The notes: generated from the sequence alone by a model not told the origin. Counted from the stretch's first letter, positions 1-64,000 are shown. The stretch is 64,000 bases of DNA from Gammaproteobacteria bacterium (GCA_965116495.1 OZ220696.1:4096001-4160000); one strand, 5' to 3'. Numbers and translations: made by a program.

Positions 1-2
1 CC

Positions 3-398
3 CGCGAGATCAGGCAGGATGGGATCGATGCGGACGGCGACCTTTTGTCGGGGATTCCGGTGTTGAACGAACTGTCCTGGTCCCTGGCGTACGGATACCC
101 GGTGCATCGTATCGGTCCCGATAACCTGCCTGCGGAGAAACCTGCGCAACCCACCTGCCTGCTCGTTTACCGGGACAGCCGGGACAGCGTGCGGTTCATC
201 GAGTTGAACCCCTTGGCAGCGCGCCTGGTTGATTGCCTCAGACAGAATGATGACAAAAAAACAGGCAGGGATATTCTCACGGATATTGCCGGTGAGATAG
301 CACATCCCGATCCTGAAATCGTTGTCAATGGCGGGTGCGCTATCCTGGAAGACATGCATGGCAAGCAAATAGTGCTTGGAACGGAAAAGGTGGTTTAA
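3..398 (+). CDS. DUF2063/HvfC-like (putative RiPP maturation partner) protein, 5'-truncated by window edge
   Basis: Frame is open from position 3. C-terminal 'LAYGYPVHRIGP...PTCLLVYRD...VRFIELNPLAARL' is typical of this family. Confidence 0.7.
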   Translation, partial: REIRQDGIDADGDLLSGIPVLNELSWSLAYGYPVHRIGPDNLPAEKPAQPTCLLVYRDSRDSVRFIELNPLAARLVDCLRQNDDKKTGRDILTDIAGEIAHPDPEIVVNGGCAILEDMHGKQIVLGTEKVV

Positions 399-413
399 TA
401 ATCAAGCTACTAT

Positions 414-484
414 CGCCATTCCTGCGCAAGTAGAGTAGTGGCACATGGATATGCCGTCAACGGAGCGTAGGATGCAAATCCACT
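414..484 (+). repeat. REP-like element with ~43-nt internal insert, copy 1
   Basis: CGCCATTCCTGCGCAAGTAG-AGTAGTGGCACATGGATATGCCGTCAACGGAGCGTAGGATGCA-AATCCACT; near-identical to copies at 33025-33095 and 62417-62487. Confidence 0.85.
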
Positions 485-497
485 GGATAAATCTTCC

Positions 498-1706
498 TTA
501 TAAATTACGCATGCGCAACCGCAGTGCGTTCAATTTTATGAACCCCTCTGCATCTTTTTGATCATAGTTGCCGGCATCACTTTCGAAAGTAGCGATATCC
601 TCGTTGAACAGGCTGTTCGTGTCCGACTCGCGGCCGCAGACGATGACATTACCTTTATACAGTTTCAGACGGACCCGGCCGTTTACCGGTACCTGGGTCT
701 CGTCGATTAGCTTCTGCAGGGCCAGGCGTTCGGGACTCCACCAGTAGCCGTTGTATATCATCCTGGCATAGCGCGGCATCAGGTCATCCTTGATATGCGC
801 CAGTTCGCGATCCAGGGTGATGGATTCGATCGCGCGGTGGGCTTTGAGTAATATCGTTCCACCCGGGGTTTCATAGCAGCCGCGGGATTTCATCCCTACG
901 TAGCGGTTTTCGACTATATCGGTTCGACCGATGCCGTGCTTCCCTCCGGTTTCGTTCAGCGTCCCCAGTAACTGTGCCGGCGACATGGCCACACCGTTCA
1001 GGGAGCAGGCGTCGCCGCGGCTGAAATCCAGTTCGATGATTTCCGCCTTGTCAGGGGCGTTTTCGGGTGCTGCGCTCCAGCGCCAGACGGACTCGTCCGG
1101 TTCCCGCCACGGGTCTTCCAGTTCGCCGCCCTCATAGGAAATATGTAATAAATTGGCGTCCATGGAATAAGGGGATGAACCCGCGCGTTTGGCCTCAATG
1201 GGGATGCCGTGCCGCTCAGCGTAAGCCAGCAGTTTTTGCCTGGAATCAAGCTCCCATTCGCGCCAGGGTGCGATGATCCTGATGTCGGGTTTAAGGGCAT
1301 AAGCCCCCAACTCAAGCCGGACCTGGTCATTCCCTTTTCCCGTGGCGCCGTGAGCTATGGCGTCAGCGCCCGTTTCTTCGGTGATCTCTACCAGACGTTT
1401 GGCGACCAGGGGACGGGCTATGGATGTACCCAGGAGGTATTCGCCTTCATACAGGGTGTTTGCCCGAAACATCGGGAAGACGTAATCCCGGACGAACTGT
1501 TCCACCAGGTCTTCGATGAATATTTCCTTAACGCCAAGGCTTACAGCCTTGGCCCGGGCCTGGGAGACTTCCTCACCCTGACCAATATCCGCGGTGAAGG
1601 TTACCACTTCGCAATGATAGGTATCCTGCAGCCATTTTAATATAACGGAAGTATCAAGACCCCCGGAATAGGCAAGGACAACTTTATTGACTTGTTTACT
1701 GGCCAT
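498..1706 (-). CDS. argG: argininosuccinate synthase
   Basis: [22 protein letters not shown] and [11 protein letters not shown] motifs; 402 aa. Confidence 0.98.
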
Positions 1707-1780
1707 ACGCGTATGAATAATCCCCTGGAAATGGATTGTTTCGAGGGGGGGATTATATAACGGGTCAACCCGTAACGCTT

Positions 1781-2230
1781 TTATTTTTCGGTGTTCAGGT
1801 ATTCCCCCGGCCAGATGTCCAGGTAGAGCAGGTCCAGGTCCACCCCTCGCATGACCGCATAGTGTTTATAATCATGACGGTTCACCCAGGCATAGTCGGT
1901 GTGTTCATGGTTGAGCCTGATATCACCGCCAAGCCAGCGCAGGTGAAACAGGTAAAATTCGTAAACTCTGCCGGAAATCCGGTCCCTGACCGGTTCAAGG
2001 CGTCTGATGAGTTCCACTGAAATATTCTCGCCGATCTCTTCGGATAATTCCCGTGAGGCACATTGTTCCGGTGACTCGCCGTCCTCAACATGGCCGGCGG
2101 GGAACCCCCACAGGCCGGGTCCATATCTGCTGGCCGTGCTCCTTTTCAGTAACAGGACTTCACTGTTTTCGTTTTCCACGACGTTGACGGAAAACCGGCC
2201 TGCAAGCGGAGGAGTTGATCTCTGTTTCAT
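1781..2230 (-). CDS. NUDIX hydrolase
   Basis: Nudix box [22 protein letters not shown]. Start set to ATG 2230 because the longer start lies inside a REP. Confidence 0.85.
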
Positions 2231-2248
2231 CGGATATAGCCTGCAACA

Positions 2249-2273
2249 GGGGACGGAATTCAATTCCGTCCCC
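2249..2273. repeat. GGGGACGG-type REP palindrome
   Basis: GGGGACGGAATT-C-AATTCCGTCCCC; relatives at 56487-56516 and 63961-63989, half copy at 55324-55335. Confidence 0.8.
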
Positions 2274-2286
2274 ATACTACAAAAAG

Positions 2287-3648
2287 CTATAACAGGATAT
2301 CACGGATGTCTGTGAGAGTTTCTCCCAGTGTGCGGGTAAATTGCGCCGCGGCAACGCCGTCGATGACCCGGTGGTCATAGGAAAGGGAGTAGGGCAGGAC
2401 CAGCCGGGGCACAAACTTGCCGTCAAGGTAAACGGGCTTTGTCGCAGCCCGGGACACGCCGAGGATGGCTACTTCCGGTGAGTTGATGATGGGAGTGAAC
2501 CCGGTGCCGCCGATATGGCCCAGGCTGCTGATGGTAAAACATCCTCCCTCCATATCCGCCGGACGAAGTTTCTTGTCCCGGGCCTTTTGCGCCAGTTCTG
2601 CGAGTTCCGCCGCCAGGTCAAACATCCCTTTTTGATCGGCATCCTTCACCACGGGCACGAGCAGTCCCTGGTTGGTGTTTACCGCGAATCCGATATGGAA
2701 GTATTGTTTATAAACCAGTTCCTTGCCGTCCGGACTCAGGGAAGAGTTAAATTCCGGATATTTTCTCAGGGCGACAATTACAGCCTTGATCATGAAACTC
2801 AGCAGGGTGAGTTTGACGCCGCGCCGTTCGGCCTCGGATTTTTTCGACAGGCGGAAGGCTTCCAGTTCCGTTATATCCGTTTCATCGTGCTGGGTAACAT
2901 GGGGTACGTTGACCCAGTTGCGATGCAGGTTCTGGCCGCCGAGCCGTTTCAGACGCGCCAGTGACCGGGTTTCGACCGGCCCGAATTTGGAAAAATCCAC
3001 CGGGGGAATTTCCGGAACCGCGCTGCGGTCAAACACGCGTTTGCCTGTCATCACAGACTTGGTGAAGGCAATCACGTCTTGTTTTATTATGCGTCCTCTT
3101 TTGCCGCTGCCCTTGACCAGACCAAGGTCAACACCCAGTTCCCGGGCAAATTTACGCACACCCGGACTGGCATGAGCCCTGGAGGATGCACTTGAGCCAA
3201 TAGTCTGTGCGCCGGCCGGGGTCCTGGGCGCCGGTTTCGGACCGTGTCCCGGCGCCGGTGATGGATCTTCAGGCGCTTCAGCGGCCGTTTCTGCCGCTTT
3301 TTCTGTCCGGGCTTCAGTCCCTGCGGTAGTTGCCCCACCTTTTACAGCATCGGCCGGCATACCCTGATTACCATTGTCCGGAGATACTTTACCCCGGGCG
3401 CCGTTCTGCTCCAGTTTCAGTATCAATGCTCCCTGGGCCACGGTATCACCGACATTGACCAGGAGTTCCCTGACTGTACCGGCCGCGGGTGACGGGATGT
3501 CCATGGTTGCTTTTTCCGACTCCAGGGTGAGCAGGGTATCTTCCGGTTTTACCTTGTCACCCGTTTGAACTGCGATTTCGATGATTTCAACTGCATCGAA
3601 ATCACCGATATGAGGAACGAGAATATCAGTGAGCCGTCCCATGGTCAC
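2287..3648 (-). CDS. aceF: pyruvate dehydrogenase E2, dihydrolipoyllysine-residue acetyltransferase (single lipoyl domain)
   Basis: Lipoyl motif LESEKATMDIP, E3-binding ASPGVRKFARELGVDL, catalytic DHRVIDG; overlaps the aceE stop. Confidence 0.96.
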   Translation of the reverse strand: MTMGRLTDILVPHIGDFDAVEIIEIAVQTGDKVKPEDTLLTLESEKATMDIPSPAAGTVRELLVNVGDTVAQGALILKLEQNGARGKVSPDNGNQGMPADAVKGGATTAGTEARTEKAAETAAEAPEDPSPAPGHGPKPAPRTPAGAQTIGSSASSRAHASPGVRKFARELGVDLGLVKGSGKRGRIIKQDVIAFTKSVMTGKRVFDRSAVPEIPPVDFSKFGPVETRSLARLKRLGGQNLHRNWVNVPHVTQHDETDITELEAFRLSKKSEAERRGVKLTLLSFMIKAVIVALRKYPEFNSSLSPDGKELVYKQYFHIGFAVNTNQGLLVPVVKDADQKGMFDLAAELAELAQKARDKKLRPADMEGGCFTISSLGHIGGTGFTPIINSPEVAILGVSRAATKPVYLDGKFVPRLVLPYSLSYDHRVIDGVAAAQFTRTLGETLTDIRDILL

Positions 3649-6302
3649 ACGTACACCGGGTTGGGTTTTTCCGGATCGATATGGTAGTTCTTCATTGCCT
3701 CTGTGACCTTTGCTGCCGGTATTTTACCCGTATCGGCCAATGCCTTGAGAGCAGCGACAACGACGTAGTGACGGTCTATTTCAAAAAACTTCCTCAACTT
3801 GGCGCGGGTATCGCTCCTGCCGTAGCCATCGGTACCCAGTACCACGTAGGGAGCAGGTATGTGGCTCCGGACCTGGTCCGCATAGAGCTTCATATAGTCC
3901 GTTGCTGCTATCACGGGACCACCGCTACGTTCCAGGCATTGGCCGACGTAGCTTTTTTTCGCCACCTGTTCGGGGTGCAACATGTTCCAGCGGTCCACCT
4001 CCAGGCAGTCACGGCGCAACTCGTTAAAACTGGTTACACTCCAGACATCGGCGGCCATGCCGAAGTCATTATCGAGTAATTCTGCCGCGGCCATCACTTC
4101 CCGCAGGATGGTGCCCGAGCCTAACAACTGCACTCGCAGTTCCCCGCCGCCGCCCTCCTGTAACAGGTACATGCCTTTCAATATCCCTTCCGTCGAGTCT
4201 TCCGGCATTGGCGGATGCGGGTAGTTCTCGTTCATGACGGTAATATAGTAATAGACGTCTTCATTGTTGCCGTACATGCGGCGCAACCCGTCGTGAATAA
4301 TAACGGCCAGTTCGTAAGAATAGGTCGGGTCATAAGAAATACAATTGGGGATGGTGGACGCCAGCAGGTGACTGTGACCATCCTGGTGTTGCAATCCTTC
4401 TCCGGCCAGGGTAGTTCTACCGGCAGTACCGCCTATCAGAAAACCGCGGGAACGCAGGTCGCCGGCCGCCCAGGCAAGGTCGCCGGTGCGCTGGAATCCG
4501 AACATGGAGTAGAAGATATAAAACGGTATCATCTGAACCCTGTGGTGTTTATAGGCCGTGGCAGCCGCTATCCATGAGGAAAACGCCCCGGCTTCGGTAA
4601 TGCCCTCTTCGAGGATCTGCCCTTTTTTGTCTTCCCGATAATACATGACATGGTCGATGTCCACCGGCTCATAGAGTTGCCCCACGGATGAGTAGATACC
4701 CAGTTGCCTGAACATCCCTTCCATACCGAAAGTGCGGGCTTCATCCGGCACGATGGGGACGATGTATTTCCCTGCATTCCTGTCTTTTACCAGGGTATTG
4801 AGGATGCGAACGAAGGCCATCGTCGTGGATATCTCTCTCTTGCCTGTCCCTGCCAGCAGTTTCTCGTGGATACTGACGTCAGGCGTGTCCAGGGCTGGTG
4901 CCTCGGGCCATTTCTGCAGGTGGAAGCCGCCCAGCTTTTCCCGCCGTTCGTGCATATATTTCACCTCGGCGCTGTTTTCATCCGGTTTGTAAAAAGCGGC
5001 ATTGGCAACGTCTTCATCCGATACCGGTATATTGAAGCGTCGGCGAAAGGCCTTCAGGGCCTCCTCGCCCATCTTCTTTTGCTGGTGGGTGATATTTTGT
5101 CCCTCGCCAGCTTCACCCATGCCGTAGCCCTTGACCGTCTTTGCCAGGATGACCGTGGGTTGCCCTTTGTGTTTAACTGCGGCGGCGTAGGCAGCATAGA
5201 CTTTATGGGGGTCATGCCCGCCACGATTGAGACGCCATATATCCTCATCCGACATGTTGGCAACCAGCGCTGTCAGTTCCGGGTGTTTGCCGAAAAATTT
5301 TTCTCTCACGTAGGCGCCGTCGTTGGCCTTATAGGCCTGGTACTCCCCGTCTACCGTCTCTTCCATCACCTTGAGCAGTTTGCCTTCCGTATCCCGGGCG
5401 ATTAACGGGTCCCAGTATGAGCCCCAGATCACCTTGATAACGTTCCAGCCGGCGCCGCGAAAATCGGCCTCCAGTTCCTGGATGATTTTTCCGTTGCCGC
5501 GTACCGGGCCATCCAGCCGTTGCAGGTTGCAATTGATCACAAAGATCAGGTTATCCAGTTTTTCCCGGGCGGCAAGACCGATGGAACCCAATGATTCCGG
5601 TTCATCCATTTCCCCGTCTCCCATAAAAGCCCAGATCTTCCGGTCACTGGGCGGGATCAGTTCCCGGTGCTCCAGGTAACGCATGAACCTTGCCTGGTAG
5701 ATGGCCATCAGCGACCCCAGGCCCATGGAGACTGTGGGGAATTGCCAGAAGTCTGGCATCAGCCAGGGATGCGGATAGGAAGAGAGGCCATCACCGTCAA
5801 CCTCCTGGCGAAACTTGCTGATCTGTTCCTCACTGACCTGGCCATACAGGAAGGCGCGGGCATATATGCCCGGCGCGGAGTGTCCCTGGATAAAAACCAG
5901 GTCGCCGTCCTGTTGTTCCGTGGCAGCGCGAAAAAAGTGGTTGAAACCCACGTCATAAAGTGTCGCAGACGAGGCGAAGCTGGCGATATGCCCGCCCAGT
6001 TCGGCACTGTAACGATTGGCGCGGACGACCATGGCCAGCGCGTTCCAGCGTATCAGCGACCGGATACGCCATTCCATGCCGGAGTCGCCCGGCGCACGTT
6101 CTTCCCGGGACGGCGGGATGGTATTCAGGTAGGCGGTATTGGCCGAATAGGGCAGGTAGGCGCCCGATTTTCTTGCCTTGGCAATCAACTGTTCCAGCAG
6201 GTAGTGCGCTCGCTCTATGCCTTCCTGGGCCAGAACTGAATCCAGCGCTTCAAGCCATTCCTGGGTTTCCTGCGGGTCGACATCGTTTATTTTTTCCGGC
6301 AT
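3645..6302 (-). CDS. aceE: pyruvate dehydrogenase E1, homodimeric type
   Basis: DVDPQETQEWL N-terminus, GDGEMDEPES TPP motif, GEGLQHQDGHS. Start set to ATG 6302. Confidence 0.98.
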   Translation of the reverse strand: MPEKINDVDPQETQEWLEALDSVLAQEGIERAHYLLEQLIAKARKSGAYLPYSANTAYLNTIPPSREERAPGDSGMEWRIRSLIRWNALAMVVRANRYSAELGGHIASFASSATLYDVGFNHFFRAATEQQDGDLVFIQGHSAPGIYARAFLYGQVSEEQISKFRQEVDGDGLSSYPHPWLMPDFWQFPTVSMGLGSLMAIYQARFMRYLEHRELIPPSDRKIWAFMGDGEMDEPESLGSIGLAAREKLDNLIFVINCNLQRLDGPVRGNGKIIQELEADFRGAGWNVIKVIWGSYWDPLIARDTEGKLLKVMEETVDGEYQAYKANDGAYVREKFFGKHPELTALVANMSDEDIWRLNRGGHDPHKVYAAYAAAVKHKGQPTVILAKTVKGYGMGEAGEGQNITHQQKKMGEEALKAFRRRFNIPVSDEDVANAAFYKPDENSAEVKYMHERREKLGGFHLQKWPEAPALDTPDVSIHEKLLAGTGKREISTTMAFVRILNTLVKDRNAGKYIVPIVPDEARTFGMEGMFRQLGIYSSVGQLYEPVDIDHVMYYREDKKGQILEEGITEAGAFSSWIAAATAYKHHRVQMIPFYIFYSMFGFQRTGDLAWAAGDLRSRGFLIGGTAGRTTLAGEGLQHQDGHSHLLASTIPNCISYDPTYSYELAVIIHDGLRRMYGNNEDVYYYITVMNENYPHPPMPEDSTEGILKGMYLLQEGGGGELRVQLLGSGTILREVMAAAELLDNDFGMAADVWSVTSFNELRRDCLEVDRWNMLHPEQVAKKSYVGQCLERSGGPVIAATDYMKLYADQVRSHIPAPYVVLGTDGYGRSDTRAKLRKFFEIDRHYVVVAALKALADTGKIPAAKVTEAMKNYHIDPEKPNPVYV

Positions 6303-6384
6303 GCGTTCAGCTTGTCCGATGGGTGAGCAAATGCCGCCAGGGATTATACCTGTTACGATGATAAAAGGCTTGGTCCGCGAATAG

Positions 6385-6425
6385 AAAAAAAAGACCGCCA
6401 CCGGAGGGGGAGAACCGGTAGCGGC
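6385..6425 (-). terminator. intrinsic terminator with C-rich loop
   Basis: Minus strand GCCGCUACCGG-UUCUCCCCCU-CCGGUGGCGGU-C-U8, downstream of the 97-aa gene. Confidence 0.85.
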
Positions 6426-6480
6426 AAAGTTGGGAGCTAGGGCGCTCCCGGGGGATAGAGGGGAGAAAAACCTGTATCAG
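6385..6480 (-). ncRNA. candidate 3'-UTR-derived small RNA with anti-SD-like C-rich segments
   Basis: Two UUCUCCCC(C)U motifs, a GGGAGC/GCUCCC hairpin and a terminator. The 5' end is unknown. Confidence 0.35.
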
Positions 6481-6542
6481 CACTATTACATGCTATCCAC
6501 TTGGTTAACAATCCAGCCTCTCTGAGTAGTTCTGTGCCGATT

Positions 6543-6836
6543 TCAATTCAATACACCAAACCGGTACGGTTGCGGAATACCGGTACTGCGGTTGGCAACC
6601 GGAAACCCGAAACGCCTCGCCTGGACGTCTTGAGCCTTATCGCCCAGCGTGGGAACAATCAGCCGGTTGCTCTCATACAGGCGCTGCACGTTGTCTTTCA
6701 ATTCCTGAAAAATCTGTGTGCGCATGGCGTTGTCCAGGTAGCTATCGAGCTCATCTGCGTGATTCTCGACGCTGGCCAGCACAAGTAAGCCTGCAATCAA
6801 AGTGGCGGCAAAGGTTTTGCCGGTTAAGATTTTCAC
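6543..6836 (-). CDS. hypothetical exported protein (97 aa)
   Basis: GTG start with AAGGAGA RBS; signal-peptide-like N-terminus MKILTGKTFAATLIAGLLVLASVENHA. Confidence 0.65.
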   Translation of the reverse strand: MKILTGKTFAATLIAGLLVLASVENHADELDSYLDNAMRTQIFQELKDNVQRLYESNRLIVPTLGDKAQDVQARRFGFPVANRSTGIPQPYRFGVLN

Positions 6837-6852
6837 TCTCTTTCTCCTTAAA

Positions 6853-6872
6853 TATGTAAGTTACCTAACTAA
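6853..6872. promoter_or_regulatory. putative TetR operator, copy 1
   Basis: Minus strand TTAGTTAGGTAACTTACATA, immediately upstream of the RBS of the 97-aa gene. Confidence 0.55.
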
Positions 6873-6988
6873 ATATGGGCGAAAAAATATTTTTAACAGT
6901 GTGGAATAAATTCATCACCTACAGCCGACAGACATTGCGACAAAATAAGTCACCTGTTTTATTGAATATCATATCTTTCATATCTTTC

Positions 6989-7008
6989 TAAGTTAAATAA
7001 CTAACTAA
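6989..7008. promoter_or_regulatory. putative TetR operator, copy 2
   Basis: TAAGTTA-N6-TAACTAA (minus strand TTAGTTAGTTATTTAACTTA). Confidence 0.55.
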
Positions 7009-7034
7009 AATTCTGTTCAAAAAAAATTCGCCGT

Positions 7035-7628
7035 TTATGCGGCAGCCAGTCCTTCACTCCGTGACGCCGGATCAATGTTTTCTACCCAGTCAGCCACCGC
7101 GTTAAATTGCTCTTTCAGTCGCCGGGGGTCCCGCAGGATATTACCCAGCAAAATAACTCCTTCTATACGGGCAACGAATTCAAATCCCAGTTTCTCCGGT
7201 TGTTTCATGTCCATGAGAAGAAACTGCTCCGTTGACCAGTCCACCAGGTATTTCATACAACTGTCCGCAGAATCCATGAGTTCGCCAAATTCCTCATCCA
7301 GGTCCTGACACAGGCCACTCAATGGGCACCCTGCGTCTGCCAATTCCTTACTGTGACTGCTCATTACCTTGATTAGATTCATCAAGGCCTCTTTTGGTTC
7401 CCTCCTTCTGCAACAATTCTTCAACATATTTGATAACGTTTGCTTCCGTTCAGAGATCACCGCTTTGCAGATATCTTCCTTGGTCTTGAAATAATAGTAC
7501 ACGTTACCCAACGGAACCCTGGCCTCTTCAGCTATATGGGCCAGCGTAGTACGACAAAACCCCTGCCTGTGTATCAGGGTGTCTGCAGCACTAATCAAGC
7601 GTTCACGTTTATCACTAATCCTGGGCAT
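7035..7628 (-). CDS. TetR/AcrR family transcriptional regulator
   Basis: N-terminal HTH GFCRTTLAHIAEEARVPLGNVYYYFKTKEDI. Confidence 0.95.
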   Translation of the reverse strand: MPRISDKRERLISAADTLIHRQGFCRTTLAHIAEEARVPLGNVYYYFKTKEDICKAVISERKQTLSNMLKNCCRRREPKEALMNLIKVMSSHSKELADAGCPLSGLCQDLDEEFGELMDSADSCMKYLVDWSTEQFLLMDMKQPEKLGFEFVARIEGVILLGNILRDPRRLKEQFNAVADWVENIDPASRSEGLAAA

Positions 7629-7637
7629 AAACAGACC

Positions 7638-7657
7638 TTAGTTAGCTACTTGACTAA
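7638..7657. promoter_or_regulatory. putative TetR operator, copy 3 (autoregulation)
   Basis: TTAGTTA-GCTACT-TGACTAA, overlapping the predicted +1 of tetR. Confidence 0.6.
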
Positions 7658-7659
7658 GC

Positions 7660-7687
7660 ATTATAGTGATTGAATATGATATGTCAA
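7660..7687 (-). promoter_or_regulatory. sigma70 promoter of tetR
   Basis: Minus strand TTGACA-N16-TATAAT, both hexamers perfect consensus. Confidence 0.8.
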
Positions 7688-7692
7688 GTCTT

Positions 7693-7739
7693 TTTTCTAA
7701 AAATTTTCTAAAAATTTTCTAAAAATGTTTTTCTAAAAA
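7693..7739. repeat. 11-bp tandem repeat (TTTTCTAAAAA) x3 plus a fourth copy
   Basis: Units at 7693, 7704, 7715 and 7729, directly upstream of the tetR -35. Confidence 0.9.
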
Positions 7740-7820
7740 AATTAATGAGCCCTGATTTATCCGGGTTTTCTTAATACGGTTTGCTTTGATATTACGTAAC
7801 TCAGGGCATATAATCGCTTT

Positions 7821-8345
7821 ATGTATATATCAAGAGTACTTCTCGCAGTAATTTTCGTCTTGTCCGGCCTCCCTGCCGTGGCCGAACCTGAGGTGGGGCG
7901 GCCCGCCCCCGCATTTTCAATGCCGGATCAATACATGAAGACCCATAGCCTGGAGCAGTATCTCGGCAAGTGGGTGGTAGTGTATTTTTATCCGAAGGAT
8001 GACACGCCCGGTTGCACCACGGAGGCCTGCAACTTCCGGGATGATATCTTCAAGCTGCGGGCAATGGACGCCGAAGTCCTGGGAGTCAGTCTCGATAGCA
8101 CCGAAAGCCATGCCCGTTTCGCGGAAAAATACGGCCTGCCGTTTCCGTTATTATCCGATGCGGCAGGTGAAACAGCCGGGCAATACGGTTGCCTCACGGA
8201 GTGGAGAGGGATGACAATCGCTGCGCGGCATACTTTCATCATCGACCCCGGCGGCAACATCGCGAAGATCTACCGGGAAGTGGACCCCGACACCCACAGC
8301 GCCCAAGTCCTGGCAGACCTGGCATCCCTGCAAGCTGACGAATAA
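7821..8345 (+). CDS. bcp: peroxiredoxin, BCP/PrxQ type, with signal peptide
   Basis: YFYPKDDTPGCTTEACNFRD motif. Confidence 0.92.
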   Translation: MYISRVLLAVIFVLSGLPAVAEPEVGRPAPAFSMPDQYMKTHSLEQYLGKWVVVYFYPKDDTPGCTTEACNFRDDIFKLRAMDAEVLGVSLDSTESHARFAEKYGLPFPLLSDAAGETAGQYGCLTEWRGMTIAARHTFIIDPGGNIAKIYREVDPDTHSAQVLADLASLQADE

Positions 8346-8426
8346 AATACCGTTTCAAGCTTTATTTTATTGCTACACAAGGAATTGTGGCCTGCTCTCA
8401 GTCTTCGTTGATTTCACACACAAAAA

Positions 8427-8455
8427 GTAATACAATTTTGTGCATATTGTATTAC
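8427..8455. promoter_or_regulatory. TA operator palindrome
   Basis: GTAATACAAT-N9-ATTGTATTAC with perfect 10-bp arms, just before the GGAGG RBS of the antitoxin. Confidence 0.7.
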
Positions 8456-8465
8456 GGAGGTAATT

Positions 8466-8693
8466 ATGCGGACTATTTCTGTAAAAATTCCTGTATATCT
8501 TGATGAACAGCTTGCCAGGATTTCCGAACAGCGCTGTTTATCGCGGTCAAATATTATACGCGATGCAATCACTGCCTATGTAACTGAACCTGATAAGTCA
8601 TTTACTGCGCTTGCAAGTGATCTGGCCGGTTCCTTGTCAGGTCCCGAAGATTTATCCACATCGGCTGAGCACCTGGCTGAATATGGCCGATGA
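8466..8693 (+). CDS. RHH/CopG-family antitoxin
   Basis: MRTISVKIP...LSRSNIIRDAI ribbon-helix-helix; ATGA overlap with the PIN gene. Confidence 0.85.
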   Translation: MRTISVKIPVYLDEQLARISEQRCLSRSNIIRDAITAYVTEPDKSFTALASDLAGSLSGPEDLSTSAEHLAEYGR

Positions 8694-9100
8694 CCAGAAT
8701 TATTCTTGACACTGGGCCTATAGTTGCTTTTTTAAACAAGCGGGACAGATATTTCACCTGGGCAAATGAAATATTCAATTTATTGGAACCGCCTGTTTAT
8801 ACCTGTGAATCCGTCATCTCCGAAGCCTGCTTCCTGCTGCGTAATATTGAGGGTGGTTCAATCGCCGTTGCTGAACTTATAGAGCGTAAATTGGTAGTAA
8901 TAGATTTCGATTTATCCGGGGAAATACAAGCCGTCAAAAAGCTGATGTCGAGATATGCAAACATCCCGATGTCACTGGCAGACGCCTGTTTAATCCGGAT
9001 GACTGAGATTACAAAAAACTCTCAAATAATCACCCTCGATCAGGATTTCAACATATATCGCCGCTTTGATCGTCAGCAAGTGCCGGTGTTGATGCCATGA
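8690..9100 (+). CDS. PIN-domain toxin (VapC family)
   Basis: ILDTGPIVA, ISEA, MSLADACL and TLDQDF acidic motifs. Confidence 0.92.
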   Translation: MTRIILDTGPIVAFLNKRDRYFTWANEIFNLLEPPVYTCESVISEACFLLRNIEGGSIAVAELIERKLVVIDFDLSGEIQAVKKLMSRYANIPMSLADACLIRMTEITKNSQIITLDQDFNIYRRFDRQQVPVLMP

Positions 9101-9218
9101 AATTTGTTATGGAGATAAAATAAAGAAGCCTTAAGTGGTAAGACTCACAACCTAATCAATGTTAGTTTTTCCAGACGTTGTACCACGTCAAATAACTTTA
9201 GGCACATAGATTAATAAA

Positions 9219-10508
9219 ATGGGAAATGTTACCCCATATGATATCTTGAGTATGGATGATCCATTAACCCAGGAAAATGCTGAAATTCTATGTGATTACA
9301 AGGAAGAGGACGAGTACGTTGATTACAAATCGCAGTTTAAATCTGGTAGTGAGAAAGACTGGCTTGAGATTACCAAAGACATTATGGCATTCGCCAATAC
9401 CTATGGGGGGTTTTTAGTTTATGGTGTAGAAGATCAATCAAAAAAAATTATCGGAATTACTGATGAAGAGGCCAAGAAAATTGCTGATACAAATAATATT
9501 CAACAAAAAATAAACCGATTTATTGAGCCAAGTATCACCACCATTCGAACAAAAATGTTCAATGTTGATGAACAAACTGTAGCAATAATTTATGTACCTC
9601 AATCGAAGGATTTAACACATATTATTTCAAAGGACGGAGAGTTTTCGCATCAAAGTGGCAATAAAAAAGTAATGCTGAGAAAAGGCACATTTTATGTCAG
9701 GCATTCAGCGACTAATCATCTTGGAGATAGCGTTGATTTTGAAAAAATGATTGAAAGGAGAATTGATCAATTTCGAGAAGCATTGATGGATAAAGTGGCT
9801 AAAGTAGTGCATTCACCAATCGCAAGTGACGTATATATCCTAAATGAGGATACGACGGAATTAGATATAGAGACAAAGCAGGTAAAGATAACAGATTCTC
9901 CTGATGCTATACCCGTAAAAGGAATTGGCTTTACGACCGAACCAAAAGGAGTTGATCAAAAAGTCGCAGCTTGGACAGTATTATCTAAGGGTCAATTCAA
10001 TGTTGAGCTGCCTCGAGAACAAATTTGGTCATGGTATTTTCAAAGGGAAAGAAATGAACCTCAAAATGCTCATAAATTAAGCATTTTCAAATTTTCTCTT
10101 AGTTATGGAATTCCATGCTTCTATTGGATTCAAGGCATGAAAGCTCAAATCATCCGGGAAGAACTACTCACTTCGATAAAGAATAGAACATCGAATCGCA
10201 ATGTCGATTATATGCTTAGGGTTGCTAGTTTTCTAGGTGAGCCCTTTTACAAAAAAGCTCTTCTCGCATTGGGAGAATATGCCAACAAGATTGCTCCTAA
10301 GGACGAAAAATATCCTGAATCAGATTTAATGCAAACTCACAAAAAAATTCGCGAAATAAAACAGGTACAATCAAATTGGGATGAAATGAAGTCTAAATTA
10401 AATAGCATTGCCCAATTAGGTATTGAAAAACCTGTTATTACTCAGCGATTATGGAAGTCTCAAAATCTCGATTGTTACTTATATGCCCAAACTGATAAAT
10501 ATATTTGA
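9219..10508 (+). CDS. Schlafen/AlbA_2 domain protein with unknown C-terminal region
   Basis: EEDEYVDYK...KDIMAFANTYGGFLVYGV...FYVR AlbA_2 signature; AT-rich. Confidence 0.85.
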   Translation: MGNVTPYDILSMDDPLTQENAEILCDYKEEDEYVDYKSQFKSGSEKDWLEITKDIMAFANTYGGFLVYGVEDQSKKIIGITDEEAKKIADTNNIQQKINRFIEPSITTIRTKMFNVDEQTVAIIYVPQSKDLTHIISKDGEFSHQSGNKKVMLRKGTFYVRHSATNHLGDSVDFEKMIERRIDQFREALMDKVAKVVHSPIASDVYILNEDTTELDIETKQVKITDSPDAIPVKGIGFTTEPKGVDQKVAAWTVLSKGQFNVELPREQIWSWYFQRERNEPQNAHKLSIFKFSLSYGIPCFYWIQGMKAQIIREELLTSIKNRTSNRNVDYMLRVASFLGEPFYKKALLALGEYANKIAPKDEKYPESDLMQTHKKIREIKQVQSNWDEMKSKLNSIAQLGIEKPVITQRLWKSQNLDCYLYAQTDKYI

Positions 10509-12227
10509 ATTTGAAAGTTCAAGCCCGGGTTGATAGTTAGCAATTTTATGCTTGTTGCAGACAAGTAGACAAAAAAGCACCTATATCAAGACATCAGGAA
10601 TTAAGGATAGATTGATCTTATTAATGAACCAACGACAGGGAGTAACCCCCTTATAAATTACGCCAGCATATGATCAAGTTGTGGTTTGAGACATTTGTTG
10701 AGCATAAAGAAAAAATATGAGCAAAACAGTATTTACGAAAGTCGATTATGACTTGGATTCACTAACCAAATATATTGGTCTCGGAGAAATTGGATTACCC
10801 GATATTCAACGTCCCTTCGTCTGGAAAAATGTCAAAGTTCGCGATTTGTTTGATTCTATGTATAAGGGTTATCCGGTTGGTTATTTGCTCTTCTGGAAAA
10901 ATGGTGTTAATCCTGATACGCGGACTATAGGCACCGACAGTAAACAGAAACCACCACGTCTGGTTATAGTGGATGGTCAGCAGAGGCTTACTTCACTTTA
11001 TGCAGTAGTGAAAAATGTTGCGGTAGTGCGGGATAATTTCGAGACTGAGCATATTCATATTGCTTTCAATCCCGTTGAAGAGAAATTTGAAGTAGCTGAC
11101 GCGGCTATCAGACGAGATAAAGCGTTCATTCCAGATATTTCGATACTTTGGAGTGAAAAGACTGATTTATTTGAGGTTGTCGATAACTATCTGGATGGAC
11201 TAACAACAGTTCGTGAAGTTAGTCAGAATGAACTCAAACGCATCCGTAAAGCTATTAGTAATCTGTATGGATTACTAAACTTCCCATTTACCGTTCTCGA
11301 ATTGGCAGCTGATATAGATGAAGAATCTGTATCGGATGTATTTGTCCGCATTAATAGCAAGGGGACACCCCTGAATCAGGCGGATTTCATTCTCACCCTC
11401 ATGTCTATGTTCTGGAACGAGGGTCGCGCCAAATTGGAAAGTTTTTGCCGGGACTCACGAAATCCATCTAAAGGAGATGCATCATCTTTTAACCATTATG
11501 TAGAACCATCACCAGAGCAACTCTTGCGCGTTGCGGTTGGGTTAGCATTCAAACGTGCTCGATTGAAATATGTTTATTCTATTCTTCGTGGTAAAGATTT
11601 GGAGACAGAAAAATTCAGTGAAGAACGGCGAATTCAGCAGTTTGAGTATCTTAAAGATGCACAGGAAAGAACGCTCAATCTTCAATATTGGCATGACTTC
11701 ATGAGCAGTATTCGCTCAGCTGGCTTCAGAAGCTCGAAGATGATTAGCTCCCAAAATAATATACTGTTCTCATATTTGCTGTATTTAATTGGACGTACTG
11801 AATACAAGGTTAGTGAATTCGATCTTCGGCAGGCAATTGCACGCTGGTTCTTTATGTCGAGCGTCACAGGTCGTTTTACTGGTAATGCAGAAACAGTCAT
11901 GGAATCCGACTTGGCAAGATTACGTGATATCAGTACAGCTGTCGGCTTCGTGCAGATGCTAAATCACGTATGTGATATTACACTTAATGATGACTTCTGG
12001 AGTTTCTCCTTACCAAATGATCTGGCAACCTCATCACCACGCAGCCCGTCGTTATTTGCATATCATGCTGCACTGATATTGCTGGATGCCAACGTATTAT
12101 TTTCCAGAACTAAACCCTCATGATCAGGGCTCTGCACACCCCGATTGCATGTAACTGAGAAACGCCGAGGCCACGGGCAACCCGCCGCCCCGGCGTTGGC
12201 TAACGCCCCGTCCTGATGCACACTGGC

Positions 12228-12409
12228 GGGGTGGGAGCGAGACCGAGGACGCTTTTTTTTGCGGCGCCTTACGAGCCCGTTTCTAAACTGTTCCCGAGCA
12301 ACGGCATCGTGCCCCGCTTTGTACCCGGCGCTGCCGAGGACGCACAGCAAAATGCGCCGTCTCCCTCACGGGAGACGAGCCAGCTATCCGTTGCTCCCGT
12401 TCCCGCCCC
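12228..12409 (+). ncRNA. candidate IS110 bridge RNA in the left non-coding end
   Basis: Nested stems (GGGGTGGGAGCG/CGTTCCCGCCCC and GAGCAACGG/CCGTTGCTC) and two copies of a CCGAGGACGC..GCG(G/C)CG..CGAGCC module. Confidence 0.5.
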
Positions 12410-12441
12410 TGTTATAACACCACCCATTCGGAGGAAGCGTT

Positions 12442-13642
12442 ATGTCTGATAGTGTACACACTGATACCTTGAACGTCATCCATGCCTGCGCCGCCGGCCT
12501 GGATGTGCACAAAATGCAAATCACCGCCAGCGTGCGCCGGGCCCGGCCCGACGCCGAGGCCGAGACCCATACCCGCACGTTCAGCGCCCTGCCCGGCGGG
12601 CTGGGCGAGTTGACCCGTTGGTTGCTTGAGCACCAGGTCAGCGCCGCCGTGATGGAGGCCACGGGCGTCTATTGGGAGGTCGTCTTCGAGGCCCTGGAGA
12701 GCGCCGGCATCAAGGCGATACTGGTGCATGCCCAGCATGTCAAACAACTCAAGGGCCGCAAGACCGACATCGCCGACAGCGTCTGGCTGGCGCGTATCTG
12801 TCAGTTCGGCCTGTGCGCGCCCAGCTTCGTCCCGCCCGCCGACTTCCGCGCCCTGCGCAAGGTGTCACGGCAACGCCACAAGGTCGTGCGCCTGCGCGCC
12901 ACCCTGCGCACCCGTATCCACCAGACCCTCGATGGCGCCGGTCTCCGGACGCTCGAACGAGGACATCCTGGCCGGACTCTCCGGCCATGTCCGGGCGCGG
13001 CTCGACCCACTGTGCGATGCCCTCAGCGCACCCCTGCGCCCACACGCCCGGTTTGTCCTCAAAGACCCACTCGACGCCTTCGAGAACGCCAACGCACGCA
13101 TCGCCGCCTACGATGCCTTCATCCAACAACAACTCACCCCCTACCAGCGCCCACTCGACCTGTTGATGACCCTGCCCGGCATCGACCACACCGCCGCCCG
13201 CGCCATCCTCATCGAACTCGGCCCCGATATCACCGTCTTCCCCTCATCCCGCCACTGCGCGGCCTGGGCCGGTCTGTGCCCCGGCAACAACGAGAGCGCC
13301 GGTAAACGCCGCCACGGCAGAACCCGCAAGGGCAACCCCTTCCTGCGCACCCTGCTCATCGAGTGCGCACACGGCGCCGTACGCACCCGACACGCCCAGT
13401 TCCAGGGCTACCATAAAGCCCTCACCGTGCGCCGCGGCTACAAACGCGCCACCGTCGCCACCGCACACAAACTGCTGCGTATCCTCTACCGCCTGCTCGC
13501 CACCGGTCAGCCCTACTGCGACCCGCACACCGACTACGAGGCGCTGATGGTCCAGCGCAACGCACCGCGCTGGATCAAAATGCTGGAAAAATACGGCTAC
13601 GACACCGTCAACCGGTCAACGACCATGACAGCCGCCGCCTGA
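12442..13642 (+). pseudogene. IS110 recombinase, frameshifted near 12948
   Basis: DEDD motifs GLDVHK, MEATGVYW and KTDIADS lie in one frame; Tnp-domain TLPGID...PGNNESAGK lies in another. GGAGG RBS. Confidence 0.9.
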
Positions 13643-14764
13643 CCCATACCCGGGTGGGGACCGCCACCCGGTACACCACGCCAGCGCGGCCACTCCCCCC
13701 GGCCACAGGTCATAGCGCGGGGCCTCCTGTCAGGCCAGAGCGGGCCACGCCGTAGCGCCAGCTTCCTTAACGGTCTCACCCTGTGTAGACCAACCCCGTC
13801 CGCACGCCCTGAAGCCGGAATGGTATAATTAAGTTACATAGCAAAATATCGGAGTTACTTGATCCTGCAATACAATCAAACCGCTCATTAGTAGAACGTC
13901 ATCATCTATTCCCGAAAGGGTTTCTGAGTAAATTGGGTATTACATCTATCCGAGAAACTAACCAGATCGCAAACTATGCATTAGTTGAGTGGGGAGATAA
14001 TTCTCAAATCTCGGACAGCCCCCCCGCTGATTACCTCCCCGAAATGAAAAAACGTTATGGCCAAAGTGAACTTGACCGTATGTATCAGTATCATGCTCTC
14101 CCCGATAATTGGGAACAGTTAGAATATCGCGAGTTTTTGGAAAGAAGACGTGAGTTAATTGCTCAGGTTATAAAAGAGGGCTATTCAATTTTGACTACTT
14201 CTGAGATTGAGGTAGCTGCAGGTTCTTCTGATTTTATATTATCTCAAGTAGTGATTAGTGGAGAGTCTGAGGCTGTAGAATTCAAATCTACTCTCCGAAC
14301 AAATCTTCATACTTCATGCAAAGACCCACGTATGGAGTTAGCAGTTCTCAAGACATTGGCGGGCTTTCTAAATACTAATGGAGGCACATTGATAATAGGT
14401 ATTTCCGATGATGGTAGTCCGGTCGGCATTGAAGCTGATGGATTTCTTAATGAAGATAAAATGAATTTGCATTTAATAAATATCGTTAAAAGTCGTATGG
14501 GAGTACCAGCCTTGACAGGCGTCCATGCCCATTTTGATGATCATGAAGGTTGTCGCGTTATGGTTGTAAGATGTAGTAAGGCTTCATCACCTATTTTCGT
14601 TAATGATGCTAAAACAGAAAAGTTTTATATTCGTATCGGCCCGTCTACAAACGAACTAAGTCCTAGTCAGACACAGGAATTCATTAAGGAAAGATTTATT
14701 GGTTAATTTAAATAAGGTAGTTCATTGAGAAGTGTGATATTCGAAAAATATAAAGAAATTCTAC

Positions 14765-15223
14765 TCAATCATCATTAGGTATAGTCCTTGAACTATCTAG
14801 AATACTCCCCCTCACCCGGCAGGACTGTCCTTCAAACAATGCGACGAGCTTGTCGTCCTGGTCGGTGACCGTGACCTGGTAGCGGCCGTAGCGGCCGTCC
14901 TGGGACTCGTGTTCGGCGGTTGCCGTCAGTTGGTCGCCCGCTTTCCCGGGCCGTTTGTATTCGATACCGCACTTTTGCGCCAGGTTTGCGTCGTTGCGGG
15001 TGTTGCAGGCGCAGGCAAAAGCCGTATCGGCCAGGGTGAAGATGAAACCCCCGTGGCAGATGCCGTGGCCGTTCAGCATTTCGGTCTTTACCGGCATTTT
15101 GAGACGGGCGAATCCCTCCCGTACCTCATCGATGGTAATCCCGATGTTTTGCGAGGCGACGTCCTTGCCGTACATGGCATCGACGCAGGCGCGCGCCAGT
15201 TCATCGCCGGCCAGTTCAGTCAT
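14765..15223 (-). CDS. paaI: hydroxyphenylacetyl-CoA thioesterase
   Basis: [26 protein letters not shown] hot-dog fold motif; coupled to paaZ. Confidence 0.93.
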
Positions 15224-17261
15224 CCCGGCGTTCCACCAGGGTCATGACGTCGTACAAGGCTACGGTATTGTCATCCTGGTTGATAATCTCCACCGCCCAC
15301 CTGACTACCCCCGTAGCCCGGGGATCGTCGGGACGTTTGTCTTTCCTGATCTTCTGTTTGACCACGATTTTTGTCCGGATCGTATCGCCGATACCCACAG
15401 GTTCGATAAAACGCAGGTTTTCCAAGCCGTAGTTGGCCAGGACCGGTCCGGGCGCCGGGTCCACGAACATGCCGGCGGCCGCGGAGATCAGGAAATACCC
15501 GTGGGCCACGCGTTTGCCGAACAGGGAATCCGCCGCGGCAAGTTCATCGAAATGGGCATAGAAAAAATCACCGGTCAGGCAACCGAAATTGACGATATCC
15601 GCCTCGGTGACGGTGCGCCGGTAGCTCTCGTGGGTTTCACCGATCTGCAGTTCTTCAAAGTATTTACGGAACGGGTGTACCCTGTCCGTTATCGGTGTCG
15701 CACCCTGGTGATATTCACCGGTCAGGCCCATCAGCGTCGTCGGTGAGCCCTGGATAGCAGTGCGTTGCATATAGTGTTTGATAGCTCTCTCACCGCCCAG
15801 TTCTTCACCACCGCCGGCCCGGCCCGGCCCGCCGTGAACCAGCGCCGGCAGAGGTGACCCATGACCGGTTGACTCTGCGGCGCAATCCCGGTTGATGACC
15901 AGCAGACGGCCGTGCCAGGCTGCCGTATTGAGGACCAGTTGCCGCGCTTCCGCATCATTGGCGGTAAATACCGAGCCCACCAGGCTGCCCCTGCCTTTTT
16001 TTGCCAGTTCGATAGCCTCGTCCAGATCCCGGTAAGGCATGACCGTACAGACCGGCCCGAATGCCTCGACGTCATGGGGTTCACCAACCGTCAGGGGCTG
16101 TACGCAATACAGCAGGGTAGTGGGGAAGAACGCCCCCTTGTCCTTGTCTCCGCCGCGGATTTCGAACTCCCTGGCGCCGCCGTAGAGGATTTCACAGGCA
16201 CCGACCAACCGGTTCACGTTATCCCAGACGTCCTCCATCTGGGCGCGGCCCACCAGCGGCCCCATCTTGACACCATCCACCGAGGGGTCTCCCAGCGGGA
16301 GCCTGTCCAGTCTTTGTCCAAGGGCTGTTGCAACCGCTTCAACCCTGTCCGCGGGCACGATAGCCCGCCTGATAGCCGTACATTTCTGGCCTGCTTTCAC
16401 CGTCATCTCGCGCGCCACTTCCTTAATGAACAGGTCAAACTCAGCAGAACCCGGTTCAACCGTCTCTCCCAGCAATGACAGGTTCAGAGAATCAGCCTCC
16501 ATGTTGAACGGGATGGACTTGGCAATCACGTTGGGGTGGGATTTCAATTTCCTTCCGGTGCTCGCGGACCCGGTAAAGGTGACGACGTCCTGTTCCATCA
16601 GGTGCTCGAACAGGTCTCCGGTACTGCCGCAGAGCAACTGGAATGCCCCTTCCGGCAGGAGTCCCGATTGCACGATAACCCGGGCCATCTTCTCGGTCAG
16701 GTAGGATGAAACGGTGGCCGGTTTAACCACTACCGGCATCCCCGCGCACAGGCTGGGCGCGATCTTCTCCAGCATGCCCCAGCAGGGAAAATTAAAGGCA
16801 TTGATGTGGACGGCCACACCCTCCCTGGGTACCAGTATATGGCGGCCGGTAAACGTCCCTTCTTTCGACAGGCGCTCCTGCCCGCCTTCCACCAGGAACG
16901 TCTCATTGGGAAATTCACGCCGGACCAGGCTGCTGTAACTGAACAGCGTGCCGATACCGCCTTCTATATCGATCCAGCTGTCCGCCCGGGTTGCGCCGGT
17001 CCAGGCTGATACCTGGTAAAACTCGTCCTTGTGTTCCAGCAGGTGTTGCGCCAGTGCTTTCAGGCGCAGGGCACGCTCGTGCAACGTCATCCTGCGCAAC
17101 GCAGGGCCGCCGACTTCCCTGGCATGGCGCAGCACTTCCCCGAATTCCATCCCGTCACTGGAGACGCTGCCGATGAAGTCACCATTAACTGCATTGACGA
17201 CCTCAACGCCGTTTCCCAGACCGCTGTACCACTCTCCCATTACATAACTTTCTATATTCAT
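15216..17261 (-). CDS. paaZ: bifunctional oxepin-CoA hydrolase/aldehyde dehydrogenase
   Basis: ALDH domain ([22 protein letters not shown]) plus MaoC domain ([16 protein letters not shown]); 681 aa. Confidence 0.96.
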
Positions 17262-17289
17262 ATAAATTCCTCAATGATCAATTCTCCGA

Positions 17290-17355
17290 GGTCAGAGTAA
17301 AAACCCATCGGAACATACAGTATTATCATAGTTCTCATGGATTTTTACTCTGACC
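17290..17355. repeat. GGTCAGAGT-type inverted repeat pair (REP-like)
   Basis: GGTCAGAGTAAAAACCCAT...ATGGATTTTTACTCTGACC, 18/19 complementary; related to 60074-60146. Confidence 0.75.
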
Positions 17356-17432
17356 CCATCTATCTGACCGGAGTTAGCGGGAGTGGCTGAATAAACATGT
17401 GATCTCTTACACGCACCGATCAAACCATGATA

Positions 17433-17471
17433 TGATACAGAAAAATAATGATATAAGATATTTCTGTAACA
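17433..17471. promoter_or_regulatory. PaaX-type operator between paaZ and paaK
   Basis: TGATACAGAAA...TTTCTGTAACA, i.e. GATACA-N25-TGTAAC; similar to the site before paaA. Confidence 0.6.
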
Positions 17472-17499
17472 ATTTAATTAATCCCGAGAGGTAGGCAGT

Positions 17500-18801
17500 A
17501 TGGCAGAACCCGGAGCATTTGACACCCTGGAACATATCGAAAAAACCGGCAGGGATGAATTGCAGGATTTACAACTGAGGCGTCTTAAATGGAGCCTTGA
17601 ACACGCTTACACCAATGTCGGGTGTTACAGGAAGAAATTTGATGAAGCCGGCGTCCACCCAACGGACCTGAAGGAATTGAGTGACCTCTCCCGCTTCCCG
17701 CTGACGGACAAGCATGATTTCCGGGATAACTATCCGTTCGGCATGTTTGCCGTCCCCATGGATCAGGTAGTGCGCATACACGCATCCAGCGGTACCACGG
17801 GCAAGCCTGTGGTGGTGGGTTATACCAGGAATGACATCGACACCTGGAGTGGGGTAGTGGCCCGGTCTATCAGGGCAGCCGGCGGCTCCCACAGGGACAA
17901 AATCCATGTGGCTTACGGTTATGGCCTGTTCACCGGCGGTCTTGGCGCGCATTACGGTGGCGAATTGATGGGGTGTACCGTGATACCCATGTCCGGGGGA
18001 CAAACGGAAAAACAGGCCTTGCTTATCCAGGACTTTGACCCGGATATCATCATGGTGACGCCGTCGTATATGCTGAGTATCGCCGATGAACTGGAACGGC
18101 AAGGCGTGGACTGCCGCAAACTGAAATTGCGGGTGGGGATATTCGGCGCCGAACCCTGGACGGATTCCATGCGCGCCAACCTGGAACAAAGGCTGGCTAT
18201 TGACGCGGTGGATATATACGGGCTATCCGAAGTGATGGGTCCCGGCGTCGCCCAGGAGTGTGTGGAGACAAAGGACGGACCGACCATCTGGGAGGATCAT
18301 TTTTACCCGGAAATCATCGATCCGCAGACGGGAGAGGTATTGCCGGATGGGGAAGAGGGTGAACTGGTGTTTACCAGCCTCACCAAGGAAGCCCTGCCCG
18401 TGATTCGGTACAGGACCCGTGATTTGACCAGGCTGTTGCCGGGAACGGCCCGTACCATGCGCCGCATGGAAAAGATAACAGGGCGCAGCGACGACATGCT
18501 GATCATCCGCGGCGTAAACGTGTTCCCCACCCAGGTGGAAGAGCAGATACTCAAGGTCGCCGGCCTGGCGCCCCACTACCAGATCGAGATAACCCGCAGC
18601 GAAAATCTGGATGAAATGACGATCAACGTGGAATTATCCCCCGGCGCCGATGCTGTGGCAAAACAGCCGGCCGCCGCCGAACTCAAGAAACATATCAAGG
18701 ACCTCATCGGCGTTTCAACAACGGTCAACGTGCTTGATGAAGGCGGTGTAGCCCGCTCGGAAGGGAAGGCCAAACGCGTGATTGACAGACGTAATATATA
18801 A
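17500..18801 (+). CDS. paaK: phenylacetate--CoA ligase
   Basis: IHASSGTTGKP, DIYGLSEVMGPG and GRSDDMLIIRGVNVFP motifs. Confidence 0.97.
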   Translation: MAEPGAFDTLEHIEKTGRDELQDLQLRRLKWSLEHAYTNVGCYRKKFDEAGVHPTDLKELSDLSRFPLTDKHDFRDNYPFGMFAVPMDQVVRIHASSGTTGKPVVVGYTRNDIDTWSGVVARSIRAAGGSHRDKIHVAYGYGLFTGGLGAHYGGELMGCTVIPMSGGQTEKQALLIQDFDPDIIMVTPSYMLSIADELERQGVDCRKLKLRVGIFGAEPWTDSMRANLEQRLAIDAVDIYGLSEVMGPGVAQECVETKDGPTIWEDHFYPEIIDPQTGEVLPDGEEGELVFTSLTKEALPVIRYRTRDLTRLLPGTARTMRRMEKITGRSDDMLIIRGVNVFPTQVEEQILKVAGLAPHYQIEITRSENLDEMTINVELSPGADAVAKQPAAAELKKHIKDLIGVSTTVNVLDEGGVARSEGKAKRVIDRRNI

Positions 18802-18836
18802 TTTTTTAACGCGTTTATCCCCTTAGGGTACGGTAA

Positions 18837-19348
18837 TCACTCGGATAGTTCACATACTTTCTCGTTCACACGAAGGTATTCGTCAATGAATATGTCGGTC
18901 AGCTGACCGACATATTGCAAAATGAATCCTGAATCACTTGCGTGAGTTCCAGCGACTCTCTCATTCCATCCGGTAGCATCACCCTTAAAGTTAGTAGATT
19001 GACCGATTTCTGAAGACTGTCCAACTATTTGTGGCTTGAAAAATTTCTGCTTGAACTCAAATGAAATACTGAATGCCATCTTGTACGCGTTAGTATTTAC
19101 ATAAAGGTAAGGGTCTGCATTCGCATCATAGATTCTTGCACCGCGCAGGCGGCTCCGCACTGTCGTTTCTACAGTCTCTCTGGTGAGACCGATTGCTTTT
19201 GCACTCTCACTTAGATATTCAACCAATAGAGATACTTTTCCACCACAGGGCTACCCAAGATCGAACATATCGTGCCTACTAACATCTTCCTGTGCTGCCA
19301 CAGCAGGTATAGCAATGAACGCTGCAAGTAAAATTATGCACCTATGCA
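18837..19348 (-). pseudogene. degraded exported hypothetical protein
   Basis: Signal peptide MHRCIILLAAFIAIPAVAAQED is in a different frame from the body (18837-19226), with an in-frame stop between them. Confidence 0.5.
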
Positions 19349-19517
19349 TTTCACCAGTTTATCAAATTGTCATTCCTAACCCCAAATACTGTCCCTCTGC
19401 ATATTCCACAAGGCGTGATTGGCAGCCTCAAGTATTTCCGCAGAAATTGACTTACAACTAGTTTTACCCTTATTATGGCTCTCACTTAATATGTGCGTTT
19501 AAGCTGGGGATGACAAT

Positions 19518-19769
19518 ATGAATATTACGCTGAGTATTGATGAGGACATTATGAAGAAAGTGCGCAAGATAGCCATCGACAAGAATACGACGTTGACGGC
19601 TATGGTGCGAGACTACCTGACTGCTGTCGCCGACAACGATACCGGCGTCAAACAGGAGCGTGTTGCTGCGCTTAGGGAATCAATCCGGCGGCATAGCCGC
19701 GATCTCGGCCCGCGCACGTGGACCCGGGATGACCTCTATGAAGACCGACTTGGCCGCCATAACCGATAA
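19518..19769 (+). CDS. antitoxin (DUF6364/RHH-like)
   Basis: MNITLSIDE...TTLTAMVRDYL...WTRDDLYE; overlaps the PIN gene. Confidence 0.82.
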   Translation: MNITLSIDEDIMKKVRKIAIDKNTTLTAMVRDYLTAVADNDTGVKQERVAALRESIRRHSRDLGPRTWTRDDLYEDRLGRHNR

Positions 19770-20181
19770 GGTATTTTTCGATACCAATATTCTCGTCTAT
19801 GCATACGACCGGCGAGACCCGGATAAACAGGAACGGGCTTTCGATCTGCTTGCTGACGCCATCACCAACGAGAAAGGTGTCGTGTCCGCACAGGTTCTGG
19901 GCGAATTTTACAACGCAACGACCCGGCATACTTCCAACCTGCTCCCGGAAGAAGTCGTCAGGGAAGCAATATCCCTGTTTGCGACCCTGCCGGTCATAGA
20001 CATTGACCTCACACTGGTGCAACGGGCTGTTGGTACCTGTAGCCGCTACCGGATATCCTACTGGGACTCTTTGATCATAGCTGCCGCAGAAAAGGCGGGC
20101 TGCACACAGATTTTCTCGGAGGATTTCAACACAAGCCAGACCTATCACGACATCATGGTCGTCAATCCCTTTCAGGGCTGA
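19738..20181 (+). CDS. PIN-domain toxin
   Basis: FFDTNILVYA, QVLGEF, ISYWDSLI and FSEDF motifs. Confidence 0.92.
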   Translation: MKTDLAAITDKVFFDTNILVYAYDRRDPDKQERAFDLLADAITNEKGVVSAQVLGEFYNATTRHTSNLLPEEVVREAISLFATLPVIDIDLTLVQRAVGTCSRYRISYWDSLIIAAAEKAGCTQIFSEDFNTSQTYHDIMVVNPFQG

Positions 20182-20264
20182 CGCCGGATTAGAAAATTAC
20201 AGAATTGAAACGGTAATCGTGGAGCACACAATTGAATAGAGAAATTAGTGTTAATTTAGCGGAC

Positions 20265-20708
20265 TTAACAGGTTGGAATAAGGAATTTAACGGCCCGTTG
20301 GCCTGTGTTTACGGGAGATTTGAGATAGGTGCTGTCCTTTCCGCCGAGTAGTGCCACCAGTAATCGACAGATCAGGTTTCTCATTTCCTGTGTAAGGTTT
20401 TCACCGATATCCATATTCACCACTAACCCAAGCGGTTCATCGAAGAACAAGGCTTCATGTAGCGCATCATTCCGAAGGGTGGATACTGTTGTACCTGTAG
20501 TGTCCTTGATATTCTGTGCCCAAGATGGTGTATCGACGCCGAGTTCGTTACACAGCCACCCAATTCGTTCGCCGTGTGGGAGGTACCCATTCTGGCATCG
20601 TAAAGCCTTTGTTAAGGCGTAGCAGGCATCAGCGGATGTATACTGCTCATATAGAGCGACAAACGTAACTTGTGACAGTACAGTACTCGTTTCCTGGCGT
20701 ATCCAGCT
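20265..20708 (-). pseudogene. start-less HEPN-like reading frame (147 codons)
   Basis: Frame is open from just after the Fic stop to 20265 and contains RNDALH (R-x4-H). No ATG/GTG/TTG occurs before 20450. Confidence 0.5.
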
Positions 20709-21596
20709 TTAGCCTCGAGAAGGATCTCGTCCTATTTCCCACACTCCTTTTTCTCGAAAAGCAGGAATGCTTTGGCGACGGGCGGCGTTAGTGACGGCTG
20801 GTCCTGAGAGTCCGTTCTGTTTGATATGGTCCGACAGCCTGGTGATGACCTGTCCTTTCAAATAGCTCAGTCTCTTGTGCAGGGCCTCCATGAGAGCCAG
20901 CGACAGGATGCCTTCCATTGTCTTTGTTTTTTTGCCGTCGTTGTAGTCTCTGAATGCTTGATAGTACCGCTCTTTTTCCGAGTTTCTGATTATAACGCGG
21001 GGCAGGCCGGACTGCAGGAATTGAAAATTCATAATGACGCGGCCTAAACGGCCATTACCGTCACAAAAGGGATGGATAGTCTCAAAATCCAGGTGAAACC
21101 GGGCAACCCTGTCCAGGAAATATGAACTCAGGTCGCTGGAATACGTGACGAGGAGGTCATCCATCATCTGTTCCACGCGCTCGGGCGCCGGTGCGATATG
21201 AGTTCCTACCCGTACATACTCTCCCTGCCTGCGAAAGCGGCCTGAAATATTGTCATCAATGCCGCCGATAAGCATCTGGTGTAATCGCAGGATCAGGTCT
21301 TTGTCCAATTCACTGTCTTTAACCCTTGTACGCTTGTATTCAATGACGCGGGCAAGGTTTTTTGCCTCGAAGACTTCCCTGACAGATACGTTTCGGGACA
21401 ATGCCTGTTCCAGCAGGATCTTCTCTGTTTCTTTCAGGGTGAGGGTTGAGTTCTCAATTGCATTGGAGTTATACACATTCTCGGGTACTTCCACTTCGTC
21501 GATCATCGACAGCAGCGCTTCCTTGCCCTTGCGCAATGTGTCATATTCTCGTTTCAGGGCTTGAATACGGTCTTTTGTCGGTTGTGTAGTTGCCAT
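20709..21596 (-). CDS. Fic family protein with short C-terminal HTH-like tail
   Basis: HPFCDGNGRLGR Fic motif; SNAIENSTL. Confidence 0.93.
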   Translation of the reverse strand: MATTQPTKDRIQALKREYDTLRKGKEALLSMIDEVEVPENVYNSNAIENSTLTLKETEKILLEQALSRNVSVREVFEAKNLARVIEYKRTRVKDSELDKDLILRLHQMLIGGIDDNISGRFRRQGEYVRVGTHIAPAPERVEQMMDDLLVTYSSDLSSYFLDRVARFHLDFETIHPFCDGNGRLGRVIMNFQFLQSGLPRVIIRNSEKERYYQAFRDYNDGKKTKTMEGILSLALMEALHKRLSYLKGQVITRLSDHIKQNGLSGPAVTNAARRQSIPAFREKGVWEIGRDPSRG

Positions 21597-21610
21597 GTCC
21601 TCATTATAGA

Positions 21611-21696
21611 ATATTCACTATATTTAACCTGTTTAAAGTGAATATAGCATGAAATAGAGGCATATTCACTTCTAATTTAGGATAAAAAGTGAATAT
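21611..21696. promoter_or_regulatory. array of four alternating 9-bp boxes upstream of fic
   Basis: ATATTCACT (21611), AGTGAATAT (21637), ATATTCACT (21662), AGTGAATAT (21688); spacers 17/16/17. Confidence 0.75.
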
Positions 21697-21706
21697 GTAA
21701 GAACTA

Positions 21707-21946
21707 CTAAGACTTCACGAAGTCTTCTTGAAGCAAGTCGTCAATATTGGCGCCGGTGCGGCGTGCAGTTACAATGTTGGACAATATATCGGGGTTTTCT
21801 ACCCATAGGGAATATTCATACAAAGTCAAGCCGAGGAAATCGTGAATTGACTTGTCGCTGTTGCATTGGTGCCACCGCTCGATATAGGTATCAATATCGG
21901 TAAGTCTGGCGGTCCCGGAAAGGCGCTCTTGAATGAAATCAGACAC
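21707..21946 (-). CDS. hypothetical protein (79 aa)
   Basis: GTG start with AGGA RBS; protein-like sequence DIDTYIERWH...HDFLGLTLYEYSLWVE. Confidence 0.7.
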   Translation of the reverse strand: MSDFIQERLSGTARLTDIDTYIERWHQCNSDKSIHDFLGLTLYEYSLWVENPDILSNIVTARRTGANIDDLLQEDFVKS

Positions 21947-21992
21947 GGATTTTCCTGCCTTTGACGGCGCTTTTTATCAAGCCGGGTTTGGT

Positions 21993-22085
21993 TTATTTTG
22001 AACGCTTGTGATTCAGGGCTTGATAACTGATTATAATCAATCCCGCAATGAATACACTAAAGGTAAAAATAAACAGGTATTCCAC
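21993..22085 (-). CDS. 30-aa single-TM microprotein (below ORF-track cutoff)
   Basis: GTG immediately after the upstream stop, GGAGG RBS; MEYLFIFTFSVFIAGLIIISYQALNHKRSK. Confidence 0.55.
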   Translation of the reverse strand: MEYLFIFTFSVFIAGLIIISYQALNHKRSK

Positions 22086-22313
22086 TTATAATTCCTCCAG
22101 TCGATCAAGGCACGCAAACACACGCTGGTTGATAAACACTAAAATGACGGTCAAAACTATAACGGACACTGAGCAAAGCAGCAGAATTGATTGCTTTGCT
22201 GTTTCAAAGCTCTGAACGAACCAAGCCAGTAAAGAAAGGTCAGTTACCGTAAATATAGCGAAAATAACCTTATACCAGCCAATTTCCTGTTCAATCCGTT
22301 TTTCCTCAGACAT
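22086..22313 (-). CDS. small two-TM hypothetical protein
   Basis: Two hydrophobic segments; 75 aa. Confidence 0.7.
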   Translation of the reverse strand: MSEEKRIEQEIGWYKVIFAIFTVTDLSLLAWFVQSFETAKQSILLLCSVSVIVLTVILVFINQRVFACLDRLEEL

Positions 22314-22434
22314 GCCAGTAATTATAACACAGACCAGGAAAAACGGGGTCAGGTGGTATCAGTTTCTGATACATCCTGTGCATCCATGTTAAATTGATAC
22401 GAGCAAACATAAAAAATCAGCATAGAGTACAAAT

Positions 22435-22803
22435 ATGGAAAAGTTTGAAATAGCAGCCCAAGTCTGGTCCATGCTGACGGAGGCTGCCAAGAACAGAAAA
22501 GTGTTGTATTACAGTGATATCGATAGCAGTAATCCTCAAATGGTCGGGAAACTGTACCTGGAACCTGTACAGTCATACTGTCTACTCGAAGACCTGCCAG
22601 CTTTAACCGTTCTGGTTGTGGGACGGGCTACCGGTGTGCCAGGCACAGGATTTATTGCTGTTGAGCGTGAACAAATCCCAAGTGAAACACAAAAATGTTT
22701 TAATTTCGACTGGGCTGAAGTAAAACAACCAACTCCCGAAAAATTAATGGTCGCTGTAGAAAATTACCTTCTTGTGGTAAACCTGAGGCAAGGCAAAATT
22801 TAG
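22435..22803 (+). CDS. hypothetical protein, possible winged-helix DNA-recognition domain
   Basis: W..L...A.NRKVLYYSD...LPALTVLVV....GVPGTGF pattern; the domain call is tentative. Confidence 0.65.
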   Translation: MEKFEIAAQVWSMLTEAAKNRKVLYYSDIDSSNPQMVGKLYLEPVQSYCLLEDLPALTVLVVGRATGVPGTGFIAVEREQIPSETQKCFNFDWAEVKQPTPEKLMVAVENYLLVVNLRQGKI

Positions 22804-23609
22804 GGATTAGATACGAAATTCCATTGTGTCGTATCATAAATCTTTCCAACTGTTTCACTCGCCAAAACATATACCATTTCCATTGGTAACCCATATTCAT
22901 CTCTTATCAGTTGTGCAGGCAAGTTGTAAAGCGCAGATGCATCTGCGGAGGCTGTGACAGAAGCTACCATTGCATCAAGAATGTCGTCACGACCGACATC
23001 TTTGCGCTGAAAACATTCGAGTATCTTATTAAACTCCTGGCGGACGGAAGGACGGATGCGCTCTAAGACGGCAAGTCGTTCTTCTATTCCTGCCTGTTTA
23101 CTTTTCTTGAACTTCATGGCATTCCTTTCGTTGAGAGCCCAGAAGCATATCTCGGGGTGAATTTCTCGAATGAGGTGGCGAGCTTTTTTATCACTTCTCA
23201 TTAAATCATCAATTTCTCTAATTTTCGGCATGATCCCGAATGTTTGTTGAGACAGTCGCTTACCAGTTTTTTCCTGATTTTTTTTACAAGCTTCAACATA
23301 CGTTTCAGCACTAAGTGCGTAGCGCGCCGGAGCTCGAAACACACTGCTCCCTCGTGGTTTGCCAAGTTGCTTTCGAGCTTCTTTATCACACAAGCGTTCA
23401 TCTGGACTGTCTGATAGTCCAATTGGAATATCGACGAAAATTCGGTCTGAATAGTCTGATTTTTTAACTAATTCGCTAACTGTCGAGACTAAGCCCCAAT
23501 CAATTTTTCCATCCGGTTTCAGAGCGGTGAAGAACCAGACTTTATGGCAACCATCAACGCCGTAGGCTGTAATTGGGTGTGAATTAATTTGCTCTTGTAT
23601 ATTTTTCAC
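22800..23609 (-). CDS. DUF429 family predicted nuclease (RNase H fold)
   Basis: GVDGC, VDIPIGL, ERLCDKEAR, EIHPEICF and DDILDA motifs. Confidence 0.88.
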   Translation of the reverse strand: MKNIQEQINSHPITAYGVDGCHKVWFFTALKPDGKIDWGLVSTVSELVKKSDYSDRIFVDIPIGLSDSPDERLCDKEARKQLGKPRGSSVFRAPARYALSAETYVEACKKNQEKTGKRLSQQTFGIMPKIREIDDLMRSDKKARHLIREIHPEICFWALNERNAMKFKKSKQAGIEERLAVLERIRPSVRQEFNKILECFQRKDVGRDDILDAMVASVTASADASALYNLPAQLIRDEYGLPMEMVYVLASETVGKIYDTTQWNFVSNP

Positions 23610-23719
23610 GAGGTCAAGTCAGATAATTAAGACGACACTTAGAAACTTTACATCTCGGATATCCTGACTCCGGACTTGACATTCACTGGTTGAATGGATG
23701 ATTTTGAGATAGATTTAAA

Positions 23720-24085
23720 GGAACCTCTATTAATTCGGTGCAATGATATAATACGGGTTACTGATTTCAACCCACACTTTCCTGTTTGATGGTGCTGCCA
23801 TGAAGAACACCCAAGACCTGTCCGGTTCCTTTTTTGACTTACAAGATGCCCGTTTGACGAAGCTGAAGGACCCGCTGGTGCAGTTGGGCGAGGTGGTGGA
23901 CTGGGAGGCATTCCATCCGTTGCTGGTGCGTATCCGGCCCACCGGGCGCAAGAGCAATGCGGGGGCGCCGCGCCGGGATGAGGCGCTGATGTTCAAGGGG
24001 CTGGTGATTCAGCATTTATACGGGTTGAGTGATGAGCAGTTGGAGTACCAGATAGAGGATCGGCGCAGTTTCCAGCGGTTTCTGT
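23720..24085 (+). mobile_element. truncated IS5-family element (left IR plus 5' end of transposase from 23800)
   Basis: IR GGAACCTCTATTAATT; DUF772-like DPLVQLGEVVDWEAF...YGLSDEQLEYQIEDRRSFQRFL, after which homology breaks off. Confidence 0.85.
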
Positions 24086-24274
24086 ATTGTGTCCTTAGAA
24101 TTATGCTAACCACCCCCATGCGACGTGTGCGGCAAACCCACACGCTGGGTGTGTCTTGACTGCTATTAAGGCGATGAAGAAGTCGAGCGAAGCTTTGCCT
24201 GCGAAGAGCACGCTGGTGCCCATGAAGAACACGACGAGCACGGTGGTCTGATGGGTTTCTTCAAATCCCCGCGC

Positions 24275-24379
24275 TCAGGTGTTTGTGGCTACGACGGTCC
24301 GGCTACGCCACCTTGTTGTAGGGTTGGCGGCACAGCCAGTGAGGATTATGACAACAAGGAAAACGACCAATTTACGCAT
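24275..24379 (-). CDS. 34-aa lipoprotein or lipoprotein remnant
   Basis: MRKLVVFLVVIILTGC lipobox. Confidence 0.4.
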   Translation of the reverse strand: MRKLVVFLVVIILTGCAANPTTRWRSRTVVATNT

Positions 24380-24517
24380 TGTGAAGATATGGTATCTGAG
24401 TGCGTACTAACGTGAGGTTATCCCAGCGGAACAACGTGCGGTTGACCAAATTAGTATCCATGCTGTAATGGTAAGGTCAGATATCAAGTATCGTAACGTA
24501 CTGCGATTATGAATTTT

Positions 24518-24757
24518 TTAGAAACCGCCCGCGATGGTGGGATCAGTTTCGATGATCATTGCGTCGCGGGAGGTGTCACATTTCTCACAGCGTCTGGTTT
24601 TATTGGGTCTGCCCTCGCTATAGGGTAGACCTGCTCCACAGTCTATGCACCGCCATTCGTCTGTCCTCGTAATGACTTCTCCTGATCGACAGGTACCATA
24701 CTCCCGCCTTTTTCGTTTGATGCGCACATCATCAGGGCTTCCCCGCCATTTGTTCAT
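24518..24757 (-). CDS. small hypothetical protein with two CxxC motifs
   Basis: WRCIDCG and RRCEKC; possible zinc ribbon. Confidence 0.45.
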   Translation of the reverse strand: MNKWRGSPDDVRIKRKRREYGTCRSGEVITRTDEWRCIDCGAGLPYSEGRPNKTRRCEKCDTSRDAMIIETDPTIAGGF

Positions 24758-25061
24758 TTACAATACCTCGGGAATAACAACAGACATGGCCGCCGCCTGT
24801 ACAGAAGAAGCAACAGGCATGTATTTAAGGCACAACAAATATTTTGTGCTTGATCTATTCCTGCTCCAGCATTTATTCATTGACGCGATTTTTCGGACCA
24901 CATTTTAGAGTAATTTTACTCAATGATCAAAACCAACCAGCAGGACCTGTTCACTGTTCACGCAAAAATTCAGGCGCAAAATCGGTGCCATTACTCCATG
25001 AGAGAGTATGGCCCGAACAGTATCCTTCACTCTGACGCTGCTATCAGATGAATTGCTGTCA

Positions 25062-26303
25062 ATGAAAAAGAAAAAACCAATAAAGAATTTAGCATTTCAG
25101 TTGCAAAAAGCCCCGATGCACTATAGACGTGATGGAGTAGAGGTTTATTTATGTGCGGTCCGTAAGATGTTTGTACACGTTACTGAAGAAGAGAGGGTGC
25201 GACAAGAGTTCATTGTTTTTTTGCGGGAAGAAGTTGGTGTTCCGGAAAAAATGTTACGAGTCGAACAGGCAATGTCACATTACAAAAGGGGAGCCAGGGG
25301 ACGCGCAGATATCGTAGGCCATGCCACACCGGAAAACCCCCTTTTTATAGTAGAGTGCAAAAAGCCTGAAACGCCATTGACACAGGATGTCTTTGAACAG
25401 GCAGAGACCTATGCAGATTGTTCCGGCAGTGGGATGGTACTTACTACTAATGGCAGCGATACTGAAGTAACAGTGCTAGAAAATGGGAAATGGCATAGCG
25501 CAAAAGGAATCTTGACTTACAAAGAAATGATGAAGATCGGAGACTATGATTACAGGAAATCTGAGAAAAAACCATGGAAGCGCCCTGCATACAAGAACAC
25601 ATCCAGGGCGATAAAAACCGGGAGATTTGATTTTGGGACTGGTAAAAAAGGTCATCGTGACTATGGTTGCTTTGGCGTTGACAGTCCCACAGAAAATTTG
25701 CTTTTTTTCGCTAATCTGGCGGGCCTGTTACTGGACGAGAATGAATCTCCAAAACTGCCGATCAGAAACAAAAATATTACTATCAGAGAAGATTTAAAAT
25801 TACGTTATCGCAGTTTTGGAAATGCCGCTGGTGGGGGGTATACGAGTCATTATCGTAGTTTTATCGTTAAGGATAAGGAGGGCGATGCTCAGATTATAAG
25901 CTTATCAATTACAGGGACAATGTCGCGCAAAGGTCACCCAAAACTTGGAAATCGAAGGGGGAATACACAGTTGAATCTTGCAATTGACGATTATGAAAAA
26001 CGACCCCATCACTCTTTGCAACTGGATATGGATAAATTCGTCGAACGAAGCCGGCAACAGGCATTGATTTGGCATGATGGGACAATGACAGTTGGAAATA
26101 AAGGTAGTGTAAAGCGAAATCTTGTCCTTGAATATGTTAGAGCAGAGTTGCCGCATCTACTGCGAGGCGATAAGATCTTACTTGGGAAGTTACCCAATGA
26201 TCGTAACATTGGCTGGCAGGATGCCAGACGGTTTTTGATCAACTGTATTGAATATGCTCTCGTGCGTGACGAATATAGAGGAATTTATAGCAGTAAAGCC
26301 TGA
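25062..26303 (+). CDS. stand-alone HsdR N-terminal (PD-(D/E)XK) nuclease domain protein
   Basis: EEERVRQ...RADIV...IVECKKP...QAETY...TTNG; no helicase domain and no hsdM/hsdS nearby. Confidence 0.85.
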   Translation: MKKKKPIKNLAFQLQKAPMHYRRDGVEVYLCAVRKMFVHVTEEERVRQEFIVFLREEVGVPEKMLRVEQAMSHYKRGARGRADIVGHATPENPLFIVECKKPETPLTQDVFEQAETYADCSGSGMVLTTNGSDTEVTVLENGKWHSAKGILTYKEMMKIGDYDYRKSEKKPWKRPAYKNTSRAIKTGRFDFGTGKKGHRDYGCFGVDSPTENLLFFANLAGLLLDENESPKLPIRNKNITIREDLKLRYRSFGNAAGGGYTSHYRSFIVKDKEGDAQIISLSITGTMSRKGHPKLGNRRGNTQLNLAIDDYEKRPHHSLQLDMDKFVERSRQQALIWHDGTMTVGNKGSVKRNLVLEYVRAELPHLLRGDKILLGKLPNDRNIGWQDARRFLINCIEYALVRDEYRGIYSSKA

Positions 26304-27654
26304 ATCTAAAGAAAAATTGTCGTACGCCCTTGAGCGCGCAGTAACACAAGGTTGATGCCGTCAACGTAAACTCTGGTTCGCATAGTCTCTCAGAATTGGA
26401 CGGTAACCGAGAAGACAGGCATGGAGCAACTGGATCATTCAACGGGAGCGCAGACAACAAGCTTTAACGGGGGACTGTAAATATTTCCGTGGTGCGACAC
26501 GAAGTCGCTTTTATGATTGTTTCATCCAATCAAGGAGGTAATGGATAAGAAACCCGTTGTCCCATCAATGGTTCCCTACCCGGCTGTGCGATGGCAGTGA
26601 TGCTGTGGTGCAAAGCGTCGGGGACAATGTAGTCGAGGATTTCCGAGGTGAAAACCGCGAGGCAATCACCGAATCTGCCAGCCTCAGGGCGGTAACGGCG
26701 CTAGGGACGGTGGTATGGTCAGCATATGCGAATCTCCATAAGCATCGTAATTTTTGAGGAGCTAAAGAGGCTGATAAGCTCCGACCAAAACGGTAAGTGA
26801 CCAGGCATACCCCCTCACAGATAGGGTATCGTGGGCGATGCGTCACCGGTGTAAGGGAGAGACCTAACCCGCCATCTGTCATAGAAGTGGAACGTGGAAA
26901 CCCTGTACGGTTCCGTAAGGTAAGTCGCCCGCGAGGGAGTCTGATGACTGTGCAGACCCAGGATGTCGGAAGAAGCGAATGGCCGGCTGTAACGGTCGGC
27001 ATACGGGTTTTAATGTTACCCGCCCCGAAAGGGGAGCCTACGTCCGACGGGTCCTTAATGGCAAGAGCGTTTGAGGAATCGGTAGAATGAGGAAAGGCAA
27101 ATGACGCCTTCGGGCGGTGCATCCTCAGCGACAACTCTCTGGAATTCCATAGACTGGAAAGCCGCGGAGAGTTGCGTGCGCCGACTTCAGATCCGTATTG
27201 CCAAGGCAGTCCGGGAAAGACGCTGGGGTAAGGTAAAAGCCCTGCAACGGCTCCTCTCCCACAGTCACTCAGCCAAGCTCTTGGCGGTAAGACGAGTGAC
27301 ACAAAATCGTGGTCGAAACACCCCGGGTGTGGACGGCACGGTCTGGCAGCTACCGAACCAGAAATGGTTGGCTGCGTTGGCCCTGACCAGTCGAGGTTAT
27401 CGGGCTTCACCCCTGAGGCGTATCTACATTCCCAAGAAGAACGGGAGGAAGCGTCCTCTTGGGCTCCCTGTCATGCATGACCGAGCCATGCAGGCACTCT
27501 ATCTCATGGCACTGGAACCGGTGGCAGAAACTCAGGCCGATATCCATTCTTATGGATTCAGGCCGGGGCGATCCACCGCCGACGCTGTGGAACGGTGCTT
27601 TACAGTGCTTTGTCAGAGATCATGCGCCCAGTGGATTCTGGAGGGGGACATTAA

Positions 27655-29741
27655 CCCAAGTTTACCAAGATTCACTGGCATTTAGTTGGATGTTGCTATT
27701 TTCTGCCGGGTTCGTCATCGTAACGCATTGATTTTTGGTGAGTGACGGGTTGTCTGGCCATTGTAGTGCCATAATATGAATATTTATATTGACATCGGTG
27801 TGGTAGAGCGGTATCCTCTCCCCCTATGTTCATCCGCCGTACCCTCACCCGCCGTACCGACGGCCAGGCCTATTACTCCCACCGCCTGGTGCACAGTGAG
27901 CGCGCGGGCACCAAGGTGCGCCAACGCACCCTGCTGAACCTCGGCAGCGAGTTTGCTATCGATAAACAACACTGGCCGACCCTGTGCCAACGTATTGAGG
28001 CGTTGCGCCAGGGCCAGACGTCGCTGCTGGCGAGCCTGCCCGCCGGCGTGGAGAGTGCGGCACAACAGATTAGCGCCCAACTGCTGGCCCGGTCTCGACC
28101 GGACGAGACGGGAACGGCGCCGGCGTGGATGGCAGTCGATCTGGACTCGCTGGCCTTGACCCGCCCGCGCAGCGTGGGCGTGGAGCAGGTGGGGTTGTGG
28201 GCCCTGGCACAGGTGGGGCTGGACGAGTTACTCGCGGCACAGGGCGTCAATGCATCCCTGCGCGCCGCCACCATCGGCTCCATCGTGGGCCGGCTGGCGT
28301 GCCCGGCCTCGGAGCGGGCCACCCATGCCTGGTTATGCGAGCGCAGTGCCCTGGGCGAGTTGCTGGACGTGAACTTCGAACGCATGGGCGCCATGCAGTT
28401 GTACCGGGCTTCCGATGCGCTGCTCAAACACCGTGCGGTCATTGAGACACACCTGTTCGCGCAGGCCATGGACTTGTTTGACCTGGCGCCGACGGTCACC
28501 CTGTATGACCTGACCAACACCTACTACGAGGGCGAGGCCCACGGGCAGCCGCTGGCGCAGCGCGGCCATTCGAAAGAGAAACGCAGCGACTGCAAGCTGC
28601 TCACCCTGGGGCTGGTGCTCGATGCGAGCGGCTTCGTGCGCCGTTCACGGGTGTTTGCCGGCAACGTGCGCGAGGAGACCACCCTGGCCGGGATGCTGGA
28701 GGCGCTCAAGACCCCGCCGGGGGCCTTGGTCATTCTCGACCGGGGCATCGCCACCGAGGCGCAGGTCACCTGGCTCAAGGATAACGACTACCGTTACATC
28801 GTGGTGAGCCGGGAACAACAGCGCCGGTTCGACGTGGACGCCGCCCTGGCCCATCGTACCCGTGGGGGCGAGACGGTCCAACTGGAGCAGGTGGCCGATG
28901 CCAAGGCCGGTGAGGTGCGCCTGTACTGTTACTCGGCGGCGCGGGCCGAGAAAGAGCGCGCCATCGCCGAACGCTTCATGGCGCGCTTTGAGCAGGGCCT
29001 CAGCGCGCTGCACGAGGGCCTGTCCCGGCCGCGTACGCGCAAGCAGCCAGGCTACGTCCGGGAACGTATCGGACGCTTGAAAGCCCGCAGCCACGGCATC
29101 GGCCAGCACTATACCATCGAGGTCGACACCGATGCCAAGGGCCAACGGGCCGTGGCCGTACGCTGGCAGCGCCAGCCGGTCACCGGCTCGATGCTCACCC
29201 ACCCCGGCATCTATTGCCTGCGCAGCAACCTCACCGACTGGGATGAGGCGCGGCTGTGGCAGACCTACACCCTGCTCACCGACATCGAAGCAGTGTTCCG
29301 CGCCTTGAAATCCGAGCTGGGATTGCGCCCCATCTATCACCGCACGCCCCGACGCGCCGAGGGCCACCTGTTCATCACCGTCATCGCCTACCAACTGGTC
29401 CAGGTGGTCCGCCGTCGTCTGGCCGCGCACGGCGATGAATCCTGCCGCAACGCAAGTTGGACCACGCTGCGGCGCATCCTCGGCGCCCGTCAGCGGGTGA
29501 CCGCCACGGTCCGGCGCAAAGACGGACGTACCGTGCACGTGCGCAAGGCCACCCGTCCGGAACCGCCGCAACAGGCCATCCTGGACGCCTTGGGAATTCG
29601 TGGACCACCCGGCGGTACGCAGAAAGAGATCGTCTGAGTACAGCGTCCGCAACATGGCGCGAATGTAGTGCCATAAGCGGAATTATGTCAATCTAACCCA
29701 TTGACATATAACGATTTATTTTTTAGATTGGTAAACTTGGG
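27655..29741 (+). mobile_element. IS1634-family element
   Basis: Perfect 14-bp TIR CCCAAGTTTACCAA; TTAA duplication at 27651-54 and 29742-45. Confidence 0.93.
27826..29637 (+). CDS. IS1634 family DDE transposase, intact
   Basis: LYDLTNTYYEG, RGHSKEKRSD, ILDRGIAT and IEAVFRALKSELGLRPIYH motifs. Confidence 0.95.
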   Translation: MFIRRTLTRRTDGQAYYSHRLVHSERAGTKVRQRTLLNLGSEFAIDKQHWPTLCQRIEALRQGQTSLLASLPAGVESAAQQISAQLLARSRPDETGTAPAWMAVDLDSLALTRPRSVGVEQVGLWALAQVGLDELLAAQGVNASLRAATIGSIVGRLACPASERATHAWLCERSALGELLDVNFERMGAMQLYRASDALLKHRAVIETHLFAQAMDLFDLAPTVTLYDLTNTYYEGEAHGQPLAQRGHSKEKRSDCKLLTLGLVLDASGFVRRSRVFAGNVREETTLAGMLEALKTPPGALVILDRGIATEAQVTWLKDNDYRYIVVSREQQRRFDVDAALAHRTRGGETVQLEQVADAKAGEVRLYCYSAARAEKERAIAERFMARFEQGLSALHEGLSRPRTRKQPGYVRERIGRLKARSHGIGQHYTIEVDTDAKGQRAVAVRWQRQPVTGSMLTHPGIYCLRSNLTDWDEARLWQTYTLLTDIEAVFRALKSELGLRPIYHRTPRRAEGHLFITVIAYQLVQVVRRRLAAHGDESCRNASWTTLRRILGARQRVTATVRRKDGRTVHVRKATRPEPPQQAILDALGIRGPPGGTQKEIV

Positions 29742-30757
29742 TTAAGGGTTGCTTTGATAATATCGACCATGGCTGGCTGTATGAGCACATTCCGATGGAT
29801 CGGAAGGTATTGCGGCAGTGGCTGGCCTCGGGCTATCTCGAAGGTAAGACACCCTTCCCCACCCTGGCAGGAACACCACAGGGCGGCGTTATCTCATCGT
29901 GTCTGGCAAATATGGTTCTCGATGGACTGGAAGATGTGGTAGCACGCATTACCAAGCCGTCGGACAAGGTCCATGTTATCAGATATGCGGATGATTTTGT
30001 GGTCACAGGGGCTTCGCAAGAAGTACTTGAGCACCGTATTAAGCCTGCCATTGAAGAATTTCTGCTAGGAAGAGGCCTACGCCTATCGGAAGAGAAAACG
30101 CTGATAACCTCAGTTCACGAAGGCTTTGATTTTCTGGGTTTCAACGTCCGCAAATATGGGCGTAAGTTGTTGATCAAGCCCAGCAAGAGCAGTATCAAGT
30201 CTTTTCTGGACGGAATTCGTGAGGAGATAAAGCGCAGTGTTGGCGTACCTACGATTGGGTTGATCCGTCGGCTCAATCAGAACATACGTGGTTGGGTGAA
30301 TTACTACCGCCATGTAGTCGCCAAACAAGCCTTCGGATTTGTGGATAACGTGATATTTTGGGCAGTATGGAAATGGAGTCGTCGGCGTCACCCCAACAAA
30401 TCAGCGAATTGGAGGTACAGGAAGTACTTTGCTGGTCACGGGAAGCGCAAATGGAACCTCCATGCGCCCTTTGTGGGTAAGGACGGAGTCGTCAAGGCTT
30501 TGTCTTTGATTCAGGCATCAGCCACGCCCATTCGCCGACATCGACAATTAATCGCAGCGGCAACCCCGTATGATCCTGAGTTCTTTGAATATTTTGAGAG
30601 CAGGTCGCGCAAGGTTGCCATGGTGCCGCCGTGGACTACCGGGTCGCTATCCAGCGACTTTATAAGGGCTTGAGCCGTGTGCTGGGAAACCCGCACGCAC
30701 GGTTCTTAGGAGAGGGAGTGGCAGCAATGCCACTCTCTTATCCGACTAAATCGCCGG

Positions 30758-31966
30758 TTAAACATAGTCAATCAGCCGGTCCTCAAACTCAATGATAAAC
30801 CGGTTCAGCGCCCCCTTCCAGTTCCGGATCGGCATGGTCCATTTTTTTGACGCATCCATGATCGCCAGGTAAACGACCTTCCGGGCCGAATCGTCAGATG
30901 GGAACAGCTTGCGTTTATTGATGGCCTTGCGGACCACGCTGTTCAGGGATTCAATGGCATTGGTCGTATATATTGCCTTGCGAATGTCGTCCGGATAGCG
31001 AAACAGGGTGCTCAGGTTTTGCCAATGCTGGCGCCAGGTACGACTGATATGGGGGTATTTCTCATCCCAGCGTTCCGCGAACCGCTCCAGCGCCAGTAGC
31101 GCCTCGTCCTCGGTAGCCGACTGGTAGATCTGCTTTAAATCCGCCGCCACGGCCTTGTAGTCCTTCCAGACCACATACTTCATGGCATTGCGCACCAGGT
31201 GCACAATACAGAGCTGCACCTGCGTGTCCGGAAACACGTTGCCGATGGCGTCGGGGAACCCCTTGAGCCCGTCCACGCAGGCAATCAGGATGTCCTTCAC
31301 CCCGCGCGTCTGCAGCTCCGTGAGAATAGCCAGCCAGAACTTGGCCCCCTCATGCTCAGCCAGCCACAGGCCCAGTAACTCCTTGTGACCCGACAGGTTC
31401 ACCCCCAGGGCCAGGTAGATGGCCTTGTTGATAACCCGCTTGTCCTGGCGAATCTTCACCACGATACAATCCAGGTACACAATCGGATACACCGCTTCCA
31501 GCGGCCGGGACTGCCACTCCACCACGCGCTCAAGGATCGCATCCGTGACCCGGGATATCAGTGTCAGGGAAATCTCCGCAGCGTACATCTCCTTGAAGGT
31601 GGCCACGATCTCGCGGGTGGTCATGCCCTTGGCATACAAACTCAGGATTTTATCGTCCATGGAGGTAAAACGCCGTTGCCCCTTCTTCACCAGCTTCGGT
31701 TCGAAGCTGCCTTGCCGGTCACGCGGCGTCTCCAGTTCAAACTGGCCCTCACCGGTGCTCAGCGTCTTGCTGCCGTAGCCGTTGCGGCTGTTGGCGTTCT
31801 CCGATTGTTCGTGGCGGGCGTAGCCCAGGTGGTCCTCCAACTCGGCGTTCAGCGCCGCCTCCACCGTGACCTTGGTCAGCATCTGGCTGAACTCGTTCAG
31901 GTCTTCCTCGGTTTTAAGCCCCTTCGCTACTTCACGCGCGAAGGCTTCCAGTGCTTGCTTTTTCAT
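30758..31966 (-). CDS. IS256 family transposase, intact
   Basis: SRNGY, PRDRQGSFEP, VYLDCI, VDGLKGF, QLCIVH and YTTNAIES motifs. Confidence 0.96.
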   Translation of the reverse strand: MKKQALEAFAREVAKGLKTEEDLNEFSQMLTKVTVEAALNAELEDHLGYARHEQSENANSRNGYGSKTLSTGEGQFELETPRDRQGSFEPKLVKKGQRRFTSMDDKILSLYAKGMTTREIVATFKEMYAAEISLTLISRVTDAILERVVEWQSRPLEAVYPIVYLDCIVVKIRQDKRVINKAIYLALGVNLSGHKELLGLWLAEHEGAKFWLAILTELQTRGVKDILIACVDGLKGFPDAIGNVFPDTQVQLCIVHLVRNAMKYVVWKDYKAVAADLKQIYQSATEDEALLALERFAERWDEKYPHISRTWRQHWQNLSTLFRYPDDIRKAIYTTNAIESLNSVVRKAINKRKLFPSDDSARKVVYLAIMDASKKWTMPIRNWKGALNRFIIEFEDRLIDYV

Positions 31967-32040
31967 GATACCTATCCTCACCCATAGTTAAGGTTAATGA
32001 TAGGCGGTTTACACAGTTTTTGTTACAGTCTCTTTAACGG

Positions 32041-32558
32041 GGTTCCTGACTATAGACCTTGTTCTGCTTCTACACTTCAACATCTCATCCAGCCACTCCT
32101 TTGGAGGCATAATTTCCTTGCCGTCGAATTTCAGCACTCTGTTACGGGCAACTTCAATCTCCAACTTCTCTCGACCATTCTTCCTGTATTCACTAGCCCA
32201 TCCAAGTTGTCCAGAAGAAGGTAAGCTCGCCCACTTACCGTCCATAGGAACGCCATTCTCCTTCAACACTCATTCGAAGTGAGCCCAATCGAACCGGATT
32301 ATGCCATCATCAACGTAGTTAAACTCGCCTGCTAGTTCCCTTGCTAACCACTCACTTTGGTGGTTCGGGTTACTATGTTCATTAACTACTTTCTTGATTG
32401 CGTCCTCAATTACGGTATTTCTTAGTCCTTCTATAGCGTACTTAACGTGCGATTCCACTCTTTCCCAAACATCGTCCGTAACTTCTAATCCACGCCAAAT
32501 CTTATGGCCATTTAGCCATTCCTCTCTTAATTATCTCTACTTCAACGATTTTATTCAT
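32041..32558 (-). pseudogene. degraded hypothetical gene, 3' end hit by IS256
   Basis: Two in-frame ORF pieces (32270-32458 and 32009-32269) separated by a TGA; frameshift near the 5' end. Confidence 0.4.
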
Positions 32559-32590
32559 AGGTCGGCTGATGTCCTTATCAGTGGGCATGG

Positions 32591-33037
32591 CTAGTACTCC
32601 GTCACCCCCAGCTTGTCCTTGATTCTGGCAATCAGTTCCTCCCGGCGCTGGTGCATGTCGATTAGCGGTTCCTTGCGCAGCTTCCCTGTTTCCTCCGCGT
32701 TATAGGGTATAAACGGGTCGGGGAGTTCGTTCCTGCTGAAATTCAACAGTATCCAGTTCATCACGTCGGCCAGTTCCTGGTCCGAGATGGGGGCGCCGGC
32801 CGCGCCCGGCACCTGTACCAGAAACTCCCTGCCGCCGGGTACGTGCAGGAAGTATCCCACAAAATTATTCATCTTCGGCACGTTGCCCTCGGAACCGGAA
32901 CCGTCTGGCAAATGGCAGCCCTGGCAGTTGAGGATGTAGTTCTGCCTGGCTAGAATTTCATTGGCCCCGGTGGTTGTGTTGATACACAACAGTAGAAGTA
33001 GACATATAAGGAGGAAGTCAATTGACTGGATTTGCAT
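32591..33037 (-). CDS. monoheme cytochrome c, exported
   Basis: CQGCH heme motif after a hydrophobic signal segment; downstream of the amine dehydrogenase small subunit. Confidence 0.88.
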   Translation of the reverse strand: MQIQSIDFLLICLLLLLCINTTTGANEILARQNYILNCQGCHLPDGSGSEGNVPKMNNFVGYFLHVPGGREFLVQVPGAAGAPISDQELADVMNWILLNFSRNELPDPFIPYNAEETGKLRKEPLIDMHQRREELIARIKDKLGVTEY

Positions 33038-33141
33038 CCTACGCTCCGTTGACGGCGCATCCATGCGCCACTACTCGGCTTGTGCCGGAACGACGGTGCA
33101 ATGTACTGGGTCGTCATTCCGGGCTTGACCCGGAATCCAGT
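33025..33141. repeat. REP-like element with insert (copy 2, 33025-33095, minus) plus a plain REP (33112-33141)
   Basis: Reverse complement matches 62417-62487; plain unit is CGTCATTCCGGGCTTGACCCGGAATCCAGT. Confidence 0.85.
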
Positions 33142-33195
33142 CAGATAACCATCGCTGGAGCCTGCCCTCGCATGTTGTAAGCGGGGGACACATTA

Positions 33196-33714
33196 TTATT
33201 TAATCGCCACGCCCAGAATGAGGTTCACGGTGCAATGATAGGCTGTGCTTTTCGTGCCGAGGCACCAGTTGTAATCGTTGGAGGTGTGGGGCCGGTAGGT
33301 GGGCCTGTCCCCTTCATTCCTGTTGCAGAAACAGTTGCCGCAGGATGTCTTGCCGCAGCAGTCGTTGTAGGAAATGATGTAGTCCTTGCCATCGCCGGGG
33401 TTCCTGCAGGTGCCGATCCAGGTGATTGTCGACATTTCCGTTCCCGGCGGGCAACTGTTGATGGTACCGCCGCAGCACGAGCACAGGTAGCCGTCTATGG
33501 CGCAGTTGCGCCAGTAATCGCAGGTTGCCGGATCTCCCGGATCCACTGCGGGCGGGCCGGGTTGTTCTGCAGTCGCGGCGCGGGCAACCGGCAACAGGGG
33601 CATGATCGAGCCGCCGGCAATCACACCGCCGAGCCCGCCGAGAAAACTCCTGCGGGAAGACGTTTTGGCTACGTTTCTTGAAAAATTTTCCGTCAGTTTG
33701 TCTATCCAGTTCAT
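33196..33714 (-). CDS. TTQ amine dehydrogenase small (beta) subunit, MauA/AauA-like
   Basis: Tat signal SRRSFL; CDYWRNCAIDG; both TTQ tryptophan contexts (TWIGTC and NDYNWC); Cys-rich. Confidence 0.93.
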   Translation of the reverse strand: MNWIDKLTENFSRNVAKTSSRRSFLGGLGGVIAGGSIMPLLPVARAATAEQPGPPAVDPGDPATCDYWRNCAIDGYLCSCCGGTINSCPPGTEMSTITWIGTCRNPGDGKDYIISYNDCCGKTSCGNCFCNRNEGDRPTYRPHTSNDYNWCLGTKSTAYHCTVNLILGVAIK

Positions 33715-33736
33715 ACTCTTCTTCTCCCGCTGATGC

Positions 33737-34897
33737 CTATTGCGAAGCGTAGACCAGCAACGGCCAGTTATGGTAGAAATCGGCAAGGGTATTGACATGC
33801 TTGCCGGACCGGGCGTCATAGACTTCCAGTTTCATTTCAATATTGGTGGTCACGATTTTCGGCGCATCACCCATGGTGATGTCGAACGCGATGGCCGGCA
33901 GCGTGAGAGGTATGCGGTTCACCCTGGTTTTACTGCCGGTGTCAAATACCCAGATCTCCGAACCGGGGTTGTCATGGGAGCCTTCCCCGCCGTTTTCGTG
34001 CATCATCACGTAAAGCCGCCCGGTGCTGTCCGTCGCCGCCAGCCAGGCGCCGCCGGGACGCCAGTTCTGTTTCCTGTCCTCCTCATTCAGCAGGCTCCAT
34101 TTCTCTCCCAGCCTGGCTGCGCTCCCGCTTAAATCTATTTCCTGTACGGTGCCGCTGAAACTGGGGAAATAACCCGTGCCGCCGATGATCGCCGGCCTTT
34201 CGAACAGGGCGTCATCGTCGACATCGAAGAACGGCTCGATCTTTTCCTGTTCGGTAACCTGGCCGTCTTCATCAAGCTGGAAACTGACCATGGAGCCATT
34301 GCCGCACAGGGAACTGAATCCACGTTTGCCGGTGGGATAGATGCCGGCGCAGGTCGGCAACGGGACGCCGTTGACCACCTCGCGTTTTTCCAGGTCGACC
34401 ACGGTGACGAAGGTGCCGGGCGTGAAGCTGTAAAACAACAGGAACTTCTCGTTGTCGATGAGCGAAATGACAAACTTGCTGACCAGTATCTCCGCCCGTT
34501 TGAGTTTGGGATCGTGGAGGATGATTTCATCGAGGGGATTCAAGGTGGCCTTGTCGTAAATGGTCAATACGTCGGTGCGGTTGCCGCGGGTGCCGCGGTC
34601 GTAATAGTGTTCGAGTACGTACATCTCGGGTTTATTCAGCGCCTGGGTAAAGGCTGCGATAAAACCGCCGTTGAAACTTCCCTTGAAAAAATCCTTGATG
34701 TCTCCGCCCTTGATATCCATTACCATGAACCGGCCCAGGGACATGTGGTCGAAGGCGATATCGTGGACGATGACCCAGTCATCCGGGTAGGGAACGGGCA
34801 GGGTCTCCACCTTGCCCTGTTCATCATTGGGTAAATCCGCGCTGTAGCTATTCACGCAACCCAGGAGCAGCGCTAATCGTAGAAATTGTTTAAACAT
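33737..34897 (-). CDS. amine dehydrogenase large (alpha) subunit, MauB/AauB-like beta-propeller
   Basis: RGTRGNRTDVLTIYD, FTP...VTVVDL, NWRPGG and SHDNPGSEIWV motifs; signal peptide. Confidence 0.9.
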   Translation of the reverse strand: MFKQFLRLALLLGCVNSYSADLPNDEQGKVETLPVPYPDDWVIVHDIAFDHMSLGRFMVMDIKGGDIKDFFKGSFNGGFIAAFTQALNKPEMYVLEHYYDRGTRGNRTDVLTIYDKATLNPLDEIILHDPKLKRAEILVSKFVISLIDNEKFLLFYSFTPGTFVTVVDLEKREVVNGVPLPTCAGIYPTGKRGFSSLCGNGSMVSFQLDEDGQVTEQEKIEPFFDVDDDALFERPAIIGGTGYFPSFSGTVQEIDLSGSAARLGEKWSLLNEEDRKQNWRPGGAWLAATDSTGRLYVMMHENGGEGSHDNPGSEIWVFDTGSKTRVNRIPLTLPAIAFDITMGDAPKIVTTNIEMKLEVYDARSGKHVNTLADFYHNWPLLVYASQ

Positions 34898-34962
34898 AGT
34901 CGGACCTCGATAATATACGGGCACACCCGATACATTATAACTGTGTCAGGTGTAAATAACGA

Positions 34963-34979
34963 GTGACTGTGACCTGCTT
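34963..34979 (+). repeat. 17-bp direct repeat, left copy
   Basis: GTGACTGTGACCTGCTT, identical at 42205-42221. Confidence 0.85.
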
Positions 34980-35230
34980 GCGCTATTTGGTCTGTCGGGA
35001 ACATCCTGTGCCAGGAACATCCCTGATTTCGCGTCAGTAAAGTGTGGGAATCAAAAAAACTTTGCCTGTATAACGAGTTACACGATCAATGAACATCACG
35101 CGATGGGTGTACAGGCAAATCTTGTAAAGATCATACCGTGTCAAGCAGCAAATACTAACGATTTATTGACCGGGCGCGGTGGTTTTGTCTGTGTGGCCGA
35201 ATTATTACGGCGGATACGGTTCAGGGACGA

Positions 35231-35962
35231 CTACTCTACTCTGATAGCAAGGAAAGCATGCAATTGTCGACTCCATTTCTTGCCAATATCCGGATAGTAA
35301 GTGCAGTACTCTATAATTTTTTGCACCAGTTCATTGGATTCGGGGGATACCAAACAGGCTCGGGCTTGAATATCGTTCAATGTCTGCATTCTGGCCCGGA
35401 CCCAGTCTATCGACAACAACTGTGTGCCCTGGCTATTCTCATTAATTGCGTTTACTGGCAGGTCAGCGACGCGAATGCGGTTGTAATCTTTTGGCACTAC
35501 TAAAAACGGACCCGACGGAGCCCTTTTATGCAGATTGTATGCCCGTATAAAAGCGGTTCCCATCACTGAGGACAAGGTCATCAATCCTTCACCCAACTTC
35601 ACCCTGTTCCCGTCGAGATCATCTGTTACCTCACTCGGATAACAACCGGTAATGTCTGAAAACTCGCCCTCTGCTATCGCCGCCGTCGCGAACATTCCGG
35701 TAGATGCCACGTGACGCATCAGCGCAATTGCGATGGCGATGGGACGTTCAAGCGTATCCTCACCAAAGTCGCTGACTATGGCAAAGCCGTCTCCCGTCTG
35801 ATGTACAAACAAACGTTCCGCTTCGTTCGGATAAACCTTTTTTCCGATTCGATATATAGCCCGCATCAGTTCCCTAAGGGACTTAAGCGCTTTACATTCA
35901 TCGCATTCCCAGACCTTACTGAATCCAAGAATATCAATATAGATGCACCAGCGTTGATTCAT
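35231..35962 (-). CDS. hypothetical protein with class III nucleotidyl-cyclase-like motifs
   Basis: YIDILGFS...TGDGFAI...AIAEG...GTAFIRAY. Confidence 0.6.
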   Translation of the reverse strand: MNQRWCIYIDILGFSKVWECDECKALKSLRELMRAIYRIGKKVYPNEAERLFVHQTGDGFAIVSDFGEDTLERPIAIAIALMRHVASTGMFATAAIAEGEFSDITGCYPSEVTDDLDGNRVKLGEGLMTLSSVMGTAFIRAYNLHKRAPSGPFLVVPKDYNRIRVADLPVNAINENSQGTQLLSIDWVRARMQTLNDIQARACLVSPESNELVQKIIEYCTYYPDIGKKWSRQLHAFLAIRVE

Positions 35963-36026
35963 GGGGACCTCTTACAGAAATACTATAGCATCCGCTTTTT
36001 TCGGGGTATGTCCCTGGCGCGTTTTG

Positions 36027-36464
36027 CTATCCCGCAACACAGAAGTCGGCTATCCATTCTCGTAACTGATGCAATCGAAAACAATTGATCTGCCGTTGCA
36101 AGGGAGCCGCTCCCTCCAGGTCGAAGGTCACAGCCAATTTACCTGTGGCATGCGCGAGTTCTATGTCCTCAACCGCTTCAACCCTCAGGTAATCGTCTGG
36201 ACGCACCCCAATCCAGTCCCGCATTTGTGCAAGAACGCGTATGCAGGCCTCCAGTCCGATTTCCCCGTAACCGACATTAATACTGACTACGTCAACACCG
36301 GCATCCCGGTAACGCTGTAATTGTGGAATAAATTCCAGGTTTTTACCCAACTCCAAGGGGAGGCACCCATGGTTATCCCATACTATGGAACGGTTGTGCA
36401 GCGCTTCTGCTTCCTGCGAAACATTCCAGTTACGTTTCCTTTCCTTTGAGTATTTCCCATTCAT
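36027..36464 (-). pseudogene. membrane dipeptidase (M19) 5' fragment
   Basis: VWDNHGCLP and TFDLEGA metal-ligand motifs; homology stops at about residue 127. Confidence 0.8.
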
Positions 36465-36470
36465 AAACTC

Positions 36471-37616
36471 TCAACCTCCAACCCAAAGCGACAGTGAGGC
36501 GCCGATAAAATTGGCAATCACATATCCCAGGATACCGCAGAGCAGGCCGGGAGTAACCAGGCTGTGCCACTTGTGGTGAGCTGCCAGCGCCGCAGCGGGC
36601 GCCGGCCCCAGAATACAGGCATTTGACGCGGTGATTAATTCAGCATAGTTGAACCGGAAGAGTTTTCCCGCCGCGATGGTGACACTCGCATGAATCAGGC
36701 AGATGAGGAAAGCATAAACCATCAAAACAGGACCGAAGGTAAACAATATTGATATATCGGCACCGGCGCCTACGACAACAAAAAACAGGTACATCAGAAA
36801 CATCCCTATCTCAAAGTCGCCGCGCAAGCCGCCCAGTTGACGCGGCAATATGTTAGCCAAAGCAACAGCAAATAACGTAATAAACAATAAAGTAAATCGG
36901 GGAACGGAAAAATACTGCGCAACGAGGGCGCTGCACCAGCAAACTCCTACCGCCAGCAGAAGCGCCAAAGCGACGCTCCCAACAGGGAGTCGAGTAGTTG
37001 GGCGGCCTGTCTCCTGACTGTGCGCCGGCCGCGACGACAACGTGACGCAGTCCGGGTGCACGGGAAATGCACGCATGAACCAGGCCGACGTAGCCATCAC
37101 TGCCAGTAAAACCAGATACGCCGTGCCGGCAATCGCATCTGAAGCAAGCGCCGCGGCCAGCAGCCCTGCATCAGTTAGTTCCAGGGTCTGCGCCACCGCG
37201 ATAAAATTCATGGAACCGCCGGTGTAGGTGGCGATGAATACCCCCAGCAGTTTATCGGCCTCCGGCCCCAGGGGCAACAGGAGTAATCCAACGATGCCCC
37301 CCAGACATGTGCCGGCAACACAAATCAAAAAAGCAACCACCAGTCGTCCGGCGCCGGCCACTACCTGCTGCAGGTTCGCTTTGAACAACAATAAGGCGAC
37401 AGCCAACGGGACAAGGTAGCTGACAATGACTCCATAGACGCGTGAAGTCTGTGGCAGCAGGCCGGTATTTGAGCATATTGCTCCTATGATCAAGGCAACC
37501 ACTGCAGCTGACAGCTTCTTTCCAAGGCTGAACCGCTCACACCATAGTGCGAATATAACAATCAGCAGTAATTGCGCAACGACCAAGACATCTGTAACGG
37601 CATCCGCCAAGGCCAC
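36471..37616 (-). CDS. DUF819 family membrane protein (putative transporter)
   Basis: Many TM helices; ATYTGGSMNF and ASNACILGP motifs. Confidence 0.85.
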   Translation of the reverse strand: MALADAVTDVLVVAQLLLIVIFALWCERFSLGKKLSAAVVALIIGAICSNTGLLPQTSRVYGVIVSYLVPLAVALLLFKANLQQVVAGAGRLVVAFLICVAGTCLGGIVGLLLLPLGPEADKLLGVFIATYTGGSMNFIAVAQTLELTDAGLLAAALASDAIAGTAYLVLLAVMATSAWFMRAFPVHPDCVTLSSRPAHSQETGRPTTRLPVGSVALALLLAVGVCWCSALVAQYFSVPRFTLLFITLFAVALANILPRQLGGLRGDFEIGMFLMYLFFVVVGAGADISILFTFGPVLMVYAFLICLIHASVTIAAGKLFRFNYAELITASNACILGPAPAAALAAHHKWHSLVTPGLLCGILGYVIANFIGASLSLWVGG

Positions 37617-37657
37617 TTGTTCGATTGCAAGAGAGTTTTGGGGCTATCCCGGAATGG

Positions 37658-40267
37658 CTAGTGTTGAAAGCGTAAATTGACTCCGAACGTGCGTGGCGCC
37701 CCAAAATAATTAAGCGCATAGCCCAAGTCTGTTACCGTATCCACACCATTAGTGCGATACAATTCATCCGTCACATTCTTGATAAACGCTTCAAGCTGGA
37801 ATTTACTGTTTGGTGGAGTAATTTTCAGGTTTAAATCCAACAGGCCAAAACCGTCTTCTTTAATCAGTTCTACATTCTTGGGATCAAAAAATACCTCGCT
37901 TTGATAAGAATAAAACGCCCCCAGTGAAACATCCCAGGATTGAGCAAGAACCACGCTGTATTCTGCTGCAATACTGGCTGTTATTTCCGGCGTGTTTTGA
38001 AATTCCCTGTCGCTTAAATCACCCAGCGTCGCATCAATAAACTCGTCAAATTCCGCATCCGTATATCCAAGCGTACCCGAAAAAAAGAAATTATCCGTGG
38101 GGCGGGCCATGACCTCAAGCTCCAGACCGGCAATGGTCGCCTCAGCCGCGTTGGCTACGGTACTGACGAAACCTGCTCCTGATGGGTCCGTTATGAATAC
38201 CTGCTGTTGAATATCGGAATAATCCATGTAAAACCCGGCAATGTTGGCTTGTAACCTGTCATCAAACCAACGGGATTTAATCCCTGCTTCAAAACTGTAT
38301 ACTTTTTCGGGGTCAAACGGCTGTGTCTCACCTTGTACATCGGCTCTTGGGTTAAACCCACCACTTTTAAAACCCTTGGAAAAACTTGCATAAGCCAGAA
38401 CAGCTTGCGTCAACTGGTAATCCAGCGCAATTTTGGGAGAAAAATTGTTAAAATCCGTTGAGATACCCGGTTCGTTGAAACTAATCGTACCGTTCGCTTG
38501 AATTCTAAGCGATTCAAGTGTTTTATCCTCCGAAGAATACCTTGCGCCCACCGTGGCTGAAAATTTGTCTGTAAAGACATACGTTGCCGAGCCAAACCCC
38601 GCAATGGTCTCCACTTCCTGTTGTACCGTCCGATCAAATCCGAAATTGACTCCTAACCCGATGTCAAATATCACGGAGATTGGCAGACGGTGTTCTTCCT
38701 TAAAATAGTAAGCCCCCAATAACCATGTCAACCGATCATTAAATGCCTCTCCCAGTAATTGAAATTCCTGGGACACCTGCCACTGTTCAAATTCGTCGGA
38801 ATCCTGGTCGAAGATAGGAAATGGAGTTCCGTCCAAATCGCTTTGGATCAGTTCCTCTATCTCACGATAGCCGGTGATTGAACGAAACTCATAATCACCT
38901 GCATCCCAGCTGATATTCAGCGCAGTACCCCATATATCAAGGGTGTGCTTGTTGGGTGAATCGTTACTGATTTTGCGTACATGGCTATCGAGGTCTGATA
39001 CTCCGGCAGGGTCGCCGGCAACATACGTCGACAGGGAACCAAAGCCACCTTCGATAAAAGGCAGATATGGCTGTGTCCTGTCCAGACCACTGATGAAAAT
39101 GCCGGGGCCATTGGATTCATCACGGGTCACATCTGCAGACCAGTTTATTTCAAGATTTTCTGCCGGCAACGCGCGTAACGCAAACCTGCCTGTCAGCACA
39201 TCTTTGTTATTCAACTCCCCATCCAGGAATGTATTCTCGGTAAAACCGCTGTTTTTCTCACCGTATAGCGCCACGCGGGCAAATAACCGGTCTTCAATAA
39301 CGGGGACCTGTCCATAAGCGGTTCCGGTTAAACTGTCGTAACTGCCTACTCCCAGTTCAGCAGAAAACTCCGTTTCGCCCGTTAGCCGTCGGGTCACGAC
39401 GCTCACGGCGCCGCCAATTGTGTTGCGGCCAAACAGCGTCCCTTGAGGGCCGCGTAATATTTCTATACGTTCGATGTCATTCAGCTTGAACAGGGCAGCG
39501 TGCTGTCGGGCCAGGTAAATACCGTCAATATAGATGCCGACGCCGGGGTCACCCAGCTCATCGCTTTGACCAATGCCACGCACGTGAACCGTTGCCTGGC
39601 TGGTAGAATCGCGTCCGTGATTGAGTTTGAAATTCGGCACAACGCGGGCAACCTCGGCCAAATCCGTCATGTTATATCTCTCTATATCCTGCACAGTCAG
39701 CGCGGTAATGGATATAGGCGTATCCTGTAACGCTGCTTCGCGTTTTTGCGCGGTGACAACAACCTCCTCTAAAACGGAGCGGCCCTTTTGCTCGGCAGCG
39801 CCTTTTCTGCCCCGCACGCCGGCTTCAGCATTTTCCGTTTGCGCAAGCAATATTCTGTCTGAATCCTTTAATCCACTGTCTTGGCGGTATTTAAGATTAT
39901 TGTTCTCAAGCCGTGGTTGACGTCTGTTGCTGTTTGAGTCCGTAATTGTAACCGTGCCGGTTCCCGTGTATTGAAACTGGAGACTGCTATTCCTGAGCAG
40001 ATTGCGAATCGCATTACGCCGGGTAATTTTTCCCTTTACGCCATCAGTGTGGATGCCCTCTATATCAGCGGCAGCCACAAGCACCTGTACCTGAGCTTGA
40101 TCAGAAAATTCAATTAATGCTGTGCTTAACGTTTGTGATTCAATATGAAATTTGATTCGTTCATCCAACTCCGCGCTCGACAAACAATTCATTGTAGCGC
40201 TCAGTAGAAGCATCCCGGTTGACCAGGCCATTTTTCTGATAAATTGCTTTCCGTTGTGGGCCGACAT
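37658..40267 (-). CDS. TonB-dependent receptor/transducer with N-terminal STN signalling domain
   Basis: FHIESQTLSTALIEFSDQA STN domain; EEVVVTAQKRE; IEILRGPQGTLFGRN. Confidence 0.95.
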   Translation of the reverse strand: MSAHNGKQFIRKMAWSTGMLLLSATMNCLSSAELDERIKFHIESQTLSTALIEFSDQAQVQVLVAAADIEGIHTDGVKGKITRRNAIRNLLRNSSLQFQYTGTGTVTITDSNSNRRQPRLENNNLKYRQDSGLKDSDRILLAQTENAEAGVRGRKGAAEQKGRSVLEEVVVTAQKREAALQDTPISITALTVQDIERYNMTDLAEVARVVPNFKLNHGRDSTSQATVHVRGIGQSDELGDPGVGIYIDGIYLARQHAALFKLNDIERIEILRGPQGTLFGRNTIGGAVSVVTRRLTGETEFSAELGVGSYDSLTGTAYGQVPVIEDRLFARVALYGEKNSGFTENTFLDGELNNKDVLTGRFALRALPAENLEINWSADVTRDESNGPGIFISGLDRTQPYLPFIEGGFGSLSTYVAGDPAGVSDLDSHVRKISNDSPNKHTLDIWGTALNISWDAGDYEFRSITGYREIEELIQSDLDGTPFPIFDQDSDEFEQWQVSQEFQLLGEAFNDRLTWLLGAYYFKEEHRLPISVIFDIGLGVNFGFDRTVQQEVETIAGFGSATYVFTDKFSATVGARYSSEDKTLESLRIQANGTISFNEPGISTDFNNFSPKIALDYQLTQAVLAYASFSKGFKSGGFNPRADVQGETQPFDPEKVYSFEAGIKSRWFDDRLQANIAGFYMDYSDIQQQVFITDPSGAGFVSTVANAAEATIAGLELEVMARPTDNFFFSGTLGYTDAEFDEFIDATLGDLSDREFQNTPEITASIAAEYSVVLAQSWDVSLGAFYSYQSEVFFDPKNVELIKEDGFGLLDLNLKITPPNSKFQLEAFIKNVTDELYRTNGVDTVTDLGYALNYFGAPRTFGVNLRFQH

Positions 40268-40318
40268 GTTCGTTACCTCATTCTGTAGTTACGGGACGGT
40301 TACCGCTTACAGGTGAAT

Positions 40319-40345
40319 AACGAACAACCGGGGTATTATTGAAAT
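40319..40345 (-). promoter_or_regulatory. putative ECF-sigma promoter of the receptor
   Basis: Minus strand ATTTCAAT-N13-TTCGTT, identical in boxes and spacing to 42149-42175. Confidence 0.65.
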
Positions 40346-40373
40346 ATTTTTTATGGGGTCTGAAGTTTAGGGG

Positions 40374-41525
40374 TCATGTTTCGTTTTCGTATTCGACAAT
40401 TATTTTTCGCTCGCCGATATCTTCAACGGTGATGGGGAATATCCTGGGAAGGTGGTTCAACCATTCGTCAATCCGATCGGAAAATACGGTGCCCGTGAAA
40501 CCCAGGTTTTCAAGATTTTGATCACGAATGACAATTTGACGGTTGTAGTAACGATTTACCTCCGCAATAACGTACTTGAGCGGTTCGTTAATGTATTTTA
40601 GCTGTCCCTTCTTCCAGGATGTCGCCAGTTCGATATCTACAGGTTGTACTGTGTTTAACTGCATTCCTTCTCCATAGGTAACCGCTTCTCCTTCGCGTAG
40701 CAGAATGATGCCTTGCATTGACTGGTTTGCCGAAATAGCAGCTCCGCCCGTTTCTGCGCCGGCAACTGTAGCGTTACTTTCAAATTTTGTTACTTCCACC
40801 TGTCCTGACAATACGGTGACTTTCACCCGTTCAAGATCTCGCTTTACACTGAACGATGTGCCGATAACACGGATGGAACCACGGCCCGCGAGTACGACAA
40901 GGGGTTGACCGGGACTTTTTGCAATATCAAAAAAAGCCTGTCCTTTATCCAATACAATAATTCTCTTTTCTGATGAAAATAAAACGGACATGGTTGATTC
41001 GGCGCCCAGAACAATCGCTGAACCATCTTCCAGTTTGATATCCTGCTGGATTGATTTAGCGGTCTGGTACACCCTAGGCTCTGATGACACGTTACTCTTT
41101 AATTGCCATGTATTGGTATAGGCAAGGAGAAGTATACCTGCTGCCAATACTACAGCGGTTGTTACGAGTAAAAAGCGAAATTCAGGTTTACCTGTATTTA
41201 CAAAATGTTTATTCAGAAAGAAGGTTGCCAGGTTTTTCAAGTTTTCCCGGGACAACATACCGGCTGAAAACTTACCACCGACAATGTCCTTGGATAATTC
41301 AATCTCCTCGGGCATTAAAGAATCATCTAACACACTGCATTCTGCCCATAATTTTTCTATGCGGGTAAAGGAATCTCGATTCTCTTTGTTGGAATACCAT
41401 TCATTCCAGATGATAAAGTCCCCATCTGTTAAATCCTGTTCGCGCAAACGTATGAACCAGTTGACAGCTTCCTCGTATTTTTTATCAGGAATTTCTTCCC
41501 GGCTATAAGCTACTTTCGTAATCAT
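40374..41525 (-). CDS. FecR-family anti-sigma/sensor
   Basis: EEAVNWFIRL DUF4880-like N-terminus, TM helix, LEDGSAIVLG, GQAFFDI, VIGTSF. Confidence 0.93.
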   Translation of the reverse strand: MITKVAYSREEIPDKKYEEAVNWFIRLREQDLTDGDFIIWNEWYSNKENRDSFTRIEKLWAECSVLDDSLMPEEIELSKDIVGGKFSAGMLSRENLKNLATFFLNKHFVNTGKPEFRFLLVTTAVVLAAGILLLAYTNTWQLKSNVSSEPRVYQTAKSIQQDIKLEDGSAIVLGAESTMSVLFSSEKRIIVLDKGQAFFDIAKSPGQPLVVLAGRGSIRVIGTSFSVKRDLERVKVTVLSGQVEVTKFESNATVAGAETGGAAISANQSMQGIILLREGEAVTYGEGMQLNTVQPVDIELATSWKKGQLKYINEPLKYVIAEVNRYYNRQIVIRDQNLENLGFTGTVFSDRIDEWLNHLPRIFPITVEDIGERKIIVEYENET

Positions 41526-41544
41526 AGAATACCCTCATACTGCA

Positions 41545-42096
41545 TTAATCCGGTGAACTGATTTCATCCAACCTTAAACGGCAATAGTTGATTGCTCGCG
41601 TCACATACAAACGCACCATCCTCTCGGACAATTTCATGTTTTCCGCTATTTCCGCAAAGCCGTAATCGTGAATTTTATATAACAAAAACGCTTTACGACA
41701 TTTCGGCGGAAGCTCCTTTACGATACTGCTCAACATTTCAAGTTCCTGGTTCGCTATGGCATGTCTTTCGGAAGATGCATTATCGCCCTCCCGCAATCTT
41801 TCAAGTTGCCAGACCTTTCTGTACCTAGTCTCTCTCCTTAACCGATCAATCGCGAGGTTGGATGCAATCTTGAATAACAAGGCCGGCATGGAACTGTTGA
41901 CGGTAAATTTTTCCATCCCCAGGATGCGCAGGTAAGCTTCCTGGGCAACTTCCCTTGCGTCGTTCTCTGACTGCAATTTGTGTGACAGGTAACGAATCAA
42001 TGCATCGTTATACCCTTTGCACAGGTTGTCTACGAGTTCGGCATTGTCCGCCGTATACCGGATTTTGATCTTCTCGACCGATCCAGGTTTATTCAA
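41545..42096 (-). CDS. FecI-like ECF sigma factor
   Basis: DAREVAQEAYLR region 2; LPPKCRKAFLL...EIAE region 4; TTG start. Confidence 0.92.
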   Translation of the reverse strand: MNKPGSVEKIKIRYTADNAELVDNLCKGYNDALIRYLSHKLQSENDAREVAQEAYLRILGMEKFTVNSSMPALLFKIASNLAIDRLRRETRYRKVWQLERLREGDNASSERHAIANQELEMLSSIVKELPPKCRKAFLLYKIHDYGFAEIAENMKLSERMVRLYVTRAINYCRLRLDEISSPD

Positions 42097-42148
42097 TGAT
42101 CCAGCCTCACGATATTGATGGATAAAAACCGTTCAAGTCCGGGTAGTA

Positions 42149-42175
42149 AACGAATAAGTGTAAATAAATTGAAAT
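42149..42175 (-). promoter_or_regulatory. putative ECF-sigma promoter of the fecI-like gene
   Basis: Minus strand ATTTCAAT-N13-TTCGTT. Confidence 0.65.
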
Positions 42176-42204
42176 CTCGAATGACACAAGAGATACCATC
42201 ACTC

Positions 42205-42221
42205 GTGACTGTGACCTGCTT
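42205..42221 (+). repeat. 17-bp direct repeat, right copy
   Basis: GTGACTGTGACCTGCTT. Confidence 0.85.
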
Positions 42222-42353
42222 CGGCTGCCTCTCCGGCTTTCGTGGCGCAATCCGGAAATTATCAGTTACCCTGTGGTAGGATTAGATTGACATGGACGTT
42301 ACCCGGAGAATGATAATACTAATCTGAAAATTTACCCACGTAAGGAGTCAGAC

Positions 42354-43451
42354 ATGACAACAGGTTTTGTTTACCACGAATTGTATACCTGGCATGAGAA
42401 CGGCAACTTTGCCGGCTTCATGCCTTATGGGAACCCGGTACAGCCGTTTGTGCATTCGGAACACCAGGAAACCAAGCGGCGCATACGTAACCTGCTGGAT
42501 GTCAGCGGCCTGTTAGGTGAACTGGTTCACATCGAGCCCCGGGAGGCGGAGAAACAGGAGATATGCCGGTTTCATACCCCGGAGTATTACGAGAGGATCA
42601 AGGCACAGAATGACCTGTACCTGTCCGAAACGGGTTTTTATACCGCGATGGGGCGGGGCAGCTTCGAGATATGCCGCCTGGCCGCGGGCGGTGTGATCGA
42701 GGCGGTTGACGCGGTGCTGGACGGCAGGGTGGACAACGCCTATGCCCTGGTGCGGCCGCCGGGTCATCACGCCCTGGCCGATATGGGCATGGGGTTCTGT
42801 ATATTCGGCAATGCGGCCATTGCCGGGATGCACCTGCTTGAGGCGCGCAAGCTGGACCGAATCGCCCTTGTTGACTGGGATGTGCATCACGGCAACGGCA
42901 CCCAGGCCGCGTTCTGGGACAATCCTGCCGCGCTGACCATATCGGTACACCAGGATAACTGCTTCCCCCCGGATTCCGGTCATATCAGTGAAACGGGCGA
43001 GGGTGCCGGCGCGGGGTTTAACATCAACGTCCCGTTGCCGCCGGGTTCGGGTACCGGCGCCTACGGCGCGGTCTATGACCGGATAATCATCCCGGCGCTG
43101 CAGAAATTCAAACCGGATTTCATCATCATCCCGTCCGGATTTGACGCCGGCGCGCACGATCCCCTGGGCCGGCAGATGCTCACCAGCGAAGGTTTCCGTA
43201 ACCTGACCGCAAAAATGATGCAGGTCGCGGACGAAGTATGCGACGGCCGCCTGGTGCTGTGCCATGAAGGCGGGTACAGCGGTTACACGGTGCCGTTCTT
43301 CGGTCTTGCCGTGCTGGAGCAGCTATCCGGCATCCGCTCCGGGGTTGAGGATCCGTTTGATCCGATACTGGCGGGGCTGGGAGGCCACCCATTACAGCCC
43401 CACCAGGATGCGCTGATCAAACAGGTTGAGCCCCTCCTCGAAAGATTCTGA
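42354..43451 (+). CDS. class II histone-deacetylase-family amidohydrolase
   Basis: RPPGHHA, GFCIF, DWDVHHGNGTQ, GFDA..DPLG and HEGGY motifs. Confidence 0.95.
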   Translation: MTTGFVYHELYTWHENGNFAGFMPYGNPVQPFVHSEHQETKRRIRNLLDVSGLLGELVHIEPREAEKQEICRFHTPEYYERIKAQNDLYLSETGFYTAMGRGSFEICRLAAGGVIEAVDAVLDGRVDNAYALVRPPGHHALADMGMGFCIFGNAAIAGMHLLEARKLDRIALVDWDVHHGNGTQAAFWDNPAALTISVHQDNCFPPDSGHISETGEGAGAGFNINVPLPPGSGTGAYGAVYDRIIIPALQKFKPDFIIIPSGFDAGAHDPLGRQMLTSEGFRNLTAKMMQVADEVCDGRLVLCHEGGYSGYTVPFFGLAVLEQLSGIRSGVEDPFDPILAGLGGHPLQPHQDALIKQVEPLLERF

Positions 43452-43473
43452 AGCACAAGGCTGAACAGACATC

Positions 43474-44781
43474 ATGCCGGCGCCGCGTTTTACTTCTTTC
43501 CTGACGTCACTGATGGCGACCGCCGGTCTTGCTATCGGTATCGGCAATGTATGGCGTTTCCCCTACATGATGGGCAGCCATGGCGGCAGTGCGTTCCTGG
43601 TGCTGTTCATCGCCTGCGTCGTGTTTCTGTCCCTGCCTGCATTGACGGCGGAATGGGCGTTGGCAAGGCACACGCGGCAGGGTACTATCGGCGCCTTCAA
43701 GATGACGTTCGGCCCCGTGTACGGGCGCCTGGTCGGTTATGCCCTGTTACTTTGTGTCACCATTGCCGGGGGCTATTACCTGGTCGTCATCGGAAATGTT
43801 TTCTACAGTGGTTACTATTCGGCACTTCACGGGTTCAGTGCGGCAACGACTCCTGATTTCAAGGCGGGCCTGGGCAGCCACTCGCTGCAGTTGTGCCTGG
43901 CGCTGTTTGTCCTTCTCGTTTCCGCCTTCATCATACATCGCGGTGTCAGGAAAGGTATCCAGGCCGTCAGCAACCTGTTTGTCCCGTTTTTCTTCCTGGT
44001 CAGCTTTTATCTCGTCTACGAGGTAATGAGCCTGCCGGGCGCCACTTCACACCTGTCCGTATTCCTGCAGGTGGATTTCAGCAGGATAGGGTTTACCGAG
44101 GTATTTGCGGCCATGGGCCAGGCCTATTTTTCAATCGGGCTGGGCGCGACTCTCACGCTGATTTACGGCAGTTACCTGCGCGACGACATCAATCTGCCGA
44201 AGCTGTCCGTGATGACCTGTATCAGTGATACCGGCGCGGCGTTGCTGGCCGCGTTCTACCTTATTCCGGCCTTGCTCGTATTCGGCATGGACCTGACGGC
44301 AGGACCCACCCTGCTGTTTGAAACCCTGCCCGCCTTGTTCAGTATCATTCCCGGTGGCCGCTTATTCGGCAGTCTGATGCTGCTCTCCCTGTTTCTGGTG
44401 ACCTTGCTGTCCTACATTGCCGTGATTGAAGCAATAGTCGGCGGCCTGCTGGGTGATGCTGAAATTATCCGCTTCAGCAAGACCCGCCTGCTGATGATTT
44501 TAGTGCTGATACAAGCCCTGCTGGCAGTCTTCTTTACTGTTCGTCCAGAATTGATCGGGATAGCGGATTTACTTTTCGGTTCCGCCGGAATGATGCTCGG
44601 CGGCTGTCTTGCCCTGCTTGCGCTTGCATGGGGGATAGGCAGGGCAGACACGGTCAAACAGGTTTTTGGCGTTGAGTACAGGGTGTTGTCGTCGGTTTAC
44701 TTTTTCTGGATCAAGTGGGCGGCCCCGGCCATCCTTATCATTGTCCTGGGTGGAACTTTGTATGAAGCAATCTCAGGTTAG
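43474..44781 (+). CDS. sodium-dependent transporter, neurotransmitter:sodium symporter (NSS/SNF) family
   Basis: AIGIGNVWRFPY...GGSAFL and GQAYFSIGLG motifs. Confidence 0.93.
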   Translation: MPAPRFTSFLTSLMATAGLAIGIGNVWRFPYMMGSHGGSAFLVLFIACVVFLSLPALTAEWALARHTRQGTIGAFKMTFGPVYGRLVGYALLLCVTIAGGYYLVVIGNVFYSGYYSALHGFSAATTPDFKAGLGSHSLQLCLALFVLLVSAFIIHRGVRKGIQAVSNLFVPFFFLVSFYLVYEVMSLPGATSHLSVFLQVDFSRIGFTEVFAAMGQAYFSIGLGATLTLIYGSYLRDDINLPKLSVMTCISDTGAALLAAFYLIPALLVFGMDLTAGPTLLFETLPALFSIIPGGRLFGSLMLLSLFLVTLLSYIAVIEAIVGGLLGDAEIIRFSKTRLLMILVLIQALLAVFFTVRPELIGIADLLFGSAGMMLGGCLALLALAWGIGRADTVKQVFGVEYRVLSSVYFFWIKWAAPAILIIVLGGTLYEAISG

Positions 44782-44831
44782 ACGGCAACTCTTGCTGGTA
44801 GATACGATGACGACAAGTGAACTGGTGGGTA

Positions 44832-46313
44832 ATGCAGACTAAGATCAAACTGGCAGCCAGCGTCATTCTCGCACGCGGTCCTGCCGATGACCCGGAAGTG
44901 TACCTGGCGCGGCGCGCCCCCGAACTCAAGTTCTTTGGCGGCTTCTGGGTATTCCCCGGCGGCAACGTCAGCCGGATCGATTACCTCTGGGAGAATGACC
45001 CGGAAGTTCTGGCGTTGCAGCGCTGTGCCGTACGGGAAATCCTGGAGGAAACGGACGTCCTGTGCGCTACACTGGGCAAGGAATACAGCCGGGAACAGAA
45101 GCAGGCATTAAAGCAGAAGATAAAGGATTCCCCGGAACAATGGCAGCAGTTCCTAGCGCAGTTCGATACCGGTTTTGCGCTGGTTACGCCGTTGTACCGC
45201 ATTACCACACCGCCGTTTTTCCCCGTTCGCTTCGATACCCAGTTCATGTACGTGCGCTGTCCGGAAAATGAAACGCCGGTCGTTGATAATTACGAACTGG
45301 TCGAAGGCCGGTTTGTCAAACCACGGGAGGTAGTAGACGCCTGGGACAGGGGAGAAATGGAAATCGCTCCGCCGGTGCTGTTCCTGTTGCGGCTCATGGT
45401 GACAGGGGGGCTGGAAGCATTCTTTGACCGGACCAGGCTTGAGACGGAACGCCTGGCACAGGGGGCATTGCATTCGGTTTATTTCTCGCCGGGTATCTTC
45501 ACTGCGCCGTTGTCAACCCCGACGCTGCCGCCGGCAACCACCACCAACACCATGATAGCGGGCGCCGATAAACTATATATCATCGATCCGGCCACCCCGG
45601 ACCCGGCGGAACAACAACGCCTGTTCGACAAGATGGATGAAATGATAGGTGAGGGTAAAGCATTCGAGGCCATCCTGTTGACGCACCACCACATCGACCA
45701 CGTCGGCGCCGTCAACGCCGTCAGCCGGCGTTACCGGTTGCCGGTCCGTGCCCACGGGGAAACATACCACCGGATTGACTCCGGATACATCAAAGGAAAA
45801 CCGTTAAAAGACGGCGATCGAGTGGAACTGGGCACCGCCCCCGATGGCACGGGCGACTGGCATCTCAAAGTGATACATACGCCCGGCCACGCGCTGGATC
45901 ACCTGTGTTATATCGACAGCCGTTATCACGCCGCGATAGTGGGCGACATGCTGTCTACCGTTTCCACCATCCTGATCGACCCGCCGGAGGGGCACCTGCG
46001 CACCTACCTGGACAACCTGAACAGGTTACTCAGCATTCCCATGCGGGCATTGTATCCCGCCCACGGCCCGCCCCACCGTGACGGCCACAGCCTGATCCGG
46101 TACTTTCTGGAACACAGACAAAAGCGTGAAAATGCCGTCAGGACCGCGCTGACCGCCGCGCCGCGCAGTATTGATAATTTACTGCCTGAAGTTTACGCCG
46201 ACGTATCTGAAAGCGTCTACCCGATCGCTGCCCGATCGCTGCTGGCCGGCCTGATAAAACTGGAGGAAGAAGGTTTTTGCCGGCGTCATGGCGTTGACTG
46301 GATGCTGGCCTGA
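44832..46313 (+). CDS. NUDIX + metallo-beta-lactamase fold fusion protein
   Basis: WVFPGG...AVREILEET; THHHIDH, TPGH, GD and PAHG motifs. Confidence 0.9.
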   Translation: MQTKIKLAASVILARGPADDPEVYLARRAPELKFFGGFWVFPGGNVSRIDYLWENDPEVLALQRCAVREILEETDVLCATLGKEYSREQKQALKQKIKDSPEQWQQFLAQFDTGFALVTPLYRITTPPFFPVRFDTQFMYVRCPENETPVVDNYELVEGRFVKPREVVDAWDRGEMEIAPPVLFLLRLMVTGGLEAFFDRTRLETERLAQGALHSVYFSPGIFTAPLSTPTLPPATTTNTMIAGADKLYIIDPATPDPAEQQRLFDKMDEMIGEGKAFEAILLTHHHIDHVGAVNAVSRRYRLPVRAHGETYHRIDSGYIKGKPLKDGDRVELGTAPDGTGDWHLKVIHTPGHALDHLCYIDSRYHAAIVGDMLSTVSTILIDPPEGHLRTYLDNLNRLLSIPMRALYPAHGPPHRDGHSLIRYFLEHRQKRENAVRTALTAAPRSIDNLLPEVYADVSESVYPIAARSLLAGLIKLEEEGFCRRHGVDWMLA

Positions 46314-46387
46314 AAACCCGCATTGTGATTCCGTACTCACCCCGTTCCCGGTTTACCTGAATGCATGATCCTTCACGCACCCATGGG

Positions 46388-46696
46388 TTACATCAGTTGT
46401 TCTTCAATTTGTATGACAGGATCGATGTTGGTGAAGTTGGGAATGTCTCCCATGATCTCCTGCGCGTGTGCATCCAGCGCCTGTTGAAACGCCTCCACAC
46501 TATCGAACTTAAGGTTGGCGATGGTGACGTAAGTTTCAGCAGCGCCGCCCGCGCCGCTTAAACCCCGGTAAACTTCCATACCGCGCAGTCCATCGGCCCA
46601 TCTTTCCCCCACCAGGGGCATATGGGTGTTAAGGTAGTAGTCATAGTCAAAACTACCGCCGTCTTGTTTGGGGTACATCACGTTGACTCTAATCAT
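46388..46696 (-). CDS. EthD family protein
   Basis: FDYDYYLNTHMPLV...DIPNFTNIDP. Confidence 0.88.
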   Translation of the reverse strand: MIRVNVMYPKQDGGSFDYDYYLNTHMPLVGERWADGLRGMEVYRGLSGAGGAAETYVTIANLKFDSVEAFQQALDAHAQEIMGDIPNFTNIDPVIQIEEQLM

Positions 46697-46721
46697 TTTA
46701 TTTCTCCATTACTGTTATATG

Positions 46722-48293
46722 TTACAGGCTGTTTGCGACAAGGTATCCGGAACCGCCACCCAGGCCCGGACCGGGGTGGGTGGACGCGCCGATATGGTAC
46801 AGGTTTTTTACCGGGGTGGCGTGGTTTTTCAGCGCCCGCAACGGCCGCCACAGGAAGAACTGGTCCAGCGAACAGGCGCCACCGTAGGGGTCTCCTCCTA
46901 CAAGGTTGATGTTGATAGCCTCCAGGTCGGCAGGAGACAGTACCGTTCTTGCAATAATACTGTCTTTCAGGTTCGGAATATAGTGCGCCAGTCTGTCAAT
47001 GACCCTGTCGGCATAGGCCTCGCGTACCTCTTCGGTCCAGGCGCCATCTTCAGGTATACTGATTTCCCCGGCAGCGTCGCCCCTGATATGGCGCGGGCAC
47101 TCCTGTAACTGTATCCACAACAGGCCTTTTCCTGCAGGTACGCGGCTCGGGTCCAACGCCGCGGGCTGTCCGACAACGATGGTTGCCGCGCCCGGCAACA
47201 GCCCGCAGTTCGCCTCGTTAATCGAACTTGACACCGCGTCCACGCCGGCCGTGATATGGGTGATCGCTGTTTTTTCCAGCCCGGGCGCGCACCACCGGGG
47301 CGGTTCCGACAGGGCCAGGTGGATCTGCATGTCACCGTTGCCGTAGCGGTAGGCCCGGGTCTGCGCAGCCACCGTCTCCGGTACGTCAGCCGGGTCCAGC
47401 AGTTGTTCGTAGAGCTGGTTCGGAGTGACGCTGCAGATCACCTTGTCACTCCGGTACCCGGTCCCGTCGCGGGTTTTAACCCCTGTTGCCCGGCCGTTCT
47501 CAGTTACTACCTTTGTTACGTCCGCGTTTACCAGCAACTCACCGCCATTGGCTTCTATTACCTGCTGAAAGGCCCGCACGATATTGTAGTTCCCGCCCTT
47601 GACTACCGGGCAGCCCACCATCTCCAGGGTGAAGGCGATGACCCGGGCCATTTGTGCGGAAGCCGGCGCATCCGGACCGATCCCGGCATGGGACGGCCAG
47701 CCGGCCAGGCAGGCGCTGACGGCGCTGGAAGTAAAGGTGGTATCCAGCCAGGCGCGTGCGGTTTGCAGTGTATGACCAAAATACTGCGCCAGTCTGAAGG
47801 GGCCCATCTTGACCAGGGATGACAGGATGACCTTCAAAGTGGACCAGCGCCATAACTCGCTGCCCAGCAGGGTAAACGTCAGTCCCAGGGCCTGTTCCAG
47901 TTCCGCCATGGCCTCCCCATAGCGGTCACCGTCCCCGTTCGACTGGGCATTCATGTTATCGATGTTCTCATCCCGCGAATTCTTCAGGATAAAAGCAGTC
48001 CGGTCCGGTAACACCACTGCGGTGGGGCTGTCTGAATTACAGTATTCGAGACCGCATTTTTCCAGGTCGTCTTTCAACTCTGCATAACCCGGGGACGTCA
48101 CGAACAGGGGGTGCCAGCTGGATAACACGTCATGGATGAAGCCGGGGGCGGTGATCTCATCAGTGCGGATACAGCCGCCCGCACGATCATTGCGTTCCAG
48201 CACCAGTACTTTTTTACCCTTCCTGCTCAATAATGCCGCGCAGACCAGGGCGTTAATGCCGCTCCCTACGATGATGCAATCATACCGGTTCAT
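46722..48293 (-). CDS. FAD-dependent oxidoreductase, phytoene dehydrogenase-like
   Basis: IVGSGINAL, LERNDRAGG and GASTHPGPGLGG motifs. Confidence 0.9.
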   Translation of the reverse strand: MNRYDCIIVGSGINALVCAALLSRKGKKVLVLERNDRAGGCIRTDEITAPGFIHDVLSSWHPLFVTSPGYAELKDDLEKCGLEYCNSDSPTAVVLPDRTAFILKNSRDENIDNMNAQSNGDGDRYGEAMAELEQALGLTFTLLGSELWRWSTLKVILSSLVKMGPFRLAQYFGHTLQTARAWLDTTFTSSAVSACLAGWPSHAGIGPDAPASAQMARVIAFTLEMVGCPVVKGGNYNIVRAFQQVIEANGGELLVNADVTKVVTENGRATGVKTRDGTGYRSDKVICSVTPNQLYEQLLDPADVPETVAAQTRAYRYGNGDMQIHLALSEPPRWCAPGLEKTAITHITAGVDAVSSSINEANCGLLPGAATIVVGQPAALDPSRVPAGKGLLWIQLQECPRHIRGDAAGEISIPEDGAWTEEVREAYADRVIDRLAHYIPNLKDSIIARTVLSPADLEAININLVGGDPYGGACSLDQFFLWRPLRALKNHATPVKNLYHIGASTHPGPGLGGGSGYLVANSL

Positions 48294-48563
48294 TTAGCTT
48301 CTCCATGGTATCCATGCCTGCCCCAGCCCGGGCAGTGCACGAAGAGTGTGGGTATAAACCTATTTGATTCAATCTGTTACAAATGAATTCAACAGGCGTC
48401 AGCCTGTGACTCATTGTACCCAGCCTGTGTTTGCTTTTCCACCATTGACGCGCTGTCGGGTCGATAAAGAGCGGCATTGCGCCCGTCTCCGGATTGAATA
48501 ACGCGCCATAGTAAGCTAGTTTGTAAGGTAGCTTTTTCGATAAATCAGCCGGGGGGACAAAGT

Positions 48564-49700
48564 ATGGCAGGTGTAAGCGGGGTAGCGGTTACAGATAACG
48601 CAACGCCAGGCAAAAGAAAAATTGTCGTTGCATTCACTCTCATCATTGTTCTGGCCTTTACTGCGTGGGTGACAATGTCTTTCTCCGCGCCGGCCAGGGT
48701 TATAAAACATAAAATTACCCTGGCGGCCATCGCCCTGGTCAAGTCACCCTGGGAGGAAAAGGCGGATGACTGGGAAAAGATGGCAGATGCACCCGTCGCC
48801 TTGCTGGAATCTGCCGGGACGGTAGTGGACGGCAGGATATACGTGTTTGGTGGTATCGAACGCCCCTCCCTTTTTAACCTGATAGGTGGTACTTCCATCC
48901 ATGTCTACGATCCAAAGACCGACAGCTGGACGCAGAATGCCGATATGCCCGCAGGCATTACCCATATCATGGCGGCCGTTGATGAACACAGGACATGGTT
49001 CGCGGGAGGCTGGCTGGGAAGCCGGTCAGGCGGGTTTGACGGTACACGGGACGTGTGGGTTTATGACACCGTCAACGATACCTGGCAGCAGGGCCCGCCG
49101 CTGCCGCGGGCGGTTGCTTCGGGCGCACTGGTTCGGCATGAGCGGAGACTGCATTTTTTCGGCGGATTTCTGGGTGAAGACGGCGAGCGCATGAGTGCCG
49201 GGCACTGGGTGCTGGATATGGATGGCGGCGCAACCTGGAAGCCGCTGGCGCCGTTGCCGGAACCGAGGGGCCATATTTCCGCCGTGACTCTGGACGACAG
49301 GATCTATGCTATCGGCGGCATGCACGGCCATCATGTAGATGCCCGCACCCTGACCTGGGTACATGTTTACGACCCGGCCGGTGACACCTGGACGGAACTG
49401 GCGCCATTACCAGGCCGGCGTTCCCACCTAGAATCCAGCACCTTTGTGGATAACGGCCGTATTTATGTGCTTGGCGGTAAAAACTACAGTGATCATCCGT
49501 TTTATCGTGAGCGCGGCCTGCCCTATGTGAACGCTTATGATCCGGATACCGATACCTGGTCCGCTCTGCCGGGACTTCCCAGGGGCTTGCTGGGGGCTGT
49601 GGCTGCGGTTGTCGATGATCATCTCTACCTGACCACCGGCAGTCTGATCAGCGTCTTCCACGGCCAGTCTGCAACCTGGCGGCGCCCTTGGAATCCTTAA
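48564..49700 (+). CDS. membrane-anchored Kelch-repeat protein
   Basis: N-terminal TM; six GG..YD..W Kelch blades. Confidence 0.88.
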   Translation: MAGVSGVAVTDNATPGKRKIVVAFTLIIVLAFTAWVTMSFSAPARVIKHKITLAAIALVKSPWEEKADDWEKMADAPVALLESAGTVVDGRIYVFGGIERPSLFNLIGGTSIHVYDPKTDSWTQNADMPAGITHIMAAVDEHRTWFAGGWLGSRSGGFDGTRDVWVYDTVNDTWQQGPPLPRAVASGALVRHERRLHFFGGFLGEDGERMSAGHWVLDMDGGATWKPLAPLPEPRGHISAVTLDDRIYAIGGMHGHHVDARTLTWVHVYDPAGDTWTELAPLPGRRSHLESSTFVDNGRIYVLGGKNYSDHPFYRERGLPYVNAYDPDTDTWSALPGLPRGLLGAVAAVVDDHLYLTTGSLISVFHGQSATWRRPWNP

Positions 49701-49713
49701 TCTACGGCACTCC

Positions 49714-49867
49714 CGTCATTCCGGCATTCCCCCGTCATTCCTGCGCAGCTTGTCCCTGCGAAAGCAGGGAGCAGGAACCCAGTAAAAACACGTCGCTTGC
49801 GACATTTTATGAAGTGTCCCTTCGGGACGGGTAAATCACTGGGTTCCTGCTTCCGCAGGAACGACGA
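49714..49867. repeat. GTCATTCC-family REP doublet between convergent genes
   Basis: CGTCATTCCTGCG...GCAGGAACCCAGT and inverted ACTGGGTTCCTGCTTCCGCAGGAACGACG. Confidence 0.75.
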
Positions 49868-49874
49868 ACTTTGC

Positions 49875-51068
49875 TTAATCATCGTTCCACGGCGCCCACA
49901 TCGCTTTCAGGTCGTCCCAGGAAGGTTCCTCCTCGCCACCGGGTTGAAAACGGCAGCCCTCGTGTTCATAAAACGGCCTGGTCCACGTGCCCCGTTCTAC
50001 CAGGGATTCGATGTTCCGGCGATAGATCTCGTCCACCTGTGCATGATGTTGCGGGTCCTGTTCCATCCAGAGATTTTTCGGGTGTATGGGTTTTTCATAC
50101 ATACGCTGGAATACTTCGGTGCGCAGGTCCTTAAGCCAGTTACTGTTCAGGTTCATCATGCGGAACTGGCGCAATGCCTCGATATCGATGGTGGCGCACA
50201 CCAGGGTGTTGTTGGCCGACGGGCTGTAGGACATGATCTCGCCGCGGTAATCGACGATATGGGCGTGTCCGCCGGTGATGTCTACGGGGTTTCTGGAGGT
50301 GGCCGACAGGTAAATCGGGCCGGCATTGGGGCACAGCATATACACGGAATTGAATTCCGCGTGGCCCCGGTTCTGGATCATCCATGAACCGCCCCCCGGG
50401 TAGCCGGAACCGGTCATGGGCATGGCCTCGCTGGGCCGGTATACCACTTCAGCGCCGTTGAAAGCCAGCGCCCGCACCGCTTCGGGGTATTCGCCGTCAC
50501 TGCAGCAGATAGTACCTATGTTGCCGATGTCAGCAGTCTTCAGCACGGGGTAGAAGGCGTCAATGTCGTCACCAAATGCTTCCACCCAGCGATCGTAGAC
50601 ATCGTGGGGAGTACAGGAACGTTCCCGGCACCAGATATGGTTTTTTGCCGCCTTGTGCACCATGTTTCCATTGGGATCGATAACAAACAAGGTGTTGAAG
50701 AACCGGTCGTCCATGATCTCGGGCCAGCGCGCCTTGCACTGGCCGATGATGTAGGTGTTATAGAGTTTGGCCAGACGTCCCAGCCATGCGGTTTCCTCAC
50801 CGGGGATATCGATGAACAACTCCTTTGCCGCCAGCACGTGGGGCAGGTCGAATATCTCATCGGTGAAGCCTGTCAGCGCGCCCTCCGCCAGTGCAATCAG
50901 TTTCACCGGCATATTGATATTCACCATGGAGACGGCCGCATGGATCGCCTCCTCGATGTTTTCCAGGTTGTGGCGGATATGTTTGCGGTCGGCTATCCCC
51001 GTGATCGTCGTGGACAGGCCGATGGCCATGTAGGGGGCGACGGGCTTGTTCTGTTGTTCAGTGGTCAT
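49875..51068 (-). CDS. nitrilase-superfamily carbon-nitrogen hydrolase
   Basis: E-K-C triad contexts LAEGAL, AAKNH and ICCSDGEYPE. Confidence 0.85.
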   Translation of the reverse strand: MTTEQQNKPVAPYMAIGLSTTITGIADRKHIRHNLENIEEAIHAAVSMVNINMPVKLIALAEGALTGFTDEIFDLPHVLAAKELFIDIPGEETAWLGRLAKLYNTYIIGQCKARWPEIMDDRFFNTLFVIDPNGNMVHKAAKNHIWCRERSCTPHDVYDRWVEAFGDDIDAFYPVLKTADIGNIGTICCSDGEYPEAVRALAFNGAEVVYRPSEAMPMTGSGYPGGGSWMIQNRGHAEFNSVYMLCPNAGPIYLSATSRNPVDITGGHAHIVDYRGEIMSYSPSANNTLVCATIDIEALRQFRMMNLNSNWLKDLRTEVFQRMYEKPIHPKNLWMEQDPQHHAQVDEIYRRNIESLVERGTWTRPFYEHEGCRFQPGGEEEPSWDDLKAMWAPWNDD

Positions 51069-51118
51069 CTGGCGTCTCGAATTGGTGGCACAAGCTGGAG
51101 TCTAACAAGATCCGCACG

Positions 51119-51151
51119 AAAAAAAACACCGGTTGAGTACTCAACCGGTGT
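51119..51151 (-). terminator. intrinsic terminator between the TonB receptor and the nitrilase
   Basis: Perfect palindrome ACACCGGTTGAGTACTCAACCGGTGT followed by a U-tract on the minus strand. Confidence 0.85.
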
Positions 51152-51233
51152 CGAAAAGGGAAGGACCCGCTTATCATCCGGGACGATTTCTTTCCGTCCT
51201 CTCTCCCCGTTACATATGAAATACCCTGTTGGA

Positions 51234-53624
51234 TTATTGCCAGCTGTAACGGACCGAACCGCCGTACCAGCGCGGTTTGCCGTAGTGCAACTGGTTGAAG
51301 CCGCCCGGGCCGGTGAAATCGAACGTATAGGTCAGGTATTCCTCATTGGCAATATTGTTGACGAAGGCCGACACCGTCATGGCGTCGTTGGCAGATGTCC
51401 ATTTCAGCCTGAAGTTCCCGACGATATAGTCATCCCCAAGCGCGATATCGTAGTTCTGTATGTCGAAGTAGGTTTCATCCTGGTAATAAAAACTGGCAAT
51501 TGCCGCCATGGTACCGTTCCATGCCGGCCACTCGTAACGGGCCATGCCGTTTGCCGTAAAGTCCGGGGCCGAGACCATGGTCCTGTCAACCGGGGTACGG
51601 GTGGCAGTAGTCTCAATATCCTTTGCGGTAGCGTCCAGGAAGGAGGCGCCCAGGATAAAATCCCAACCCTCGGCCGGGCTGGCCTGCAACTCGATTTCGC
51701 CACCATAGACTTCCGCGTCGGAGTTGAAAATGATCGCGTTGAAGGTAACGAACCGGAAGGTCTGAAAATCATTGTAGTCATAATAAAAGGCGGCAGCATT
51801 CAAGCGGGCGGCGCCGCCCAGAATGGTAGCCTTGAAGCCGGCCTCGTAACTGGTCAGCGTCTCATCATCGAACGGGATGTCCTCCGGCGCGTCCAGCCCA
51901 AAGTTGGCGCTGGCATCAAGAAATGTGCCGTTGAAGCCGGCCGACTTCACCCCCCTAGAAAATTTAGCATAAACCAACAGATCATCGTTGGGTTTCCAGT
52001 CCAGTTCTGCCAATGCGGTCACATTGTTCTTGTTATGGTTTGCAATGTTACCGACGCTTGAGGTATTGAACAGCATCATCTGGTCGGGCGTCGGTCTGAT
52101 GGCGCTGGGGTAATTGGGCAGCACGCCGACACCAGGACCGGCCCCAAGGTCCACATCGGGAGGAGGCGCTGTCAGGAATCCGGTCAGGCCGCCGGCTATG
52201 TCCATGCTGCTGTAGTCCATGTCTTTCTCTTCTTCCGTGTACCTCAGCCCGCCTATTACGGTCAGTTGTTCGGTTAAATCGAACTCAAACTGGCCGAAAG
52301 CCGACCAGGACTCCGTATCCTGATCTGCATCAACGTCAATGACAAAGAAATCCGGGATCAGGACCAGGCCATAGTCAGCCTCTACGTCCCAGTTGAAATA
52401 ATACAGCCCGGTCTGCCAGCGCACCCGGTCAGACTCGCCGGCCAGACGCAGTTCCTGGGTAAACTGTTCCGTTATGGCGTAAAACTCAACCCGGACGAAA
52501 TTGATGGGGGTGGAGTCGGTGTCTTCCTCCTGGGTGCGGTCCACATGGTCGAAGGCCGTTATCGACGTAAGAGTCAGGCCATCTCTCAGGTCCCAGTCGA
52601 TGGTTGCCGATACACCCGTGGCGGTGACCGCCGTATCACCGTCCCGATCGAAGCTGCCTTTATGCGGATCGCCGTCCGTATCCCGGTAACCTAAACAGTC
52701 CGTGCCGACGACCTCGTAGAAAATACCAGCGCCCGGGTCAAAACAATTGGGATTCGATTCGTTCGGCCCCAGGTTTACGCGATTATCGAAATCATACCCA
52801 CCTCCTGGAGCAGGAGCAAATCCGGTCGCCTGGTTTTGCCACCCACCCACCTGGCCCCGGTTGTGGGAATAATGGGCCTTGACCAGGGCTTCAACGTCAT
52901 CGGAAGGCGTGACCAGCAACTGGATGCGCCCGGCTTTGGCGTTGGTCTCATTGAAATCGCCCGGTGACGTGCCCTTGATCGGATCTACGCCGTCATAGAC
53001 GTTGTCCACGTAACCCCCGTTCTTGTTGGTCGCGAAAGAGACCCGCGCGGCCATGTTCTCGCCGATGGCGCCGTTCACCATGCCTTCGGTCTTGAACGTT
53101 CCGTAGGACTCAAGGCCTGCTTCCAGGTAGGCTTCAAACTCCCGGGTCGGTTTCCTGGAAATGAAATGCACCAGCCCGCCCGAGGTGTTGCGGCCGAACA
53201 GGGTGCCCTGCGGGCCGCGCAGCACTTCCGCCCGGTCCACGTCGAAATTCTGCAGGTGCAGGCCGCCGATCGCGGCGCGGTAGACGCCGTCAAAATAAAC
53301 TGCGACCGGGTTCTCGTTGAAATCGGATACTTCGTTCAGGCCGACGCCTCTCAGGAAGAAATTGATCTGGCTGCCTTCGGCGTTGGGTACTGTGTACTGC
53401 AGGCCGGGGGTCATGGTCGTCAGGTCCACGGTATCGGCCAGGCCCAGTTCCTTGATCTGCTCGCCCGTGTATGCGGTTACGGATATACCCACGTCCTGCA
53501 GGTTCTGTTCGCGTTTTTGCGCGGTCACGATTATTTCTTCCAGAACCTGTGCGCCTGTGTTGAACGGGATAATTACGGACAGGATCAAAATGAGCCTGAA
53601 AAGAGAAGTGCTGGATGGTTTCAT
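51234..53624 (-). CDS. TonB-dependent receptor
   Basis: LEEIIVTAQKREQ and EVLRGPQGTLFGRN motifs; beta-barrel C-terminus. Confidence 0.95.
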   Translation of the reverse strand: MKPSSTSLFRLILILSVIIPFNTGAQVLEEIIVTAQKREQNLQDVGISVTAYTGEQIKELGLADTVDLTTMTPGLQYTVPNAEGSQINFFLRGVGLNEVSDFNENPVAVYFDGVYRAAIGGLHLQNFDVDRAEVLRGPQGTLFGRNTSGGLVHFISRKPTREFEAYLEAGLESYGTFKTEGMVNGAIGENMAARVSFATNKNGGYVDNVYDGVDPIKGTSPGDFNETNAKAGRIQLLVTPSDDVEALVKAHYSHNRGQVGGWQNQATGFAPAPGGGYDFDNRVNLGPNESNPNCFDPGAGIFYEVVGTDCLGYRDTDGDPHKGSFDRDGDTAVTATGVSATIDWDLRDGLTLTSITAFDHVDRTQEEDTDSTPINFVRVEFYAITEQFTQELRLAGESDRVRWQTGLYYFNWDVEADYGLVLIPDFFVIDVDADQDTESWSAFGQFEFDLTEQLTVIGGLRYTEEEKDMDYSSMDIAGGLTGFLTAPPPDVDLGAGPGVGVLPNYPSAIRPTPDQMMLFNTSSVGNIANHNKNNVTALAELDWKPNDDLLVYAKFSRGVKSAGFNGTFLDASANFGLDAPEDIPFDDETLTSYEAGFKATILGGAARLNAAAFYYDYNDFQTFRFVTFNAIIFNSDAEVYGGEIELQASPAEGWDFILGASFLDATAKDIETTATRTPVDRTMVSAPDFTANGMARYEWPAWNGTMAAIASFYYQDETYFDIQNYDIALGDDYIVGNFRLKWTSANDAMTVSAFVNNIANEEYLTYTFDFTGPGGFNQLHYGKPRWYGGSVRYSWQ

Positions 53625-53750
53625 TATATCTCCCCGGATGTAAGTTGTTTCTGTCGCTTATAACTCTTTGTATTATACCTGCAACAATGTGTTATTGCAT
53701 AAGAATAATCCGATAATACCCGAATATTAAGCATAATCGGGCGAAATTTA

Positions 53751-53972
53751 GGAACCTCTGATTAAGTCAGAGGTTCCTACGGTACAGGGATGTGCCGTCA
53801 AAATCAATGACTGTAGTTCATTGATTTTGGGAGCAAAATAAAATCGCATTTTTGTTTTCACTCGCTCCATCCTGGTAGCTCGCCGCAAGGCGGCAACAAG
53901 TTGTGCAAATCGGCTATCCTGCCGATTTGTGCGTGCTCTGACAAGTCCCGGACGGACTTGATCAGAGCTTCC
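53751..53972. mobile_element. 222-bp non-autonomous MITE with IS5-type ends
   Basis: TIRs GGAACCTCTGATTAAGTC / GACTTGATCAGAGCTTCC (16/18); TTTA on both flanks. Confidence 0.8.
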
Positions 53973-54072
53973 TTTATTATAAAACAGGGGTGCCCGTGAT
54001 ATTGTGTTCCCGCTTCAACCGGTTTGTTGTCTTTAGGCAACAAAATACATACAAAAAATGGTTACATGCGAA

Positions 54073-55239
54073 TCAGTTATCGCCGGTTGAGGAGACGCCT
54101 GTACTGAGTTCGACGCCGTCTGAATAAATATCAACAGGTCGTGCCAGGGTTGACACATCTTCACGAGGATCAGCATCCAGGACCAATAAATTTGCCCGGG
54201 CACCGGTAATCACGGTCCCAAAGCCCTCGAAACCCCAGTATTCTGCCGGTGTCACAGTTGCCGAAGCAATGATTGCGTCACTATCGAGCCCGGCTTTGCG
54301 CAACTGCTCAAGTTCTTCGGGATTGATGGCGGGTATTTCCGCGTAACCAAGGTCTGTCCCATAGAGAATGGTTGTGCCGGCCTCTCGAAGTCGTCGAAGA
54401 TTGTCAACAGCCGCAGGCACATTCCTGAACACCGCGAGTGTGGAGATAAGCGCCCGGTCCGACCAGGCTTGTACCGTGGCGTCTGCAAGAGCGACAGTGG
54501 GTGTGTGTGCCAGAATGTCGGCGCCCGCCTCAGCAGCGCGCATGGCAGCGCTGTCGGTTACGGCGTGGGCAGCTACGCGCAATCCATGAGAATGTGCCTG
54601 CTCAACGATGGCTTTCAGTTCTTCGTCGCTCAACGTTGATTTGTTTTCCTCCATCCCTGGAATCGCGCCGCTACCGGTGGTATCTCCCACCGGCATCTTG
54701 ATGACACGGGCGCCGCTGGCGACCAGAAAATCCACGCCAGCACGGACGGACTGAACTCCATTTGTCTCGAGTCCGTAACCATCAGCCCCCCAGCTCCGGG
54801 TTGGGTAACCGCGTTTTGCGGTGACCATGGGGCCGGACAACAGGATGTGCAGGGGTCCGTAGTCCGAGGCGAGGAAAGGTAAAGGCGCTGCCAGGTCGAC
54901 AACGGCAGCTATGCCGCCCCGGGCAAGTTGCCCGGGCGTATAACCAATGGCCAGGTGCACGTGGCTGTCAATGAAGGCCGGCACAATATACCTGCCACGC
55001 AAATCAATTACATCGGTATTGTCGCCTGCGCTGTCTTTGCTGATCGCTTCGATTTTGCCGTCTCGAACAGTGATCACCGCCGGGCCGTAGCCAATTATAC
55101 TGGCGCCGGTCAAGGCCAGGCCTTTCGAACCATGAGACGCCGTGTCGGCAAAAGTTGTCGTACAAAAGGATATTGCGAGAAGAAAAAAGAGTACCCTGAT
55201 CGGTGCCCGCAGATGATACCGGTTGGTCGAATTTTTCAT
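54073..55239 (-). CDS. amidohydrolase family protein, probably exported
   Basis: FIDSHVH, VAAHA, LAH and YGTD metal ligands; signal peptide. Confidence 0.88.
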   Translation of the reverse strand: MKNSTNRYHLRAPIRVLFFLLAISFCTTTFADTASHGSKGLALTGASIIGYGPAVITVRDGKIEAISKDSAGDNTDVIDLRGRYIVPAFIDSHVHLAIGYTPGQLARGGIAAVVDLAAPLPFLASDYGPLHILLSGPMVTAKRGYPTRSWGADGYGLETNGVQSVRAGVDFLVASGARVIKMPVGDTTGSGAIPGMEENKSTLSDEELKAIVEQAHSHGLRVAAHAVTDSAAMRAAEAGADILAHTPTVALADATVQAWSDRALISTLAVFRNVPAAVDNLRRLREAGTTILYGTDLGYAEIPAINPEELEQLRKAGLDSDAIIASATVTPAEYWGFEGFGTVITGARANLLVLDADPREDVSTLARPVDIYSDGVELSTGVSSTGDN

Positions 55240-55336
55240 ATAAGTTAATAAAACAAGGGGGTTAGCGTCATCGCGGGATGGAATGACGAATCATGATGCG
55301 GCATTATTTATGTCGTTGTGTATAATTCCGTCCCCA

Positions 55337-56431
55337 TTATACGCATTCGGCGTCGGATAACTTTTTAAGGTGCCGGCGCATGGCGACGCCGGGCCGGTCC
55401 GCGGGCACGTCTATCTCGTAGAAGTCCGGCGTCCGGTCGGTATCCTGCATCCGGTTGATATGTTCGATGGCAAACACGTCTTCGCTGAACGCCGTCTGGT
55501 TGGCTTTCAGCATGAACGCGCCCATTTCCCCATCATCGATACAGAAATTACGGCACTGGGCATAGTAGTAATTGGTGGACGTATTCGTCTCCGGGGTGAT
55601 CAACTGGGCCACCTTGACCAGGGGTTGCAGGTTTGCCATTTTTTCCGGCTTGGCCAGGTTTTTCAGTATCCCCGTGTTGACATGCAGGCCGGGGGTGACG
55701 AACAGGGAACCGGAGCTGCGCAGGGCTTTTTCGTTCTCCCAGCCCAGGGGCTTTGAATAAATGGGCGGCAACACGCATTCCACGCGGCGCCATACCTCGA
55801 AATGCTCGTCCTCAACCGTCGCCTCGATGGGTGCCCGGGCATACTCCGGGGTGCCGAAGGTCTTGTCGTGCAAGAAGCTCAGGTGGGACAGGTCCAGCAG
55901 GTTCTCGTGCAGGTGCACGTAACTGCCCTTGATGTTCAGAAAGCCGATGTTTACCGCCCAGTCCGGGTGGTCGAAGTATTCCTGGTGCGGCAACAGGGCT
56001 TCATCGGCCAGGTCCGGGTCCCCCGGCCAGATCCAGATAAAGGGTTTTTTCTCGATAACCGGGAATGCGCGTACGCCGATATTTTGCGGGGGTCTGTCCT
56101 GGGACGGTACCGCTACACAGCGGCCGGTACTGTTGTACCTGAACCCGTGGTAACCGCATTCCAGGATGTCGCCGTGCAGTTTACCTTCGGACAGAGGGAA
56201 AGAGCGGTGGCAGCAGCGGTTCTGCAAGGCTACCGGGGTAGCGTCTTCCCTGCGAAATAACACGGTGCTGATGCCGAGATACCGGCGGGAAAACAGTGTG
56301 CGCCCGATCTCGTCACTGCGTGCGGCCACGTACCAGGCGTTACGGATCAGCGGCGTGTCGCGATCGGCCATGTTCGCCGCCGAGATGGAGGCGAGTTTTT
56401 GCTGTCTTTCAACGGATGCCCGTGATGACAC
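55337..56431 (-). CDS. Rieske non-heme iron oxygenase alpha subunit (VanA/DdmC-like)
   Basis: CCHR...CGYHG Rieske motif; ENLLDLSHLSFLH and ED mononuclear Fe site. Confidence 0.92.
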   Translation of the reverse strand: MSSRASVERQQKLASISAANMADRDTPLIRNAWYVAARSDEIGRTLFSRRYLGISTVLFRREDATPVALQNRCCHRSFPLSEGKLHGDILECGYHGFRYNSTGRCVAVPSQDRPPQNIGVRAFPVIEKKPFIWIWPGDPDLADEALLPHQEYFDHPDWAVNIGFLNIKGSYVHLHENLLDLSHLSFLHDKTFGTPEYARAPIEATVEDEHFEVWRRVECVLPPIYSKPLGWENEKALRSSGSLFVTPGLHVNTGILKNLAKPEKMANLQPLVKVAQLITPETNTSTNYYYAQCRNFCIDDGEMGAFMLKANQTAFSEDVFAIEHINRMQDTDRTPDFYEIDVPADRPGVAMRRHLKKLSDAECV

Positions 56432-56486
56432 TTGGAAGTTGTTCTCCTGTAGTCAGGCGCGTTCTTGCTTTATTATAGACAACTTT

Positions 56487-56516
56487 GCCGGGGACGGCAT
56501 TTATCCCGTCCCCGGC
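56487..56516. repeat. GGGGACGG-type REP palindrome
   Basis: GCCGGGGACGG-N8-CCGTCCCCGGC. Confidence 0.75.
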
Positions 56517-56553
56517 GCTGTTTGTCTCCCATACTGTTGTTAAGAACGAACTC

Positions 56554-58083
56554 ATGCACAAAAACCGGAACCTGTTTTCATGTTACCTGCGAGGTAAGGA
56601 GAATAATCGTGACAGGGCCGCCGTTTATGCCGGCGACGGGAGATGCAGCTATGCCGACTTGGCGAATGGTTCCGCGCGCTATGCCAATACCCTGACGGCC
56701 ATGGGTGTCAGGCCGGGAGACAGGGTCTGCGCCTATATCGATAAATCTATCTATAACATTTTTCTGTACCTGGCCTGCCTGCGCGCGGGGATTGTCTACC
56801 AGCCGCTGAATCCCGCATTTAAACCTGCCGAGGTTGATTATTACCTGGCAGATGCGGGTCCGGCTATGGTGGTCTGCGCAACGGTGAACGAAGACTGGGT
56901 AAGGGCTGCGGCAAAGCACGCCGGCATCGATCATGTGCTGACCCTGGATCGGGACGGGACCGGTACCATGGCTGCCGCTGCCGGAAAGGCGGGAAGCGAA
57001 TTTACTACCCGCAGGTGTGACGGATCCGAACTTGCCTGCCTGCTGTACTCATCCGGCACTACGGGCAAACCCAAGGGTATAAAACTCAGCCACGACAACC
57101 TCGCCGCCAACGTCAGGACCCTGGTTGACCTGTGGGGATTCACGAATGATGACGTGTTGATACATGCCTTGCCGCTGTTCCATGTTCACGGCCTGTTCGT
57201 AGCACTGGGTTGTGTCCTGACTGCCGGCGCTTCTCTCCACCTGCTGGAAAAGTTTGACGCAGATGAAATAACCTGCCTGTTGCCTGAGGCCACGGTATTG
57301 ATGGGGGTGCCCACATTTTACACGCGCTTGCTGCAATCTCCCGGCTTGTCCAGGGAAGCCTGCAGTGCCATGCGCCTGTTCATCTCCGGTTCGGCTCCGC
57401 TGCATGAGAATACGTTTAATCAATTCAAACAAACTACCGGTCATACCATCCTGGAACGCTACGGCGCATCGGAGACCGGTATGAGCACCTCGAACCCGCT
57501 GCATGGGGAACGCAGGGCCGGGATGGTCGGGATGCCGCTGCCGGACGTCCTGGTCAAAATCGTGGATGATGGTGGTAACGAAGTGACAGATACCGCTATT
57601 GGTGAGTTACTGGTGAAGGGACCTAACGTCTTTTCCGGTTACTGGAACCTGGATGACGTGAACAGGACCGCTTTCACCGAGGATGGTTATTACCGTACCG
57701 GCGATCTGGGAGAACGGGATCCCGATGGTTACATCCGCATAGTGGGTCGCGCCAGGGACATGATCATCAGCGGGGGGGAGAATATCTACCCGAAAGAGAT
57801 TGAACTATGCCTGGATCGCATCGAAGGCATCAGTGAGTCGTCCGTCATCGGTCTTGAAGATACGGACCTGGGTGAAAGGGTAGTGGCCGTCCTGGTGACG
57901 GAGCCGGATTGCCGTTTGGATGAAGCGGGAATTATTGCCGGACTGAAAACGCAACTCGCCGGGTTCAAGGTTCCCAGACAAATTTGTTTCGTGGAGGAAC
58001 TGCCGCGTAATACAATGGGCAAAGTACAAAAGAATAAATTAAGGGAAACCTGGAAGCAGAACCACAAAAACGAGCAGGAGTAA
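56554..58083 (+). CDS. matB: malonyl-CoA synthetase-like acyl-CoA ligase
   Basis: YSSGTTGKPKG, HALPLFHVHGLFV, MRLFISGSAPL, ILERYG, LPRNTMGKVQK. Confidence 0.8.
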   Translation: MHKNRNLFSCYLRGKENNRDRAAVYAGDGRCSYADLANGSARYANTLTAMGVRPGDRVCAYIDKSIYNIFLYLACLRAGIVYQPLNPAFKPAEVDYYLADAGPAMVVCATVNEDWVRAAAKHAGIDHVLTLDRDGTGTMAAAAGKAGSEFTTRRCDGSELACLLYSSGTTGKPKGIKLSHDNLAANVRTLVDLWGFTNDDVLIHALPLFHVHGLFVALGCVLTAGASLHLLEKFDADEITCLLPEATVLMGVPTFYTRLLQSPGLSREACSAMRLFISGSAPLHENTFNQFKQTTGHTILERYGASETGMSTSNPLHGERRAGMVGMPLPDVLVKIVDDGGNEVTDTAIGELLVKGPNVFSGYWNLDDVNRTAFTEDGYYRTGDLGERDPDGYIRIVGRARDMIISGGENIYPKEIELCLDRIEGISESSVIGLEDTDLGERVVAVLVTEPDCRLDEAGIIAGLKTQLAGFKVPRQICFVEELPRNTMGKVQKNKLRETWKQNHKNEQE

Positions 58084-58091
58084 TACCGGCT

Positions 58092-58415
58092 TTGGAACTG
58101 AAGGAGCAACTCAGGCGGTTGTCCGCGTCAGAGAAATACCGCGCGCATGTGGATAAGCGCAGGCGGGTGACTTACCTGTTAACGGCCATCGCTGTTTTTC
58201 AATACAGCCTTTACTTCTTTGCCGTGGCCTGGGCGGCGGGACCGGCAGGGACGGCCTGGCCGGCCGGTAGCGCCGTCAGTGTGATCATTTGGCTCACCGT
58301 GCTGGTTATATTGCTGAGCATCGTCATTTCAGCAGGATATATATGGTGGACCGCCCGTTTCCATGACCCGGAAAGAGAAGCGGTCATGAGAGAACTTGGA
58401 CTGCGGGATGAGTAG
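58092..58415 (+). CDS. DUF485 (YjcH-like) small membrane partner of ActP
   Basis: Two TM helices; overlaps the actP start. Confidence 0.75.
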   Translation: MELKEQLRRLSASEKYRAHVDKRRRVTYLLTAIAVFQYSLYFFAVAWAAGPAGTAWPAGSAVSVIIWLTVLVILLSIVISAGYIWWTARFHDPEREAVMRELGLRDE

Positions 58416-60066
58416 AGTAGTTCCACCGCTTGTTTTCCTTGTATCGATGAATCCGGTATTTGCCCGGGCCGACACGCTGGCCGGCGCCGGTACCGGACAA
58501 CCCCTGAACGTGGCCGCGATCATCACGTTTTTCCTGTTTGTCTTCAGTACCCTGCTGATTACCTGGTGGGCGGCCCGGCACACCCGTTCCCGCAAGGAGT
58601 TTTATGTTGCCGGCGGCGGTATACCCGCGTGGCAGAACGGGATTGCCATTTCCGGTGACTTCATGTCGGCGGCGACCTTTCTGGGACTGACGAGCCTGGT
58701 ATTTTTTACCGGCACGGACGGGTTGATGCTGGCAGTCGGCGCAGTCGCCAGCTGGCCGGTTATCCTGTTCCTGGTCGCCGAGAGGTTGCGTAATCTCGGC
58801 CGTTATACGTTTATCGACGTCATCTCATTTCGCCTTGATCAACGACCGATCACGCGGGTTGCAGCCCTGGGGTCTCTTGCTACGGTAATCTTTTATCTTA
58901 TCTCGCAGCTTGTGGGCGCGGGAAAACTGATCCAGTTGCTGTTCGGCCTGGATTACATCTGGGCCGTGAGCGGTATCAGCATCCTGATGATCGCCTATGT
59001 GACTTTCGGCGGCATGCTGGCCACGACCTGGGTGCAGATTATCAAGGCTTTCCTGCTGATAGTCGGCGGCACAATTATTACCCTGTTGATGTTGCAGCAT
59101 TACAGCTATGACCTGGATGCGGTGTTTCACAGCGCGGTGTTGATTCACCCGAGGGGTTGGGATCTTGTCGCCCCGGGTGGCTGGCTGGACGATCCGGTAT
59201 CGGTGCTCTCCCTGGGATTGACGGCCCTGCTCGGCTTCATCGGACTGCCGCATATACTGATGCGTATCTTTACCGTGAAGGACGCAAAAACTGCAAGAAA
59301 ATCGGCATTTTATGCCATTTCAATCATCGGCTATTTCAACCTCCTGATGCTTGTCGTCGGGTTCGGAGCGGTGTCGCTCATCATGTTCAACCCGGACTAC
59401 CAGAGTGCCGCCGGCGCCCTGACAGGAGGACGGAACATGGTGGTGCTGCACACGGCCCACTTCCTGGGGGGCGACATTTTGCTGGGGTTTGTCTCCGCCG
59501 TTGCCTTCGCCACGATCCTCGCAGTCGTCTCGGGGTTGACCATCTCCGCGGCAGCCACCATTGCCCATGACCTGTATGCGAAATCGATTAAACAGGGCAG
59601 GGCGTCGGAAAAATCGGAATTACTGGTCTCGCGCTGTGCCGTGATCGGCATCGGTACACTGGCAGTCCTGTTCGGTCTCGCATTCGAACATCATAACGTC
59701 ATCTTTATTACCAATATGGCCCTGGCGGTTGCCGGCAGCGCTAACGCGCCGATATTATTGCTGTCCATGTACTGGCGGGGGTTGACGACCCGCGGCGCCA
59801 TCTACGGTTGCCTGGCCGGCCTGGTCTCTTCGGTCTGTCTGATTATCCTGGGCCCGCAGGTATGGGTGGACGTGATCGGTATGGAAAAACCGTTGTTTCC
59901 CTATGTTTACCCCACCATCATCTCGGCTCCACTGGCGTTTGCCATGGCCTGGCTGTTGTCACGTACGGATAACAGCGCCCGGGCGGACAAGGAGAGGGCC
60001 GCGTTTACCGGACAATATATCCGTTCGGAAACCGGTATCGGTGCGGCAGAAGCAGCAGGCCACTGA
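58408..60066 (+). CDS. actP: cation/acetate (monocarboxylate) symporter, SSS family
   Basis: NGIAISGDFMSAATFLG, GLPHILMR and AVAFATILAVVSGL motifs. Confidence 0.88.
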   Translation: MSRVVPPLVFLVSMNPVFARADTLAGAGTGQPLNVAAIITFFLFVFSTLLITWWAARHTRSRKEFYVAGGGIPAWQNGIAISGDFMSAATFLGLTSLVFFTGTDGLMLAVGAVASWPVILFLVAERLRNLGRYTFIDVISFRLDQRPITRVAALGSLATVIFYLISQLVGAGKLIQLLFGLDYIWAVSGISILMIAYVTFGGMLATTWVQIIKAFLLIVGGTIITLLMLQHYSYDLDAVFHSAVLIHPRGWDLVAPGGWLDDPVSVLSLGLTALLGFIGLPHILMRIFTVKDAKTARKSAFYAISIIGYFNLLMLVVGFGAVSLIMFNPDYQSAAGALTGGRNMVVLHTAHFLGGDILLGFVSAVAFATILAVVSGLTISAAATIAHDLYAKSIKQGRASEKSELLVSRCAVIGIGTLAVLFGLAFEHHNVIFITNMALAVAGSANAPILLLSMYWRGLTTRGAIYGCLAGLVSSVCLIILGPQVWVDVIGMEKPLFPYVYPTIISAPLAFAMAWLLSRTDNSARADKERAAFTGQYIRSETGIGAAEAAGH

Positions 60067-60073
60067 CAATCAA

Positions 60074-60146
60074 AAATCAATGGGGTCAGACTCGAAGGAT
60101 TTTCAAACCCCTCTGACAAATCAATCGAGTCTGACCCCATTGATTT
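60074..60146. repeat. GGGGTCAGACTC-type inverted repeat pair (REP-like)
   Basis: Perfect 22-bp arms AAATCAATGGGGTCAGACTCGA / TCGAGTCTGACCCCATTGATTT. Confidence 0.85.
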
Positions 60147-60207
60147 GTCACGTGTAACGGTCGTTTGTGTCATAATTAATACAGGACAGCAACCAGGTGA
60201 CAAGCGC

Positions 60208-62409
60208 ATGATTTTCTTCTCCAACAAAAACCGGCCCTTTCACTACGGTCCCTATCCCCTCGAGAGATTGCCCCGGGATGAATTACTCATCGAGTTTGAA
60301 CGGCAAAGGGGGCAAAAAGCCCGGCCCGCTGCAGGCAACGGCGCGACTTCAAACTATGCCGCCGCGCTGGAGAAATATCACGCTATCTTCAAACAATTCT
60401 GTGAAGGAGCGGTGGCGCCGGCCAGGGCGCCCGTGCCTGATGACCTCGACAGGCGCTCGATTGACGTCAAGGGAGCCGGATATTTTCTTGATGCCGGCCA
60501 GATAGGTATATGCAGGTTGACCGCGTCATGCTGGTACCTGGACTCGACGTCGAAGGATCATAGTCACGGGATAGTCGTACTGGCCGAATACAGCCGCCTG
60601 CCGGAAGCTGACAACCCGGCCCGGCGCTGGCTCGAGGGGTCCATCCATGTCACTGCACAGATGCGCGCTTTTGAAATTGCGGTGGGCATTGCCAACCATA
60701 TACGTGCGATGGGGTTCGATGCGGCAGCCCATGATGATCGGAACGACCAAATTGATATCGACCGGCTGACCGTGCTGGCCGGCCTGGGGGTCCGGGATAA
60801 CGGAGTGGTCGTCAATCCCTACTTGGACACCGACTTCTCGGTCGCTGTGGTGACCACGAATTATGCACTGGCAACGGACAAACCGCTGAAGGCCAAGGCG
60901 AAAAACGGCCGGAACCTGGCGTATTGGCTGGGTATCGGCGGCGCCACGTCCGGCCTGGAGAGATGGCGCCGCGCCAACCGGCAGACCCATCTCAGCAACT
61001 ACCCGATGGAACAGGTAAAGCGCGTGGACAGGCCCACAACACTGATCCTGGACGATGAGGTGCCGCGGGTTCCGAAACGGGCAGGTTTCTTTGAGCGGGC
61101 AATTCACGGCGACCTGGATAAGAAAGCGCAGGTGGAACGCCAGCGTTTTTCCTTCAAACATCCGTTTGCCGCCGCCATGCTGAAACAAATACGCGGCATG
61201 GTGCCGTACCAGGACGGGCTCGTGGCAGAGGCACAGGCAAGCGGCACGAACGATCCGGTGGCCAACACCAGGGCACTCAAGTCATTGTCCTACGCCCTGG
61301 GGTCGGAGATCACCGGGATTTGCGAGATACCGGAGTATACCTGGTATTCACACAAGGAAGACGGCTCGGAGATCAAGCCGTACCATAAATACGCCGTGGT
61401 GTGTCTGATCGACCAGGGCTATGACACCATGGAAGGCGCTTCGGGTGACGATTTCATTTCCGGCGCGCAATCCATGCGCGCCTACATGCGCGGGGCCTTG
61501 ATCGCCGGCATCATGGCCGAGCATTTGCGTTCGCTCGGCCATTCTGCCCGGCCGCAGACCAACGCGGACTCCCACGTGTTGCACATTCCCCTGGTGATGT
61601 GGGCAGGGCTGGGGGAACTCAGCCGTATCGGTGAACTGGTGCTCAACCCGTTTATCGGCCCACGTTTCAAGACCGTCGTCATGACCACCGATCTGCCCCT
61701 GGTCCCCGATAAGCCTGTTGACTTCGGCCTGCAGTATTTCTGCTCCAACTGCCTGAAGTGCGCGCGTGAATGCCCCTGCGATGCCATCCCCTTCGGCGAC
61801 AAGGTGATGTTCAACGGCTACGAGATGTGGAAGCCGGACGTAGAGCGTTGCACGCGTTATCGCCTGACCAACCAACGCGGGCTGGCCTGTGGCCGCTGCA
61901 TGAAGACCTGCCCGCTGAACAAGGTCATCAGCTGGGACGGCCCGCTTGCCACCCAGGCGGCCAGCTGGTGTGGCGTTAATGCTTTCTGGCTGAAACCCTT
62001 GCTGGTGCCGATAGCGGTAAAACTCGATGATATGCTGGGCCACGGCATACGTAATCCTGCCAAGAAATGGTGGCTGGACCTGGAGATAGTGGACGGCGTA
62101 TGCGTGCACCCGCGTAAAGGCGTGAACCAGCGTGACCTGGACGTGGATCGCAAGATTGACGTGCAGAAACATAAAGTCGCGTATTACCACGCCGACATGA
62201 TGCCGCCGCCGAACAGTTCAGGCATTGCCATGATGGTGAAAAGAAAAGACGGGATTGCCGCCGCGGTCAAAGTCGAATCAGTCGAGCAGGCATTGGTCCG
62301 TAAAGCCAAAGGCGGCCCCGCTCCGGAGCACTACATCCCGACGCCTCCCATGGATACCAGCGCATCAGATAAGGAAGATGTGACAGGATTCAATCCGTAT
62401 CATAACTGA
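60208..62409 (+). CDS. rdhA: catabolic (NpRdhA-like) B12-dependent reductive dehalogenase, no fused reductase
   Basis: No Tat signal; duplicated N-terminal B12-domain-like region; SMRAY, ELSRIGE and GPRFK; two 4Fe-4S motifs CSNCLKCARECP and C...CGRCMKTCP. Confidence 0.88.
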   Translation: MIFFSNKNRPFHYGPYPLERLPRDELLIEFERQRGQKARPAAGNGATSNYAAALEKYHAIFKQFCEGAVAPARAPVPDDLDRRSIDVKGAGYFLDAGQIGICRLTASCWYLDSTSKDHSHGIVVLAEYSRLPEADNPARRWLEGSIHVTAQMRAFEIAVGIANHIRAMGFDAAAHDDRNDQIDIDRLTVLAGLGVRDNGVVVNPYLDTDFSVAVVTTNYALATDKPLKAKAKNGRNLAYWLGIGGATSGLERWRRANRQTHLSNYPMEQVKRVDRPTTLILDDEVPRVPKRAGFFERAIHGDLDKKAQVERQRFSFKHPFAAAMLKQIRGMVPYQDGLVAEAQASGTNDPVANTRALKSLSYALGSEITGICEIPEYTWYSHKEDGSEIKPYHKYAVVCLIDQGYDTMEGASGDDFISGAQSMRAYMRGALIAGIMAEHLRSLGHSARPQTNADSHVLHIPLVMWAGLGELSRIGELVLNPFIGPRFKTVVMTTDLPLVPDKPVDFGLQYFCSNCLKCARECPCDAIPFGDKVMFNGYEMWKPDVERCTRYRLTNQRGLACGRCMKTCPLNKVISWDGPLATQAASWCGVNAFWLKPLLVPIAVKLDDMLGHGIRNPAKKWWLDLEIVDGVCVHPRKGVNQRDLDVDRKIDVQKHKVAYYHADMMPPPNSSGIAMMVKRKDGIAAAVKVESVEQALVRKAKGGPAPEHYIPTPPMDTSASDKEDVTGFNPYHN

Positions 62410-62416
62410 CCAAGTC

Positions 62417-62574
62417 CGTCATTCCGGCGCAGGCCGAGTAGTGGCGCATGGATGCGCCGTCAACGGAGCGTAGGATGCAAATCCAGTAAAACAATGTGTC
62501 GCCTCCGACGACTCCCGGCAGTACTGGGTTCCGGTCCCGACTTTTGCCGGGATAAACTTCTGCAGCAATGACGG
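62417..62574. repeat. REP-like element with insert (copy 3, 62417-62487) plus degenerate inverted partner
   Basis: CGTCATTCCGGCGCAGGCCG-[insert]-AATCCAGT ... ACTGGGTTCC...AATGACGG. Confidence 0.85.
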
Positions 62575-62584
62575 ATTGGTAAGA

Positions 62585-62628
62585 AATGATACAAAAAATT
62601 TGACATTCACGAATATTTTTGTATCATT
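62585..62628 (+). promoter_or_regulatory. PaaX-type operator enclosing the paaA sigma70 promoter
   Basis: AATGATACAAAAA-N18-TTTTTGTATCATT (GATACA-N26-TGTATC); TTGACA-N16-TATCAT lies inside. Confidence 0.75.
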
Positions 62629-62658
62629 ATATCAATGGTGATGTACAGGTAGATACAG

Positions 62659-63609
62659 ATGACCGATTCAACTACGCTACCGGAAATATTTCAGGGGCGG
62701 ATAGATGCCGAGGAGAAAATCGAGCCCCGGGACTGGATGCCGGACGCCTACCGGCAAACCCTGGTCAGGCAGATTTCGCAACATGCCCATTCCGAGATAG
62801 TCGGCCAGTTGCCGGAAGGGAACTGGATCTCGCGGGCGCCGTCGCTGCGGCGCAAGGCGATCCTGCTGGCCAAGGTACAGGATGAAGCCGGCCATGGCCT
62901 GTATTTATACAGCGCGGCGGAGACTCTGGGTATCTCCAGGGAGCAGATGCTTGAGCAACTGCACTCCGGTAAGGCAAAGTATTCCAGCATTTTCAATTAT
63001 CCGACCCTGACCTGGGCGGATATAGGCGCAATCGGTTGGCTGGTGGATTCGGCTGCCATCATCAACCAGATTCCATTGTGCCGTTGTTCTTACGGGCCGT
63101 ATGCCCGGGCCATGGTGCGGATATGCAAGGAAGAGAGCTTTCACCAGCGCCAGGGATATGAACTGCTGATGACGCTGTGCCAGGGATCCGAGGAGCAAAA
63201 GGCAATGGCGCAGGATGCGATAAACCGGTGGTGGTGGCCGTCGGTGATGATGTTCGGACCCAGTGATGCGAATTCCAGACATTCCGCCCAGTCCATGCAA
63301 TGGAAAATCAAGCGTAACAGCAACGATGAACTGCGCCAGAAATTCGTGGATCAATCCGTTCCTCAGGCCGAGTACCTGGGCCTGACGCTGCCCGACCCGG
63401 ACCTGAAGTGGAATGAAGCGCGCGGGCATTACGATTTCGGGGAAATAGACTGGGACGAATTCTACCAGGTCGTCGGCGGCAACGGTCCCTGTAACCACGA
63501 ACGCATCAGCGCACGCATCAAGGCCCACGAAGACGGCGCCTGGGTGCGGGAGGCGGCACTGGCCTATGCGGACAAGCAACGGCAGCGGGCCCGGAAGGCT
63601 GCTGCCTGA
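62659..63609 (+). CDS. paaA: 1,2-phenylacetyl-CoA epoxidase subunit A
   Basis: [21 protein letters not shown] and [10 protein letters not shown] di-iron motifs. Confidence 0.98.
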
Positions 63610-63653
63610 GATGCCGCCTTGCAAAATTGTCTGACAGCCGTAAGGAATAGATT

Positions 63654-63947
63654 ATGACGGATAAAACCGGGCGTTTGCCCCTATGGGAAGTATTCATCCG
63701 CAGCAAGCGGGGGCTGGACCACAAACATGCCGGCAGCATTCATGCAGCCGATGGTGAGCAGGCCCTGCAATACGCCCGGGACACCTATACCCGCCGCAAT
63801 GAGGGCTGCAGTATCTGGGTAGTGAAGTCGGCGGATATCATAGCCAGCCAGTTCGAGGACAACGACAGTCTTTTTGATCCTGCGATCGACAAGATGATCT
63901 ATCGCCATCCGACCTTCTACGACGTGCCTGAGGACCTCAAACTGTGA
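63654..63947 (+). CDS. paaB: 1,2-phenylacetyl-CoA epoxidase subunit B
   Basis: LWEVFIRSKRGLDHKH, ARDTYTRRNEG and YRHPTFY motifs. Confidence 0.96.
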   Translation: MTDKTGRLPLWEVFIRSKRGLDHKHAGSIHAADGEQALQYARDTYTRRNEGCSIWVVKSADIIASQFEDNDSLFDPAIDKMIYRHPTFYDVPEDLKL

Positions 63948-63960
63948 ACCAGGACCAGGA

Positions 63961-63989
63961 CAGGGGACGGATTTCAAATCCGTCCCCTG
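63961..63989. repeat. GGGGACGG-type REP palindrome
   Basis: CAGGGGACGGATTT-C-AAATCCGTCCCCTG. Confidence 0.8.
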
Positions 63990-64000
63990 TTTTGCCGAGG

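Follow-up and report, generated by a model that had tools for sequence, protein, structure and literature searches.

An inherited aromatic-catabolism cluster in a gammaproteobacterium as a likely branched funnel for amines, amides and halogenated hydroxyphenylacetates

We analysed a 64,000-nt stretch of DNA (the window) from Gammaproteobacteria bacterium (GCA_965116495.1 OZ220696.1:4096001-4160000), in which the feature under study spans 32591..63947. All genes named in the original prediction were found at their positions in the window. Additional conserved members that it had missed are a Nudix-metallo-beta-lactamase (MBL) fusion, an EthD protein, a CrtO/PYROXD2-like flavoprotein, a MatB-type ligase, a DUF485 protein and an ActP-like symporter. 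The features of the locus are:

14765..17261, minus strand: paaI and paaZ, which form the cluster's left end (NCBIfam, over cut-off)
17432-17439: predicted PaaX-type operator half-site upstream of paaK
17500..18801, plus strand: paaK (TIGR02155, over cut-off)
18802..32590: island with IS, defence-like and RT genes between paaK and the amine dehydrogenase; outside the pathway
32591..33064, minus strand: monoheme cytochrome c, which probably accepts electrons from the amine dehydrogenase (CxxCH motif)
33196..33714, minus strand: TTQ amine dehydrogenase small subunit, AADH-like, twin-arginine signal (bit scores, motifs)
33737..34897, minus strand: TTQ amine dehydrogenase large subunit, AADH-like (bit scores)
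34963..42221: inserted cassette, 7.26 kb, repeat-bounded; outside the pathway
42354..43451, plus strand: HdaH-type (class II) zinc deacylase, hdac (family scores)
43474..44781, plus strand: sodium symporter of the SNF family, present at strain level in a transporter slot whose content varies (orthologue search)
44817..46313, plus strand: Nudix-MBL fusion, conserved core (≤32 kb from rdhA)
46388..48293, minus strand: CrtO/PYROXD2-like flavoprotein and EthD, conserved core
48564..49700, plus strand: Kelch-repeat protein, variable (4/16 genus loci)
49875..51068, minus strand: nitrilase-superfamily amidase, candidate arylacetamide amidase (Glu-Lys-Cys triad)
51234..53624, minus strand: TonB-dependent receptor, variable (6/16 genus, 2/16 other-genus loci)
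54073..55239, minus strand: exported amidohydrolase, rare insert, N-terminal hydrophobic stretch
55337..56431, minus strand: VanA/DdmC-like Rieske oxygenase, predicted demethylase (Rieske/VanA_C)
56485..60066, plus strand: MatB-type CoA ligase, DUF485 protein and ActP-like monocarboxylate symporter
60208..62409, plus strand: NpRdhA-type catabolic reductive dehalogenase (RdhA), 733 aa, no fused reductase (647 bits to 4RAS)
62587..62626, plus strand: palindrome TGATAC-N28-GTATCA, predicted PaaX operator upstream of paaA (single match in the window)
62659..63947, plus strand: paaA and paaB (paaCDE and paaX lie past the window end)

Genome-wide, three aau (amine dehydrogenase) operons, three full RdhAs and 15 Rieske hits were counted; aromatic genes are thus common, and a chance meeting is possible.

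The island at 18802..32590 is short or has different content in relatives. The cassette to the right of the amine dehydrogenase operon contains an unknown ORF, a truncated M19 dipeptidase, DUF819, a TonB receptor, FecR and an ECF sigma factor, and is bounded by an exact 17-bp direct repeat (34963-34979 and 42205-42221, 7,242 bp apart) with only these two copies in the genome, also when one mismatch is allowed. An exact 17-mer repeat of some kind also turned up in 24 of 100 Markov-simulated windows, and the 17-mer was absent from the spacers between the amine dehydrogenase gene (aauH) and hdac of all 18 relatives, searched at up to four mismatches; taken alone, the repeat is weak evidence. Despite this, the cassette is an insertion. 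The aauH-hdac spacer measures 73-426 bp in 14/18 relatives and 1.4-1.8 kb in the other four, and removal of the DNA between the repeats gives a 214-bp spacer, compared to 225 bp in relative G001, whose spacer aligns with the right-hand flank of the cassette. The GC content of the cassette is 48% versus 56-57% in its flanks, and a 1.5-kb piece is 81% identical to G000:C1:1339151-1340639. The original claim that deleting the cassette leaves the aau operon divergent from the deacylase and a symporter held for hdac, which is divergent from aauH in 17/18 genus relatives; the placement of the symporter is strain-level.

Comparison of gene neighbourhoods across related genomes, proposed with the original prediction as a check, revealed linkage beyond this pair. 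In 16 of 17 assessable genus relatives, and in 16/16 with both genes in the fetched stretch, aauH lies ≤26 kb from rdhA (exceptions: G013, without rdhA in its stretch, and G008, whose contig ends). ActP adjoins rdhA in 15/16 genus and 3/16 other-genus loci, the Nudix-MBL gene lies within 32 kb of rdhA in 15/16 and 5/16 genomes, and the flavoprotein gene is near it in 14/16 and 5/16, respectively; the nitrilase-family amidase is 91-96% identical within the genus and 77-86% in other genera. About 62 kb of G062, from another genus, hold paaXEDCBA-paaI-paaZ-paaK-cytc-aau-nudixMBL-ethD-flavoprotein-nitrilase-actP-rdhA-hpa-decarboxylase-FAD monooxygenase-AOR, with AOR denoting a tungsten-type aldehyde oxidoreductase. 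In G073, paa, aau and hpa genes are joined with the decarboxylase, AOR, hmgA and hppD, while rdhA lies 4-6 kb from AOR in G024 and G028 and by hpaGEDF in G031. The doubt that these genes form an unrelated mosaic is rejected, since gene order holds across the genus and pieces of the block reappear in other genera.

On balance, we lean towards an inherited aromatic-catabolism cluster that likely acts as a branched funnel with two exits, turning arylethylamines, arylacetamides and hydroxyphenylacetates with O-methyl or halogen substituents into plain phenylacetate-type acids. Its enzymes would probably remove the amine, amide, methyl and bromine substituents of phenylalanine- and tyrosine-like compounds so that these can serve growth. 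A less likely but serious possibility is that the neighbourhood was inherited without shared flux, its genes having been gathered in a clade ancestor and kept by ordinary synteny while serving unrelated substrates. Consistent with this, control synteny blocks of 15-18 kb occurred in 3/20 arbitrary 20-kb windows, the site has often taken up unrelated inserts, aau and rdhA are far apart in G028 and G076, and the linkage is limited to one clade: among 54 rdhA loci outside the family, aau, hdac or the amidase lay within 10 kb in none, a distant Rieske gene was found in two and paaABCDE in one. In the stretches read from G073, G092, G095 and G097, rdhA had none of these neighbours. In other genera, the Rieske gene pairs divergently with rdhA and lies within 2.3 kb of it in 7/8 carriers; as 198/237 control pairs <2.5 kb apart remain within 50 kb in G000, this is not above background. 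At 10-20 kb, the aau-rdhA linkage (4/8, a small, non-independent sample) compares to a background of 26/145. Against an absence of shared flux, the neighbours of rdhA vary by genus yet time and again are genes for phenylacetate, hydroxyphenylacetate or tyrosine, the Rieske-rdhA pair persists through these changes in each of the family's two RdhA subclades, and an rdhA paralogue at 2.735 Mb has another Rieske gene 7 kb away.

The first step of the favoured funnel would fall to the periplasmic TTQ amine dehydrogenase, which would produce aldehydes from amines of the phenethylamine and tyramine type, handing the electrons to the adjacent cytochrome c. Bit scores were 170 against AADH and 104 against MADH for the large subunit, and 159 against AADH and 133 against P. 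denitrificans-type MADH for the small subunit; the full-length MADH precursor reached 167 bits with the latter because it includes the signal. Neither of the two MADH cut-offs was reached. In agreement with the aromatic type claimed originally, the enzyme is AADH-like by comparison with solved structures, and a preference for arylethylamines is predicted. Alcaligenes faecalis aromatic amine dehydrogenase (AADH) uses azurin. Its structures (PDB 2AGL, 2H3X) are the closest solved match for the large subunit and the mature small subunit, and the TTQ tryptophans and aspartate motif are common to both enzymes. The small subunit keeps both presumed cofactor Trp residues and the presumed catalytic Asp motif, along with a Tat signal. 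In contrast to A. faecalis, the gene order here is large-small-cytochrome c, and the cytochrome c gene comes after the small-subunit gene in 18/18 genus loci. A single mauE-mauD pair in the genome (2.703 Mb) would have to serve all three aau operons; no MauG passed the cut-off in the genome, where the sole member of the MauG family resembles MbnH and falls short of both cut-offs.

As noted originally, the window holds no stand-alone aldehyde dehydrogenase, the one match to that family being the PaaZ domain. The missing step is likely filled by the tungsten-type AOR, which would oxidise the aldehydes and whose gene lies at 1.746 Mb here and inside the block in other genera. A tungsten AOR has been purified from Aromatoleum grown on phenylalanine (PMC6365974), and G028 carries a tungstate ABC transporter-like operon, below Tup cut-offs, between paaA and paaZ. 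The AOR here is distant from AOR_Aa (147 bits), and an alternative for this step is the StyD-like dehydrogenase at 32.5 kb (598/850).

The deacylase and the amidases would open amides taken up through interchangeable transporters. In 17 genus relatives, the genes downstream of hdac include an uptake system in ten and an amidase-signature enzyme in eight, with TRAP in six and a TonB receptor in four occupying the slot after hdac. Two proposed pathway members turned out to be strain-level inserts: SNF symporter orthologues occur in 11/34 genomes but at the same place in 0/11 carriers, and the exported amidohydrolase in 4/34, at the same place in G022 only. The best structure match of the nitrilase-family amidase is formamidase. 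Deacylase scores were near-equal for HDAH/PA3774 (342 bits), dimethoate hydrolase (DmhA, 336) and propanil hydrolase (PrpH, 333), and catalytic motifs are common with HdaH sub-cluster 1b, which comprises these proteins (E about 1e-100); the deacylase is, however, about equidistant from its protein- and small-molecule-acting members, so its substrate cannot be read off from the sub-cluster. Within the same funnel, the enzyme might instead be a protein-lysine deacetylase that reactivates PaaK and MatB and has no small-molecule role, which we consider unlikely. R. palustris LdaA is a zinc deacetylase acting on acyl-CoA ligases. The score to the lysine deacetylases HDAH/PA3774, as good as that to DmhA and PrpH, the position directly 5' of the MatB-type ligase and rdhA in G017 and the deacetylation of an acyl-CoA ligase by the zinc deacetylase BsAcuC (PMC11532494) speak for such a role, whereas the uptake and amidase genes after hdac in the genus, its location after a TonB receptor and amidase in G062 and G082, and the true small-molecule amidases in sub-cluster 1b argue against it.

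In the favoured funnel, the Rieske enzyme would strip an O-methyl group to yield the phenol required by RdhA. It has the Rieske motif, the mononuclear iron triad and the VanA_C domain, and its best structure match is dicamba O-demethylase, with about one third identity to the relatives of that enzyme; the VanA/DdmC-type group also holds reactions other than O-demethylation. No VanB-type reductase was found beside the gene, and its orthologue had no match in 13/34 genomes searched. Dehalogenation and ring cleavage likewise come only after a nitrilase or O-demethylase has unmasked the compound in two known routes, the bromoxynil (bhb) cluster of Comamonas sp. 7D-2 and the DdmC route for dicamba. 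Those routes serve herbicides and benzoates, whereas the exits here are paa, hpa and hmg and the RdhA is not self-sufficient.

RdhA, which would take off ortho bromine or iodine, matches NpRdhA (PDB 4RAS, 6ZXX) and JtRdhA over its full length. By sequence, it is cytoplasmic with an Fe-S cysteine motif and, like both, no Tat signal. It retains S422, Y426, K488 and R552, four polar residues kept in 92/92 homologous loci, and the F290/F291/F310/M423 pocket, and with them the active site for ortho-halophenols. NpRdhA binds the phenol OH through S422, K488 and R552 (PMC7565698), and JtRdhA, a related catabolic enzyme, debrominated 3-bromo-4-hydroxyphenylacetate at 99% of its best rate (PMC10463259). 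Because the phenol-binding residues are kept, the predicted product would be 4-hydroxyphenylacetate. Unlike NpRdhA, RdhA here has Gly at A419, Arg at K307 and Ser at P311 and lacks the neighbouring ferredoxin and reductase genes: none were found in the window, and none of the six FNR-type genes found in the genome lies beside rdhA or the Rieske gene, the nearest being paaE. Its neighbours, in contrast to those of NpRdhA and JtRdhA, are amine and arylacetate genes.

Unsubstituted phenylacetate would enter the paa route in the window, and 4-hydroxyphenylacetate the hpa (3.50 Mb) or homogentisate (1.75 Mb) genes; debrominated products would thus exit through pathways whose genes lie at other genomic sites, bypassing the adjacent paa genes. 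In E. coli and Pseudomonas, phenethylamine is routed into paa and tyramine into hpa. The order amine, aldehyde, acid of their tynA-feaB-paa and pea routes is likewise proposed here, with the differences of a TTQ dehydrogenase, a likely tungsten AOR and added demethylation and debromination. The genome encodes paaK, paaABCDE, paaZ, paaI and paaX; the best paaG and paaH candidates (208/345 and 395/669) are distant from the cluster, and these cut-offs were passed by no control genome. PaaK adjoins the cytochrome c gene in many relatives. The palindrome (≤2 mismatches) precedes paaK in 15/19 genomes; it lies upstream of paaA in 17/18 and of rdhA, aauH and the Rieske gene in 0/21, 0/21 and 0/13, and is predicted to be a PaaX operator on the promoter of paaA itself. 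As PaaX need not control upper routes, the missing operator excludes only an rdhA-paa operon. HmgA, maiA, hppD, hpaD, hpaE and hpaH are over cut-off in the genome, in which no 4-hydroxyphenylacetate hydroxylase is (HpaB-like genes, 673/885 and 225/480); the FAD monooxygenase is assigned at family level only.

The debrominated products had been proposed to feed paa, and it is unlikely that one route leads everything into paa: rdhA lies beside hpa, hmg or tyrosine-type genes, which are elsewhere in this genome, in 7/16 other-genus genomes and directly beside paaA in 0/16. A linear route that takes up host bromotyramines by the symporter, then deacylates, deaminates, demethylates and debrominates them and ends in paa is thus highly improbable, for although all enzyme classes lie between two paa blocks, some PaaK enzymes take 4-hydroxyphenylacetate in vitro (PMC3417372) and a 4-hydroxybenzoyl-CoA reductase-like operon (3.488 Mb, below cut-off) could in principle take off the hydroxyl, the symporter and amidohydrolase are unlinked in most carriers, paaA has its own predicted operator and B. 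cenocepacia paaA and paaE mutants keep growth on 4-hydroxyphenylacetate, which does not induce paa (PMC3417372). The Rieske-rdhA pair in L113, a named record labelled as a groundwater bin, likewise counts against this route.

More tentatively, and possible rather than probable, a host-associated gammaproteobacterial lineage might disarm and eat bromo- and iodotyrosine fragments of its animal host by an oxygen-tolerant, B12-dependent route running from amidase/amine dehydrogenase through tungsten AOR, Rieske O-demethylase and RdhA to hpa or homogentisate. If true, this would give a widespread RdhA clade a natural substrate, and there may be room in that clade's Gly419 pocket for a second bromine or iodine. 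Both cobS and cobT are present in the genome.

Our verdict on the region is that it constitutes a real, conserved gene cluster that probably acts as an aromatic funnel. In the source genome, a single contig of 4.34 Mb in which the window corresponds to G000:C1:4096001-4160000, every gene named in the original prediction was confirmed at its position. The genus comparison rests on stretches of at most 40 kb that surround the amine dehydrogenase genes of 17 genomes, together with the whole contig of G017; several close relatives carry labels that we take to denote sponge bins. The linkage of aauH (large subunit of the amine dehydrogenase) and rdhA (NpRdhA-type dehalogenase) was kept in 16/16 assessed genus genomes, at distances of 3-26 kb; this count leaves out G013 (rdhA absent from the stretch) and G008 (contig ends). 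Co-located in the same 16 were the deacylase gene hdac, Nudix-MBL and actP (15 each), the flavoprotein (14), the amidase and EthD (13 each), and the Rieske oxygenase gene (11). Two proposed pathway members did not withstand this comparison: the SNF symporter has an orthologue in 11/34 genomes, in none of them within this block and in 2/3 contexts read following 4-hydroxybenzoyl-CoA reductase-like genes, and the exported amidohydrolase is present in 4/34 genomes and linked in one. The slot behind hdac is variable: of 17 relatives, 8 have an amidase-signature enzyme there, 6 have TRAP genes and 4 have a TonB receptor. In G013, a 198-aa ORF has been inserted at this point in several almost identical copies (L052:18061-19944, L053:211-3666). 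In G018, a partial second copy of the cytochrome c and small subunit genes lies 11 kb from the first (L043, G018:C2:4037756-4050255). A class-III aminotransferase and an APH-family kinase are paired beside the amine cluster in relatives (L056:84-2442, L180:17595-19729; in the source genome at G000:C1:1743108-1744478, L141), presumably resembling the hydroxylysine kinase/phospho-lyase pair, which would fit collagen use.

The proposal that a cassette of about 7.2 kb had been inserted between otherwise divergent aauH and hdac was borne out by the spacers of relatives rather than by the 17-bp repeat at its ends. The repeat, at 34963 and 42205, was confirmed as the sole pair genome-wide; on its own it is little proof, because a repeat of this length occurred somewhere in 24/100 simulated windows and the 17-mer was found in 0/18 relatives' aauH-hdac spacers. 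The two genes are divergent neighbours separated by 73-426 bp in 14/18 genomes, and the remaining 4/18 carry different inserts of 1.4-1.8 kb. A target-site duplication as the origin of the 17-mer found no support: no empty-site copy was found among the 18 relatives, and the cassette is without an integrase. A second island (18.8-32.6 kb of the window) parts paaK from the amine dehydrogenase; because the two are adjacent in many relatives, the two paa blocks are both ends of a single cluster. Window 9219-14706 and 18837-31981 contain Schlafen/AlbA, GmrSD, HsdR_N, Fic and PIN genes, a frameshifted IS110, IS1634 and IS256, as well as a group II intron reverse transcriptase that is truncated. Intergenic repeats of REP-like type and hairpins, with 87-95% similarity, occur at window 414-482, 33022-33096 and 62416-62490, at 2245-2273 and 63960-63991, and at 60074-60146.

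Outside the genus, an rdhA orthologue was present in 16 family genomes. In G062, about 62 kb join paa, the amine dehydrogenase operon (aau), Nudix-MBL, EthD, flavoprotein, amidase, actP, rdhA, hpa, a PLP decarboxylase, an FAD monooxygenase and a tungsten-type aldehyde:ferredoxin oxidoreductase (AOR), and G120 and G109 retain much of this gene order. In G073, paa and aau are found together with hpa genes, decarboxylase, AOR, hmgA and hppD, and rdhA is 70 kb from aau. The AOR lies 4-6 kb from rdhA, with homogentisate genes near, in G024 and G028, and G031 has rdhA beside hpaGEDF. Across the 16 genomes, the distance between aau and rdhA was at most 22 kb in 4 and 70 kb in 1; the two were unlinked in 3 and fell on different short contigs in 7 genomes, and aau was not found in 1. 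Among 80 family genomes, 19 had both, 2 only rdhA, 3 only aau and 56 neither, a co-occurrence that we do not take as support because the carriers are kin. Of the 8 other-genus genomes with the Rieske gene, 7 have it facing rdhA at no more than 2.3 kb, and a quick tree places these pairs in both of the family's RdhA subclades. As a synteny control, orthologue pairs from 20 arbitrary 20-kb windows of five other-genus genomes were scored as staying within 50 kb in the source genome. This held for 198/237 pairs at <2.5 kb and 26/145 at 10-20 kb, and blocks of 15-18 kb were kept in three of the 20 windows. By count, the Rieske-rdhA pair therefore does not exceed background; that the two are functionally linked is our judgement rather than a statistic, drawn from the persistence of the pair and its chemical theme while the flanks change. 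Outside the family, aau, hdac or the amidase was near rdhA in 0/54 loci, and paaABCDE lies directly upstream of rdhA in one alphaproteobacterial record (L114:6375-12200), the only such case among the 54. For the Rieske gene outside the family, a metagenome scan returned 8 loci; in the 5 that were checked, a single close orthologue (81%) was located by rdhA and the others were not. The pair is also present in L113, whose label we take to denote a groundwater bin; a host is thus not a requirement for the chemistry.

Structure searches, run for the small subunit with its full mature frame, class the amine dehydrogenase as AADH-like; no clear MauG candidate was found in the genome. RdhA matches NpRdhA over its full length and keeps S422, Y426, K488 and R552, to which the portion of PMC7565698 available to us assigns phenol binding and proton donation. 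The position of A419, which lines the second-halogen pocket, is Gly in 91/92 loci, and we infer that this may widen the pocket. For a related catabolic RdhA, excerpts of PMC10463259 report debromination of 3-bromo-4-hydroxyphenylacetate at 99% of the best rate and acceptance of iodophenols. The top solved-structure match of the Rieske protein is dicamba O-demethylase, and an O-demethylase beside RdhA has a rationale because RdhA needs a free ortho-phenol. Neither the RdhA nor the Rieske gene has a reductase or ferredoxin gene beside it. The amidase has a Glu-Lys-Cys triad and formamidase as its top match, whereas atlas searches gave only family names for it and for the flavoprotein. For the deacylase, sequence comparison does not separate lysine deacetylases from small-molecule amidases (groups as in the accessible part of PMC11532494). 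G000:C1:4014066-4019566 (L215) has a second pairing of the CrtO-like flavoprotein with a TonB receptor and an amidase of the nitrilase family, and two further copies of the flavoprotein flank a StyD-like aldehyde dehydrogenase at G000:C1:32511-37206 (L214), which suggests an amide or amine role for this flavoprotein family.

The best candidate for the aldehyde step missing from the window is an AOR at 1.746 Mb, found in 30/34 genomes and neighboured in the source genome by a decarboxylase of the aromatic amino-acid decarboxylase group. A tungsten AOR has been purified from phenylalanine-grown Aromatoleum (PMC6365974, in part), from which the present protein is distant in sequence.

That debrominated products feed paa, as originally predicted, was not upheld. 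In the other genera, hpa, hmg, AOR, decarboxylase or FAD monooxygenase genes lie within 10 kb of rdhA in 7/16 genomes, paa within 30 kb in 3/16 and paaA directly beside it in 0/16; in 4/16, none of paa, hpa, hmg, AOR, decarboxylase or monooxygenase was by rdhA in the 4-20 kb read. A conserved palindrome precedes paaA in 17/18 and paaK in 15/19 genomes but never rdhA (0/21) or aauH (0/21), which makes it unlikely that rdhA belongs to the paa operon. From its location and what we take to be the PaaX consensus, we predict that it is the PaaX operator. When 12 upstream sets were compared for conserved 8-mers, only the paa operator emerged. An RNA run (contigs only, share 0.06) covered the cluster genes and the island alike with scattered pieces of 150-500 bp and is hence uninformative on expression. 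Debromination by RdhA would yield 4-hydroxyphenylacetate, a compound that still supports normal growth of Burkholderia cenocepacia when paaA or paaE is mutated, according to the text available from PMC3417372. The source genome has hpaD, hpaE and hpaH (3.50 Mb) and hmgA, maiA and hppD (1.75-1.78 Mb) over cut-off; candidate hydroxylases feeding these routes are two HpaB-like genes below cut-off and the FAD monooxygenase and a P450 beside hmgA, both with family-level matches only. The paaG and paaH candidates also score below cut-off. We lean towards a branched funnel in which amines, amides, methoxy- and halo-arylacetates converge on plain arylacetates that leave through paa or through hpa/homogentisate.

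Each enzyme's family is already known, as are amine-to-acid funnels into paa and hpa; our literature search, with few subscription papers, found no description of such a funnel combined with an AOR of the tungsten type, a Rieske demethylase and an RdhA of the catabolic type. To our knowledge, catabolic RdhAs are common and their natural substrates mostly unknown, studied members having been assayed on herbicide-like benzoates. The cluster points to natural candidates, namely halo-4-hydroxy- and halo-4-methoxyphenylacetates and their amides, and to a candidate upstream demethylase. Sponge metabolites that fit include 2-(3,5-dibromo-4-hydroxyphenyl)acetamide and methoxy relatives (excerpts of PMC3229238), and sponge skeletons contain halogenated tyrosines (PMC5334614 and PMC4145324, both in part). 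If this is true, the marine organohalogen cycle would gain an aerobic sink, next to anaerobic debrominators (PMC12203066, in part).

The source genome holds further aromatic loci. At G000:C1:1462000-1482000 (L143, L144), the gene for another catabolic RdhA (42% identity) immediately precedes that of an HpaB-family monooxygenase; an intradiol dioxygenase and a meta-cleavage set are also present, in what looks like a halophenol degradation locus. A third RdhA (G000:C1:2726881-2738282, L146) stands behind three glutathione S-transferases and is followed by a MetE-like gene, as also found near rdhA in L112, L113 and L057, with a paralogous VanA-like Rieske gene 7 kb away. G000:C1:3483853-3495993 (L212) carries a second AOR-family gene, an amidase, a UbiD decarboxylase and 4-hydroxybenzoyl-CoA reductase-like subunits (below cut-off), adjoining the hpa genes and a tungstate-transporter-like operon. 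Sets at G000:C1:578318-589399 and 3432159-3436354 resemble, by N-termini and reductase hits, soluble di-iron monooxygenases of the toluene/phenol and alkene types.
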